Assembly: GCF_041734645.1 (NCBI RefSeq)
Contig: NZ_CP162010.1
Location: forward strand, 730,445 to 770,444
DNA: 40,000 nt
Reading direction: 5' to 3'
Source of the DNA: Aggregatibacter sp. HMT-949
GTDB lineage: Bacteria > Pseudomonadota > Gammaproteobacteria > Enterobacterales > Pasteurellaceae
Part shown: in pieces, positions 1-40,000 of the stretch
Position numbering within the stretch: the stretch's first letter is position 1
How the letters are laid out: every line of letters starts with the position of its first letter
The notes under the pieces: model-generated
Seen by the model: the letters and a program-made list of their open reading frames with translations, nothing else
Databases searched by the model: none
What the model was told of the DNA's origin: nothing
Made by a program: the position numbers and the translations under genes

Positions 1-754
1 CGAAAGTCGGCAGTTGCAATGCGGTGCCCTTAGTGATGCTGTCCAGATATTGACCAATTAACAAACAGAAAGACATCATGGTAATGGTTTCAATAATGGA
101 ACGAGCATTTACTTTACGCTGATAAGCCGGGTGTTCGAAGGCTTCTTGTACGTCGTCTATTTCGTCATTTTCCGGATTTTCACCTTGTTTTTGACGATTT
201 AACAAGAAACGTGCAACCGGACCACCGATGATTCCGCCGAATACCAAACCGAAGGTCGCACATGCCATAGCAATTTCGGTTGCCGCCGGGAGATTGAACT
301 CTTTGATGAACGTTTCTGCCCAAGCCGCACCGGTACCATGGCCACCGGTTAATGTGACGGAACCAGCCAATAAGCCATATGCCGGATCAATTCCTAAGAG
401 TTCCGAACCGGCAATACCGATAACGTTTTGACAGATAATCAAACCCGCCACCACAAAGAGGAAAATGATTAACGGTTTACCGCCCTTAATTAAGCGAGCA
501 AAATTTGCGCTTAAACCGATGGAGGAGAAGAAAACCAACATCATAGTTGTTTGTAAGCTTTTCTCGAAAGTAAACGAGGTGCCGTCTATTTGATGCCAGA
601 CGAAAAGCCCAATAGCGACGATAAAGCCGCCAACCACCGGCTCAGGAATGTTAAAACTTTTTAGTACATTGATGCGTTTGACCAAAAAGTAACCTAATAG
701 CAAAACAAGGCTTGCAAGCGCAAGAGTTTGGTAGGTATCAAATACAATATTCAC
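1..754 (-). CDS. gltS: sodium/glutamate symporter GltS, N-terminal ~251 codons (C-terminus lies outside the window)
   Basis: Reverse translation from GTG at 754..752 gives VNIVFDTYQTLALASLVLLLGYFLVKRINVLKSFNIPEPVVGGF...LTGGHGTGAAW...MACATFGLVFGGIIGGPVARFL, which is collinear with conserved GltS blocks. AGGAGG (rc of 762..767) lies 7 nt upstream. It is missing from the ORF track because it starts with GTG and is open at the window edge. Confidence 0.85.
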   Translation of the reverse strand, partial: MNIVFDTYQTLALASLVLLLGYFLVKRINVLKSFNIPEPVVGGFIVAIGLFVWHQIDGTSFTFEKSLQTTMMLVFFSSIGLSANFARLIKGGKPLIIFLFVVAGLIICQNVIGIAGSELLGIDPAYGLLAGSVTLTGGHGTGAAWAETFIKEFNLPAATEIAMACATFGLVFGGIIGGPVARFLLNRQKQGENPENDEIDDVQEAFEHPAYQRKVNARSIIETITMMSFCLLIGQYLDSITKGTALQLPTF

Positions 755-786
755 GAAATATCCTCCTATATTGGGTTTCGAAAACG

Positions 787-3042
787 TTATGTGTTGTGTT
801 CCGGTTCAACTACCACAATTTCCACATTACTGTGTAAGCCGCGTGGCAGTTGCGAGCCTTTTCTGCCGCGTTCCGCACGGAATTTGTGCAGATCTTCCGG
901 TTTTAATGTGATTTTTCGTTTACCGGAATGAAACTCAAGACTGGCTTGTTCTGAAATCAGTAATAACTTCACTAATAATTCGCTGCGATCTTTCGCATTC
1001 GCGGCGGAAATGCTAACGATTTTATTGCCTTTACCTTTTGATAATACCGGTAAATCCTGCACCGGGAAAATCAACATTCTGCCTACGGATGTCAAGGCAA
1101 CAAGAAGTGCACTTGGCTTCGACAAAATGAGAGGTGCCAACACTTTGGCATTTTCCGGTAAAGAAATCAAGGCTTTTCCTGCTTTGTTACGTGCAATTAA
1201 ATCGTCAAATTTACAAATAAAGCCGTAACCGGCATCCGATGCCATCAACAAAGCTTGTTGTTCGCCTTCCATCATTACATGTTCAATGGTCGCGCCGGCC
1301 GGCAAAGTAAGTCTACCGGTGAGCGGTTCTCCTTGCGATCTGGCAGATGGCAAGGAAAGCGGATCCAGCGCGTAGCTGCGCCCCGTACTGTCGATAAACA
1401 CGGCGGCTTGATTACTCTTGCCGCAAGCGTGCGCGCGGTAATTATCGCCTGCTTTGTAGCTTAATGCTGTCGGATCAATATCGTGGCCTTTCGCGCAACG
1501 CACCCAACCCATTTGCGATAAAATCACGGTGACCGGTTCCGCAGGCGTCATTTCGCTTTCGGAAATGGCTTTGGCTTCTTCTCGTTCGACCAGTTGGGAC
1601 ATACGCGGACTGGCATATTTTTTCGCATCTTCTTGGATTTCTTTTTTAATCAGCGTGTTTAAGCGACGTTCGGAGCCTAAAGTTGTTTCTAAATTCACCC
1701 GCTCTTTTTCCAATTCATCGCGTTCCGCGCGCAGTTGGTGTTCTTCCAATTTCGCTAAATGACGCAGACGTAAATTTAAAATCGCATCGGCTTGTTCGTC
1801 GCTTAAATTAAAACGCGTCATTAATTCTGCTTTCGGGTTATCGTTGTTGCGAATAATTTCAATCACTTCATCGATATTTAAAAAGGCAATCATTAAGCCT
1901 TCTAAAATATGTAAACGCGACAATACTTTATCCAAGCGATATTGCAAACGGCGAGTGACCGTGGCACGACGAAAAACCAGCCATTCAGTGAGAATTTGCA
2001 ACAAACCTTTTACCGCCGGTTTATGATCAAGTCCGATCATATTCATATTCACGCGATAACTTTTTTCCAAATCCGTGGTGGCGAACAGGTGCGCCATTAA
2101 TGCATCGCAATCCACTCGGTTAGAACGCGGTACGATCACGATCCGAATCGGATTCTCGTGATCTGCCTCGTCGCGAATATCTTCCACCATCGGCAATTTT
2201 TTTGCCGTCATTTGTTCGGCGATTTGTGCGATGATTTTGGACGGTGAAGATTGATGCGGCAGCGCGGAAATGATGATTTCACCGTCTTCTTTTTTCCACG
2301 TTGCACGCATTTTAATTGAGCCACGGCCTTGCTCGTAAATTTTACGAATTTCCGCTTTCGGCGAAATAATTTCCGCTTCAGTCGGGAAATCAGGGCCTTG
2401 TACCACCTCGAGTATCTCATCCAGCACCGCATTGGGCTTATCCAATAGCATCACCGCCGCAGCGGCGATTTCATTGATATTGTGTGGCGGAATATCCGTC
2501 GCCATTCCCACCGCAATGCCGGTGGTGCCGTTAAGCAAAATATGCGGTAAACGCGCCGGTAAAGATTGCGGTTCTACTAATGTGCCGTCGAAGTTCGGCT
2601 GATAATCTACGGTGCCTTGCTCAAGTTCGTTAAGTAAGATTTCAGAAATTTTGGATAGGCGCGATTCCGTATAACGCATTGCCGCGAAAGATTTCGGATC
2701 GTCCGGCGCGCCCCAGTTGCCTTGTCCGTCCACGAGCGGATAACGATAAGAAAATGGTTGCGCCATTAACACCATGGCTTCGTAACAAGCACTGTCACCA
2801 TGCGGGTGAAATTTACCGAGCACATCACCGACGGTGCGAGCGGATTTTTTATATTTCGCGGTGGCGTTTAAACCCAGTTCCGACATGGCGTAAATAATGC
2901 GGCGCTGCACCGGTTTTAATCCGTCGCCGATGAAAGGCAGCGCGCGATCCATAATGACGTACATGGAGTAGTTAAGGTAGGCGCTTTCGGTGAACGTGCG
3001 CAGGGGCATTTGTTCGATGCCTTCGTAGCTGATATTAGTCAT
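787..3042 (-). CDS. parC: DNA topoisomerase IV subunit A
   Basis: 751-aa ORF with the GyrA/ParC N-terminal blocks [24 protein letters not shown] and AAMRYTE. The QRDR Ser and Glu appear wild type. The ~750 aa length and a parE gene nearby favour ParC over GyrA. Confidence 0.96.
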
Positions 3043-3108
3043 TTTTATTTTCTTAATTTGATTGAAATTTTTTTCTTCGAAAATTTTGACGAAGTGAACG
3101 CATTATTT

Positions 3109-3153
3109 AGCACCGCATTGGAGCCTTATTTGGCGCGGCTTCAATGCGGTGCT
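3109..3153. repeat. Inverted pair of the CAATGCGGTGCT motif forming a 17-bp-stem hairpin (1 G-T position, 11-nt loop) between nirK and parC
   Basis: agcaccgcattggagcc (3109..3125) pairs with ggcttcaatgcggtgct (3137..3153). There is no U-tract on either side, so it is not a canonical intrinsic terminator. Confidence 0.85.
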
Positions 3154-3251
3154 GAATTGAGATTTCAAATAACGGCAAGTTACTTGTGACACTTTTATAC
3201 GCGTAAAAGAAAATAACCCGTCGTTGGTGAAATACGATGTTAAATTAAACG

Positions 3252-4457
3252 TTACTTTTTATTTGTCGCTCCGGAAGCGCCATCCATACTATGCTCACCG
3301 CCGCCCATCATCATGCTGCCGTGGCCTTCAATTTCATACGGAACGGGTTGCGGTTTTTGGGGATTGGCTTCTTTGAACGGCATATCGCTTAATTTACCTG
3401 AGTAAATTTCCGGATTGGCTTCGCCGCTGACGATAAGTTGTCCCATAGTGCCTTTGCTGGCGGCACGAAAGATAGAATGATCCATCAATACATAGGTGCC
3501 GGGGACGTTGATTTGGGTTTCGCCGATAAATACGCCGCCGGACGGGATCAACGTGGTTTGTACGTTGTGATTAATCAGCGTGCCGCCTTCAACATATAAA
3601 TTGTGGAAGATCGAGCCAATAATATGGAATGATGAGGCTAAATTCGGGCCGGCGTTGCCAACGAAGAAACGTAATTTTTCACCGGTTTTGGCGCGTAGTG
3701 CGTTTTTATCCATTAACGCGCCGACCTTGCCGTTAAATAACACGTAGTCAGGACGTTCAGCGAGTGCTTTTTGCATGCTGAAAGGTTGTAATCCGGGGGC
3801 ACCGAAATCCCCGCGAGTATAGAATTCGCTTTGCATGATGTAATATTCGCGATCCGCTTTTGGCAAGCCTTCTTTTGGTTCTACCAAAATTAAGCCGTAC
3901 ATGCCTTTGGCTAAATGCACGGCGACCGGTTGACTGCCGCAATGGTATAAATAAAGTCCCGCATGTATCGCTTTAAATTGAAATGTGGAAGTGCGCGTTG
4001 GCGCTGTGGCGCTGGCTTCGGCACCGCCCATGGGGGCAGAGGCTGCGTGAAAATCAAGGCTGTGTTCCATCATGGAAGCGGCAGAATTAGAAAGTTGCAC
4101 TTCCACAATATCGCCTTCACGCACGCGAATAAAGGGAGCAGGCACGCCGCCGTTAAGCGTCCAGAATTTAAATTGTACGCCGTCCATTAACTCAGCGATT
4201 TGCTCCGATGCGGTCAATTTTACAATTACTTTGGCCGGATAATTGCGTTCGATGGGCTTCGGTACATTGGGGGCGGAAGTAAGTTCCGCTTCAATTTCCG
4301 GTAAAACGTTTGAAAGATTCCCCGCACTTTTACCATTGTTGGGGCTTTCATGATTTTGTGCTTGTGCGTTAGGGATCATCGCGAATCCGGCGCCCAAAGT
4401 AATGGAAACCAGACTTAATGCGCTGTTTTTAAAAAAATCACGTCGTTGTTCGTTCAT
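3252..4457 (-). CDS. nirK: copper-containing nitrite reductase (NirK/AniA type), Tat-exported
   Basis: All NirK copper ligand motifs are present. H-S-L-D-F-H carries the T1 His, catalytic Asp and T2 His. YHCGSQPVAVHLAKGM carries the T2 His, T1 Cys, T1 His at +8 and Met at +5. SFHIIG and LMDHSIFRA are also present. It is collinear with Neisseria AniA as I remember it (LYxYHC, GMYGLILVEPKEGLPK, VDHSIFRA). I chose the start at MNEQRRDFFKNS (twin-arginine motif, AQA-Q cleavage-like site) with GGAGG 6 nt upstream. The track start at 4475 adds 6 unlikely codons. Confidence 0.9.
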   Translation of the reverse strand: MNEQRRDFFKNSALSLVSITLGAGFAMIPNAQAQNHESPNNGKSAGNLSNVLPEIEAELTSAPNVPKPIERNYPAKVIVKLTASEQIAELMDGVQFKFWTLNGGVPAPFIRVREGDIVEVQLSNSAASMMEHSLDFHAASAPMGGAEASATAPTRTSTFQFKAIHAGLYLYHCGSQPVAVHLAKGMYGLILVEPKEGLPKADREYYIMQSEFYTRGDFGAPGLQPFSMQKALAERPDYVLFNGKVGALMDKNALRAKTGEKLRFFVGNAGPNLASSFHIIGSIFHNLYVEGGTLINHNVQTTLIPSGGVFIGETQINVPGTYVLMDHSIFRAASKGTMGQLIVSGEANPEIYSGKLSDMPFKEANPQKPQPVPYEIEGHGSMMMGGGEHSMDGASGATNKK

Positions 4458-4458
4458 G

Positions 4459-6357
4459 CTATACCTCCAAATCAACTTGATCTCCTTTGGCTTGCAGCCA
4501 ACTTTTCCGATCTTCCGAGCGTTTTTTAGCCAGCAGCATATCCATTATTTCCAAGGTTTCCGCACCTTCTTCATCATTTGCTTGATAAGTCAATTGCACC
4601 AAACGGCGGGTATTGGGATCCATCGTAGTTTCGCGTAATTGAGACGGATTCATTTCGCCCAATCCTTTAAAGCGCTGCACGTTTGGTTTACCTTTTTTGT
4701 TTTGTAAGCGATCTAAAATTGCCTCTTTTTCGCTTTCGTCTAATGCGTAAAATACTTCTTTATTTAAGTCGATGCGGTACAGCGGCGGCATAGCCACATA
4801 AACATGGCCGTCTTGCACCAATTTTGGAAAATGGCGTAAGAATAGTGCGCAGAGTAGGGTGGCGATGTGTAAACCATCGGAGTCTGCATCGGCGAGAATG
4901 CAAACTTTGCCATAGCGCAGTTGGGATAAATCGTCACTGTCGGGATCAATGCCCAGCGCCACTGCGATATCATGAATTTCGCTCGAGCCTAAAACTTGTT
5001 CGGGCGACACTTCCCAAGTGTTTAAAATTTTTCCGCGTAACGGCAAAATAGCCTGATATTCGCGGTCGCGGGCTTGTTTCGCCGAACCACCGGCGGAATC
5101 GCCTTCCACTAAGAACAATTCAGTTTTTTCTAAATCTTGCGAGCCACAATCGGCAAGTTTGCCCGGAAGCGCCGGGCCGCTAACCAATTTTTTACGTACC
5201 ACTTTTTTTGCCGCGCGTAAGCGACGTTGTGCCGAACTAATTGCCATTTCGGCGAGTTTTTCGGCGTCTTGCACGTTTTGATTCAGCCATAAACTGAAGG
5301 CATCTTTTAACACGCCGCCGACAAACACCGCACTTTGACGCGAAGAGAGGCGTTCTTTGGTTTGGCCGGCGAATTGTGCATCTTGCATTTTTAAGGAAAG
5401 AATGTAACCACAGCGCTCCCAAATATCGTCTGCGGTTAGCTTGACGCCGCGCGGTAATAGATTTCGAAATTCGCAAAATTCGCGAATAGCGTCCAATAGG
5501 CCTTGGCGTAAGCCGTTAACGTGCGTCCCGCCTTGAATAGTCGGGATTAAATTCACGTAGCTTTCGCCAATTAATTCGCCACCTTCCGGTAACCATAACA
5601 ACGCCCAACTAACCGCTTCATTTGAGCCTTTAAATTCGCCCACGAATGGTTTTGCCGGTAATGTTTCGTAACCGTTTACTGCTTCAATAAGATAATCGGA
5701 AAGACCGTCTTGATATAGCCAGACATCTTGCTTGCCATTCACTTTATCAATGAATTTGATTTCGAGACCCGAACAGAGCACCGCTTTGGCACGCAATAAA
5801 TGGCGCAAACGGCTGACGGAAAATTTGGCACTATCGAAATATTTCGGATTCGGTTTAAAGTGAACTGTTGTACCCGTGGTGCGTCTGCCACAAGTGCCGA
5901 CCACTTCCAATTCTTTCACTTTAACGCCGTTTTCAAAGGCAATTTGGTACACTTCGCCGTTGCGTTTTACTTGAATATCCACGCGTTCGGAAAGTGCGTT
6001 CACCACAGAAATTCCGACGCCGTGCAAACCGCCGGCAAATTCATAGTTTTTATTGGAGAATTTTCCGCCCGCGTGCAGTTTGGTGAGAATCACCTCCACG
6101 CCGGATACGCCTTCTGTCGGGTGAATATCCACCGGCATACCGCGGCCGTTATCGGTTACTTCAATAGATTGGTCGGTGTGCAAAATCACTTCAATTTTGC
6201 TTGCGAAGCCGGCAAGTGCTTCGTCCACACTATTATCAATCACTTCTTGTGCGAGGTGATTCGGACGGGTGGTGTCGGTGTACATACCGGGACGAATTTG
6301 CACCGGTTCGAGATCTTTAAGAACAGTAATTTCTTGAGCAGAATAATTGGATGTCAT
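4459..6357 (-). CDS. parE: DNA topoisomerase IV subunit B
   Basis: GHKL ATPase boxes (EVIDNSVDEALAG, DNGRGMP, GGLHGVG) and Toprim motifs (EGDSAGGSAKQ, PLRGKILN, DADSDGLHI). At ~632 aa it lacks the GyrB insertion. I chose the start at MTSNYSAQEI (6357); the track start at 6405 adds 16 codons. Confidence 0.96.
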   Translation of the reverse strand: MTSNYSAQEITVLKDLEPVQIRPGMYTDTTRPNHLAQEVIDNSVDEALAGFASKIEVILHTDQSIEVTDNGRGMPVDIHPTEGVSGVEVILTKLHAGGKFSNKNYEFAGGLHGVGISVVNALSERVDIQVKRNGEVYQIAFENGVKVKELEVVGTCGRRTTGTTVHFKPNPKYFDSAKFSVSRLRHLLRAKAVLCSGLEIKFIDKVNGKQDVWLYQDGLSDYLIEAVNGYETLPAKPFVGEFKGSNEAVSWALLWLPEGGELIGESYVNLIPTIQGGTHVNGLRQGLLDAIREFCEFRNLLPRGVKLTADDIWERCGYILSLKMQDAQFAGQTKERLSSRQSAVFVGGVLKDAFSLWLNQNVQDAEKLAEMAISSAQRRLRAAKKVVRKKLVSGPALPGKLADCGSQDLEKTELFLVEGDSAGGSAKQARDREYQAILPLRGKILNTWEVSPEQVLGSSEIHDIAVALGIDPDSDDLSQLRYGKVCILADADSDGLHIATLLCALFLRHFPKLVQDGHVYVAMPPLYRIDLNKEVFYALDESEKEAILDRLQNKKGKPNVQRFKGLGEMNPSQLRETTMDPNTRRLVQLTYQANDEEGAETLEIMDMLLAKKRSEDRKSWLQAKGDQVDLEV

Positions 6358-6403
6358 TGGTTTTTTGAATAGTTTATTTGGCAAAATTGCGAAGGATTCT
6401 ATC

Positions 6404-6436
6404 AAAAGGTGCGATCATTTTCGACCGCACTTTTTT
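6404..6436 (-). terminator. Hairpin terminator downstream of htrB, built on a Hin-type USS (accgcactt, 6424..6432) plus an imperfect inverted partner
   Basis: gtgcgatc (6409..6416) pairs with gaccgcac (6423..6430) with one mismatch. An A-run sits on one side and a T-run on the other, so it looks bidirectional. Confidence 0.6.
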
Positions 6437-6453
6437 ATCTAAGGATGGAAACG

Positions 6454-7389
6454 TTAATCGTATAAGCTCGGATCGTTTTCATTTGGACGAGTTTTAAAAC
6501 GGCGGTGCAACCACATATATTGCGTTATGCCTTTCATAATTTCCTTTTCCACCAGTTGATTCATGCGTGCCGCGACCGCGCTTTCGTTTTCCGAATCGGT
6601 GAAATCTACCGGAGCGGAAATGCTCACTGTATAGCCGGAGCCGTCCGCATTGCGTAAAGGTACGAAAGGAATCACTTTGCTATTCGGCGAGGCTTTTAAT
6701 AAATAATAGCTCCCTGTTGTGGTGGCCGCATTTTTTACGGCGAAGAACGGTACGAACACCGCATTGCGACGGCCGTAATCATGGTCCGGCGCATACCAAA
6801 TGGTTTCGCCACGGCGCAAAGCTTTAATCATACCGCGTAAATCTTTGCGATCTAACATGTCTTTATTGGAACGCAAGCGTCCTTGAGTTTGCAGCCAGTC
6901 AAAGAGCGGATTGTCGTTTGGGCGGTAAACACCGACGCCAGGATGATATAAACCCACGATGCGGGCGCCCAACTCAAGTGTAAGAAAATGTATGCCAACG
7001 AAAATAATGCCGTTTTGTTGATTTTCTTGCAGGTAGCGCAAACCTTCCACTTTTGACCATTTCTTAATGCGCGCGTCCGACCAAAACCAAGCCATACCGG
7101 TTTCGATAATCGCCATGCCGACGGCACGCAAATTTTCTTGTAAAACCGCTTCGCGTTCGCTTTCGGGCATATCGGGAAAACACAGTTCAAGGTTACGGCG
7201 GGCAATCGCAGCACGCCGTTTGCCCACGTTTAAATGGCAAAAAAGTGCACCTAAGCCGTTGCCGATACGGCGTAGAATCGGATAGGGCAGGAACAGGAGG
7301 GCACGCCAGATGCCGATGCCGAGCCAGAATCCCCAATATTTGGGGGCAAGAAAAGCGGGGTGGAACCTAGGTAGTTTGCTATTTTTCAT
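6454..7389 (-). CDS. lpxL: lipid A biosynthesis late (lauroyl/myristoyl) acyltransferase, HtrB/LpxL family
   Basis: 311-312 aa. The N-terminus [23 protein letters not shown] and the blocks [30 protein letters not shown] and WYAPDHDYG are typical of LpxL/HtrB and very similar to H. influenzae HtrB as I recall it. Two adjacent ATGs exist (7392, 7389). Confidence 0.92.
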
Positions 7390-7483
7390 CATATTCTCGC
7401 TAAAATTGCGCGCTAGTTTAACGCAAAAATCAGTTGTGGTAAAATCGCGCCGATTTTTTTACCAGTGTTTAAGAGAGAATAAA

Positions 7484-8920
7484 ATGGCTCAATATTTAAC
7501 CGAATTTAACCGAGCAAAGGTGCTCGTATTAGGTGATGTAATGCTTGATCGTTACTGGTTTGGCGCAACCAATCGCATTTCGCCGGAAGCGCCGGTGCCG
7601 GTAGTGCGCGTACAGGAAAACGAAGAGCGCGCGGGCGGTGCGGCGAATGTGGCGATGAATATTGCATCGCTCAACGTACCGGTACAACTTATGGGCTTAA
7701 TTGGGCAAGATGAAACCGGCGCGGCGCTTTCCAAATTATTACAAAACCAGCATATCGACTGTAATTTTGTGGCGTTGGACACGCATCCGACAATTACTAA
7801 ATTACGTATTTTATCGCGTCATCAACAATTGCTTCGTCTTGATTTTGAAGAAGATTTCCAAAACACCGAGTGTAACGATTTACTTGCGAAATTAGAAAAT
7901 GAGGTGAAAAACTACGGCGCGTTGATTCTTTCCGATTACGGCAAAGGCACGTTAAAAGATGTGCAACAAATGATTCAAATTGCGCGTAAAGCCAATGTGC
8001 CGGTGTTAATTGATCCGAAAGGTACGAATTTTGAGCGCTATCGCGGCGCCACATTGCTTACCCCGAATATGGCCGAATTTGAAGCGGTGGTGGGTAAATG
8101 TAACTCGGAACAAGAAATTATTGAGAAAGGGTTGAAACTCATTGCCGATATCGATTTGACTGCACTTTTAGTCACCCGCTCTGAAAAGGGAATGACCTTA
8201 CTGCGTCCGAATCAAGAACCTTATCATTTGCCAACGGTGGCGAAAGAAGTGTTTGATGTGACCGGTGCCGGTGATACGGTGATCAGCGTTTTGGGCACCG
8301 CATTGGCGGACGGCCGTTCCTTTGAGGAATCTTGCTATTTGGCAAACGTGGCAGCCGGCATTGTGGTGGGCAAACTCGGCACCTCCACGGTTTCCACCGT
8401 GGAACTTGAAAACGCGATCCACGCCCGTCCGGAAACCGGTTTCGGCATTATGACTGAAGCCCAACTGAAAGAGGCCGTGGCGCAGGCCAAAGCGCGCGGT
8501 GAAAAAATCGTGATGACTAACGGCTGCTTTGATATTCTTCATCCGGGTCACGTGTCTTATTTAGAAAATGCCCGCAAATTGGGCGATCGTTTAATCGTCG
8601 CGGTCAACAGCGATGAATCGGTAAAACGTTTAAAAGGCGAAAGTCGTCCGATTAATAATTTGGACGCCCGCATGGCAGTGCTTGCCGGATTGGCTTCCGT
8701 GGATTGGTTGGTGCCATTTACTGAAGATACGCCGCAACGTTTAATTGGCGAAGTGTTGCCGGATCTACTTGTCAAAGGTGGCGACTACAAACCGGAAGAA
8801 ATTGCCGGAGCCAAAGAAGTGTGGGCGAACGGCGGCGATGTGAAAGTACTTAATTTTGAAAACGGCTGTTCGACGACCAATGTGATTGAAAAAATTAAAT
8901 CGTTGAAAGACGAAAAATAG
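7484..8920 (+). CDS. hldE: bifunctional D-beta-D-heptose 7-phosphate kinase / D-beta-D-heptose 1-phosphate adenylyltransferase
   Basis: N-terminal ribokinase-like domain ([22 protein letters not shown]) plus C-terminal cytidylyltransferase domain ([16 protein letters not shown]). The true start is MAQYLTEF at 7484. The track ORF from 7310 overlaps htrB and is an artefactual extension. Confidence 0.95.
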
Positions 8921-8952
8921 TCGGAAATTTTTAAAATCGGCTCCTTTAATTT

Positions 8953-8991
8953 AAGAACCGAGCGCTTATTAAATAGCGCTCGGTTCTTTTT
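8953..8991 (+). terminator. Rho-independent terminator after hldE (usable from both directions)
   Basis: Perfect 12-14 bp stem, aagaaccgagcgct / agcgctcggttctt, with an 8-nt loop followed by a T-run. Confidence 0.85.
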
Positions 8992-9038
8992 GTTTATGCG
9001 ATGGATGCCGAACTGAATTGAGCCGCAGTTCAAGGTTT

Positions 9039-9050
9039 CAATGCGGTGCT
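9039..9050 (+). repeat. Single intergenic copy of the CAATGCGGTGCT motif
   Basis: Exact 12-mer. CTGAATTGAG-like boxes lie at 9013..9022 and 9071..9081, and the same box follows the motif at 3152..3161. Confidence 0.9.
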
Positions 9051-9101
9051 ATTTCGGAAGGTGAGTGCATCTGAATTTGAGCAACTTGACGTTAGGCGCT
9101 G

Positions 9102-9764
9102 TTATTTTACCCAAGTCACGATTTCATCCATCGTTTTGCGCGATTTTTTCGTAATGTCGCGGGCCCGATAACCAAATGTGGCAGCGACGGAAACGCCATA
9201 TTCTTGCGGATCGAACAAGCCTTCCGCAGCAAGGGTTTGATTCATCAAATCATAATGAAAACCTTCAATTGGGCAGGAATCAATGCCCATCGCCGCCGCA
9301 CCGGTGAGCATATTGGCCAGTGCGATATAGGTTTGTTTGCTGCACCAATCGAACAACGTGCGCTCGCTTTCCAACAATTTCATATCGTTTTTTTGCAAAG
9401 TTTCGTATTTGGCCAGTGCGAGTTTTTGTTGTTCTTCATCTAAGCCTTTGCGTGTCATCACCTCGGTGAAAAACGGACTGTCGTAACGGGCGTTTTTCTT
9501 AGCAAGTAAAATGACGAGATGGCTACAATCATCTAACTGGTTTTTCATGCCCCAGCTAAAAGGCTTAATTTTTTCGCGTAAGGCTTTGTTTTGAATTACC
9601 AATAATTTCCACGGTTCGGAACCCACGGAGCTCGGTGAAAGGCGCGCGCATTCCAAAATAGCGTTAAAGTCTTCCTCACCGATTTTTTTGTTCGGATCGT
9701 AATAGCGGGTGGAACTGCGTTGATTCAATAATTCAACGACTTGCTGAGCGTTAAGTTTTACCAT
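9102..9764 (-). CDS. oxygen-insensitive NAD(P)H nitroreductase family protein (NfsB/NfnB-like)
   Basis: 220 aa with the motifs RSSTRYYD, SPSSVGSEPWK and GIDSCPIEGF, typical of the FMN nitroreductase fold. Confidence 0.85.
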   Translation of the reverse strand: MVKLNAQQVVELLNQRSSTRYYDPNKKIGEEDFNAILECARLSPSSVGSEPWKLLVIQNKALREKIKPFSWGMKNQLDDCSHLVILLAKKNARYDSPFFTEVMTRKGLDEEQQKLALAKYETLQKNDMKLLESERTLFDWCSKQTYIALANMLTGAAAMGIDSCPIEGFHYDLMNQTLAAEGLFDPQEYGVSVAATFGYRARDITKKSRKTMDEIVTWVK

Positions 9765-9867
9765 GATTTTTCCTCTTTAATAAAAATACCGGAAAGGTTA
9801 GTTTTGCACTTTCGTTTTTTTCGCGCGCGAAGACGGTGAGTTTAGAATGAAAATGAAGTGTCAAATT

Positions 9868-9879
9868 AGCACCGCATTG
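9868..9879 (-). repeat. Single intergenic copy of the CAATGCGGTGCT motif (reverse orientation)
   Basis: agcaccgcattg. The reverse complement reads gcgttcaatgcggtgctaatttga. Confidence 0.9.
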
Positions 9880-9947
9880 AACGCGCGGTTTTCGGTCTTC
9901 GGCAGCGTGGCCGGAACAAGCTAAGCAAAGGCAAAAGTCGGGCTATC

Positions 9948-12230
9948 TTACTCGGTTCGCATGGTTTCGGCAAATTGCGCGGCAATGGCTGCTTGTCCTA
10001 AACTTAATCCGCCATCGCCCATCGGATATTGATGGCCACTTAGCACTTTAAATTCCGTTAAATTTTCTTTCAATAAACGACGCAATAATTGATTGTGCAT
10101 CACACCGCCGGAAAGCACGATGGTGCGGCAATTGTGTTTTTCCGCGTGTTTACGTGCAAGAGTTGCAAAACCTTGTGCCAAGGCATAATGAAACGCGAAG
10201 GCTTTATCTTCTTTTGAACCTTCGTAAGCCAACCAACTTTGCCAGAAAACGGCGAGATCTAATTTATTCTCTTTTATCGGCATTTTAACCGTGATATCGA
10301 GCGTGCTTTTATTTTTGGCTAAAGGAGATTGTGCGGCAAGCGCCTCTAAATGACAGGCGGCCTCGCCTTCCCACGAGAGTTTTTCAGCGGTGATGCCTAA
10401 GCCGTAGGCCACCGCATCAAATAAGCGACCGGTGGAGGAAATTAATGGCGAATTAACTTTGCCTTCAATTGCTGCTGCAAGCGTTTGCCAAGGCAAATCA
10501 GCACAGCTTTGCGTCGCAATCTCGCGCCAATGCGGTACGAATTGTTGTAAATGCGCAAGCCAGTTGCGCCAAGGTTGAGTCGCCGCTAAATCGCCGCCGG
10601 GCAATGCAACTGCGGGCAGGCCACCTAAATGGCGGCATTGGACACCGTTTACCAACAAGCATTCGCCGCCCCAAAGCTGTCTGTTTTCGCCCATGCCGAT
10701 GCCGTCTAAGGCGATGCCGATCGTTTTGTCGCAGCAATGATGTTCTGCCAGTACGGCAGCAATGTGAGCATGATGGTGAAGTATTTCCACGTAAGGCCGG
10801 CCAAGCTTTTTCGCCAAGGCTTTTCCGATTTTTGAAGAAAAATAACCTTGGTGTGCATCCACCGCAATGATATCCGGCGTGAATTGGTAGATGTGCGAAA
10901 ACAGCGCAATGTTATTTTCTAATTGTTGTTGCACCAATTCGTTAGCGGTGTCGCCGATATGCTGGCTGACCACTGCTTTATTTTGTTTTAACAAACAGAA
11001 AGTGTTTTTTAAATCGGAACCGAATGCCAAAATATTGCGTTGATTTTGCGTATTCAGTACGGTTTCATCCGGCACATAGCCGCGAGCGCGACGCAAGATT
11101 TCCGGGCCATCGAACGCGGCACGGACTAAGGAATCGTCGGCACGCTGTAAAATGTCGCGGTTATGACAAAGATAAAAATCCGCTAATGCAGCTAATTTTT
11201 TGAGCGCATTTTCGTTATCCAAAACCGGCGGTTCGCCACTTGGATTCGCCGACGTCATGACCAAGGGTATCGCGGTTTCTCGCAGCAATAGATGTTGCAA
11301 CGGGTTGCTCGGTAACATCACGCCGATTTCGTTCAAATGGGGCGCGATATTTTCCGCTAAGTTTGGTACTTTGGATTTCTCTAACAGTACAATCGGCGCG
11401 GTGACGGAAGTTAAAAGTCGAATCTCGTCGTCGCTTAAATTTTGAAGAAAAGTAAGGCTTGGCACCATCACGGCGAGCGGTTTGCTCAGGCGATGTTTAC
11501 GCACCCTTAAATTCAGCACCGCATTGAAATCCCGTGCGTCGCAGGCCAAATGAAATCCGCCGATGCCTTTTACTGCAATGATTTTGCCTTCGCGCAGTAA
11601 ATGCGCGCTTTGTTTTAGCGCCGCTTCACTGTTGGCAAGGCGGTGGTTTTGATCTTGCAACCAAATATGTGGACCGCAAACGGCGCAAGCATTGGGTTGT
11701 GCGTGGAAACGGCGATCGGCAGGATTTTTGTATTCGGCGGCACACTCGGGGCAGAGAGAAAAATTCGCCATGGAGGTATTTTTGCGGTCGTAGGGAATGG
11801 CTTTAATAATGGTAAAACGCGGACCGCAGTGAGTACAGTTAGTGAAAGGGTAGTGGTAGCGCCGATTGGTTGGGTCGAATAAATCTTGCAGGCAGGCGGG
11901 ACAGGTAGCAGCGTCTGGCACGATTTGGGTGTCCATGGCGTTGTTTTCACTTTCGCGGATTTCAAAGCCGTCAAAGTGTGGTGGATTTTCCCAGCGTTTT
12001 TCATGCTGCTGAATGTCGGTAATAAGGGCCAGTGGTGGTAGTTTGTTGTGCAAATCGTGTAGGAATTGTTGTAACTGTTGTTTCGTTGGTTCCAGCAGGC
12101 GGATTAACACACCTTGTCCGTCGTTATTGACATCGCCATGTAGTCCGTATTTGTTCGCCAGTAACCAGACAAAAGGACGAAACCCTACGCCTTGTACTTT
12201 ACCTTTGATTCTTAACTCGATTCCGTTCAT
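9948..12230 (-). CDS. hypF: [NiFe]-hydrogenase maturation carbamoyltransferase HypF
   Basis: 760 aa. It has an acylphosphatase domain (GKVQGVGFRPFV) and two zinc-finger pairs (CPACLQD...CTHCGPRFT and CPECAAEY...CAVCGP). YrdC-like and Kae1-like C-terminal domains follow. Confidence 0.95.
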   Translation of the reverse strand: MNGIELRIKGKVQGVGFRPFVWLLANKYGLHGDVNNDGQGVLIRLLEPTKQQLQQFLHDLHNKLPPLALITDIQQHEKRWENPPHFDGFEIRESENNAMDTQIVPDAATCPACLQDLFDPTNRRYHYPFTNCTHCGPRFTIIKAIPYDRKNTSMANFSLCPECAAEYKNPADRRFHAQPNACAVCGPHIWLQDQNHRLANSEAALKQSAHLLREGKIIAVKGIGGFHLACDARDFNAVLNLRVRKHRLSKPLAVMVPSLTFLQNLSDDEIRLLTSVTAPIVLLEKSKVPNLAENIAPHLNEIGVMLPSNPLQHLLLRETAIPLVMTSANPSGEPPVLDNENALKKLAALADFYLCHNRDILQRADDSLVRAAFDGPEILRRARGYVPDETVLNTQNQRNILAFGSDLKNTFCLLKQNKAVVSQHIGDTANELVQQQLENNIALFSHIYQFTPDIIAVDAHQGYFSSKIGKALAKKLGRPYVEILHHHAHIAAVLAEHHCCDKTIGIALDGIGMGENRQLWGGECLLVNGVQCRHLGGLPAVALPGGDLAATQPWRNWLAHLQQFVPHWREIATQSCADLPWQTLAAAIEGKVNSPLISSTGRLFDAVAYGLGITAEKLSWEGEAACHLEALAAQSPLAKNKSTLDITVKMPIKENKLDLAVFWQSWLAYEGSKEDKAFAFHYALAQGFATLARKHAEKHNCRTIVLSGGVMHNQLLRRLLKENLTEFKVLSGHQYPMGDGGLSLGQAAIAAQFAETMRTE

Positions 12231-12290
12231 ATTTTTCTCAGTCAGGTTGATTTTATTAAGAGATGATAGTGAGAAATGACAGCGTAAGCG

Positions 12291-12304
12291 CTGATCTGAA
12301 TCAA
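12291..12304 (-). promoter_or_regulatory. FNR-like box upstream of hypF
   Basis: The minus strand reads TTGAT-TCAG-ATCAG (9/10 to TTGAT-N4-ATCAA). A TATCAT -10 candidate (rc of 12264..12269) sits about 30 bp downstream of the box centre, giving class II spacing. The box is 67 bp from the hypF ATG. Confidence 0.5.
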
Positions 12305-12317
12305 AACGACTTGAGAA

Positions 12318-12341
12318 AGATGGCGTGAGGGCACGCCATCT
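12318..12341 (-). terminator. Hairpin terminator downstream of the SIMPL gene
   Basis: agatggcgtg / cacgccatct form a 10-bp stem with a 4-nt loop. On the minus strand it is followed by a moderately T-rich stretch. Confidence 0.6.
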
Positions 12342-12365
12342 GGGGGGAAGTGTTTACATTAAGAT

Positions 12366-13109
12366 TTATTCAATGGCATATTCAATAGTGACAACCAAAC
12401 GTGCTTTTTTCTCAATAGTACTGGTGTCATAACTACCGGTGTAATCGCTGCTGTCTTCTGCATCAGGATTAGGAGATTGAATATAAAAAGGACCTTGGGA
12501 GGCGGATTTTAACACGCCCACTTTAACATTACTGGTTTTGGCAAATTCTTCTGCTCGTATACGAGCATCTTGAGTCGCTTTAGAGATTAATTCTCGTTTA
12601 AGACTTTCTAAATTTTCTAAATAATAATTGGGATCATTAAAGCCAATTTCTTCATTGTTTGCCACAATTTGGTGAATATTCGTTAAAGCTTTTTGTAATT
12701 TGGCCAGTTCTTTGGTTGAGAGATGGATATTTCTGGAGGCGGTGTAGCCGTTCTGACGGCGTTTCGTTTCTCCTTTCTCATTTTCATAATATTCTGTGTA
12801 AGGTTTCACATCTAATTCGGTTATTTCACGATTTTCATCGGTAAATCCTTGTGATTTTAAGAAACGCACAGCTTCATTCAAATTCTTTTGGTTTGCGGCC
12901 ATTGCATCACTATAGGTTCTCCCCCAACCGCCTATGTTAATTACCCATGTCCCCTGAGTGGCGGTGTAATGTTCTTCCGCTAATCCTTTCACTGAAATTG
13001 AGCCGGTTTGACGAAAATTTTTAAATTGATTACCAAGAATAAAGGCGGATGCCATTAATCCTGTCGCTAAAATGATGCCAAAAACGGCAAGGTAAGGTTT
13101 TTTGTTCAT
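12366..13109 (-). CDS. SIMPL (DUF541) domain periplasmic/membrane-anchored protein
   Basis: 247 aa with an N-terminal signal/anchor (PYLAVFGIILATGLMASAF). The overall pattern resembles the 26-kDa periplasmic immunogenic protein / oxidative stress defence family. The gene looks AT-rich. Confidence 0.75.
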   Translation of the reverse strand: MNKKPYLAVFGIILATGLMASAFILGNQFKNFRQTGSISVKGLAEEHYTATQGTWVINIGGWGRTYSDAMAANQKNLNEAVRFLKSQGFTDENREITELDVKPYTEYYENEKGETKRRQNGYTASRNIHLSTKELAKLQKALTNIHQIVANNEEIGFNDPNYYLENLESLKRELISKATQDARIRAEEFAKTSNVKVGVLKSASQGPFYIQSPNPDAEDSSDYTGSYDTSTIEKKARLVVTIEYAIE

Positions 13110-13260
13110 AAGTTTTCCTTTTTATGAGAGTAAATTTGTGAGAAGAATTATATAAAAATCAGTCTACCTCTATAAATAGAATATACTAAATGAGAAAATT
13201 TATCATTAAAAAATCAATTACTTATCTTATCTAGGAAGACTTAAAGAAATTTCAATATTT

Positions 13261-13274
13261 ATGATCTCAATCAA
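13261..13274 (+). promoter_or_regulatory. FNR-like box upstream of hyfA
   Basis: ATGAT-CTCA-ATCAA matches TTGAT-N4-ATCAA at 9/10. It lies in a 270-bp AT-rich divergent intergenic region, centred 114 bp upstream of the hyfA ATG. The -10 assignment is ambiguous (TAATAC at 13300..13305). Confidence 0.5.
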
Positions 13275-13381
13275 GAAAAAGAAAGATCAAGGCTAGGCCT
13301 AATACTTTATAAGTAGTAACCTTAATTTGAAAGTGGTTATTAAGGATTTAACCACTCGCACTGTCTATAAGGGGGGAGAGT

Positions 13382-13981
13382 ATGAATCGTTTTGTTATCG
13401 GTGATCCCAAAGACTGTATAGGATGTAACACATGCATGGCTGCGTGTAGCGAAACCCATAAAGCCTTCGGATTACAATCTTATCCTCGGTTACAAGTCAT
13501 GCGTAATGACGACATAACCGTTCCAATCCTCTGTCGTCATTGTGATGACTCGCCGTGTGCCACGGTATGTCCGGTACACGCGATAACTCATGTGAATGAC
13601 ACCATTCAACTCAATGAATCTTTATGTATCGGTTGCAAATTGTGCGGAATTGCCTGTCCGTTTGGGGCGATCACACAACATGGTAGTGCGCCGATCGATG
13701 CACCTGCGTATTATGAAAGTTTCACCTTTACTGATGCAGTGAAACGGGATATTCGTACTGCTCCGGATAATTCGGAATTACACAATATGTTGGCATGGCA
13801 ACCGGGCGTGAAAGCAATTGCGGTGAAATGTGATTTGTGTTACTTCCGCGAAGAAGGCCCGGCGTGCGTGCAAACTTGTCCGACGAAAACCCTGTTTATC
13901 ATCAGTGATAAGAGTATTGAACAAGCTAACCTTAAAAAACGTGAAATGGCATTAACGTCTTCACCTGCTATTCCAAGATAG
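13382..13981 (+). CDS. hyfA: hydrogenase-4 component A, 4Fe-4S ferredoxin-type
   Basis: The N-terminus MNRFVIGDPKDCIGCNTCMAAC is collinear with E. coli HyfA/HycB. Multiple CxxCxxCxxxCP clusters are present. Confidence 0.92.
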   Translation: MNRFVIGDPKDCIGCNTCMAACSETHKAFGLQSYPRLQVMRNDDITVPILCRHCDDSPCATVCPVHAITHVNDTIQLNESLCIGCKLCGIACPFGAITQHGSAPIDAPAYYESFTFTDAVKRDIRTAPDNSELHNMLAWQPGVKAIAVKCDLCYFREEGPACVQTCPTKTLFIISDKSIEQANLKKREMALTSSPAIPR

Positions 13982-14014
13982 TTTTGTTTACTCGTTAATC
14001 AATGGAGTGAAATT

Positions 14015-16036
14015 ATGAGTTATTCAATTAGTTTACTCGTCACGACCCTGTTGATTTATGTCGTCGGTGCGTTTATTTCGCTCATCGTAAGTCGAAATGA
14101 ACAACTTTCAATCAATATATCCGGCGTGACCGGTATACTTGGTGGAGTGTTAGGTATCGCAGCCTGCATCCCCGTTCTTATCAGCAGCGACACTGTCGTT
14201 GATGTATTCCAAACCCCATTTGAATTTGCTCGCTTCTCCATCCGTATCGACGGATTGGCTGCATTTATGGTGTGCGTGATTTCTTTATTGGTCGTGGTCA
14301 GTGCACTTTATTCTTTCTCTTATGTGAAAGAATATAAAGGTAAAGGTGCAGGTTCCATGGGGTTCTTTATGAATCTCTTTATCGCTTCGATGGTTGCATT
14401 AGTGACCTGCGATAATGCGTTCTACTTTTTAGTCTTTTTTGAAATGATGTCGTTGGCATCTTATTTCTTGGTGTTAACCGAACAAGATGATAACGCTGTG
14501 AATGCCGGTTTATTGTATTTCTTCATTGCACATGCCGGTTCCGTGTTAATCATGATCGCCTTCTTTATTTTCTACTGCTATTCGGGCAGTTTTGAATTTG
14601 GTGATTTCCGACAAACCCGCCTTTCCGAACCGCTTGCCTTCACTGTGTTTGTTTTGGCTTTCCTCGGTTTTGGGGCAAAAGCGGGGATGATTCCATTACA
14701 CAGTTGGTTACCAAAAGCTCACCCGGCTGCACCATCTCATGCGTCCGCGTTAATGTCCGGCGTTATGGTGAAAATCGGGATTTTCGGGATCGTGAAAGTC
14801 GGGATCGATCTCTTGGGTGCTACCAATATGTGGTATGGCGTGATTGTATTGGGCTTTGGCGCTGTATCTTCTGTTCTTGGTGTGCTTTATGCCCTTGCCG
14901 AACATGATATTAAAAAATTATTGGCTTATCACACGGTAGAAAATATCGGCATTATTATGATGGGCGTTGGTGTTGGCATGATCGGCATTGCGACGCATCA
15001 TCCGGTACTGGCTACCGTTGGTTTGCTGGGTGGGTTGTACCACTTATTAAACCATGCTGTATTTAAAGGCTTATTGTTCTTAGGCGCAGGTTCCGTGATG
15101 TATCGGTTACATACCAAAGATATGGATCTTATGGGTGGCTTAGGTAAACTCATGCCATATACCGCGTTCTGTTTCTTAATTGGTACCATGGCGATTTCTG
15201 CCTTACCACCGTTTAACGGTTTTGTCAGTGAATGGTTTACCTATCAATCTTTATTCAGTCTCAGTCAAAGTGATGATCTCGTGCTAAAACTTGCCGGTCC
15301 GATTGCCATTATTATGCTTGCGTTAACCGGTGCACTGGCGGCACTTTGCTTCGTGAAAGTGTATGGGATTAGCTTCGGTGGTGCGCCTCGCAGTGAAGGC
15401 GCGGCAAATGCCCGTGAAGTGCCAAAACCAATGGTCATTGCCATGGGAATTTTGGCGTTATGCTGTATCTTATTGGGCGTGGGTGCCTCTGTCGTGACCC
15501 CAGTAATAGCGAAAATTTCCACCGCACTTGCCAATTCGGCATCAATCACGTTAGCGCATAATGGCGTGCTCGTTGCTCAAGCTGAGCCGAATACGGCACT
15601 TTCTACACCAATGGTGACAATTATGCTGTTGGCGTTCTTCTTCCTGCCGTTCACTTACTATGCCTTAACTAAAAATCAACGGGTGGCTGCTCGCTCTAAA
15701 GGCAATCCTTGGGCTTGTGGTTATGCCTATGAAAGCGATATGGCCGCTTCTGCAGGTAGTTTTACCCAACCGTTACGCACGATCTTTAAACCGCTTTACA
15801 CCTTGCGCCAAGTATTAGATCCGGCACCGTTAGGAAATAAAGGCGTTCAGGCGTTAATTAAAGGTGCAACGAAAACCGAACCGTTCTGGGAAGAAAAAGT
15901 CACGATGCCGATTGGCCATGTCATTCCTTGGTTAGGGCGTAAAATTCAATGGCTGCAACAAGGCGATTTCCGTGTGTATTGCGTGTATTTCGTGATTGCC
16001 TTGGTGGCAATATTGCTTTCCATTGCATTGATGTAG
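14015..16036 (+). CDS. hyfB: hydrogenase-4 membrane subunit B (NuoL-like antiporter-type)
   Basis: 673-aa polytopic protein with the NuoL/HycC motif WLPKAHPAAPSHASALMSG. It occupies the second position in the operon. Confidence 0.92.
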   Translation: MSYSISLLVTTLLIYVVGAFISLIVSRNEQLSINISGVTGILGGVLGIAACIPVLISSDTVVDVFQTPFEFARFSIRIDGLAAFMVCVISLLVVVSALYSFSYVKEYKGKGAGSMGFFMNLFIASMVALVTCDNAFYFLVFFEMMSLASYFLVLTEQDDNAVNAGLLYFFIAHAGSVLIMIAFFIFYCYSGSFEFGDFRQTRLSEPLAFTVFVLAFLGFGAKAGMIPLHSWLPKAHPAAPSHASALMSGVMVKIGIFGIVKVGIDLLGATNMWYGVIVLGFGAVSSVLGVLYALAEHDIKKLLAYHTVENIGIIMMGVGVGMIGIATHHPVLATVGLLGGLYHLLNHAVFKGLLFLGAGSVMYRLHTKDMDLMGGLGKLMPYTAFCFLIGTMAISALPPFNGFVSEWFTYQSLFSLSQSDDLVLKLAGPIAIIMLALTGALAALCFVKVYGISFGGAPRSEGAANAREVPKPMVIAMGILALCCILLGVGASVVTPVIAKISTALANSASITLAHNGVLVAQAEPNTALSTPMVTIMLLAFFFLPFTYYALTKNQRVAARSKGNPWACGYAYESDMAASAGSFTQPLRTIFKPLYTLRQVLDPAPLGNKGVQALIKGATKTEPFWEEKVTMPIGHVIPWLGRKIQWLQQGDFRVYCVYFVIALVAILLSIALM

Positions 16037-16046
16037 GAGGTCGAAC

Positions 16047-17009
16047 ATGATTACGTTACCTTCAGAAATTGCCATATCCGCCGGAATGTTTGCCTTGGCC
16101 ATTGCGCAAGCCTTGATTTTACTTGCGCTTGCCCCGTTATTTTCCGGTATTTCACGGATGATTCGTGCGCGTATTCAGTCGCGCCGTGGTCCGGGATTGT
16201 TACAGGATTATCGTGACATTGCGAAATTGATGAAACGGCAAAATATTTGGCCGGATAATGCCGGTGCGGTTTCTCGCATGATGCCTTACGTGTTAATCAG
16301 CACCGTCATGGTAGTGGCAATGAGTTTGCCTTTGGTTACTCGAGTTTCACCGTTTGGGGCAGGCAGTGATTTAATTACCGTGGTTTATTTATTAGCGCTG
16401 TTTCGTTTCTTCTTCTCCATTGCCGGTTTGGATTCAAACAGTACATTCTCAAGTTTAGGTGCAAGCCGTGAAGTAACACTAGGTGTGTTGGTTGAACCGA
16501 TTTTAATGTTGGCGTTTTTAGTGATTGCGTTGATTGCCGGTTCGACTAACTTTGCCGTGATTGGCACACAACTTTCAGAACAAAGTTGGCAATATCCCAT
16601 TGCGACGTTGGTGGCTCTGGTTGCTGCCTTCTTCGCTGTGTTTATTGAAATGGGGAAAATTCCGTTTGACTTGGCCGAAGCAGAACAAGAATTGCAAGAA
16701 GGCCCATTGACTGAATATTCAGGTCCATCTCTTGCCTTGTTGAAAATAGGCTTAAGCTTAAAATCCATGGTGGTTGCAGCCATCTTTGTGAGTGTCTTAT
16801 TGCCATTCGGTGCCGCACAGGATTTGAGTATAAGTGCGGTTGTTCTTGGCACTGTTTTCTTCTTCGTGAAATTGTTGGTGGTGTTCGTGTTAGCTTGTGT
16901 TTTTGAAAATACACTTTCCCGTACCCGCTTCATGTTAACCGGACGTTTAACGGTTGTCGGCTTCGGCATTTCTGTGTTGGCGTTTGTGTTTTACCTCACA
17001 GGATTGTAA
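16047..17009 (+). CDS. hyfC: hydrogenase-4 membrane subunit C (NuoH/HycD-like)
   Basis: 320-aa polytopic protein with RGPGLLQDYRDI and PFDLAEAEQELQEG, typical of the HycD/NuoH family. Confidence 0.9.
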   Translation: MITLPSEIAISAGMFALAIAQALILLALAPLFSGISRMIRARIQSRRGPGLLQDYRDIAKLMKRQNIWPDNAGAVSRMMPYVLISTVMVVAMSLPLVTRVSPFGAGSDLITVVYLLALFRFFFSIAGLDSNSTFSSLGASREVTLGVLVEPILMLAFLVIALIAGSTNFAVIGTQLSEQSWQYPIATLVALVAAFFAVFIEMGKIPFDLAEAEQELQEGPLTEYSGPSLALLKIGLSLKSMVVAAIFVSVLLPFGAAQDLSISAVVLGTVFFFVKLLVVFVLACVFENTLSRTRFMLTGRLTVVGFGISVLAFVFYLTGL

Positions 17010-17021
17010 GGAGGAAAGAAT

Positions 17022-18467
17022 ATGGAACGTTTAGCTCTGATTACAATCATATTGCCGTTTGTGGGGGCTTTTATCGTAGGCCTAACAAAAACAAATTTTG
17101 CCAAATTAGCGACGTTTTTTGCAGCATTGACGACTGTCTGTATCAGTGCATTAGCAGGACAGTGGTATTTAAATGGTCATCAAAGCGTGACCTATGATCT
17201 GGTGGCATTCGATCACACCGTCATTTTTGGGGTGACATTGGATGCAGTCAGCACCTTGATTGGCTTCGCTGTGGTCAGTCTTGGTTTCTTGATTTGCTTA
17301 TATTCTTGTGGCTATTTAACCGATAAAAACCGTGAACATCCACATAACGGCTTACCACGTTTTTATGCATTCCTACTCATTTTTATCGGTGCGATGGCAG
17401 GTTTAGTGTTGTCTTCTACCTTGGCTGGTCAATTGCTGTTTTTTGAAATTACCGGTGTTTGTTCTTGGGCATTAATTAGCTATTATCAAAGCCAGAAAGC
17501 CATGGCAGCTGCAATGAAAGCCTTGATTATTACCCATGTAGGCGCTATTGGTTTATACATTGCAGCGGCTTATTTGTTCAGCCAATCCGGTACATTTTCT
17601 ATCACCGCATTGGAACATTTAGACCCGAGTGCGAAAAGCATTGTGCTCTTCGGCGTAATGTTTGCTGCTTGGGGTAAATCCGCACAGTTGCCAATGCAAA
17701 TTTGGTTACCGAATGCCATGGAAGCCCCTACACCGGTGAGTGCTTATTTGCACGCCGCATCAATGGTTAAAGTGGGCGTGTATATCTTTGCTCGTGCTGT
17801 GATGTCTGCCGGTGATATTCCATCGATTGTGGGCGAAGTGGGCATCATCATGGCGATGATTACCTTAATTTACGGCTTTATGATGTATTTGCCGCAAACA
17901 GACTTAAAACGTTTGTTGGCATATTCCACCATTACCCAACTTTCTTATATTTTCATTGGGATTTCTCTTGCTGCCTTAGGTTCTAAATTAGCCTTGGTTG
18001 CAGCGGTTGCTTATATCTTCAACCATGCTTTTGCAAAAAGTTTGTTCTTCTTGGTTGCCGGTTCCTTAAGTTATGCCACCGGAACCCGCTCCATGCCGTT
18101 ATTACAAGGGATTATGCGCACGATGCCTGTCGTTGGAGCCGGGTTTGGTATTGCTGCGTTAGCGATTGCCGGCGTGCCGCCATTTAATGGATTTTTTAGC
18201 AAGTTCCCGTTGTTTGCTGCCGGCTTTGAATTAGGCAATGAGTATAGTTGGATCACGATCTTGATGGTGATTGCATTGATTGAATCTACGGCGACTTTCG
18301 TATGGTTGCTGTATAAATTCGGACAATGTGTCATTGGTCAACCGTCGGACGCTGTTGCCAAAGCTCAGCCCATTACACTTTCTATGTACGTCGTATTAGT
18401 CGTGCTTATGGTGATGTCGGTTTGTTCCGGTTTTATTGCTGCCTATTGGCTGGGTTTAGCAGGTTAA
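17022..18467 (+). CDS. hyfD: hydrogenase-4 membrane subunit D (NuoM/N-like)
   Basis: 481-aa polytopic protein with WLPNAMEAPTPVSAYLHAA. Its presence distinguishes Hyf from Hyc. Confidence 0.9.
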   Translation: MERLALITIILPFVGAFIVGLTKTNFAKLATFFAALTTVCISALAGQWYLNGHQSVTYDLVAFDHTVIFGVTLDAVSTLIGFAVVSLGFLICLYSCGYLTDKNREHPHNGLPRFYAFLLIFIGAMAGLVLSSTLAGQLLFFEITGVCSWALISYYQSQKAMAAAMKALIITHVGAIGLYIAAAYLFSQSGTFSITALEHLDPSAKSIVLFGVMFAAWGKSAQLPMQIWLPNAMEAPTPVSAYLHAASMVKVGVYIFARAVMSAGDIPSIVGEVGIIMAMITLIYGFMMYLPQTDLKRLLAYSTITQLSYIFIGISLAALGSKLALVAAVAYIFNHAFAKSLFFLVAGSLSYATGTRSMPLLQGIMRTMPVVGAGFGIAALAIAGVPPFNGFFSKFPLFAAGFELGNEYSWITILMVIALIESTATFVWLLYKFGQCVIGQPSDAVAKAQPITLSMYVVLVVLMVMSVCSGFIAAYWLGLAG

Positions 18468-18477
18468 GGAGGAATCT

Positions 18478-19116
18478 ATGTTAATGATTAATGGTCTTGC
18501 AAGTTTACTCATTATTACCTCACTCTGCGTCATTATGGTAAGAACCGCCAAAAAAGCGGCAATGTTTTATGGCTTGCAATCTCTCGTTTTGGTTTTGCTG
18601 TTTGTCTATCTTGCTTATGAAATGCAAGCACACGAGCTCTATATGTGGTCAATCAGCGCCTTTATTACCAAAGTTATTTTAGTGCCGGCGATTTTAATCT
18701 ACGCCATGCGCCACATTGATGAAAGTCAAACCCCGGCGGGGATGGATATTGCGTGGTTGTTGCCCATCACAGCTTGCATTGTCACCTTGTGTTACTTTGT
18801 GATCATGCCGATTGACTTGCCGTTAGTGGAACATCTCAAACCGGCGCTTTCTGTGTCTTTAAGCCACTTTCTGCTTGGTTTGGTATGTATTGTGAGTCAG
18901 CGCAATATCGTAAAACAAGTATTCGGTTATTGTTTGATGGAAAACGGGTCTCATCTCACTTTAGCCTTATTGGCAAATAAAGCACCTGAATTGGTCGAAA
19001 TCGGGATTGCCACAGATGCTATCTTCGCGGTCATCATTATGGTGGTGTTGGTAAATAAAATTTACCGAACATTCCATTCATTAGATGCAAAACAACTTAT
19101 GAATTTGAAGGGGTAA
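18478..19116 (+). CDS. hyfE: hydrogenase-4 membrane subunit E
   Basis: 212-aa hydrophobic protein at the operon position and size of HyfE. Confidence 0.85.
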   Translation: MLMINGLASLLIITSLCVIMVRTAKKAAMFYGLQSLVLVLLFVYLAYEMQAHELYMWSISAFITKVILVPAILIYAMRHIDESQTPAGMDIAWLLPITACIVTLCYFVIMPIDLPLVEHLKPALSVSLSHFLLGLVCIVSQRNIVKQVFGYCLMENGSHLTLALLANKAPELVEIGIATDAIFAVIIMVVLVNKIYRTFHSLDAKQLMNLKG

Positions 19117-19120
19117 CGCT

Positions 19121-20659
19121 ATGTATGAACAATGGATAAATGCGTTATTAATCGCACCTTTAGTAATATCAATTGCCTGTTTTGCCAGCGGATTGGTAAA
19201 AACACGGTCATTTTGCACCGCACTTCATATTACCGGATTGATATTAACCTTTATGTTTTCTCTTATGGTAATTTCCGGGGTGTTGGCGCAAAGGGAAATT
19301 ACAACGTGGGGAAATTGGATTCATGTAGATAGCCTGTCTACCATTTTCTTAGCTTTAATTAGCATCGTAGGTGGTTTGGCAGGAGTATATTCTGTTGCCT
19401 ATATCAACCGTGAATTTAACGAAGGGCATATTGATATTAGCGGTTATTGTCGTTACTACGGTTTCTTGCACCTGTTCTTTTTCACCATGATTTTATCGGT
19501 GACTACCAATAACCTGATTTTAATGTGGGCAGGAATTGAAGCCACGACCTTGAGCTCTGCTTTCTTAGTCGGAACCTATAAACAAAAAACGTCTCTGGAA
19601 GCCGCATGGAAATACATCATTATTTGCTCTGTTGGGGTAGCATTCGGTTTATTTGGTACGATTCTGACTTTCTCGAATGGAACAAACCTCTTGGCAGATC
19701 CAGGTCAAGCTATTTTCTGGACAGCCGTTAATCAACAGGCGTCAGGCCTCAATCACGGGTTGATGTATCTTGCCTTTGCCTTCATTTTGGTTGGCTTCGG
19801 TACCAAGTGCGGTCTATTTCCAATGCATACGTGGTTGCCGGATGCTCACAGTGAAGCGCCAAGCCCGGTGAGTGCGGTGCTTTCTGCGGTACTGCTAAAC
19901 TGCGCGATGTTAGTGGTTTTGCGCTACTACATTTTGGTTTCCCAAGCCGTGGGCGATGGATATCCACAAACGCTGTTATTGGTATTCGGTTTGCTTTCCA
20001 CCGGTATCGCCTCGTTTTTTATCGTTATGCAGCGTGACATTAAACGATTATTTGCATATTCCAGTATTGAGAACCTAGGCTTAATTAGTTTTGCCTTTGG
20101 CTTGGGTGGCCCGATTGGCGCCTTTGCGGGATTGTTGCACACCATCACTCACAGTTTAGCGAAAGCCTTATTGTTCTGTGCTTCCGGTAATATCTTATTG
20201 AAATATCGAAGCCGTGATATTCAGCAAGTGAGTGGTTTATGGCGCACCATGCCATTTACTGCCGTATTGTTTGCCGGTGGTGCGTTAGCCCTAGGGGGCA
20301 TGCCACCGTTCGGGATGTTTACCAGTGAATTTACTATCGCTGTCGCAGGGATTTATGCAGGTAAAACATGGCTCATCGTTTTATGCTTGATCTTCCTGAC
20401 CATTGCCCTAGCCGGGTTAACTACCATGCTGTTAAAAACCGTATTAGGTCAGCCGAAAGAGGGCATTGAAGTCGGCGAATTAAATAAATCCTCTATTGTG
20501 GTATTGGCAATTTACTTGTTGTTACTGCTCGGTATGGGGATTTATATCACCGAACCGATTTTACACCTACTTACCAATGCTGTTGGTATTGTGTTGGGAC
20601 AACCTGACATCTCTTTTGGGGATATGCTGGTTTTACCTTGGCAAAGTTTAGCGAAATGA
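19121..20659 (+). CDS. hyfF: hydrogenase-4 membrane subunit F (NuoN/M-like)
   Basis: 512-aa polytopic protein with WLPDAHSEAPSPVSAVLSA at the HyfF operon position. Confidence 0.9.
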   Translation: MYEQWINALLIAPLVISIACFASGLVKTRSFCTALHITGLILTFMFSLMVISGVLAQREITTWGNWIHVDSLSTIFLALISIVGGLAGVYSVAYINREFNEGHIDISGYCRYYGFLHLFFFTMILSVTTNNLILMWAGIEATTLSSAFLVGTYKQKTSLEAAWKYIIICSVGVAFGLFGTILTFSNGTNLLADPGQAIFWTAVNQQASGLNHGLMYLAFAFILVGFGTKCGLFPMHTWLPDAHSEAPSPVSAVLSAVLLNCAMLVVLRYYILVSQAVGDGYPQTLLLVFGLLSTGIASFFIVMQRDIKRLFAYSSIENLGLISFAFGLGGPIGAFAGLLHTITHSLAKALLFCASGNILLKYRSRDIQQVSGLWRTMPFTAVLFAGGALALGGMPPFGMFTSEFTIAVAGIYAGKTWLIVLCLIFLTIALAGLTTMLLKTVLGQPKEGIEVGELNKSSIVVLAIYLLLLLGMGIYITEPILHLLTNAVGIVLGQPDISFGDMLVLPWQSLAK

Positions 20660-20678
20660 TCGACATGAGGGGGAAAAA

Positions 20679-22409
20679 ATGGAATTAACGAAAAATACAT
20701 CCGTCGATCCGAGCAAAATGCTTGGCAAAAATTATATTGAAGCAGTGAATGCAAAATTTCCAAATACCATTTTGGATGAGGAGTGGTCAACAGCGAATCA
20801 GGTTACGCTTACCATCAAAACGAACATGTTGCCTGATGTGGTGGAATACCTTTATTACCAACATGATGGCTGGTTACCATTGGTATTTGGCAATGATGAA
20901 CGCTCCATTCACGGTAATTATGCGGTGTACTATGTGCTTTCCATGGAAGGGGAAGTAAAAACCTTTGTCACCATAAAAGCCTTGGTCGATCCCGTTACCT
21001 TAGAATTCCCGTCTGTGACGCCAAGAGTCAAAGCAGCTGTTTGGGGGGAACGTGAATTATTTGATATGTATGGTTTGAAAGCGGTCGGATTACCTGATCA
21101 GCGTCGCTTGGTGTTGCCGGACGATTGGCCGGAGGATCTTTACCCATTGCGTAAAGATTCCATGGATTATCGTTTACGCCCGGATCCAACAACGGCAACG
21201 GAAACTTACGAATTTATTAACGAAAAAGGCGAAGCGCGTATTGTACCGATTGGTCCGTTACATATCACCTCCGATGAACCGGGACACTTCCGTTTATTTG
21301 TGGATGGGGAAGATATTATCGACGCAGACTATCGCTTGTTCTATGTGCATCGCGGCATGGAAAAACTGGCAGAAACCCGCATGGATTACGACCAAGTCAA
21401 CTTCCTTGCCGACCGCGTGTGTGGGATTTGTGGTTTTACCCATAGTGTTGCCTATGCTAATTCGGTGGAAAGTGCCTTGGGCATACAAATTCCACAGCGC
21501 GCCCAATGGATTCGCGCTATTTTGTTAGAAGTGGAACGGTTACACAGTCATTTATTGAATTTAGGTCTTTCCAGCCACTTTACAGGCTTTGATACCGGCT
21601 TTATGCAATTTTTCCGAGTGCGGGAAAAATCCATGACCTTGGCTGAAGTGCTTACCGGTGCTCGTAAAACATACGGTATTAACCTCATTGGTGGGGTGCG
21701 CCGCGACATGCTGAAACATCAACGGGAGCAGTGCATCAAGTTGATTGGGGAAATGCGTGAAGAAGTTAAAACTTTGTCGGAGATTTTGTTGAACACGCCG
21801 AATATGGAACAGCGTACTGTTGGCGTGGGGATCTTAGCCAAAGACATTGCGCGTGATTTTAGCCCGGTGGGTCCGATGATTCGTGGTTCCGGTTTTGCTC
21901 GTGATGTGCGTAAAGTGCATCCATTCTCCGGTTATGGCGATGTGCCGTTTAATCTGGTCACTGAAGCTAATGGCGATGTGTTATCCCGCGTGAAAGTACG
22001 GATTAACGAAGTGTTTGAATCCATGAATATCATTGATTACATGGTGGATAACCTGCCAAGTGGCGACATCTTAAAAGAAGGTTTCAATTATACGCCGGGG
22101 CGTTTTGCGCTAGGAATTACCGAAGCACCACGTGGCGAAGATATTCACTGGTCAATGCTGGGCGATAACCAAAAACTATTCCGTTGGCGCTGTCGTGCAG
22201 CGACCTATGCTAACTGGCCAACCTTACGTTATATGTTGCGTGGCAATACCGTCTCTGATGCGCCGCTCATCATTGGTAGTCTTGACCCTTGCTATTCTTG
22301 TACCGACCGCGTCACGGTGGTGGATGTGCGCAAACGCAAAGCGAAAACCGTGGATTACAAAGAAATCGAACGCTACGGTATTGAACGTAAGAATTCACCA
22401 TTGAAATAA
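20679..22409 (+). CDS. hyfG: hydrogenase-4 [NiFe] large subunit (NuoC-NuoD fusion type)
   Basis: 576 aa. The N-terminal Ni ligands are RVCGICGFTHS. The C-terminal DPCYSCTDR is followed by a ~32-aa extension (VTVVDVRKRK...ERKNSPLK), as in E. coli HycE/HyfG, where HycI cleaves it. Confidence 0.95.
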   Translation: MELTKNTSVDPSKMLGKNYIEAVNAKFPNTILDEEWSTANQVTLTIKTNMLPDVVEYLYYQHDGWLPLVFGNDERSIHGNYAVYYVLSMEGEVKTFVTIKALVDPVTLEFPSVTPRVKAAVWGERELFDMYGLKAVGLPDQRRLVLPDDWPEDLYPLRKDSMDYRLRPDPTTATETYEFINEKGEARIVPIGPLHITSDEPGHFRLFVDGEDIIDADYRLFYVHRGMEKLAETRMDYDQVNFLADRVCGICGFTHSVAYANSVESALGIQIPQRAQWIRAILLEVERLHSHLLNLGLSSHFTGFDTGFMQFFRVREKSMTLAEVLTGARKTYGINLIGGVRRDMLKHQREQCIKLIGEMREEVKTLSEILLNTPNMEQRTVGVGILAKDIARDFSPVGPMIRGSGFARDVRKVHPFSGYGDVPFNLVTEANGDVLSRVKVRINEVFESMNIIDYMVDNLPSGDILKEGFNYTPGRFALGITEAPRGEDIHWSMLGDNQKLFRWRCRAATYANWPTLRYMLRGNTVSDAPLIIGSLDPCYSCTDRVTVVDVRKRKAKTVDYKEIERYGIERKNSPLK

Positions 22410-22421
22410 GGGAGGCGGAAG

Positions 22422-23069
22422 ATGTTTAAGTTACTTAAAACGGTATTTAAAGCCGGTGACGTTACCACGAAATATCCGTTCAAACCTTATGAAGTGGATG
22501 ACGATTTTAGAGGAAAACCGGAGCTTAATTCCGATCAATGTATTGTCTGTGCCGCTTGTACCATGGCTTGTCCATCAAATGCATTGACGATGCGCACCGA
22601 TCCTGTCAGTGGTGAACGTACTTGGTCACTTTTCTTGGGGCGTTGTATTTTCTGTGGCCGTTGTGAAGAAGTTTGCCCAACCAAAGCAATTCATTTAACA
22701 CAGGATTTTGAATTGTCGGTCACCAACAAACAGGATCTTTATCAAGAAACGACCTTTGCGACGGTTACCTGTCAGCACTGTGGCAAACCGTTTATTTCTT
22801 ATAAAGAGCTAAATTACACCATTGATTTGTTCAAACAAACGTTGGATGACCCACAATTAGTGAAACAAAAATTGGAAGTATTGCATACTTGCCCGGTGTG
22901 TAAGCGTCAAGACAGTTTAGAGAAAATTGCCAATATGGAATCCAATATGCGGATGAAATTGATCGACTTTAAAGAGCCGGTTCGTTTGAATTTCAAACAA
23001 ATGGTTGAGCAACGGGAAGAAAGTGCGGTGCAAAATTCAAAAGTTTTAGCAGGAGGCGAAAAACGATGA
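22422..23069 (+). CDS. hyfH: hydrogenase-4 4Fe-4S subunit H (HycF-like)
   Basis: Contains [12 protein letters not shown] and [12 protein letters not shown] clusters plus CQHCGKPF...CPVCKRQ, as in HycF. Its C-terminus is about 35 aa longer than the E. coli homologues. Confidence 0.9.
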
Positions 23070-23842
23070 ATACACAAATTCCAATGCCGGTAAACGGTAT
23101 TTCAACGCCGTTCAGCGTTGATGAAAATATTGCCAGTATGAAAAAAACGTTGTTGAAGAATATTCAACGTTCGGCCTATGTGTACCGTGTGGACTGTGGC
23201 GGTTGTAATGGTTGTGAAATCGAGATTTTCAGTACTATTACACCGGTTTTTGATGCAGAACGTTTTGGGATCAAAGTAGTGGCATCGCCTCGTCATGCGG
23301 ATATTTTATTATTCACCGGTGCTGTCACCCGTGCCATGCGTACTCCGGCGATGCGTGCTTACCAAGCAGCGCCTGATCCAAAAATCTGTATTTCTTACGG
23401 GGCTTGCGGTTGTAGCGGTGGGATTTTCCACGACCTTTATTGTGTTTGGGGCGGCAGTGATCAAATCGTGCCGGTTGATGTGTACATCCCGGGCTGCCCA
23501 CCAACCCCGGCCGCAACCATTTATGGTTTTGCTATGGCGCTGGGTTTGCTCGATCAAAAACTCAAAGGTAAGCAAGAAACAGCGGATCCGCATGCCGAGG
23601 CTAAATTACGTTTCCCAACGATTCCGTTGGATTTACGTATCAGCTTAGAACGGGAAGCCCGTCGTCTTGCCGGTTATCGCCAGGGCGGCAACATTGTCGA
23701 TCAATTCATGGCGATGATGACGGAAGAAGACAAAGTTCCGTTTGGCGTGCGCTTGGGTGAATACTTGGAACGTGAAGCAGATCCGCGTTTAGCGGAAATT
23801 ATGAACCGCTTACATTCTATTAGTTTGCCGTTTTCCGGTTAG
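23066..23842 (+). CDS. hyfI: hydrogenase-4 small subunit I (HycG/NuoB-like)
   Basis: Contains the NuoB-type cluster ligands [10 protein letters not shown] and GCPPTP. It overlaps hyfH by 4 nt (ATGA). Confidence 0.93.
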
Positions 23843-23887
23843 TTATGGTTTCTGTTTTTGTTTATGGAACAGCGCCCCAAGCGTGTT

Positions 23888-23960
23888 CAATGCGGTGCTG
23901 ATTCGTTACTTCGTTGTAATCTTCTAGGTTTGCCATATAACGAGCGTTCAATGCGGTGCT
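23888..23960 (+). repeat. Two direct copies of GTTCAATGCGGTGCT (23888..23899 and 23949..23960, 61 bp apart) inside the hyfI-hyfJ spacer
   Basis: Exact 12-mers with similar flanks: gcgtgttcaatgcggtgctgatt and gagcgttcaatgcggtgctaatt. Confidence 0.9.
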
Positions 23961-24043
23961 AATTTGATGTTCCGTTGCCGCCTTGTTTGAGGATTGAAGG
24001 ATTACGTAATAATGGAAGGCAAGAAACTTTATAAGGCTGTGTT

Positions 24044-24451
24044 ATGACTACAAAAGTGATTTTTTACCTGTTAAATCAACGTTTCGTCGAAAACGATAAA
24101 CAAGTGCCGGAACAGGCGCAGCAAGTTATGTATTATTCCCTGGCGATTGGTCACCATGTGGGCGTGATTGATTGCTTTAAAAAGTTGTTAATTTGCGCCT
24201 ATGAGGACTACCAAAAATTTGTGGAAAGTTTTCCGGAAGGAGAGGCAAGACGTAAATTCGCCGGTCTTATGAAATTTGGTGAAATCGTGATTAATTCCAG
24301 CCATGTGAATTTATTGGCGAAAGCGATGGACGAAAATAAAGCGAATTTTGCGCCGCAATATCAACAGTGGGTGGAAATTTTAATGGATACGCTGGCTTCC
24401 ATTCAACGCGAGCCGGTGATGTATATTATGGTGAAACGTCGTGATGAATAA
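24044..24451 (+). CDS. hyfJ: formate hydrogenlyase maturation protein HycH/HyfJ
   Basis: 135 aa. AQQVMYYSLAIGHHVGVIDC and YIMVKRR are collinear with E. coli HycH. Confidence 0.9.
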   Translation: MTTKVIFYLLNQRFVENDKQVPEQAQQVMYYSLAIGHHVGVIDCFKKLLICAYEDYQKFVESFPEGEARRKFAGLMKFGEIVINSSHVNLLAKAMDENKANFAPQYQQWVEILMDTLASIQREPVMYIMVKRRDE

Positions 24452-24902
24452 TAACCTCATTTTGACTGTCGGCAACAGCATGATGGGTGACGACGGCGCG
24501 GGGCCTTATTTCGCGCAACTTTGTCGCCAAGTGCCGTTGCCGAATTGGACCGCATTGGACGGCGGTACAACGCCGGAAAATTTTGTTCATCAAATTCGAG
24601 CAATGAAACCTGAACGGTTAATGATTTTTGATGCGACGGAAATGGAACTGCCACCCGGCAAAATTCGACGAATAGATAAAGACGCCATCGCGGAAACGAT
24701 TTTCGTCAGCACTCATACTTTGCCTTTAAATTTTTTGATTGAACAACTGGAAGACGAGATTAACGAAGTGCTGTTTATCGGCATTCAGCCTGACCTCGTT
24801 GCTTTTGGCTTTCCAATGACACACGCGGTGAAAAGTGCCGTCGAGTTTTTCTATGATTTTTTGAAGAATAACGGTGACTTATCAGAAATTTCCCTATTTT
24901 GA
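24441..24902 (+). CDS. hycI: hydrogenase maturation endopeptidase HycI
   Basis: 153 aa with VGNSMMGDDGAGP, DGGTTPEN and FIGIQPD, all collinear with E. coli HycI. It overlaps hyfJ by 11 nt. Confidence 0.92.
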   Translation: MMNNNLILTVGNSMMGDDGAGPYFAQLCRQVPLPNWTALDGGTTPENFVHQIRAMKPERLMIFDATEMELPPGKIRRIDKDAIAETIFVSTHTLPLNFLIEQLEDEINEVLFIGIQPDLVAFGFPMTHAVKSAVEFFYDFLKNNGDLSEISLF

Positions 24903-24911
24903 GCAAAATGA

Positions 24912-24933
24912 AAAGCCTCTAAGAAGAGGCTTT
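24912..24933. terminator. Bidirectional hairpin between convergent hycI and the ElyC-like gene
   Basis: aaagcctct / agaggcttt form a perfect 9-bp stem with a 4-nt loop and A/T-rich flanks. Confidence 0.7.
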
Positions 24934-24937
24934 AAAT

Positions 24938-25681
24938 TTATTTTTCTTTCCAATATCCAATCCATTCTTTCAGCAATTGCATATTTTTTGCCAGTGCGCC
25001 GCCTTGAGGAATAAAATGCATCATATTTAACCCGTATTCTTGCGGTGTAATACCTTCCCCGACACTCGCCGGCATTACCACAAAACCTTGTTGTTCAAAT
25101 AAGAGTTTTGCGCGCTGCATATGCCACTCGTTCGTCACCAAAATAATTTTATGAATTCCTTCTTTTTCCAATATTTGCTTAGTGAATAAGGCGTTTTCTT
25201 TTGTTGTGAGTGCTTTCGGCTCAATCCATTTGGTCGGAACATTGAAAAAGTTTTGTAATTCCTCCGCCGCGACTTTAGCTTCAATTGCACCGGTCGGGCT
25301 GGCGCCGGTAATTAACAGCGGAAGTTTGGTTTCTTTTTGCAAATAAGCAGCGTAACGCAACCGTTCCAACTGAACCGCATTGGAGGCAAGAGGGGCATAA
25401 AGTTCTTGGCTGTCGCGTAAACCACCGCCGAGCAAAACGATCGCTTGCGCTTGTTTATAGTCATCAAGATTAAGATGCGCTTCAATTGTCAGGCTATCCT
25501 TTAGCGTTTGTGCGGTAAAAGGAATGCTTAATATATAGAGTAGGGCTATCCCTAATGCAGTTGAAATTCGGCTTAATTTTTTAAAGTTTAATTTTGCCAG
25601 AATCAGCGCCGCAATCCATAAAATCAAAATATTAAACGGTGGTAGGAGCATTGCGGTGATTAGTTTTTTGAGTTCAAACAT
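24938..25681 (-). CDS. DUF218 / YdcF-ElyC family envelope biogenesis protein
   Basis: 247 aa with N-terminal TM segments. LLGGG, ITGASP and VTNEWHMQRA are typical of the DUF218 (SanA/YdcF/ElyC) fold. Confidence 0.75.
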   Translation of the reverse strand: MFELKKLITAMLLPPFNILILWIAALILAKLNFKKLSRISTALGIALLYILSIPFTAQTLKDSLTIEAHLNLDDYKQAQAIVLLGGGLRDSQELYAPLASNAVQLERLRYAAYLQKETKLPLLITGASPTGAIEAKVAAEELQNFFNVPTKWIEPKALTTKENALFTKQILEKEGIHKIILVTNEWHMQRAKLLFEQQGFVVMPASVGEGITPQEYGLNMMHFIPQGGALAKNMQLLKEWIGYWKEK

Positions 25682-26637
25682 GATTTATCCAATTCAACAA
25701 AGTTTACATTTTTCGTCCATAGTTCGGCATAACTTAAATTTTTGCCGTAAGCGTTATCGCAAACGCAGTTTGGAATGTCCAGTAAGCAGGAAAAAATATG
25801 TCCGTGCAAACGGGTTGTGGTGATGTACTCGTTTTGCAAAAACACATTTGCCGCACGATTGATAATGCGTTTGGTGTAGGCAAACCAGAACTGATGGCAA
25901 AGATCTTTTAACCAACCCCGGTTTTGTTTATTGGCGAATTTGTTCAAACGCCAACTTAGCGCCAACACGATATTGTCTATATCAGAAAGAATATCGTCCC
26001 AGTCTTTAATATCGGCATTTTCCGGTAAGGAGGCCAAAATATTTTTTTCTATTTCGCTAGCCTCGATATCCTTGCGCAAAAAATAAAGCCGTTTGCCCGA
26101 GTTGTTCGACTTTATCGGTAAGGCTCCGTAAAGTTCGTGCGCCATATCGGGAAATAAATGTACCTTCGGTGAAAATTGTTTGAATGCTTTCGCGGTGCGA
26201 GTATCGCGGGCTAATAAATGGCAGTCGGCATGTTTTCGGAAAAGCGCCGCGGATTTTTCAAGATTTTTTTCATCTTTAAAATATAGCGTTTGCGGCAAAA
26301 CGATAATTCGATTATCCAGAAAATGTTTTACCATTTCTTCACGAAGTTTTTGGTGTTGCAAATAAAGATCACCGAAGTTACCGCCACCGTGTAATAAAAT
26401 CGTGGTATTCGGTGTGATTTTTCGTTTTATTTCATTAATATTCATATCGTATTCGCTGCGCCTTAATCTCACTTTAATGCGGTGCTGTTTAAAGAACTGC
26501 TCCGTTCCATGATAAATCAATAAATCGCCAACGTTTAAATGCAACGGATAATCAAAGTAAAACACATCGTTTTTATCTTTGATTAAATCTGCAATCGGAG
26601 CAAGTTTTTGTTTTAAAGAAACGAGTGTTGAATTCAT
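25660..26637 (-). CDS. polysaccharide pyruvyl transferase family protein
   Basis: 325 aa with NVGDLLI, LLHGGGNFGDLY and TTRLHGHIF, which resemble the PS_pyruv_trans (WcaK/CsaB-like) signature. It overlaps both neighbours, giving an operon with wzx. Confidence 0.7.
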   Translation of the reverse strand: MNSTLVSLKQKLAPIADLIKDKNDVFYFDYPLHLNVGDLLIYHGTEQFFKQHRIKVRLRRSEYDMNINEIKRKITPNTTILLHGGGNFGDLYLQHQKLREEMVKHFLDNRIIVLPQTLYFKDEKNLEKSAALFRKHADCHLLARDTRTAKAFKQFSPKVHLFPDMAHELYGALPIKSNNSGKRLYFLRKDIEASEIEKNILASLPENADIKDWDDILSDIDNIVLALSWRLNKFANKQNRGWLKDLCHQFWFAYTKRIINRAANVFLQNEYITTTRLHGHIFSCLLDIPNCVCDNAYGKNLSYAELWTKNVNFVELDKSCLNSKN

Positions 26638-28157
26638 TTTTTTACCTTTTTCAAAATATAGCCGAATAAGAAATTTTTTTCCGCGCGATTTAAGCCGAAG
26701 ATTATAATTACGGCGATTAATAGCGCTTCTAATAAAATTGCTTCCGCCACAAATTCAAAGAATGAATAAGAATGTTGGGTATCCGATAAATAAATGAGCC
26801 CGAGTAACAAGACGAAAATTATCCCGATATTGAATAAATAGGTAACAAATTCCACTCGACTAAATTTAATTTTTTTATTAATAAAATAGAAACGATAGAT
26901 TTGCATTGAAAGCGCAGTGAAAAATTTGCCGATAAAGGCGTAAACCGGACTATAACCTAGGCTAAATAAATAGTAGGCGAGCGGCACTGTGCAAAGATCA
27001 ATTATTGCTAAAATAATATTGTATTGTTTGATACCGCTTGAACCAATGGCCAATGCGGTCATCCAGAAAGAGCCGGCCATAGCGCTGATCAGTGAACATA
27101 GCAAAGTGGCTTGTACTAATTGATCGGCATAGCGCGGAACATGCTCGCCAAGCCAAAAGGTAAGCAAGGTATGGCTAAAATAAAATACCGGAGCGGCTAA
27201 AATCGCGATTAAATAAAAGGAATATTTTGATGTACTGAGAATCAGTTTTTTATTGCGTTCATAATCTTGTGCCGCATAAGACTGCACCAATTGCGGGTTA
27301 AATGCGACTTGGAAATTATTTACGAAACTATACACGGCGGTATCCACTTGTGTAGCAATACCCACTGCCGCATTCACGGTGACGCCAAAAAACAGATTGG
27401 TCACCATATTCAAGCCTTGCGTGGAACCTACATAACCCGCCTGTCCGAGTAACATCCAACCTGAAAAGCTTGCCATTTCTTTGGTTTTGTTTAGATCTTT
27501 TTGGAAATTAAAGCGGGTTTCCGCGTAAAAAGTACGGCGTGTAAAACTAAAATATAGCGAGAAAACTGATACGCTGACACAAAGTAATAACCAACTGTAC
27601 GAAATCAATTTATCGTATTGTTCGATTTGCATCAAAATCAAGACGGCGGAAAGTTTGAATGCGGTTTCCGCCAAACCAAGCCAGGCGTAAAAAGACATGC
27701 GCTCATGAGCTACAATCATCGCGTTAAAAGGTACTTTAAGGATATCAATCAGTCCAATCACTAACGCTGCTTGGTACATCATATTGGCAGCATGGAGGCG
27801 TTCTGCCGGAATAATTAATTGATGATTTAAAAACCAAAGCCCTACGGTTTCAGCTAACACCGCCACGACAAACATAATAAATAGGTGGTTGAGGATGCTG
27901 ATATTAAACACCTTATTTACGCGAGCGGTATCGTTTGAGGCTTTTTCCACGTTAATAAAACGCTGGGTGGTCGCTGTCATGGTGCCGTTAAAGAAAGAAA
28001 ACAAAATCACCACACCCATCACAATGTTATAAATTCCGAAATCCTCCACCCCCAATACGCGTAATACGACACGCGAAATATAGAGCATCGCCCCCATGTT
28101 AAAGAACATACGGATGTAAAGAAACAGTGTGTTTTTAGCAATGGTTTTGTTGGACAT
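26634..28157 (-). CDS. wzx: Wzx-type oligosaccharide flippase (MOP superfamily polysaccharide biosynthesis protein)
   Basis: 507-aa, ~12-14 TM protein. The N-terminus KNTLFLYIRMFFNMGAMLYISRVVLRVLGVEDFGIYN is typical of RfbX/Wzx. The gene is AT-rich. Confidence 0.75.
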   Translation of the reverse strand: MSNKTIAKNTLFLYIRMFFNMGAMLYISRVVLRVLGVEDFGIYNIVMGVVILFSFFNGTMTATTQRFINVEKASNDTARVNKVFNISILNHLFIMFVVAVLAETVGLWFLNHQLIIPAERLHAANMMYQAALVIGLIDILKVPFNAMIVAHERMSFYAWLGLAETAFKLSAVLILMQIEQYDKLISYSWLLLCVSVSVFSLYFSFTRRTFYAETRFNFQKDLNKTKEMASFSGWMLLGQAGYVGSTQGLNMVTNLFFGVTVNAAVGIATQVDTAVYSFVNNFQVAFNPQLVQSYAAQDYERNKKLILSTSKYSFYLIAILAAPVFYFSHTLLTFWLGEHVPRYADQLVQATLLCSLISAMAGSFWMTALAIGSSGIKQYNIILAIIDLCTVPLAYYLFSLGYSPVYAFIGKFFTALSMQIYRFYFINKKIKFSRVEFVTYLFNIGIIFVLLLGLIYLSDTQHSYSFFEFVAEAILLEALLIAVIIIFGLNRAEKNFLFGYILKKVKK

Positions 28158-28190
28158 TACGGATGACTTTTACCTGAAAATTGGTGGAGG

Positions 28191-28219
28191 ATTATAGTTT
28201 TGTTCGTAATTGCGAACAA
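28191..28219 (-). promoter_or_regulatory. Candidate sigma-70 promoter of the wzx operon, overlapped by a 20-bp palindrome
   Basis: On the minus strand, TTGTTC (28219..28214) is followed by a 17-nt spacer and TATAAT (28196..28191), 33 nt before the wzx ATG. The palindrome ttgttcg-taattg-cgaacaa (28200..28219) covers the -35 and the spacer. Confidence 0.4.
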
Positions 28220-28485
28220 GTGGTCATAGACATTTTGACAGGGTTCTTAGCGATAAATTGAAGTTGTTCACGCTAGTGCTATTTTTATTGACGCAATCTA
28301 AAAGAAACGATAAGACAACGTGCCCATATTATTGATGATGAGAAGCCCATTTATAAATTAAAAATTGCTCACACTTGATGTAAATCATGATGGCAAGCTC
28401 GATTTTGCTAATGTGCAACGCATCTCGCTTCAATAATGGAAAGGATGGTTGTTCTTATCAAAACAGGATTCTGTACTGCCCAACG

Positions 28486-28534
28486 AGCACCGAATTGGAA
28501 CGGCCTACAATGGAACGGCCTCCAATGCGGTGCT
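28486..28534. repeat. Second inverted pair of the CAATGCGGTGCT motif (14-bp arms, 1 mismatch, 21-nt loop) in the divergent wzx / GT25 intergenic region
   Basis: agcaccgaattgga (28486..28499) pairs with tccaatgcggtgct (28521..28534). The loop holds a near-tandem duplication, aattggaacggcctac / aatggaacggcctcc. The element is followed by ATTTTGAATTGAG. Confidence 0.85.
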
Positions 28535-28748
28535 ATTTTGAATTGAGACGGTTACCTTCGTTCAGTCCGAAAAACCTGATTTAGGCTTGGAGCGATTGTG
28601 GCATGATTTCGTTTTTTTAAGCGCACTTCTCTTCACAAACCTCATGCCAAGATTGTTTATCTTTAGTATAATTGGCCGTCACTTCTTTCTATGAAGTGAT
28701 TTTTTATTTCCTTAATCAAATAGCGAAAAAAATTTAACCGAGCTAATA

Positions 28749-29519
28749 ATGAATAAGTATTTAATTTCTCTTGATAAAGATAATCAACGTCGTGAACTGT
28801 TTTTTTCTCAGAAGAATACGGCGGATTTTCAAGTATTTTCCGCGATTAATACCATGCAAGTCGAATGGGATGAACTTGCCGAACAGTTCGATTTGGCACA
28901 ATTTGAACGACATTACGGGCGTAAGGTGACCAAAGGCGAGATTGGTTGTACTTTAAGTCATCTCAACGTGTACCGCTTAATTGTGGAAGATGATGCGGTG
29001 CTCGAAGATGATTACGCGCTGGTATGCGAAGACGATGCATTGTTTGCAGCGAATTTTCAGCAAAATTTGACAGCGCTTTTAGCTTCGGATTGCTCGGTGC
29101 CGATTTTGCTTATCGGCCAGTCCAAAATTGCCGATTTTTATGCGGGCGAATTGGAAATTAATTATCCGATCGCCTTTTCTTTCTTGTGCCGGAAGGCGGG
29201 TGAGGTCCGTTATGCGTATCCGTACAAAAGTTATTTTGCCGGCACGGTAGGGTATTTGATCAAAAAATCCGCTGCGCGAGGTTTCTTAAAACGACTTGAA
29301 GCGGAGAAACCGTTTTGGCTGGCTGATGATTTTAGGTTATTTGAAACGAAATTTGCCGTATCTAATCAAGTGGTGCGCCCGCTAATGGTGATCGAAAATC
29401 CGCAATTAGTCAGTAATCTCGAAGCCGTTCGCGGTTCGCAGGCCAATAATTTGGTGAAAAAATTGTTGAAATATCCGCTTAAAAAACTGATGGCGATTCG
29501 AAGAAATTTAGGAAAGTAA
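28749..29519 (+). CDS. glycosyltransferase family 25 (LOS/LPS beta-glycosyltransferase, Lic2B/LpsA-like)
   Basis: 256 aa with [28 protein letters not shown] and VCEDDA, typical of GT25. Confidence 0.8.
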
Positions 29520-29520
29520 C

Positions 29521-30729
29521 ATGAGCGCACTTTTTAACCTTTTTTATATTTACGATCCTTGGTTTTTCCATGTGGTGCGTATGTCTGTAGTGGCCGGATT
29601 AGCGGCTTTCACCGTATTGGCGTATCGATATTGGAAAAAAACGTCGCCACAAAATTTTCAAGGTTTCGTCGTGCCGATGGACAGTCTTGCCGTATTGATC
29701 GGTTTAATTTTATTTAGTGTGATCCCATTATTAGTAAATGGTACGCGCGATTTTTCTGTCCTTGTCATGTATGTGAAAGAACTGATTTTATTTGTTTTCG
29801 GTATCGGCCTTTATAATCTGTTTTATGCGCTGCCAAATGGGAAACAATGTGCGGTACGGGATTTACAAATCGGTGTTGCTGTGCAATTTGTGTTAGGCGT
29901 GCTGGCGTTGTTCGGCGTATCTTTTGTGGTGGATTTTTTATTATCTACCAATGCGGTGCTGCCCGCGCGTTTCTATGGTTCCGAACAGGAATATCGCCTG
30001 TATAATCTGACGTCGGCAGCGTTTTTTCAGCTTAGTTTATTCTATTTAATGCTGTTTCATTTCTTGTTGGCGTACGACGCAAAACATAATTCCGTTCCGA
30101 GCATCTTGGTATTGTTAATCCTTTGTATTGGCTTGATTTCAGGCAGAACATTTTTATTGCTTTCGGTGGTAAGTATTGCTGTGTATTTCAAGCGACGTTA
30201 TCTGCCGTCACTCATTGCATTTGTCTCATTGGTATTAGGTTTAGCTTATTTTTTACCATTTAATCCTTATGTGGCTCACGCACTTGAGCCGGTGATTAAT
30301 TTGTTACATGGTGCCGGTTTTGTGAGTTCATCTACCGACACGTTAATGAAAAATCATTTATTTATGCCGACCTTAAAACAATTTTTAATCGGTGACGGTA
30401 TGTATATGACGGACGAGTTGGAAGCAGGGCGTTATTACGGCCATACGGATTCCGGATTTTTGCGCCAAATTTTATACGGCGGTTTGAGTTATGCATTAGT
30501 ATGCTTTTTAGTGACGTTCTATTTCGTACGCAAAGTAGCATTAAATTGGTTTGACGGTAGCTGGAGGTTCATTTTGTCCACCTTTGTTATTCTCGCTGTC
30601 AGCAATGTTAAAGCCGATACCTTCGCCTTTCCGGGTATTATGTTTGTCATGTTGATGTTTTTGTCATTATTTGGCTCGCACGGCAAACAACGAATTTTTT
30701 TAACCCCAAAGGAGGTGAAGCATGTTTAG
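29521..30729 (+). CDS. polytopic membrane protein, putative Wzy-type repeat-unit polymerase / O-antigen ligase-like
   Basis: 402 aa with ~10 TM segments and a larger loop containing GHTDSGFLRQILYGG. It sits between glycosyltransferases and opposite wzx. No strong family motif is recognisable by eye. Confidence 0.5.
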   Translation: MSALFNLFYIYDPWFFHVVRMSVVAGLAAFTVLAYRYWKKTSPQNFQGFVVPMDSLAVLIGLILFSVIPLLVNGTRDFSVLVMYVKELILFVFGIGLYNLFYALPNGKQCAVRDLQIGVAVQFVLGVLALFGVSFVVDFLLSTNAVLPARFYGSEQEYRLYNLTSAAFFQLSLFYLMLFHFLLAYDAKHNSVPSILVLLILCIGLISGRTFLLLSVVSIAVYFKRRYLPSLIAFVSLVLGLAYFLPFNPYVAHALEPVINLLHGAGFVSSSTDTLMKNHLFMPTLKQFLIGDGMYMTDELEAGRYYGHTDSGFLRQILYGGLSYALVCFLVTFYFVRKVALNWFDGSWRFILSTFVILAVSNVKADTFAFPGIMFVMLMFLSLFGSHGKQRIFLTPKEVKHV

Positions 30730-31603
30730 TATTATCGTTCCTTCCTATAATCGAAGAGATGAAATTCCGGCGTTGCTGGACAGTTTAACCCGGCAAACTA
30801 GCCATGATTTTGAAGTGGTGATTGTGGACGATTGCTCCGAATATCCGGTTGTCGTGGAGCAATCTTATCCTTTTGCGGTGCGCGTGGTTCGTAATCAAAC
30901 TAATCAAGGTGCGGCGGAAAGCCGCAATATCGGTGCGCGCGCGGCAAAAGGCGAATGGTTGCTATTTTTAGATGATGACGATCGTTTTGCGGATAATAAA
31001 TGCGCCCGATTAGCCGAGATTATTGCTACTCATATTGACGTTAATTTTCTTTACCATCCGGCCAAATGCGAAATGGTAAACGAAGGTTTTAGTTATCAGA
31101 CAAATCCGATTGAACCGCAAGAAATCAGCATTGAACGCATTTTACTTGCCAATAAAATCGGCGGTATGCCGATGATTGCTGTAAAAAAATCGTTGTTTCT
31201 AAAAATAGGCGGATTATCAAGCGCGCTTCGTTCCCTTGAGGACTATGATTTCTTGTTAAAATTAGTGAAAGAACCGACCTTTAAGCCGTACAAGGTGGAT
31301 GAAGCGTTGACTTATTGTACTTTTCACACCAAACGTTCCAGCGTTTCGACAGACACGTCTAACACGCAAAAAGCCATTGATTATATTCGCGAACATTATG
31401 TGGAGAGCGAGCAACAGGCGCGTAATTTTGCCATTAATGCTCAATATATGCTTGCTTATCCGAATGTGATGAATCTTTCTCGCAAAGCTGCAAAATACTA
31501 TTTCGCTATTTTCCAAAAAACAAAAAGCGTGAAGCAGTTGCTGATTGCATTAGTCGTGCTAATTTCGCCAAAATTAGCAATTAATTTGAAACGTTTTATG
31601 TAA
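30722..31603 (+). CDS. glycosyltransferase family 2
   Basis: FSIIVPSYNRRDEIPALLDSL, VVIVDDCS and FLDDDD are classic GT2 (GT-A) motifs. It overlaps the upstream gene by 8 nt. Confidence 0.88.
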   Translation: MFSIIVPSYNRRDEIPALLDSLTRQTSHDFEVVIVDDCSEYPVVVEQSYPFAVRVVRNQTNQGAAESRNIGARAAKGEWLLFLDDDDRFADNKCARLAEIIATHIDVNFLYHPAKCEMVNEGFSYQTNPIEPQEISIERILLANKIGGMPMIAVKKSLFLKIGGLSSALRSLEDYDFLLKLVKEPTFKPYKVDEALTYCTFHTKRSSVSTDTSNTQKAIDYIREHYVESEQQARNFAINAQYMLAYPNVMNLSRKAAKYYFAIFQKTKSVKQLLIALVVLISPKLAINLKRFM

Positions 31604-31631
31604 TTGTGATGAATAGAAGAGAAGGAAAATA

Positions 31632-32435
31632 ATGAAATTTTCAGTTTTAATGTCCTTATATATTAAGGAAAATCCGGAGTATTTAAGAGCGTGTTTTGCA
31701 AGCCTTGTAGCGCAAACCCGTCCGGCGGATGAGATTGTGTTGGTATTTGACGGCGCGGTTACGCCGGAATTAGAAGCCGTGGTTGACGAATTTGAATCTC
31801 AATTACCGTTAAAATTGGTTAAATTGCCGCAAAATCTTGGCTTAGGTAAAGCGCTAAATGAAGGCTTGCTGCATTGTTCCTACGATTGGGTATTTCGCAT
31901 GGATACCGATGATATTTGTGTGCCGGAACGTTTTGAAAAACAAACGGCATTTATTAATGCCCATCCTGATACGATTATTTTTGGCGGGCAAATCGTCGAA
32001 TTCGGCCAGAATATAAATGATATTGTTGCCTATCGTAATGTGCCAACTGATGCGGTGTCCATTGTGAAGTTCACTCGGAAACGTTGTCCGTTTAACCATA
32101 TGACGGTGGCGTATCAAAAGAATGCGGTGCTTGATTGCGGTGGCTATGAAGATTTGCAAGAAGATTATTACTTGTGGATAAAACTTATAGCCAAAAAACA
32201 GCAAGTGGCAAATTTACCGGATATTCTCGTTTATGCTCGCGTTGGAAACGGTATGGTAGGGCGTCGGCGCGGTTTAAATCATGCCAAAGCCGAGTGGCGT
32301 TTGTTTAAATTAAAATATCGTCTCGGTATTCAAGGATTCGTATCGGGTTTATTCACTTTTGCTCTGCGATCCGCCTCTCGTTTACTGCCGACCGCTTTAT
32401 TGAAAGCGATTTATAACAAGTTTTTGAGAAAATAG
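31632..32435 (+). CDS. glycosyltransferase family 2 (AmsE/EpsH-like)
   Basis: FSVLMSLYIKENPEYL, VLVFDG and RMDTDDICVPERF are typical of this GT2 subgroup. Confidence 0.85.
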   Translation: MKFSVLMSLYIKENPEYLRACFASLVAQTRPADEIVLVFDGAVTPELEAVVDEFESQLPLKLVKLPQNLGLGKALNEGLLHCSYDWVFRMDTDDICVPERFEKQTAFINAHPDTIIFGGQIVEFGQNINDIVAYRNVPTDAVSIVKFTRKRCPFNHMTVAYQKNAVLDCGGYEDLQEDYYLWIKLIAKKQQVANLPDILVYARVGNGMVGRRRGLNHAKAEWRLFKLKYRLGIQGFVSGLFTFALRSASRLLPTALLKAIYNKFLRK

Positions 32436-32535
32436 ATTGCTGTTTCTCTCACCGGAAAGTCGTTCGAATAAGGAACCACTAAATGCGTTTCTTGCTTGTT
32501 TGAATATAACGCTACTTCATTAAATTTTATTTTTC

Positions 32536-34362
32536 ATGTTCGATTCAAAAAAATTCCTCGCAGATGTTTCTCATGAGCCCGGTGTTTATCGTATGTATGA
32601 CGATAAGGAGCAAGTGATCTATGTAGGCAAGGCGAAGGATTTAAAGAAACGTTTGTCGAGTTATTTTCGCGCCAACCTTAGTAGCAAGAAAACCGAGGCG
32701 TTGGTGGCGTCGATTCATCATATTGATACGACGATTACTTCTAGCGAAACGGAAGCTTTGTTGCTCGAACATAATTTCATCAAACTTTATCAACCGCGCT
32801 ACAACGTGTTATTGCGCGACGATAAATCCTATCCTTTTATTTTGCTCACTAAAGAACGTCATCCGCGTATCGGCGCTTACCGTGGCGCAAAGAAAATTGC
32901 CGGTGAATATTTCGGGCCTTATCCCCATGCCGGTGCGGTGCGCGAGACATTGTCGCTATTACAAAAATTATTCCCTGTGCGTCAGTGTGAAAATTCAGTT
33001 TATGCCAATCGTTCACGCCCTTGTCTACAATATCAAATTGGACGCTGCTCCGCGCCTTGCGTATCGGGTTATGTGACGGATGAAGAATATAATCAGCAAG
33101 TGGAACTCGCGCGTTTATTTTTGCAAGGCAAAGATCAGCAAGTGTTGGATTATTTAATCGACAAAATGGAACGCGCGAGTCGCGAATTGGATTTTGAGCA
33201 GGCGGCGCGTTATCGCGATCAAATCCAAGCCGTGCGCTCAGTGACTGAAAAACAATTTGTCGCCAACGAACGTTTGGACGATATGGATATTATGTCTATT
33301 GCCTATCAACACGGCTTAGCGTGCGTGCAAGTGATGTTTATTCGTCAAGGCAAAGTATTGGGTAATCGCAGTTATTTTCCAAAAGTACCGGCAAATACGG
33401 ATCTTTCCGAACTGACCGAAACCTTCGTGGGGCAATTTTATCTGCAAGGACATCAAGGACGAAGCATTCCGAATACTATTATTGTGGATCGTAAACTCAG
33501 TGCAAAAGCCGAGTTAGAGCAACTTCTGACGGAACAAGCAGGACGAAAAGTGATGATTCAAGAAAGCGTGAAAGGTGATAAAAGCAAATATCTACAATTA
33601 GCGCAAGTGAATGCCAAAGCGGCGCTGGTGACTCAACTTAAACAGTCTTCACGCATGTCCGAACGTTATCAAGCCTTATGCGAATTGCTCGATATGGCGG
33701 AAATTAAGCGCATGGAATGTTTCGATATTAGTCATACTATGGGCAGCCAAACCGTGGCTTCTTGCGTAGTGTTTAACCAAGAAGGCCCGCTGAAATCTGA
33801 TTATCGCCGTTTCAATATCGAAGGCATCACCGGCGGCGATGACTATGCGGCGATGGAGCAGGCGTTAAAAAAACGTTATGACCGAGAGTTGGAAGAGGAG
33901 AAAATTCCTGACGTCATTTTTATCGACGGCGGCAAAGGGCAGCTTAATCGTGCCTTGGCTGTATTTCGCAGACTCAACGTAAAATGGGACAAAAGCCGAC
34001 CACACTTAATTGGCGTAGCGAAAGGCGTGGATCGTCGTGCCGGTCAAGAAATACTGATTATCAGTAAACAAAACCGTGAAATTCATTTGCCGGACGACAG
34101 CCTTGCGTTGCATTTGATTCAGCATATTCGCGACGAAAGCCACAATCACGCCATCAGCGGGCATCGTAAAAAACGCCAAAAAGCCTTTACTCAAAGCGGT
34201 TTGGAAACTATTGAAGGCGTAGGTGCCAAACGTCGCCAAGCATTGCTGAAATATCTCGGTGGCTTGCAAGGAGTGAAAAATGCGACATTGGATGAAATTG
34301 CTTCCGTGCCGGGTATTTCGCGTAAACTGGCGGAAACGATTTTTGAAACACTCCGAAGTTAA
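32536..34362 (+). CDS. uvrC: excinuclease ABC subunit C
   Basis: 608 aa. It has a GIY-YIG domain (PGVYRMYD...[13 protein letters not shown]), a UVR domain ([11 protein letters not shown]), an endonuclease V-like domain and a C-terminal HhH pair ([13 protein letters not shown]). Confidence 0.96.
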
Positions 34363-34455
34363 TTTTAAGTCATTGGCAAACGGCTCAAATTTGTTATTTA
34401 TTTTCTTTGAATTTCTGACCATAATACCGGCTATTTTTTTCAAAAAGGATTTTTT

Positions 34456-36738
34456 ATGAACATTCGTCAACTCATCAAACAGCACCGCATTGAACGCCTA
34501 TTCCAGCAAGGCACTTTCGGCATTGAAAAAGAAAGCCAGCGCGTTTATGCGGACGGCTCGATCGTCACAACGGAACATCCAAAGACGTTTGGTAATCGCA
34601 GTTTTCACCCTTATATTCAAACGGATTTTGCTGAAAGTCAGTTAGAATTAATCACACCACCGACAAAATCTTTAGAAGACACTATGCGTTGGCTTTCCGC
34701 AATTCATGAAGTCGTATTGCGTAGTTTGCCGGAAGACGAATATATTTTCCCGCTCAGTATGCCTGCCGGTTTGCCGCCGGAAGAACAAATTAAAGTCGCG
34801 CAATTAGAGAATCCGGAAGATGTGGCTTACCGCGAATATTTGGTGAAAAGTTACGGCAAATATAAACAAATGGTGAGCGGTATTCACTACAATTTCCAAC
34901 TTGATCCGTCTGCCGTTAAAGCGCTTTTTGAGGCGCAAACGGAAGAAAAAAATTTGTTCAACTTCCAGAATAATTTATACCTGAAAATTGCTAAAAATTT
35001 TCTACGCTATCAATGGATCTTGCTGTATTTACTTGCCGCCACGCCGACTGTGGACGAAAATTATTTTCGTGAGGGTTCGCCGCTGCGTCCACAACAATAT
35101 GTGCGTAGCTTGCGTTCCAGTCCCTTTGGTTATGTGAACGATCCGGAAATTAAAGTCTCTTTTGATAGCCTGGAAGCCTATGTTGACAGTCTTGAGCATT
35201 GGGTGAACAGTGGTAAGTTAATCGCTGAAAAAGAATTTTATTCAAATGTCCGCTTACGTGGCGCGAAAAAAGCACGCGATTTATTGCAAAGCGGCATCCA
35301 ATATCTTGAATTCCGTTTGTTTGATCTCAATCCCTTTGCCGCTTGCGGTCTTCTTTTAGAAGACGCCAAATTTATTCATTATTTCATTTTATTAATGGCG
35401 TGGTTAGAGGATACAGCGGATCAGGACGCGATAGAACTGGGTAAAGGACGTCTTGCGGAAGTGGCGTGGGAAGATCCGTTGGCGCAAAGCGCGTATTCGG
35501 TGGAAGGCGAGCTAGTACTTTTTGAGATGCTTGAAATGCTTGAAGAACTGCAAGCCGATGATGGAATTAAGGCGATTGTAAGGGAAAAATTCACGCAATT
35601 TGCCGAACCGTGGAAAACTGTTTGCGCGAATGTCGTGGTTGCTATTGAGAAAGCGGGCGGTTATCAGCAATTAGGCGCGGATATTGCAAAAGGCAATAAA
35701 CTTCTTGCTTTTGAGCGTTTCTATGCCTTGTCTGCATTCGATAATATGGAACTTTCTACCCAAGCATTGATGTTCGATGCGATCCAAAAAGGCTTAAAGA
35801 TCGAAATTTTAGACGAGCGCGATCAATTCCTAAGTCTGCAATACGGCGAGCATTTGGAATATGTGAAAAACGGTAATATGACTTCGCACGATAGCTACAT
35901 TTCGCCGCTAATTATGGAAAATAAAGTGGTGACTAAAAAGGTATTGGCAAAAGCCGGTTTTAACGTGCCGCAAAGCATGGAGTTTAACGATGTGCAAACT
36001 GCGGTGGAGAATTTTCCGCTATTTGACGGTCGCGCGGTAGTGATTAAACCGAAATCCACTAATTTCGGCTTGGGCATTACCATTTTTCAACAAGGCGTGC
36101 AAAATCGCGAAGACTTCGCCAAAGCGGTGGAAATTGCCTTCCGTGAAGATAAAGAAATTATGGTAGAAGATTATTTGATCGGCACCGAATATCGTTTCTT
36201 CGTATTAGGCGATAAAACCTTGGCGGTATTATTACGTGTGCCGGCAAATGTTATTGGCGACGGTGAACATACAATTAAACAATTGGTGGCGATGAAAAAT
36301 GCTGATCCGTTGCGCGGTGATGGTAGTCGCACGCCGTTGAAGAAAATCGCCTTGGGGGATATTGAAGAATTGCAGTTAAAAGAGCAAGGTTTCACACCAA
36401 TCTCCATTCCGCCGAGAGATGTTATTGTTCAGTTGCGTGCGAATTCGAATATCAGCACCGGCGGTGACTCGATTGATATGACTGATCAAATGCACGAAAG
36501 CTACAAACAACTTGCTGTCGATATTAGTAAAGCAATGGGCGCGGCAGTGTGTGGCGTGGATTTGATTATTCCCGATTTAACCAAACCGGCTCAGCCGAAT
36601 TTGCAGTCTTGGGGCGTCATTGAAGCCAATTTTAATCCGATGATGATGATGCATATTTTCCCGTATGCGGGGGAAAGTCGTCGAGTAACGTTGGACGTCA
36701 TTAGTATGTTATTTCCGGAACTGCCGTTGTATCGTTAA
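34456..36738 (+). CDS. gshF: bifunctional glutamate-cysteine ligase / glutathione synthetase (GshF, also called GshAB)
   Basis: 760 aa. The N-terminal gamma-glutamylcysteine ligase domain has GIEKESQRV and SGIHYNF. It is fused to a C-terminal ATP-grasp domain (VVIKPKSTNFGLGI, EYRFFVL, IEANFNP), as described for Pasteurella multocida and Streptococcus agalactiae. Confidence 0.92.
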   Translation: MNIRQLIKQHRIERLFQQGTFGIEKESQRVYADGSIVTTEHPKTFGNRSFHPYIQTDFAESQLELITPPTKSLEDTMRWLSAIHEVVLRSLPEDEYIFPLSMPAGLPPEEQIKVAQLENPEDVAYREYLVKSYGKYKQMVSGIHYNFQLDPSAVKALFEAQTEEKNLFNFQNNLYLKIAKNFLRYQWILLYLLAATPTVDENYFREGSPLRPQQYVRSLRSSPFGYVNDPEIKVSFDSLEAYVDSLEHWVNSGKLIAEKEFYSNVRLRGAKKARDLLQSGIQYLEFRLFDLNPFAACGLLLEDAKFIHYFILLMAWLEDTADQDAIELGKGRLAEVAWEDPLAQSAYSVEGELVLFEMLEMLEELQADDGIKAIVREKFTQFAEPWKTVCANVVVAIEKAGGYQQLGADIAKGNKLLAFERFYALSAFDNMELSTQALMFDAIQKGLKIEILDERDQFLSLQYGEHLEYVKNGNMTSHDSYISPLIMENKVVTKKVLAKAGFNVPQSMEFNDVQTAVENFPLFDGRAVVIKPKSTNFGLGITIFQQGVQNREDFAKAVEIAFREDKEIMVEDYLIGTEYRFFVLGDKTLAVLLRVPANVIGDGEHTIKQLVAMKNADPLRGDGSRTPLKKIALGDIEELQLKEQGFTPISIPPRDVIVQLRANSNISTGGDSIDMTDQMHESYKQLAVDISKAMGAAVCGVDLIIPDLTKPAQPNLQSWGVIEANFNPMMMMHIFPYAGESRRVTLDVISMLFPELPLYR

Positions 36739-36760
36739 AACTGGCTAAGCAGAATCGAAA

Positions 36761-36793
36761 TTCGCTCTTTCGTTTGAAAGAGCGAATTTTTTT
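36761..36793 (+). terminator. Rho-independent terminator after gshF
   Basis: Perfect 11-bp stem ttcgctctttc / gaaagagcgaa with a 4-nt loop, followed by T7. Confidence 0.9.
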
Positions 36794-36857
36794 ATCGAAA
36801 ATTAATGGCCGGTGCACGATTTATGCAGAAATAAATGCCCGACATAAGATTTAGCAA

Positions 36858-37004
36858 GGGTTCAATGCGGTGCTCTGAGAAGGGTTCAATGCGGTGCTCT
36901 GGGAAGAGTTCAATGCGGTGCTCTGAGAAGAGTTCAATGCGGTGCTCTGGAAAGAGTTCAATGCGGTGCTCTGAGAAAAGAGTTCAATGCCGTACCGCAT
37001 GAAG
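36858..37004 (+). repeat. Tandem array: 5 copies of a 24-bp unit (one is 26 bp), each containing GTTCAATGCGGTGCT, plus a degenerate sixth palindromic copy
   Basis: Units start at 36858, 36882, 36906, 36930 and 36954 (consensus gRgttcaatgcggtgctctgRgaaR). The sixth, gagttcaatgccgtaccgcatgaag (36980..37004), abuts the stop codon of the DUF1919 gene. Confidence 0.95.
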
Positions 37005-37631
37005 TTATTTGCCATTAAACCACGCCACATAATCGAATTGATCATAATATTTCACGCCATTCCACCCGGAAAAGGTAAACAAATCGCCTACTTGGTTTTG
37101 TTTTTCAAAACCTTTGATATAAAACGCGGATTTAAATTCGGGATAAGGTTTGCGAGTGAACACCACTTTATTTTTGAAGGGCAGTTGATCGAAGGCGGCT
37201 AAATCTTCATAAGCGATGCCTTGCGCATCGTCTTTGTCGGTCATCATGATAAACAGATTATCCAAATTCATTCGGGCGGAACGCGCCAGCCATTTTTGTT
37301 GGGCTTCTTGACTGTTGCGATAGTGCATAAAGTGAACTTTAAGATCGGCTAATTTTGCGACGGGATAAGGTTTCTCTGATTGGATAAAGGTGAGCGATTG
37401 TCGTTGATAAAATTCGATATTTTGCAGGTAACGAACGAAATCGTTCGGGCTTAAGTAGAGATTTACGAACGGTGAGTTAAACGGTTCATTTAAATCGTGC
37501 AGAATAAACGCGCCCACACAATTGGCGGAAATTACCGTCATGCCGTGATTTTGTAAACGAGATTTGAGTCGGCGATTGATAAATATTCTTTGTATTTTGT
37601 TGATCGCGCTTCTGATTTTTGATAACAGCAT
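37005..37631 (-). CDS. DUF1919 family protein (uncharacterised; family is often found in polysaccharide loci)
   Basis: 208 aa. VISANCVGAFILHDLNEPFNSPFVNLYLSPNDFVRYLQN matches my recollection of the DUF1919 N-terminal signature (NCxGG...L...F.SP...D). Confidence 0.55.
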   Translation of the reverse strand: MLLSKIRSAINKIQRIFINRRLKSRLQNHGMTVISANCVGAFILHDLNEPFNSPFVNLYLSPNDFVRYLQNIEFYQRQSLTFIQSEKPYPVAKLADLKVHFMHYRNSQEAQQKWLARSARMNLDNLFIMMTDKDDAQGIAYEDLAAFDQLPFKNKVVFTRKPYPEFKSAFYIKGFEKQNQVGDLFTFSGWNGVKYYDQFDYVAWFNGK

Positions 37632-37817
37632 AATTCCTCCTAGGGGGCGCTATCCTATCGCTTTTTACCCGTCTAATTCAATGATTAATTTTGTTACGAA
37701 TTGGTGAAAATTTGAGGTTTATCACAAATTTGGGCTGTAAAAATAAGTATAATCGGTGCGTTTTTTCAGTCTGATTCTTCATAATCAAGTTTTATTTCAC
37801 TAGAACGGAGTACTTAT

Positions 37818-40000
37818 ATGAGCGAACAATTACGTAAAGCCGCATTGGATTTTCACGAGTTCCCCATTCCGGGAAAAATCGAAGTTACCCCGACCAAATC
37901 ACTGGCGACGCAGCGTGATTTGGCGCTCGCTTATTCTCCCGGGGTAGCGGAACCTTGTTTAGAAATCGAAAAAGATCCGCAAGCTTCTTATAAATACACG
38001 GCGCGTGGTAATTTGGTCGCGGTGATCTCAAACGGTTCGGCCGTGTTGGGATTGGGCAATATCGGAGCGCTTGCCGGTAAGCCGGTTATGGAAGGAAAAG
38101 GCGTATTATTTAAAAAATTCGCGGGCATTAACGTATTTGATATTGAAGTGAATGAACATGACCCGGATAAATTAATCGATATTATTGCCTCTCTTGAACC
38201 AACTTTCGGCGGGATCAATTTGGAAGATATTAAAGCACCGGAGTGTTTTTATATCGAACAAAAATTGCGCGAGCGAATGAATATTCCGGTTTTTCATGAT
38301 GACCAACACGGTACGGCGATTATCAGTGCAGCCGCGATTATTAACGCATTACGTATCGTCGGCAAGGAAATTGAAAAGGTACGCTTGGTGGCGTCCGGAG
38401 CGGGGGCGGCCTCTATCGCTTGCTTGAATTTATTATTATCCCTCGGTATGAAACGTGAAAATATCACCGTTTGTGACTCAAAAGGAGTGGTATATAAAAA
38501 TCGTGATGAGCGTATGGATCAAACCAAAAAGAATTACGCGATTGATGACAATGGCTGGCGTACCTTGTCGGATGCCATTCCAAATGCGGATATTTTTCTT
38601 GGCTGTTCGGCAGCGGGTGCATTAACGCAAGATATGGTAAAAACCATGGCGGCACACCCGATTATTTTGGCACTGGCAAATCCTAACCCGGAAATAACTC
38701 CGCCTGAAGTGAAAGCGGTTCGCCCTGACGCAATTGTGTGTACCGGCCGTTCTGATTACCCAAATCAAGTTAATAATGTACTTTGTTTCCCATTTATTTT
38801 CCGCGGTGCATTGGATGTGGGGGCAACAGCTATCAACGAAGAAATGAAGCGTGCGGCAGTTTATGCTATTGCGGATCTTGCCCTAGAAGAACAAAACGAA
38901 GTGGTAACTTCGGCTTACGGTGGTGAGGGCGCTACTTTTGGCGCAGATTATATTATTCCGCGTCCGTTTGATCCGCGTCTAATCGTCCGCATTGCACCGG
39001 CTGTTGCAAAAGCGGCAATGGAATCCGGTGTAGCGGCTCGTCCAATTTCAGATTGGAACGAATATATTGAGAAATTAACCCAATTTGTTTATAAAACCAG
39101 CCTTTTTATGCGGCCGATTTTCAATCAGGCCAAACAAGCTCCGCAACGTATTATTATTGCCGAAGGGGAAGAGGCCAATGCGTTGCACGCGACGCAAGAA
39201 GTGATTTCTATGGGCTTGGCCAAACCGATTTTAATTGGTCGCCAATCTGTTATTGAAGCGAAAATTAAAAAATTGGGCTTGCGTTTACAAGCCGCTGTGG
39301 ATTTTGAGATTGTCGACAATGAAAATAACCCGCGTTACGAAGAGTGTTGGAAACATTATTACGAATTAACGAAACGTAAAGGAATCACTCAGGCGGTCGC
39401 AAAACGTGTGGCGCGTTCTAATACGACCGTATTAGCTTCGACTTTAGTAAGCCTTGGTTATGCTGACGGATTAGTTTGTGGTTTATTTGGTTCTTACGGC
39501 AAACATTTAGCCTCAATTCAAGACATTATCGGTTTAAAAGACGGTGTGAAAGTACCGGCAACCTTGCAAAGCCTTGTGTTACCAAGCGGCAACGTATTTT
39601 TAACGGATACGCACGTAAATACGGATCCGAATGCGGAGGAACTGGCAGAAATTACCTTAATGGCGGCGGAAGAGGTCCATCGTTTTGGTATTGAACCGGC
39701 AGTGGCGTTGCTTTCCCATTCTAACTATGGCTCATCGAATGAGCTTGGCGCGCCTAAAATGCGTGAAGTTTTAGACTTGGTTAAGGCACGCAATCCTCAA
39801 TTGATGATTGACGGTGAAATGCGTGGTGATTTGGCTATGAATGAAGCGCATCGTCGTGAAATTATGCCGGACAGTCCGCTCAAAGGCTCTGCCAACTTGC
39901 TAGTGTTTCCGAATTTAAGTGCGGCTCGTATTAGTTATAGCTTACTCCGCGGCACTACAACGGCAATTACTATCGGGCCGATTCTTATGGGCGTGAATAA
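37818..40000 (+). CDS. maeB: NADP-dependent malic enzyme MaeB (malic enzyme domain + phosphotransacetylase-like domain), 3' end outside the window
   Basis: Translation from ATG 37818 gives MSEQLRKAALDFHEFPIPGKIEV...LAYSPGVA...VISNGSAVLGLGNIG...VFHDDQHGTAI...GAGAA. A PTA-like domain follows from about 39100 (RIIIAEGEE...). It is absent from the ORF track because it is open at the window end. Confidence 0.93.
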   Translation, partial: MSEQLRKAALDFHEFPIPGKIEVTPTKSLATQRDLALAYSPGVAEPCLEIEKDPQASYKYTARGNLVAVISNGSAVLGLGNIGALAGKPVMEGKGVLFKKFAGINVFDIEVNEHDPDKLIDIIASLEPTFGGINLEDIKAPECFYIEQKLRERMNIPVFHDDQHGTAIISAAAIINALRIVGKEIEKVRLVASGAGAASIACLNLLLSLGMKRENITVCDSKGVVYKNRDERMDQTKKNYAIDDNGWRTLSDAIPNADIFLGCSAAGALTQDMVKTMAAHPIILALANPNPEITPPEVKAVRPDAIVCTGRSDYPNQVNNVLCFPFIFRGALDVGATAINEEMKRAAVYAIADLALEEQNEVVTSAYGGEGATFGADYIIPRPFDPRLIVRIAPAVAKAAMESGVAARPISDWNEYIEKLTQFVYKTSLFMRPIFNQAKQAPQRIIIAEGEEANALHATQEVISMGLAKPILIGRQSVIEAKIKKLGLRLQAAVDFEIVDNENNPRYEECWKHYYELTKRKGITQAVAKRVARSNTTVLASTLVSLGYADGLVCGLFGSYGKHLASIQDIIGLKDGVKVPATLQSLVLPSGNVFLTDTHVNTDPNAEELAEITLMAAEEVHRFGIEPAVALLSHSNYGSSNELGAPKMREVLDLVKARNPQLMIDGEMRGDLAMNEAHRREIMPDSPLKGSANLLVFPNLSAARISYSLLRGTTTAITIGPILMGVN

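Follow-up and report, generated by a model that had tools for sequence, protein, structure and literature searches.

A candidate third uptake signal dialect of the Pasteurellaceae in Aggregatibacter sp. HMT-949

Known uptake signals and the HMT-949 repeat

As late as 2025, two surveys recognised just two dialects of uptake signal (USS) in the Pasteurellaceae. The Hin type, found in Haemophilus, Aggregatibacter, Pasteurella and Rodentibacter, consists of the 9-mer AAGTGCGGT with two AT-rich segments, and the Apl type, found in Actinobacillus, Mannheimia and Glaesserella, consists of ACAAGCGGT with an extended segment 3, AAAATTTTGCAAAT. A more distant parallel is provided by the DUS of the Neisseriaceae, which come as lineage-specific motif variants around an invariant inner core, track phylogeny, are often laid out as inverted-repeat terminators, and presumably restrict transformation between species. 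Eight such dialects were reportedly distinguished by Frye et al. in 2013, and three more are said to have been proposed in 2025. The Neisseriaceae are another family, however, and their signals are unrelated in sequence (a CTG core in a contiguous 10-12-mer, with no phased flanks) and have a known receptor, ComP. Within the Pasteurellaceae, the pattern ANNNGCGGT has been proposed as common to the family (PMC1626085), and uptake by H. influenzae depends critically on the GCGG inner core (PMC12616744).

The window, as the whole 40-kb stretch of DNA analyzed here will be called, belongs to the human oral Pasteurellaceae member Aggregatibacter sp. HMT-949. Its commonest 9-mer is CAATGCGGT (n=24). 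The 10-mer AATGCGGTGC was recounted on both strands and occurs exactly 20 times, as the first-pass annotation had reported, whereas 100 dinucleotide-preserving shuffles averaged 0.16 copies and never exceeded 2, none reaching 20. The 12-mer CAATGCGGTGCT, allowing at most one mismatch, has 24 sites where 0.33 are expected. This over-representation and the further genomic hallmarks of an uptake signal set out below, together with the replacement of most Hin-type copies, make the repeat look like a third dialect. Judged from sequence, CAATGCGGTGCT is probably the core of a USS used by HMT-949, and the dialect looks to be undescribed.

The extended form of this new-type motif is G-n-y-T-T/C-CAATGCGGTGCT-RTTTT-N5-TTCA. 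Its flanks are phased 3' of the core, with RTTTT occupying +12 to +16 and TTCA following from +22 to +25, and this holds for coding copies too, in which the C at +24 is likewise enriched (53%). Both the T-tract (+13 to +16) and the element after it (+22 to +25) occupy the register that segments 2 and 3 have in Hin-type copies of the same genome, where these lie at +13 to +16 and about +22 to +27; this register agrees with the published description of the USS (PMC1626085). The GCGG inner core is retained in CAATGCGGTGCT, within a TGCGGT shared with the Hin type. The new type differs from the Hin type at core positions 1 and 3 (C-A-A-T rather than A-A-G-T), in the GCT that follows GCGGT in 71-83% of copies even when these are unpaired, and in a segment 3 that reads TTCA rather than a run of T. 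With the Apl type it shares the GCGGT core, an A two bases before that core, a dialect defined by changes 5' of the inner core, and a segment 3 that is sequence-specific and more than AT-rich; it differs in having T rather than A directly before GCGGT and GCT rather than C after it, and in the sequence of segment 3. One feature counts against reading the motif as a dialect, namely that position 1 of the 9-mer is C, unlike the ANNNGCGGT pattern.

Neither described type is the dominant repeat. CAATGCGGT outnumbers AAGTGCGGT by 532 to 145 in the lineage sample defined below and by 24 to 7 in the window, and ACAAGCGGT occurs 18 times in 721 kb, where 17.4 copies are expected. Since the relatives of HMT-949 are of the Hin type, a switch to the new motif would have been independent of the Apl type and would have occurred within the Hin subclade.

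Copies in the window

The copies lie in coding and intergenic DNA and in either orientation (Table 1), as had been described, and their earlier positions hold; the starts given were those of the 12-mer, and the 10-mer therefore usually begins one base later. Of the partial copies listed with them, those at 6757, 10528, 17603, 24549, 25374 and 27051 are CAATGCGGT, and those at 28993 and 32050 carry ATGCGGTG. Two details had to be corrected: the flank given as RAATTTGA is instead RTTTT followed by TTCA, and the Hin-type 9-mer, put at six copies, has seven. With 0.28 expected, the Hin type is thus enriched in the window too; a search of the window for the Apl-type 9-mer found 0 copies.

Table 1. 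New-type and Hin-type sequences in the 40-kb window
Position	Strand	Sequence	Location and remarks
17..28	+	CAATGCGGTGCC, last base mismatched	3' part of gltS-like gene running off window start; gene named from synteny with locus L245
2423..2434	-	perfect 12-mer	parC, sense; encodes P-N-A-V-L
3109-3120/3142-3153	-/+	inverted pair of perfect 12-mers, AGCACCGCATTG-N21-CAATGCGGTGCT	downstream of aniA, upstream of parC; terminator-like hairpin
5327..5335	-	Hin-type CAAAGTGCGGT	parE; ancestral, retained; same codons in Rodentibacter and H. haemolyticus
5777..5788	-	CAAAGCGGTGCT, one mismatch	parE
6409..6432	-	Hin-type USS	terminator-like hairpin downstream of parE
6755..6766	-	CAATGCGGTGTT	lpxL; R-N-A-V-F
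8294..8305	-	CAATGCGGTGCC	hldE, antisense; G-T-A-L-A
9039..9050	+	perfect 12-mer	intergenic, between convergent hldE and nitroreductase genes
9868..9879	-	perfect 12-mer with full flank GTTCAATGCGGTGCTAATTTGA	intergenic, downstream of hypF
10528..10536	+	9-mer core CAATGCGGT	hypF, antisense
11515..11526	-	perfect 12-mer	hypF, sense
15521..23029		five Hin-type USS (15521, 16832, 19217, 19805, 23021)	hyf operon; without the new-type 10-mer
17601..17612	-	CAATGCGGTGAT	hyfD; sole new-type core of the 12-kb hyf operon
23888..23960	+	two perfect 12-mers in direct orientation, 61 nt apart	hyfI-hycH intergenic
24549..24557	-	9-mer core	hycI
25374..25382	-	9-mer core	DUF218 gene
26475..26486	+	TAATGCGGTGCT	polysaccharide pyruvyl-transferase-like gene
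27051..27059	+	9-mer core	507-aa ORF
28486-28497/28523-28534	-/+	inverted pair: CAATTCGGTGCT (one mismatch), 25-nt spacer, perfect 12-mer, then ATTTTGA	between divergent genes
29949..29960	+	perfect 12-mer	402-aa ORF in LOS/glycosyltransferase cluster
32120..32131	+	GAATGCGGTGCT	family-2 glycosyltransferase gene
34481..34492	-	perfect 12-mer	gshAB codons 9-13, antisense
36856..36990	+	24-bp tandem repeat, 5.5 units, with 5 perfect 12-mers (36863-36970)	downstream of gshAB

The two intergenic inverted pairs had been said to form hairpins, and these are real, with folding energies of -27 to -36 kcal/mol and z of -3.9 to -7.3. The aniA-parC hairpin reaches -29 kcal/mol (z -5.8) on one strand and -35.8 kcal/mol (z -7.3) on the other, and the one between divergent genes -26.6 and -27.6 kcal/mol. 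The tandem repeat downstream of gshAB varies in number between strains, this locus having 2 units in L121 and 6 in L221. Opposite the parC copy, Rodentibacter has CCCAAAGCCAACCTT and H. haemolyticus CCTAAAGCGGGATTA, with no gap in either alignment, so that the copy arose by substitutions; the lpxL copy also aligns ungapped with the sequence of relatives, which carry AAAAATGCCGTG.

Density, ancestry and maintenance in the lineage

The lineage was sampled as about 721 kb of metagenome sequence after removal of redundancy. Because perfect inverted pairs served to pick out the metagenome loci, pair counts are inflated, and some loci, such as L177, may come from other species. No other 9- to 12-mer of this sample comes near the CAATGCGGTGCT-type motif in frequency, which is 0.47-0.74 copies per kb; against the expectation of an order-4 Markov model, CAATGCGGT was observed 532 times rather than 44 and the 12-mer CAATGCGGTGCT 397 times rather than 1.1. 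Unascertained sequence, comprising the window and the extensions of loci L245 and L121, contains 0.6-0.7 copies per kb. At 0.5-0.7 copies per kb, the 1.92-Mb genome would hold roughly 900-1,350 copies, far from the few dozen in mobile-element-like intergenic settings that the first-pass annotation had named as the contrary outcome. This density matches that of the dominant USS in other Pasteurellaceae, which a published table gives as about 700-900 per Mb, and it resembles the 0.5-0.9 per kb of the Hin type. Pasteurellaceae USS as a class run to hundreds or thousands of copies in a genome, at about 0.2-0.9 per kb. Perfect copies also exceed mismatched ones, as they do for the Hin type: with the ascertained pairs excluded, there are 202 perfect 12-mers and 143 copies of all 36 single-mismatch variants together (ratio 1.41), and the positions ATGCGGTG hardly ever vary among the single-mismatch copies.

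The motif had been proposed to be lineage-specific, and the nearest relatives bear this out. Three of them, L122, L243 and L244 (UvrC 92% identical; ParC 93% and 90%), carry 0-1 new-type and 16-19 Hin-type copies per ~22 kb, and sister taxa have the Hin-type USS only, at its usual density. In HMT-949, Hin-type copies coexist with the new type and have distinct flanks of their own, but at only 0.17-0.20 per kb (145 in the lineage sample); for the whole genome, 173.75 per Mb has been published, compared with ~880-900 per Mb in other Aggregatibacter. In 12 of 15 comparisons at Hin-type sites of relatives, the aligned HMT-949 position is mutated. The Hin type is nonetheless still 6-fold over-represented, so the uptake specificity of HMT-949 may be dual or relaxed. 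Between strains that are ~98% identical, new-type cores diverge by 0.83%, against a background of 1.9% (p = 0.009), while Hin-type cores diverge by 2.6% (new versus Hin, p = 0.012, Fisher).

Part of the competence regulon is present. The genes comM, comE1 (ComEA-type), radC and rlmN-pilW lie in lineage contigs of the sampled ~39% of the genome, each with an upstream canonical CRP-S site, TTTTGCGATnnnnATCGCAAAA, as in hosts of the Hin type, and comM, comE1, radC and pilW are full length. The sampled ~39% contains none of pilABCD, comABCDEF, rec2, dprA, tfoX, comNOPQ or a secretin gene. That most of the machinery genes fall outside the sample would fit a fossil dialect, whose specificity evolved before competence was lost, as in H. 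ducreyi, and which would now be functionless except for its terminator pairs; USS are known to outlast the loss of competence in other Pasteurellaceae (PMC1626085). We consider this explanation unlikely. The density of ~0.6-0.7 per kb and the perfect-to-mismatch ratio are those of an actively maintained USS, whereas the signal of H. ducreyi is weak (~120-140 per Mb). Furthermore, new-type cores evolve ~2.3 times more slowly than background in the population, which the Hin-type relics do not, and the four full-length competence genes have kept their CRP-S sites.

Coding copies, inverted pairs and a possible switch of specificity

Coding copies number 243-256 in the lineage sample. They run in either direction and are strongly biased in reading frame, sense-2 and antisense-2 being dominant; the Hin type similarly occupies coding and intergenic DNA in both orientations with a frame bias. 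Roughly half of the copies overall, and 72% of the unpaired ones, are inside ORFs of housekeeping genes, yet non-coding DNA, which makes up 12% of the lineage sequence, holds 28-52% of the copies. Their dispersal among loci is even (p = 0.66). All 12 comparisons of coding sites with non-USS orthologues (from Rodentibacter, H. haemolyticus and the relative L122) are ungapped and involve 1-7 point substitutions, so that the copies share with Hin-type USS an origin by point mutation. The earlier reading of a lineage-specific uptake signal is supported by density, distribution, lineage specificity and the ungapped orthologous alignments. The computational checks suggested with it pointed the same way, and none of the refuting conditions open to such checks held.

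The intergenic pairs are more stereotyped. They always run reverse-then-forward with their 3' flanks outward, the opposite arrangement occurring 0 times in 246 loci, whereas Hin-type pairs are found in both arrangements; 68 of 97 pairs have a 10-nt spacer, with conserved AAAAY/RTTTT flanks. They lie between convergent, tandem and divergent genes in 42, 35 and 4 cases, compared with 84, 223 and 76 for all intergenic regions, and are thus enriched between convergent genes. By their sequence and placement the pairs resemble Rho-independent terminators, as do Hin-type inverted pairs. A conserved 47-nt module adjoins ~10% of pair flanks, and 24-bp tandem arrays, a difference from the Hin type, are present at several loci.

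The pairs, module and arrays have a copy-and-paste flavour, and so strong a consensus is what copied elements typically show. A mobile repeat of the REP/REPIN or MITE kind, possibly copied by a RAYT or IS200-type transposase, would make the hairpin pairs the functional form and the coding copies incidental. This is nevertheless very improbable, because hundreds of copies are intragenic, within housekeeping ORFs, and align without gaps; the first-pass annotation had already held that coding copies argue against REP or MITE elements. Moreover, outside the motif's own flank consensus, pairs and arrays vary by locus in their spacers and outer flanks, single coding copies share the same phased flanks, and sister taxa carry Hin-type USS at equal density instead. 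KOPS and Chi motifs are strongly strand-polarised. Over-representation in coding and intergenic DNA and the terminator-like placement of pairs could also suggest a site for an intracellular DNA-binding protein, a polar chromosome motif (KOPS/AIMS- or Chi-like) or a mere terminator module with no uptake role, but we give this little credence, since the motif shows no strand polarity within contigs (majority-orientation fraction 0.663, against 0.662 for random), ~250 single intragenic copies are beyond the reach of a terminator role, and the GCGG core, flank register and density are common to the family's USS, with reciprocal Hin-type replacement between sister lineages.

A third dialect can be modelled as follows. 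Double-stranded DNA would be bound at the surface of competent cells through the type IV pilus machinery, by a receptor favouring fragments with CAATGCGGTGCT. We infer that cells have this preference today; the putative receptor is the minor pilin ComN/PpdA, whose role as USS receptor is a prediction from the literature. Around the GCGG inner core common to the new, Hin and Apl dialects, specificity would have been altered by changes of A to C at core position 1 and of G to A at position 3, with the three bases GCT gained 3' of GCGGT and the T-run of segment 3 becoming TTCA. Preferential uptake followed by homologous recombination would spread motif-creating mutations (molecular drive), so that copies would build up wherever they are tolerated, including frames encoding N-A-V-L or T-A-L. 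Intergenic copies may then have been co-opted as inverted pairs, AAAAY-AGCACCGCATTG-N10-CAATGCGGTGCT-RTTTT, acting as bidirectional intrinsic terminators. In an ancestor with Hin-type USS, such a switch would have left the old copies without advantage and decaying, with ~20-25% left.

On balance, we favour the view that uptake specificity in HMT-949 is in mid-switch within the Hin-type subclade, with the new 12-bp dialect already at full density and about one-fifth of the ancestral Hin-type signals remaining as neutrally decaying relics. The lineage would then be a natural experiment in which the residues that set the specificity of the USS receptor (ComN/PpdA by prediction) could be pinpointed, and a test of whether switching dialect impedes gene flow among bacteria of one niche. 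Hin-rich segments such as the hyf operon and prophage-like DNA were maybe imported from co-resident oral Haemophilus or Aggregatibacter; the new type is depleted in the hyf region (Poisson P = 0.002-0.005).

Abundance and anatomy of the motif

The window is ordinary chromosome, in which gltS, parC, aniA, parE, lpxL and hldE are followed by a nitroreductase gene, hypF, the hyf hydrogenase-4 operon, hycH and hycI, and these in turn by a lipo-oligosaccharide (LOS) glycosyltransferase cluster, uvrC, gshAB and maeB. Its source, Aggregatibacter sp. HMT-949, is a human oral taxon known solely through 16S surveys; of ten window proteins, nine are identical to entries under its name (taxid 3235088). 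Its nearest named relatives are not close: ParC is 93% identical to that of Rodentibacter and about 90% to that of H. haemolyticus, and UvrC is 85% identical to those of Rodentibacter, Cricetibacter and Avibacterium. A second complete genome of the lineage appears to be filed at NCBI as Stutzerimonas stutzeri (VTM253xx, a 1,927,773-bp contig); its proteins are 98-99% identical to those of the window, with a fully identical nitroreductase, and the record looks like a mislabelled one.

The 10-mer AATGCGGTGC occurs in 20 exact copies in the window; dinucleotide-preserving shuffles average 0.16 copies and never exceed 2. The enclosing 12-mer CAATGCGGTGCT, with at most one mismatch allowed, is found 24 times (0.33 expected), and the 9-mer CAATGCGGT, also present 24 times, comes first among k-mers for k = 8 to 12. 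The motif coordinates of the first-pass annotation, with its two inverted pairs, five tandem copies and partial copies, were all recovered; its six Hin-type (classic Haemophilus) uptake signal sequences (USS) become seven copies of AAGTGCGGT, a 9-mer that is itself enriched (0.28 expected), and the Apl-type 9-mer has 0 copies in the window.

A larger sample of the lineage was assembled by scanning metagenomes for inverted pairs of the form AGCACCGCATTG-N5-35-CAATGCGGTGCT, which retrieved at least 120 loci (GC about 44.5%) totalling about 960 kb, of which about 750 kb is non-redundant; three of them cover parts of the window, with 95-98% identity. The count against a Markov background that the annotation had proposed was made on 721 kb of non-redundant sequence, where an order-4 model predicts 44 copies of CAATGCGGT and 1.1 of CAATGCGGTGCT, and 532 and 397, respectively, were observed; 337 copies of CAATGCGGT are left when every pair used for retrieval is removed. 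Sequence not ascertained through the motif (the window, 10 kb past its left end and a 3-kb right extension) has a density of about 0.7 per kb, and by extrapolation the 1.92-Mb genome would hold roughly 900-1,350 copies, a density typical of dominant USS. Among the matches listed for the 14-mer TTCAATGCGGTGCT in genome contigs there were single chance occurrences in unrelated phyla and none in Pasteurellaceae.

Unpaired copies have the core C-A-A-T-G-C-G-G-T-G-C-T, with G at +9 in 83% of cases, C at +10 in 80% and T at +11 in 71%. A T and then T or C stand 5' of the core, with G at -5. With the flank included, as the annotation had suggested for a logo, there are two phased 3' elements, R-T-T-T-T at +12 to +16 and T-T-C-A at +22 to +25. 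Among intragenic copies 53% keep C at +24 and 50% keep G at -5, and these positions are therefore components of the signal and not a by-product of pairing; tandem copies were ruled out as the source of the +24 signal, GCGGT having no enrichment at +28 to +32. Perfect 12-mers number 202 against 143 for all 36 single-mismatch variants summed, and ATGCGGTG is nearly invariant among the variants. The copies are spread evenly over loci (p = 0.66), and 243-256 of them lie within ORFs in both orientations, most often in the frames N-A-V-L (sense) and T-A-L (antisense). Strand bias, also raised in the annotation, is missing: the majority orientation within contigs has a fraction of 0.663, with 0.662 expected.

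A putative third uptake dialect and its origin

Related loci fetched for comparison differ in their USS content. A 20.6-kb locus (L121) whose UvrC is 97% identical to that of the window has 13 new-type copies and 1 Hin-type copy, and a locus of about 22 kb (L122) with a UvrC 92% identical has 0 and 16. Loci of about 22 kb from Rodentibacter pneumotropicus (L243; ParC 93%) and H. haemolyticus (L244; ParC 90%) have 1 and 0 new-type copies and 17 and 19 Hin-type copies, respectively. In the syntenic genes hldE, lpxL, parE and parC, the window's new-type sites face ordinary sequence in L243 and L244 alike, with no gaps in the alignment, as in parC, where CCC AAT GCG GTG CTG stands opposite CCC AAA GCC AAC CTT in a relative. 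The two relatives have four Hin-type USS in common; the window keeps one of these, in parE, and has mutations in the other three. When this orthologue comparison, another of the proposed checks, was widened to 26 ORF pairs, all 12 new-type site comparisons placed the motif opposite ungapped non-USS sequence, the relatives' Hin-type USS were mutated in HMT-949 in 12 of 15 comparisons, and no USS site coincided with an alignment gap. The ungapped non-USS counterparts show that the motif arises by substitution, as was likewise shown for the H. influenzae USS (PMC1626085). In-place conversion of old USS as the source of new-type copies was rejected on the orthologue alignments. One insertion distinguishes this region: parE and parC are adjacent in Rodentibacter and H. 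haemolyticus, and in HMT-949 they are separated by the copper nitrite reductase gene aniA, just downstream of which lies a new-type pair.

On these features of sequence the motif is best explained as a third Pasteurellaceae USS dialect. The HMT-949 lineage would have descended from a Hin-type ancestor, biased uptake and recombination would maintain the new-type copies, and their inverted pairs would have been co-opted as terminators. A fossil USS, left behind after competence was lost, is possible but ranks lower; it fits poorly with the density of the motif, the strength of its consensus and the slow evolution of its core. Where strains with about 98% identity are compared, the new-type cores have diverged by 0.83%, less than the 1.9% of the background (p = 0.009), and the Hin-type cores by 2.6% (new versus Hin, p = 0.012); these pairwise comparisons are not fully independent. 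A mobile REP/MITE-like repeat also ranks lower: the annotation doubted it, and both the copies inside genes and the alignments free of gaps contradict it. A polar motif or plain protein-binding site is contradicted by copies that are randomly oriented and by the way in which new-type and Hin-type USS replace each other from one sister lineage to the next.

A search of the lineage loci for exact TGCGA-N6-TCGCA found four sites with full CRP-S flanks, each upstream of a competence-unit homologue: comM (YifB, 515 aa, full length), comE1 (ComEA-type), radC and rlmN-pilW (HI0365/HI0366-like). We take these to be homologues of H. influenzae competence-regulon units (the Redfield 2005 regulon), and the family assignments agree. 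Four of about 13 competence units is roughly proportionate to the approximately 39% of the genome sampled. A loose CRP-S scan of the lineage loci gave no further convincing sites, and within the sampled loci rec2 (tblastn with the Rec2 of L122), pilin or ComN-like genes (two prepilin-motif scans) and a TfoX gene were not found.

In 2006 two USS types were defined in Pasteurellaceae and others were not ruled out (PMC1626085). Since then only the Hin and Apl dialects have been recognised, and two is still the number in October 2025, both in PMC12616744 and in bioRxiv 10.1101/2025.10.24.684340; the latter scanned Pasteurellales for new dialects and reported three, all from Neisseriaceae. The HMT-949 genome is tabulated in PMC12616744 as a weak Hin-USS carrier (174 per Mb), its dominant motif unreported. 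Open-access text yielded no mention of the motif as a USS, and the string itself appeared in the literature only in primers and unrelated sequences. The motif is thus rated, from its sequence properties, as a probable variant not yet described within the known USS class. Such a dialect would have arisen inside the Hin subclade with the old dialect still visible as relics, would be direct evidence on the co-evolution of uptake specificity and genomic motifs, and would add a third data point for receptor-motif co-variation that tests the ComN/PpdA prediction. Very low counts of both dialects are tabulated for several further members of the family, among them Mergibacter septicus (about 33-35 per Mb), Gallibacterium salpingitidis (31), Pasteurella atlantica (about 128) and Otariodibacter oris (196) (PMC12616744), and some low-USS Pasteurellaceae might conceal further undescribed dialects instead of USS loss. 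In practical terms, the motif is a candidate addition to DNA constructs for attempted transformation of the little-studied HMT-949.

Inverted pairs, arrays and an associated module

The spacer is 10 nt in 68 of 97 non-redundant new-type pairs, whose overall form is AAAAY-AGCACCGCATTG-RAAGC·GCTTY-CAATGCGGTGCT-RTTTT. The resulting hairpin of about 20 bp (about -32 kcal/mol) is followed by a U-run on both strands; for the window's two pairs the folding energies are -27 to -36 kcal/mol. Pairs lie between convergent genes in 42 cases, tandem genes in 35 and divergent genes in 4, against 84, 223 and 76 intergenic regions of these kinds overall, a placement as would be expected for bidirectional terminators. 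Throughout the 246 fetched loci all new-type pairs are reverse-then-forward, with T-rich 3' flanks outward, and within 30 nt no forward-then-reverse pair was found. Among the Hin-type pairs of these loci, in contrast, both arrangements occur.

Arrays of direct copies that repeat every 24 bp are present at several unrelated loci; their spacers differ, and the shared period is equal to the spacing between the TTCA that opens the core and that of segment 3. The copy number of the window array varies between strains, with 5 units in the window and, at the corresponding locus, 2 in L121 and 6 in L221. In about 10% of cases the pair flank leads into a conserved ~47-nt module, TGAGGTCATTTYAGCYTTGTGCAACnGCTACATAATTTCG, found only beside new-type copies at the sites tabulated and others, and often with a degenerate reverse Hin-type USS 10-20 nt beyond it. 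Eight loci with the module were scanned against Rfam, and nothing matched it; candidates are a small RNA, a regulatory site or a short intergenic repeat.

Coordinates of features in the window and in loci (L-numbers) fetched for comparison
Feature	Locus	Position	Units
New-type inverted pair	window	3109-3153	
aniA	window	3252-4475	
hyf operon (hyfA-hyfI)	window	12000-23880	
24-bp-period array	window	36856-36990	5
24-bp-period array	L121	~14250-14330	2
24-bp-period array	L221	~5480-5600	6
24-bp-period arrays	L136, L147, L175, L193, L203, L216, L226, L237		
47-nt module	L224	3656	
47-nt module	L226	~3100	
47-nt module	L233	716 and 5966 (minus)	
47-nt module	L165	724	
47-nt module	L220	837 (minus)	

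Residual Hin-type copies and possible imports

With 0.17-0.20 copies per kb, the Hin-type AAGTGCGGT still exceeds its Markov expectation 6-fold and is about 3 times as common as the next NNNNGCGGT 9-mer. These copies have full canonical flanks: aAAGTGCGGT with a T-tract from +12 to +16 and a T-rich stretch from +23 to +27. The published value for the HMT-949 genome (GCA_041734645.1, strain W10649) is 173.75 Hin-USS and 20.3 Apl-USS per Mb, and other Aggregatibacter have about 880-900 Hin-USS per Mb (PMC12616744); the match in Hin-type density shows the metagenome sample to be representative.

USS type could serve as a marker of horizontally imported segments. Hin-type copies are clustered (p = 4e-8), a signal that comes partly from L177, possibly another species. 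The 12-kb hyf operon holds five of the seven Hin-type USS of the window and no new-type 10-mer (P about 0.002-0.005), with one 9-mer core, in hyfD. HyfG is 97% identical to its counterparts in H. parainfluenzae and A. actinomycetemcomitans, and ParC is at most 93% identical to that of any other genus. Recent import of the operon from a Hin-type neighbour is only suggested by these sequences, since HyfG is a very conserved protein; alternatively, the operon as a whole may be very conserved.

Mixed content was also seen in L177 (14.4 kb; cyaA, ABC transporters, a TonB receptor, gyrB and recQ), with 13 Hin-type copies and 4 new-type cores in housekeeping genes, and in L173 (7 Hin-type, 2 new-type), which is only 84% identical to L176 (2 and 8). 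L177 and L173 represent either a co-resident Hin-type species with an acquired new-type pair or recombinant HMT-949 alleles. The sole viral-collection contig with a new-type pair (L246; IMG/VR UViG_3300014037_000091, 12.8 kb) resembles a prophage (RecT, DUF2303, Beta protein) and has 7 Hin-type USS, with the one pair close to an end. Candidate explanations are a phage common to hosts that differ in dialect, or a pair that belongs to host flank.

Follow-up and report, generated by a model that had tools for sequence, protein, structure and literature searches.

The question raised by this locus is how a gene for an NO-forming nitrite reductase comes to stand between the two genes of DNA topoisomerase IV, and from which signals it could be expressed there. 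In the stretch of DNA analysed (40 kb in all, hereafter the window), nirK, encoding a copper-containing nitrite reductase (NO-forming) of 401 residues, occupies positions 3252..4457 of the minus strand, with its stop codon at 3254..3252. It is preceded by parE (4459..6357, minus strand, ATG at 6357), whose 632-residue product, topoisomerase IV subunit B, matches TIGR01055 with 1205.6 bits and carries the Pfam domains HATPase_c, DNA_gyraseB, Toprim and DNA_gyraseB_C, and it is followed by parC (787..3042, minus strand), encoding the 751-residue subunit A (TIGR01062, 1365.7 bits). The genes lpxL/htrB and hldE lie upstream of parE, which is an essential gene. As the preliminary description had stated, no norB, nsrR or cupredoxin gene accompanies nirK, and none was found in the whole 40 kb; a search of the window with Rfam at gathering thresholds gave no match.

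From the sequence comparisons set out below, it seems probable that nirK encodes a functional, periplasmic, AniA-related enzyme, that the gene has long resided between parE and parC and was not inserted recently, and that its transcription starts at the parE promoter.

The nirK product

The deduced protein aligns with positions 11-324 of the 326 in TIGR02376 and scores 320.7 bits, which exceeds the curated equivalog threshold of 296.3. Its best relative of solved structure is AniA, the outer-membrane copper nitrite reductase of N. gonorrhoeae (1kbv; E = 3e-125, approximately 60% identity over residues 49-361), an organism which likewise lives on mucosal surfaces, as commensal or pathogen, and whose denitrification pathway is truncated. 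The Pfam matches (Cu-oxidase_3 and Cu-oxidase_2) and the full-length alignment to trimeric AniA support two cupredoxin domains, the same core as that of AniA (PDB 1KBV, 5TB7). In enzymes of this kind, the type 2 copper is held by three histidines, one of them contributed by the neighbouring subunit. In 50 homologues, nine residues never vary: H132, D135, H137, H172, C173, H181, M186, H278 and H327. They comprise the type 1 copper ligands (H132, C173, H181 and M186), which align with identical residues of AniA 1kbv, the type 2 copper ligands (H137, H172 and H327) and the catalytic D135 and H278. Thus, AniA and the window protein have the same ligands at both copper sites (His, Cys, His, Met and three His) and the same catalytic pair, Asp and His. 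Judged by its sequence, nirK is an intact open reading frame for a copper nitrite reductase with a whole active site. The enzyme itself is ordinary, its homologues being already annotated as copper nitrite reductases in public genomes.

The gene is under purifying selection, dN/dS being 0.14 against the conspecific contig L091, while between species pN is 0.14-0.17 and pS is saturated at 0.76, a saturation like that of the flanking genes. These values bear on the idea of nirK as a passenger that the operon tolerates, in decay or already without function. Such a reading could appeal to the lack of norB, electron-donor and regulator genes within 40 kb and to the absence of nirK from many relatives; nevertheless, the complete 401-codon frame, the invariance of metal-binding and catalytic residues, the selection acting on the gene, the Shine-Dalgarno sequence created for it within parE and its conservation across genera make it scarcely credible. 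At least in M. succiniciproducens, norB is reported to be located elsewhere (Rodionov et al., PMC1274295).

The ends of the protein differ from those of AniA, and the AniA-type label given to it earlier needs qualifying: the catalytic core is like that of AniA, but the signal is Tat-like and the protein is not a lipoprotein. AniA, which is one, has an LAAC lipobox and, at its C-terminus, repeats rich in Ala, Ser and Pro, whereas the window protein has a RRDFFK Tat-like signal, an N-terminus devoid of cysteine and a His/Met-rich tail. Its signal region (residues 1-33, MNEQRRDFFKNSALSLVSITLGAGFAMIPNAQA; 4359..4457, minus strand) combines a twin-arginine motif with a hydrophobic core and an AxA site for cleavage. 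No lipobox cysteine was found in the N-terminus MNEQRRDFFKNSALSLVSITLGAGFAMIPNAQA-QN, while the Neisseria homologues carry LAAC or LSAC. When a Tat signal is defined by an S/T-R-R-x-F-L-K motif, a hydrophobic region, AxA and a TIGR01409 score that reaches the cut-off, QRRDFFK, the h-region and AQA are present, and they are conserved in clade A, one of the two Pasteurellaceae clades described below, all of whose members keep MNEQRRDF[FL]K; the TIGR01409 score is 13.3 bits (E = 0.084), below the cut-off of 16.7. Export of NirK to the periplasm may proceed by the Tat system.

At the other end, alignments delimit a C-terminal extension (residues 362-401, KEANPQKPQPVPYEIEGHGSMMMGGGEHSMDGASGATNKK; 3255..3374, minus strand), not present in AniA or in clade B, in which a conserved NPQKPQPVPYEI[DE]xH core, a stretch rich in His and Met and the ending SGAT[KNRQ]K can be recognised. 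It matches nothing in Pfam or NCBIfam, and a role of this tail in copper handling is speculation.

The parE-nirK junction

Read on the minus strand, the junction is GAT TTG GAG GTA TAG c ATG AAC GAA. The parE stop codon TAG (4461..4459) is separated from the nirK start codon ATG (4457..4455) by a single C (4458), and a GGAGG Shine-Dalgarno sequence (4468..4464) lies 6 nt before the ATG, within the parE Leu-Glu-Val codons (TTG GAG GTA TAG), so that both the tight junction and the ribosome-binding site noted at the outset are borne out. A TTG at 4475, which would open a longer frame, was rejected as the start; the ATG at 4457 fits the start of every homologue (MNEQRRDF...).

The GGAGG depends on the Glu codon GAG of parE; relatives encode Ala, Thr or Val at this position. 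It is found in the window and in L091; L089 lacks it, though its 1-nt junction is identical, and in the comparison of clade A it is specific to the window species. The 1-nt junction is also found in A. porcinus (L083). With both genes on the same strand and a TAG-C-ATG gap of 1 nt, the codon spacing is that of a translationally coupled operon, and ribosomes that terminate at the parE stop could reinitiate on nirK. Direct initiation at GGAGG may equally serve: the junction RNA is not significantly structured (z = 0.43), and with a strong, well-spaced GGAGG in unstructured RNA the translation of nirK may not depend on that of parE.

Distribution and history of the locus

The preliminary description had seen nirK as an insertion into a conserved housekeeping block, and had named its general presence at this position in relatives as the finding that would speak against this. 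Synteny comparison gave precisely that finding: 12 of the 13 Pasteurellaceae NirK lineages examined have the order parE-nirK-parC, the NirK tree is congruent with that of the flanking proteins, and the composition of nirK is like that of its flanks. Nor is NirK exceptional in Pasteurellaceae; it is common in the family. Besides the window, the arrangement was found in its conspecific contig L091, in L089, L093 and L092, in L001-L003 (H. parainfluenzae group) and L004 (Necropsobacter), and in A. actinomycetemcomitans, P. caecimuris, A. porcinus, M. succiniciproducens and P. langaaensis. It therefore spans at least five genera (Haemophilus, Aggregatibacter, Pasteurella/Rodentibacter-like taxa, Necropsobacter, [Mannheimia] succiniciproducens and Actinobacillus porcinus). 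The gap between parE and nirK ranges from 1 to 84 nt across loci, and the genes outside parE and parC vary.

Two clades of NirK are found in the family, one with Tat-type signals (clade A, bootstrap 200/200) and one with Sec-type signals (clade B, 192/200), and both occur at the parE-parC locus. Clade A includes Pasteurella caecimuris, Rodentibacter and Aggregatibacter actinomycetemcomitans, in all three of which the protein is annotated 'copper-containing nitrite reductase', as well as H. parainfluenzae-group genomes; its proteins are 72-79% identical to that of the window, and share the MNEQRRDF signal, the NPQKPQPVPYEI...SGATxK tail and the parE-nirK-parC position. Most of its members have a spacer of 13-33 nt ahead of nirK, compared with a single nucleotide in the window, L091 and L089; the spacer before parC goes from 14 nt (H. 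parainfluenzae) to 209 nt (window), with an extra lysE in A. actinomycetemcomitans. Clade B, comprising [Mannheimia] succiniciproducens, Necropsobacter, Actinobacillus porcinus, Pasteurella langaaensis, H. paraphrohaemolyticus and A. vicugnae, belongs to the same enzyme family (55-60% identity to the window protein), but its signal is of the Sec type (MKKT...), lacking a twin arginine, and its C-terminus, DKRNPDADV..F.H, is short; it occupies the same position, with the exception of the Actinobacillus sensu stricto/H. parahaemolyticus group.

The distances of the NirK tree correlate with those of the ParE+ParC tree (Spearman 0.69), taking into account that ParE and ParC are the flanking genes themselves and that transfer of the whole block would look alike. 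In composition, nirK (GC 48.3%, GC3 49.0%, codon-usage r = 0.89) is close to parE and parC (GC 47%, GC3 46-48.5%, r = 0.91-0.92).

That an aniA of Neisseria type was recently inserted into the parE-parC block by horizontal transfer, in this lineage alone, is very improbable on this evidence. Such an event could be invoked because gonococcal AniA is the best match of solved structure, because Haemophilus sp. oral taxon 851, the closest ParE among the matches listed, has parE and parC adjacent, and because the same adjacency is seen in Vibrio, Orbaceae and Morganellaceae among those matches. However, the position is occupied in 12 of the 13 NirK lineages examined and in at least five genera, composition and codon use equal those of the flanks, and both signal peptide and C-terminus are unlike those of AniA. 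Moreover, Pasteurellaceae NirKs are approximately 60% identical to the Neisseriaceae proteins and never nested within them. Clade A is joined with Neisseria in 0 of 200 bootstraps. The grouping of clades A and B against Neisseriaceae has a low support, 102/200, which is a point against the reading of long residence preferred here. The adjacency of the pair in Vibrio, Orbaceae and Morganellaceae does indicate that nirK entered an older gene pair at some point.

Loci without nirK have to be accounted for as well. The genome scan with ParE listed mostly Enterobacterales, with some 16 Pasteurellaceae species among the matches, and NirK-centred look-ups added others. H. influenzae-like adjacency of parE and parC was found in oral taxon 851, A. 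segnis and others, and it is explained equally well by loss of nirK or by replacement of a cassette. No nirK remnants were detected by tblastn (E up to 10) in the nirK-negative parE-parC spacers, so loss would be deduced from the distribution. In A. actinomycetemcomitans, L081 has parE-nirK-lysE-parC, and DSM 8324 has a 550-bp spacer unrelated to the nirK-lysE segment between flanks that are 92-94% identical.

This clean difference, with no remnants left, is in favour of repeated cassette exchange by natural transformation, as opposed to vertical inheritance and later loss, with the highly conserved parE and parC as homology arms. Pasteurellaceae are naturally competent, the loci are rich in uptake signal sequences (USS), and the nearest ParE relative of the window among the matches listed, oral taxon 851, lacks nirK. 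On the other hand, the NirK tree mirrors the ParE+ParC tree, genera share no close nirK alleles, the synonymous divergence of nirK between species is saturated as in the flanks, and sliding-window identity over parE and parC disclosed no clear recombination block beside nirK. Repeated exchange as the cause of the patchy distribution is thus a possibility of some weight, though not the one favoured here. Exchange within or between close species is plausible, and would be compatible with long-standing residence of nirK between parE and parC.

Transcription of nirK

The preliminary description had noted neither a TTGAT-N4-ATCAA box nor an obvious promoter upstream of nirK, and the scans agree. 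No such box with up to two mismatches and no NarP-like 7-2-7 site with up to four were detected in the 450 nt upstream of the window nirK, the same interval being scanned in ten nirK-positive loci. Over the whole window, FNR-like sites with at most one mismatch occur only elsewhere, e.g., upstream of hyfA (hyf operon). From the parE promoter region (6424..6396) to nirK, the minus strand has no sigma-70-like match and no predicted intrinsic terminator. The consensus scan left a sole candidate promoter upstream of parE-nirK, an extended -10 site (TCGAAA-17-TAGAAT; 6424..6396, minus strand) identified by its match to consensus; it is overlapped by the terminator-like hairpin of lpxL on a Hin-type USS (6430..6409, minus strand). 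With no separate promoter, FNR box or terminator detectable, co-transcription with parE is the simplest reading, and nirK would be transcribed from the promoter near 6424..6396 in a parE-nirK(-parC) unit. Consensus scans overlook weak or activator-dependent promoters, and a lineage-specific promoter inside parE is thus possible.

Indeed, nirK might have a regulated promoter of its own in the 3' part of parE, induced for instance by anaerobiosis or nitrite through FNR, NarP or some other factor, the tight junction then reflecting packing alone. Neisseria aniA has its own promoter, controlled by FNR, NarP and NsrR and divergent from norB (PMC1274295, PMC1802743). The window gene, unlike Neisseria aniA, adjoins parE, with no promoter detected and no norB in 40 kb, and NsrR is missing from Pasteurellaceae (PMC1274295). 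Within the family, the free-standing nirK of H. paraphrohaemolyticus, which served as a positive control, lies behind a class II FNR-type promoter, TTAATctaaATCAT being centred approximately 41.5 bp before the transcription start that a TATAAT predicts; the family thus uses FNR given room. In P. langaaensis, the 3' end of parE carries an FNR-like box, TTGGTTGCAATCAA, with one mismatch, and a -10-like TATAAA overlaps the parE stop, so this species at least may drive nirK independently. Furthermore, NO production, if constitutive, seems costly.

Against this, the FNR-like box, located at the Trp-Leu-Gln codons of parE, was found only in P. langaaensis (one mismatch) and A. porcinus (two) among the ten nirK-positive loci, the other genomes having 3-6 mismatches there whether they carry nirK or not. 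The window sequence, TTGGCTGCAAGCCA, has four, and is no better than nirK-negative relatives (3-6). The window also lacks a sigma-70-like hexamer pair, and with a 1-nt gap a -10 element near the parE stop would put the transcription start inside nirK. In the last 180 parE codons, nirK-positive genomes show no excess of synonymous conservation over controls (|z| <= 1.7; comparison restricted to 632-aa ParEs), and the 3' end of parE contains no element conserved throughout the family. Taking both sides into account, a separate regulated promoter is rather unlikely for the window gene, and transcription from the parE promoter is preferred. A search of the literature found no usable transcript data for nirK of H. 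parainfluenzae or A. actinomycetemcomitans.

The nirK-parC spacer

In H. parainfluenzae, the spacers on either side of nirK are 16 nt and 14 nt, and the 14-nt gap leaves parC without an intergenic promoter. The 209-nt nirK-parC spacer of the window folds with z = -5.3 and contains the inverted 12-mer pair AGCACCGCATTG / CAATGCGGTGCT (3109..3153), an abundant 12-mer of the window, which forms a 12-bp hairpin with no U-tract. The terminator scan did not call it a terminator. By analogy with USS pairs, it may act as a partial terminator or 3' stabiliser, and could attenuate or stabilise the transcript before parC.

Separately, CAATGCGGTGCT represents a DNA-uptake-sequence variant that is apparently undescribed.

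Significance

The modest new point is one of organisation: nirK stands between the topoisomerase IV genes, with spacers often too short for a promoter, and no paper mentioning nirK with parE and parC was found in the literature. The impression that Pasteurellaceae rely on NrfA alone is corrected by the presence of NirK. In addition, nirK-positive and nirK-negative strains of one species, e.g., A. actinomycetemcomitans, constitute a clean natural system.

A bolder proposal, which we consider doubtful, is that nirK is hard-wired in the topoisomerase IV operon in many Pasteurellaceae, abundant oral nitrate reducers such as H. parainfluenzae among them, its expression being constitutive or linked to growth rate instead of controlled by oxygen or nitrite, and the unit being kept by selection. 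If true, this mode of control would differ from that of every denitrifier characterised so far, and would concern NO production by bacteria in the mouth, where H. parainfluenzae is a recognised nitrate reducer in the oral nitrate-nitrite-NO pathway (PMC3966736, PMC12267184). If the expression of nirK follows that of parE and parC, NirK would be made by these oral and airway commensals whether oxygen is present or not.

Organisation of the Locus and Features of the NirK Protein

In Aggregatibacter sp. HMT-949, the gene nirK is located between parE (6357..4459) and parC (3042..787), all three on the minus strand; lpxL/htrB (7392..6454, minus strand) and hldE (about 7484..8920, plus strand) lie beyond parE, and a gltS-like gene comes after parC. 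Read on the minus strand, the junction is GAT TTG GAG GTA TAG c ATG AAC GAA CAA CGA CGT. Thus, the parE stop codon (4461..4459) is separated by a single base (4458) from the nirK ATG (4457..4455), and a GGAGG Shine-Dalgarno sequence (4468..4464) is found 6 nt 5' of this ATG, within the final parE codons. The nirK stop codon is at 3254..3252, giving a product of 401 amino acids. Re-reading of the minus strand showed that all the coordinates in the preliminary description, made by a model from the sequence alone, were right, and the tight, operon-like junction proposed there is supported.

The assignment as a copper nitrite reductase is also supported. The protein passes the TIGR02376 equivalog model (320.7 bits; cut-off 296.3), and its closest solved structure is gonococcal AniA (1kbv; E = 3e-125, residues 49-361, about 60% identity). 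In an alignment of 50 homologues, the type 1 copper ligands (H132, C173, H181, and M186), the type 2 ligands (H137, H172, and H327), and the catalytic residues D135 and H278 are invariant; judged by sequence, the full active site is present. Purifying selection on the gene is indicated by a dN/dS of 0.14 against a conspecific metagenomic contig and by between-species pN values of 0.14-0.17 compared with a saturated pS of approximately 0.76.

Both termini, however, are unlike those of AniA. A twin-arginine motif is present in the N-terminus (MNEQRRDFFKNSALSLVSITLGAGFAMIPNAQA), which lacks a lipobox cysteine and scores 13.3 bits with the Tat model TIGR01409, slightly below the cut-off (16.7); export through the Tat system is likely. 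At the other end there is an extension of 40 residues (362-401; window 3255-3374; KEANPQKPQPVPYEIEGHGSMMMGGGEHSMDGASGATNKK), in which a conserved frame (NPQKPQPVPYEI[DE]xH core ... SGATxK) surrounds a variable His/Met-rich stretch, and for which profile searches returned no family match. This extension is present in every Pasteurellaceae NirK with a Tat-like signal (clade A), whereas it is missing in AniA and in the Pasteurellaceae proteins with Sec-type signals (clade B). Speculatively, it may have a role in copper handling or docking. Family-wide, two export types occupy one chromosomal slot, twin-arginine in clade A (MNEQRRDF...) and Sec-type in clade B (MKKT...), as observed when homologues P0002-P0019 were compared with P0021-P0095. 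In Neisseriaceae, the related proteins are lipoproteins, and many have a cytochrome c domain fused at the C-terminus.

Conservation and Evolutionary History of parE-nirK-parC

The locus was surveyed by a ParE scan with one genome per species, among the matches listed, onto which NirK, ParC, LpxL, and HldE were mapped, and this survey was supplemented by looking up the contigs encoding NirK homologues. The arrangement parE-nirK-parC is found in the window and its conspecific contig (L091), in an NCBI assembly whose NirK is 77% identical (L089), in the P0017 lineage (L093), in three genomes of the H. parainfluenzae group (L001-L003), and in Pasteurella caecimuris (L082), Necropsobacter massiliensis (L004), [Mannheimia] succiniciproducens (L084), Actinobacillus porcinus (L083), Pasteurella langaaensis (L087, L088), and another deep lineage, that of P0027 (L092). 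A nirK-bearing strain of A. actinomycetemcomitans (L081) has an extra gene, giving parE-nirK-lysE-parC. Only the three-gene core is conserved among these loci, since the gene upstream of parE varies (lpxL-hldE, an ABC-F gene, an SBF transporter, or ccp-ytfE), as does that downstream of parC (gltS, tilS, a Sel1 gene, or a metallo-beta-lactamase-fold gene). The sole exception to the position of nirK is H. paraphrohaemolyticus (L085, L086), which belongs to a group where parE and parC are not linked to each other (L019, L066, L072).

The preliminary description considered nirK an insertion into a conserved housekeeping block. Comparison of the parE-parC interval does not support this proposal, as relatives generally carry nirK at the same position. 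The window protein adds one more member to an already known enzyme family, and its locus is the typical one for Pasteurellaceae. In Haemophilus sp. oral taxon 851, A. segnis, Mesocricetibacter, Volucribacter, and Testudinibacter, parE and parC adjoin without nirK, and unrelated sequence parts them in A. actinomycetemcomitans DSM 8324 (about 550 bp) and Lonepinella (about 900 bp). The two genes adjoin in Vibrio, Orbaceae, and Morganellaceae as well; the pair is therefore older than the arrival of nirK, which nevertheless took place long ago.

In a neighbour-joining tree of 50 NirK cores (200 bootstrap replicates), clade A, which includes the window protein, appeared in 200/200 replicates and clade B in 192/200; clade A was joined with Neisseria in 0/200, and both clades stood together against Neisseriaceae in 102/200. 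Mean identities are 64% between A and B, 60% between A and Neisseria, and 59% between B and Neisseria. In a ParE+ParC tree of the same genomes, the clade A hosts form one group and the clade B hosts fall outside it, the NirK and ParE+ParC distances being correlated (Spearman 0.69, over non-independent pairs). The composition of nirK (GC 48.3%, GC3 49.0%, codon-usage r = 0.89) is indistinguishable from that of parE/parC.

No nirK remnants were detected in empty parE-parC sites, nor any mosaic block beside nirK in the flanks, and strains of A. actinomycetemcomitans differ cleanly at this site. The simplest account is that nirK is ancestral at the locus and has been repeatedly lost or replaced, with cassette exchange through transformation among close relatives probably contributing. 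Within A. actinomycetemcomitans, the presence of nirK is polymorphic (L081 vs L071, strain DSM 8324): between flanks 92-94% identical, an unrelated 550-bp spacer rich in DNA uptake sequences (USS) replaces nirK-lysE in DSM 8324, with no nirK remnant.

Transcription and Translation of nirK

Upstream, the sole promoter-like element, an extended -10 (TCGAAA-17-TAGAAT, 6424..6396), lies just past the lpxL terminator hairpin; from there to nirK, a consensus scan of the minus strand found neither a sigma-70-like promoter nor a terminator. The 450 nt preceding the nirK ATG contain no FNR box (up to 2 mismatches) or NarP-like 7-2-7 site, which bears out the earlier impression that no TTGAT-N4-ATCAA box or obvious promoter precedes the gene. 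The scan is able to detect such promoters, as the free-standing nirK of H. paraphrohaemolyticus (L085) has a textbook class II FNR-type promoter, with TTAATctaaATCAT (5924-5937) centred about 41.5 bp 5' of the start site predicted from TATAAT (5960-5965). In the H. parainfluenzae loci, the spacers are of 16 nt (parE-nirK) and 14 nt (nirK-parC), so that the essential parC could hardly be transcribed without nirK. Co-transcription of nirK with parE is the reading favoured by these sequences.

Expression of nirK could nevertheless be driven from within parE by a promoter that is weak or depends on an activator. In P. langaaensis (L087), where the spacer is of 84 nt, an FNR-like box (TTGGTTGCAATCAA, 5874-5887) in the last parE codons and a TATAAA (5912-5917) over the parE stop look like a nirK promoter embedded in an essential gene, and some relatives may therefore have one. 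At the corresponding position of the window, 4 bases differ from the FNR box, which is no better a match than in nirK-negative genomes. Moreover, a family-conserved element inside parE should lower synonymous variation in nirK-positive genomes only, and the last 180 parE codons have no such nirK-specific constraint (|z| at most 1.7). Thus, co-transcription with parE continues to be preferred.

With regard to translation, the 1-nt junction is also present in L089 (TAA A ATG, lacking a good Shine-Dalgarno) and arose independently in A. porcinus (TAA T ATG), a recurrence suggesting that termination-reinitiation is in use in the family. ParE ends in ...DLEV in the window species (4462-4467) and in ...DLAV, DLTV, or DLVV in relatives; the penultimate codon, GAG (Glu, in place of Ala, Thr, or Val), provides nirK with GGAGG at the ideal distance. 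Apparently, the C-terminus of ParE has been shaped by the ribosome-binding site of the downstream gene. Translational coupling of nirK to parE would fit this arrangement, but the RNA at the junction is unstructured (z = 0.43), and with so strong a Shine-Dalgarno, independent initiation is equally possible.

The nirK-parC Spacer and a Candidate Uptake-Sequence Dialect

The 209-nt nirK-parC spacer is strongly structured (z = -5.3) and contains a perfect 12-bp hairpin (3153..3109), formed by two inverted copies of the 12-mer AGCACCGCATTG. The hairpin lacks a U-tract, and the terminator scan made no call. Judging from similar pairs of uptake sequences elsewhere, it may have a role in attenuating read-through or in stabilising the 3' end.

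The reverse complement of this 12-mer, CAATGCGGTGCT, is the top over-represented word in the window; the 12-mer has 16 exact copies and 37 with up to 2 mismatches, compared with about 4 expected, and sites include 2423-2434, 3109-3120, 3142-3153, 9039-9050, 9868-9879, 11515-11526, 23888-23899, 23949-23960, 28523-28534, 29949-29960, and 34481-34492. CAATGCGGT is present in 24 copies (0.6 per kb), the canonical Hin-type USS AAGTGCGGT in 7, and the Apl-type ACAAGCGGT in none. The conspecific contig has 4 copies of the window motif, and 19 other Pasteurellaceae loci are of Hin or Apl type, with at most one copy of the window word. A tandem array (36856..36990; 5.5 copies of the 24-bp unit AAGAGTTCAATGCGGTGCTCTGAG; TRF score 217), in the spacer past a gshF-like gene, carries a USS-like motif in each unit, an unusual array of uptake motifs. 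In the literature searched, only two USS types are described for the family (PMC1626085); by its sequence, the window motif may represent a third dialect.

Metabolic Context and Implications

As previously indicated, no NO-handling or electron donor genes (norB, nsrR, cupredoxin, or cytochrome) are near nirK, and this holds across the 40-kb window. Rodionov et al. (PMC1274295) report that NsrR is wholly absent from Pasteurellaceae and assign norB, hcp, and dnrN to the NarP regulon in both A. pleuropneumoniae and M. succiniciproducens, so that NO-handling genes can lie elsewhere in nirK-bearing relatives. In L081, ytfE/dnrN-like and cytochrome c peroxidase genes are immediately upstream of parE. 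At 9948-12230 and 13382-24902, the window also contains hypF together with an operon for a hyf/hyc-type formate hydrogenlyase (hydrogenase-4-like) that is complete (hyfA-I, hycH, and hycI), with an FNR-like box (ATGATCTCAATCAA, 13261-13274) upstream of hyfA, which points to an anaerobic, fermentative lifestyle and indicates that sites of the FNR type can be recognised in this genome.

The denitrification genes of H. parainfluenzae and A. actinomycetemcomitans have already been included in reviews (PMC12267184), and in the literature searched no paper naming nirK along with parE and parC was found. What appears to be unreported, and is of modest interest, is that an NO-forming reductase resides within the topoisomerase IV cluster family-wide, in several lineages apparently without a control region of its own.

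Follow-up and report, generated by a model that had tools for sequence, protein, structure and literature searches.

Two recent surveys recognize only two USS types among the Pasteurellaceae, Hin and Apl. The Hin type consists of the core AAGTGCGGT followed by a T-rich flank, and its GCGG inner core holds the only bases that are individually critical for uptake in H. influenzae (PMC3458573). Point mutation in DNA is a known route of USS evolution, and overlapping inverted USS pairs are typical of gene ends (PMC7811141).

Here we describe a locus in Aggregatibacter sp. HMT-949 at which a motif of this kind is repeated head to tail. The window, by which we mean the whole 40,000-nucleotide stretch of DNA that was analysed, carries the repeats between two convergent genes, and the finding is a minisatellite (VNTR) that has an uptake-signal motif as its unit and is attached to a USS pair of the terminator type. 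The motif is more surprising than the array itself; it differs from the cores of both described USS types while behaving like them across the region.

Structure of the array between gshF and the DUF1919 gene

The convergent placement of gshF and a DUF1919 gene on either side of the array, proposed in a first-pass annotation of this DNA, agrees with the ORFs, the gene tables and the Pfam matches. Homologues of gshF carry the name bifunctional GshA/GshB, while the predicted DUF1919 protein is identical to WP_373604142.1, a DUF1919 domain-containing protein of Aggregatibacter sp. HMT-949, a human oral taxon. The same annotation put the start of the array some 65 bp after a strong gshF terminator, and this too is correct: the array begins about 65 bp past the T run of a perfect hairpin, the 14 bp arms of which (36758-36771 and 36776-36789) are 100% complementary and form in both the MFE and the centroid folds. 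This terminator could also serve the - strand, more weakly. The features of the locus are as follows.

34456-36738, + strand: gshF, bifunctional glutamate-cysteine ligase / glutathione synthetase; 760-aa ORF with Pfam Glu_cys_ligase and ATP-grasp matches
36758-36796, + strand: gshF intrinsic terminator; 14-bp arms, 4-nt loop, then a T run
36797-36860, no strand assigned: unique spacer from terminator to array, ending in AAGGG, which is the 3' end of the repeat unit
36861-36884, 36885-36908, 36909-36932, 36933-36956 and 36957-36982, + strand: full units 1-5 (from TRF, exact matches and parsing)
36983-37004, no strand assigned: terminal hybrid unit TTCAATGCCGTACCGCATGAAG, 22 nt, an imperfect palindrome (from the sequence)
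37005-37631, - strand: DUF1919 gene, HI_1244-like; 208-aa ORF, PF08942, E = 1.6e-80

Tandem Repeats Finder (TRF) reports the array at 36856-36990, with a period of 24, 5.5 copies, 91% matches and a score of 217, and it is by a wide margin the strongest tandem repeat of the whole window. Exact motif matching finds a perfect GTTCAATGCGGTGCT five times, starting at 36860, 36884, 36908, 36932 and 36956, which bears out the annotated presence of a perfect motif in each of the five units; allowing up to two mismatches brings the matches to GTTCAATGCGGTGCT in the window to 16, where shuffles would lead one to expect 0.07. When parsing is begun at TTCAATGC, each unit resolves into TTCAATGCGGTGCT followed by CTGrGAAGrG, with one copy of the USS-like motif in each of the five. 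The earlier description as a 5.5-copy, 24-bp array is therefore sound as regards the repeat that TRF and exact matching detect, but the units are not all of 24 bp, because the fifth has an extra AA and is 26 nt long.

The terminal hybrid unit, which is conserved in every allele, is composed of a degenerate + strand motif overlapping a degenerate - strand motif, TTCATGCGGTAC. Its end at 37003/37004 falls 1 nt short of the DUF1919 stop codon (TTA on the + strand), which starts at 37005 and abuts the array. Both this position and the composition from a forward and an inverted half had been noted on first inspection and stand, but what was described as a 'small hairpin' formed by the two halves is more aptly seen as two USS that overlap in inverted orientation, as is usual at gene ends. 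In the fold of the - strand, UUCAUGCGGU of the hybrid pairs with ACCGCAUUGAA of the adjacent unit. When RNA from both strands was folded, however, only the gshF hairpin was robust, and the z scores of about -2.5 to -2.8 are dominated by that hairpin. A stem of the form CTCT-GNRA-AGAG, present in each unit on the + strand, was considered and set aside; it has only 4-5 bp and lies 3' of the strong terminator.

Searches for other functional elements gave little. The promoter scan of the region yielded a single match, at 36774-36802 on the + strand, which falls on the gshF terminator, some 60 bp ahead of the array, with no gene downstream of it, and promoter-like matches in the region are fewer than in shuffles. 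Rfam gave nothing at threshold, its sole match being a chance one to a snoRNA, of 17 bits where the gathering score is 42, and BLAST of the array and spacer against plasmid and phage collections returned no match.

Several familiar types of repeat locus were considered and rejected. A phase-variable contingency locus does not fit a tract that lies beyond both stop codons of convergent genes and is not set between promoter elements. An iteron-type replication origin does not fit a locus with only chromosomal housekeeping genes as neighbours and no counterpart in the plasmid and phage collections, and a CRISPR array does not fit units that abut, the 10-nt 'spacer' between motifs being itself repeated.

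The repeated motif as a candidate third USS dialect

The motif is by no means confined to the array. Its core, CAATGCGGT, is the top over-represented 9-mer outside the array, with 19 copies in 40 kb, or 75-fold over expectation; the longer CAATGCGGTGCT has 11 copies outside the array in the window, and AATGCGGT has 25 copies on both strands in 47.6 kb, motif counts covering about 48 kb of the genome. The resulting density is approximately 0.5 per kb, in coding and non-coding DNA and on both strands. The dispersed copies share the consensus yTCAATGCGGTGCTrwTT, in which a conserved GCT follows the core and the 3' flank is rich in T (GCT r w T T), and the array units themselves are without this T-rich flank. 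Inverted motif pairs are found at 3109/3139 in the window and at 40340/40352, just past the window end, in the extension provided by contig L001. Positions of dispersed CAATGCGGT(GCT) include 2423, 3109, 3139, 9036, 9868, 11515, 23885, 23946, 26472, 28520 and 34481, and two of the sites are set out below.

3109-3153, no strand assigned: dispersed inverted pair behind a gene, AGCACCGCATTGGAG ... CTTCAATGCGGTGCT (from motif matches)
34481-34495, - strand: dispersed motif copy in the 5' end of gshF, codons ~9-13 (from an alignment with three relatives)

The copy within gshF arose by several point substitutions, the three aligned orthologues being without a USS at this place. It alters the encoded peptide (HRIER vs HHLEL) and illustrates how USS accumulate in coding sequence. 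Elsewhere, the intergenic region behind a hydrogenase-type gene cluster has GTTCAATGCGGTGCT twice in the same orientation (23885-23960), both copies perfect and 61 bp from each other; a tandem duplication was rejected as the source of this pair, the flanks of the two copies not being repeated.

How the motif relates to the described USS types can be judged from the core and from the company it keeps. The Hin core AAGTGCGGT has seven copies in the window (5327, 6424, 15521, 16832, 19217, 19805 and 23021) and the Apl core ACAAGCGGT has none in the same 40 kb. The corresponding loci of relatives, comprising an 85%-identical gshF relative, Rodentibacter, H. parainfluenzae-like contigs and a group with a 73%-identical DUF1919 protein, carry Hin-USS at 0.5-1 per kb and CAATGCGGT once or not at all, and the Hin-USS density here is about one-fifth of that in these relatives. 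The core CAATGCGGT is two mismatches from the Hin core, and as it is neither exactly Hin nor exactly Apl it belongs to neither described dialect; it does contain TGCGGT, so the GCGG(T) inner core is kept.

Since CAATGCGGT is dominant here while the relatives carry the classical AAGTGCGGT, it looks like a third USS dialect. From its sequence and distribution, the motif is very probably a lineage-specific third dialect of the Pasteurellaceae, with a putative function in uptake, and CAATGCGGTGCT appears to have taken the place of AAGTGCGGT as the dominant USS of this genome. The seven Hin-USS could be left over from the ancestral dialect, or they could be a second variant that is accepted as well. 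A literature search for the motif string found nothing relevant. The first-pass annotation had called the motif uptake-signal-like, and the description gains from the USS-type behaviour seen genome-wide, in copy number and over-representation, occurrence on both strands, inverted pairs and possession of the GCGG core.

Copy-number variation and origin of the array

The array was compared in one NCBI contig of 1.93 Mb and about 40 metagenome contigs, which come from human metagenomes and from several studies and assemblers. The alleles, by number of full units, are listed below; contig L125, in which an N gap spans the locus, stands outside these counts.

1 full unit: L009
2 full units: L123-L129
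3 full units: L001, L007 and L010, with three different sequences
4 full units: L117 and L130-L132, in two versions
5 full units: the window and about 12 contigs
6 full units: L037
at least 9 full units: L002/L118, with an N gap inside the array

Flanks are identical across alleles of different unit number, and the unique spacer is kept in all of them except for a 1-nt A indel. The alleles have their leading units in common and differ by whole units. Because the unit counts differ between identical flanks in some 40 independent assemblies, the array is a true VNTR and not an artefact, so that the proposed comparison of copy number among assemblies has been answered: it differs between strains. 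Array length is also constant for a given gshF protein allele across studies, the P0124 type having 2 units, the P0123 type 4 and the window type 5, from which it follows that the instability is moderate rather than hyper-fast. The suggestion that the array could serve as a VNTR to separate strains is thus well founded, the alleles ranging over 1, 2, 3, 4, 5, 6 and at least 9 units and being stable within gshF-allele lineages.

Short-read metagenome assemblies often break or gap at the array (L018 and L119-L122; N gaps in L002/L118 and L125). Contigs L018 and L119-L122 end inside it, which suggests either alleles too long for short reads or mixed alleles in a sample, and as a consequence of these breaks and gaps long alleles are under-counted; the length of the longer alleles may also be misestimated in short-read assemblies. 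Assembly GCA_901420285.1 (L001, contig CABDVE010000001.1, 1.93 Mb) has the same locus and an identical DUF1919 protein, and its proteins are labelled Stutzerimonas stutzeri, apparently a taxonomic mislabel.

The array is lineage-specific. Relatives have phoH-ybeY behind gshF, and what comes after DUF1919 orthologues is either a pseudouridine-synthase-like gene or an ordinary hairpin, with no array. Synteny breaks exactly at the array (the 36738/37005 junction of the window; L032, L034, L035 and L038-L116), and the 3' ends of gshF and the DUF1919 gene have therefore been joined by a lineage-specific rearrangement.

We consider with moderate confidence that the array is a near-neutral, lineage-specific minisatellite (VNTR), seeded by a USS and a neighbouring partial inverted copy. 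The starting state would have been a USS-like site on the + strand, followed 24 bp on by a partial copy fused to an inverted copy, and the inverted USS pair so formed would have stood directly behind the DUF1919 stop codon, the usual gene-end position of USS pairs. The 1-unit allele already holds the 13-nt direct repeat AAGrGTTCAATGC twice, 24 bp apart (AAGGGTTCAATGC...AAGAGTTCAATGC), and replication slippage or unequal recombination between these 13-nt repeats would gain or lose whole 24-bp units; alleles that differ by whole units and have common leading units are what slippage or unequal exchange would give. The change in copy number is probably near neutral, and it alters no reading frame or promoter because the array lies between two convergent 3' ends. 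With its motif core intact, each unit would probably serve as an uptake site in a competent strain, although by analogy with H. influenzae and Neisseria extra units would probably add little uptake.

An alternative is that the array is an uptake hot spot that has expanded in a 'selfish' manner driven by transformation, each added USS raising the odds of uptake so that long alleles spread and the locus becomes a preferred point of DNA entry. Every unit has a perfect core. When the units are scored with a PWM derived from 25 dispersed copies (median of these copies about 26), four of the five fall at 26.8-29.2, inside the range of the copies, and the fifth, of 26 nt, falls at 17.1. The longest alleles have at least 9 units, further contigs of Pasteurellaceae origin also contain tandem arrays of the Hin-type USS (described below), and an older Neisseria study found better uptake with more DUS (as cited in PMC7811141). 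The variation inside units is also pertinent: across 12 unit types, variation affects 9 of 12 positions in the spacer but only 1 of 12 in TTCAATGCGGTG (Fisher p = 0.003), as would be expected if each copy matters. This sparing of the motif hints at constraint on, or homogenization of, each copy, as a purely neutral array should decay evenly, but it could instead reflect a recent origin of the units together with a mutable purine run.

Against such an expansion, 230 natural USS pairs within 100 bp of each other in H. influenzae were taken up in the same way as isolated USS, a result that concerns pairs of strong USS and not 5-10 copies lacking a full T-tract flank (PMC7811141), and close DUS pairs in N. 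meningitidis gave a like result (cited in PMC7811141). Alleles of 1-3 units are common and lineage-stable, so no strong drive toward long arrays is visible. The annotation had also proposed a search for other tandem arrays of the motif. A scan of 185,579 species-representative genomes for two direct CAATGCGGTGCT within 30 nt gave 13 matches, none in the Pasteurellaceae, and so found no other array of this dialect; the scan did not return the present locus either, perhaps because the HMT-949 species representative may have a single unit or the repeat may have been masked. In viral contigs, close direct CAATGCGGTGCT pairs gave only two unrelated matches. Competence in HMT-949 and the role of the motif in uptake are, moreover, putative only. 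On balance we regard an uptake hot spot as unlikely, and the more specific proposal, that transformation has amplified the third dialect CAATGCGGTGCT with each unit raising the uptake and transformation of the gshF-DUF1919 region, as decidedly unlikely.

It is also conceivable, though quite improbable, that the array is a 3'-end element of the DUF1919 transcript, in which the inverted-pair hairpin, a C-rich, G-poor RNA with possible Rho loading, or both, would stop transcription or stabilize the mRNA; it would limit convergent transcription into gshF, and unit number would tune the effect. The array is the first sequence transcribed, on the - strand, past the DUF1919 stop codon, with no other terminator before the shared gshF hairpin, and in the Pasteurellaceae terminator activity is known for overlapping inverted USS pairs placed behind genes (PMC7811141; bioRxiv 10.1101/2025.10.24.684340). 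The pairing of the terminal inverted motif with the adjacent unit in the - strand fold would suit such an element, as would the C/G ratio of 1.92 in the - strand RNA of the array (36855-37004), which is in the top 0.7% of 149-nt windows, although this C-richness follows trivially from the composition of the units. The hairpin is imperfect, however, and in most alleles no U run comes after it (CTCTTCCCAG); the terminator scan called none within the array, folding is only modestly better than in shuffles (z = -2.5), and the 1-unit allele indicates that the extra units are dispensable.

The first-pass annotation had further suggested a multi-site landing pad, here taken as one for a cytoplasmic motif-binding protein, phased at about two helical turns and either iteron-like or nucleoid-organizing. 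The regular 24-bp phasing and the strict conservation of the 12-nt motif within units would accord with this, but no gene for replication, partition or regulation adjoins the locus, there is no promoter on which a bound protein could act, healthy lineages have anything from 1 to at least 9 copies, the motif occurs about 0.5 times per kb in coding and non-coding DNA in a manner that is USS-like and not operator-like, and the plasmid and phage collections hold no similar array; we find it very improbable. An assembly artefact, or an array coding for an 8-residue peptide repeat, can be dismissed as extremely improbable: a period of 24 is a multiple of 3, mechanical ORFs cross the array on both strands and some contigs break or have N gaps within it, but the array is present with identical flanks in some 40 independent assemblies, the 1.93-Mb contig included, and the ORFs through it have no Pfam match, the 26-nt unit shifts the frame, and translation continued in the DUF1919 frame meets a stop after 6 codons.

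Significance and comparison with known systems

The array itself is probably an ordinary and harmless product of slippage rather than a special uptake device, and its interest lies in what it makes available. It can serve directly as a strain-typing marker in a human oral Aggregatibacter that has received little study, and it separates lineages in public metagenomes. The natural series of alleles with 1, 2, 3, 4, 5, 6 and at least 9 units could settle the conflicting answers that have been obtained on clustered uptake sequences, and, if transformation-driven amplification were true, the same series would be a living record of molecular drive on uptake sequences. If the motif is indeed a third dialect, it would offer an independent means to test the recently predicted USS receptor (ComN/PpdA) and to follow how uptake specificity changes inside a genus. 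In practical terms, the array breaks or gaps short-read assemblies and so fragments the genomes of this species at the locus.

Tandem USS are not peculiar to HMT-949. The annotation knew of no described arrays of this kind, and a literature search likewise found no tandem USS or DUS array, but the array is not unique, since a scan of IMG/VR viral contigs for three close Hin-type USS gave two relevant cases.

L135:6321-6407 and L137:1969-2055 (two samples): 13-bp x 7 array of classical USS (AAGTGCGGTagaa), between convergent ORFs
L139:4066-4122: 12-bp x 5 array of AAGTGCGGTtaa, in frame in a 232-aa ORF with KSAV repeats

The L135/L137 array adjoins a cI-like repressor and toxin-antitoxin genes, and homologues of the neighbouring gene are all from the Pasteurellaceae; it is absent from the related contigs L146-L150, which were checked for copy-number variation. 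The L139 array is a coding USS microsatellite in a phage-like element with a primase-like neighbour. This recurrence of tandem USS arrays fits the notion of USS as slippage-prone seeds. Like the HMT-949 array, both are direct tandem repeats of complete USS cores, and that of L135 also lies between convergent ORFs; they differ in their classical AAGTGCGGT core and much shorter periods, and in that the L139 array is coding.

Comparison with the Hin-type USS (core AAGTGCGGT with its T-rich flank) shows a close likeness in most respects, including TGCGGT with its GCGG inner core, a frequency of about 0.5 per kb on both strands within and between genes, pairing in inverted orientation at gene ends, richness in T 3' of the core and an origin by point mutation in coding DNA. 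The differences are that the HMT-949 motif has CAAT in the outer core where Hin has AAGT, followed by a conserved GCT, and that it outnumbers Hin-USS by 19 copies to 7 in 40 kb, whereas relatives have mostly Hin. The inverted USS/DUS pairs that act as terminators are matched by the hybrid unit, with its overlapping, opposed and degenerate motifs directly 3' of a stop codon and between convergent genes; unlike those pairs, one arm has here been amplified to between 1 and at least 9 direct copies, and the hairpin is imperfect and has no clear U run. With the phase-variable simple-sequence loci of Haemophilus and Neisseria the array shares a repeat tract that changes length, here putatively by slippage, but its unit is of 24 bp rather than 1-7 bp and it lies outside reading frame and promoter elements. 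The bacterial VNTRs or minisatellites used in MLVA offer a similar organization, in which intergenic 24-bp units are arranged head to tail, strains differ by whole units and alleles are stable within lineages; what sets the HMT-949 array apart from these is that its unit is not an anonymous sequence but the genome's own uptake-signal-type motif.
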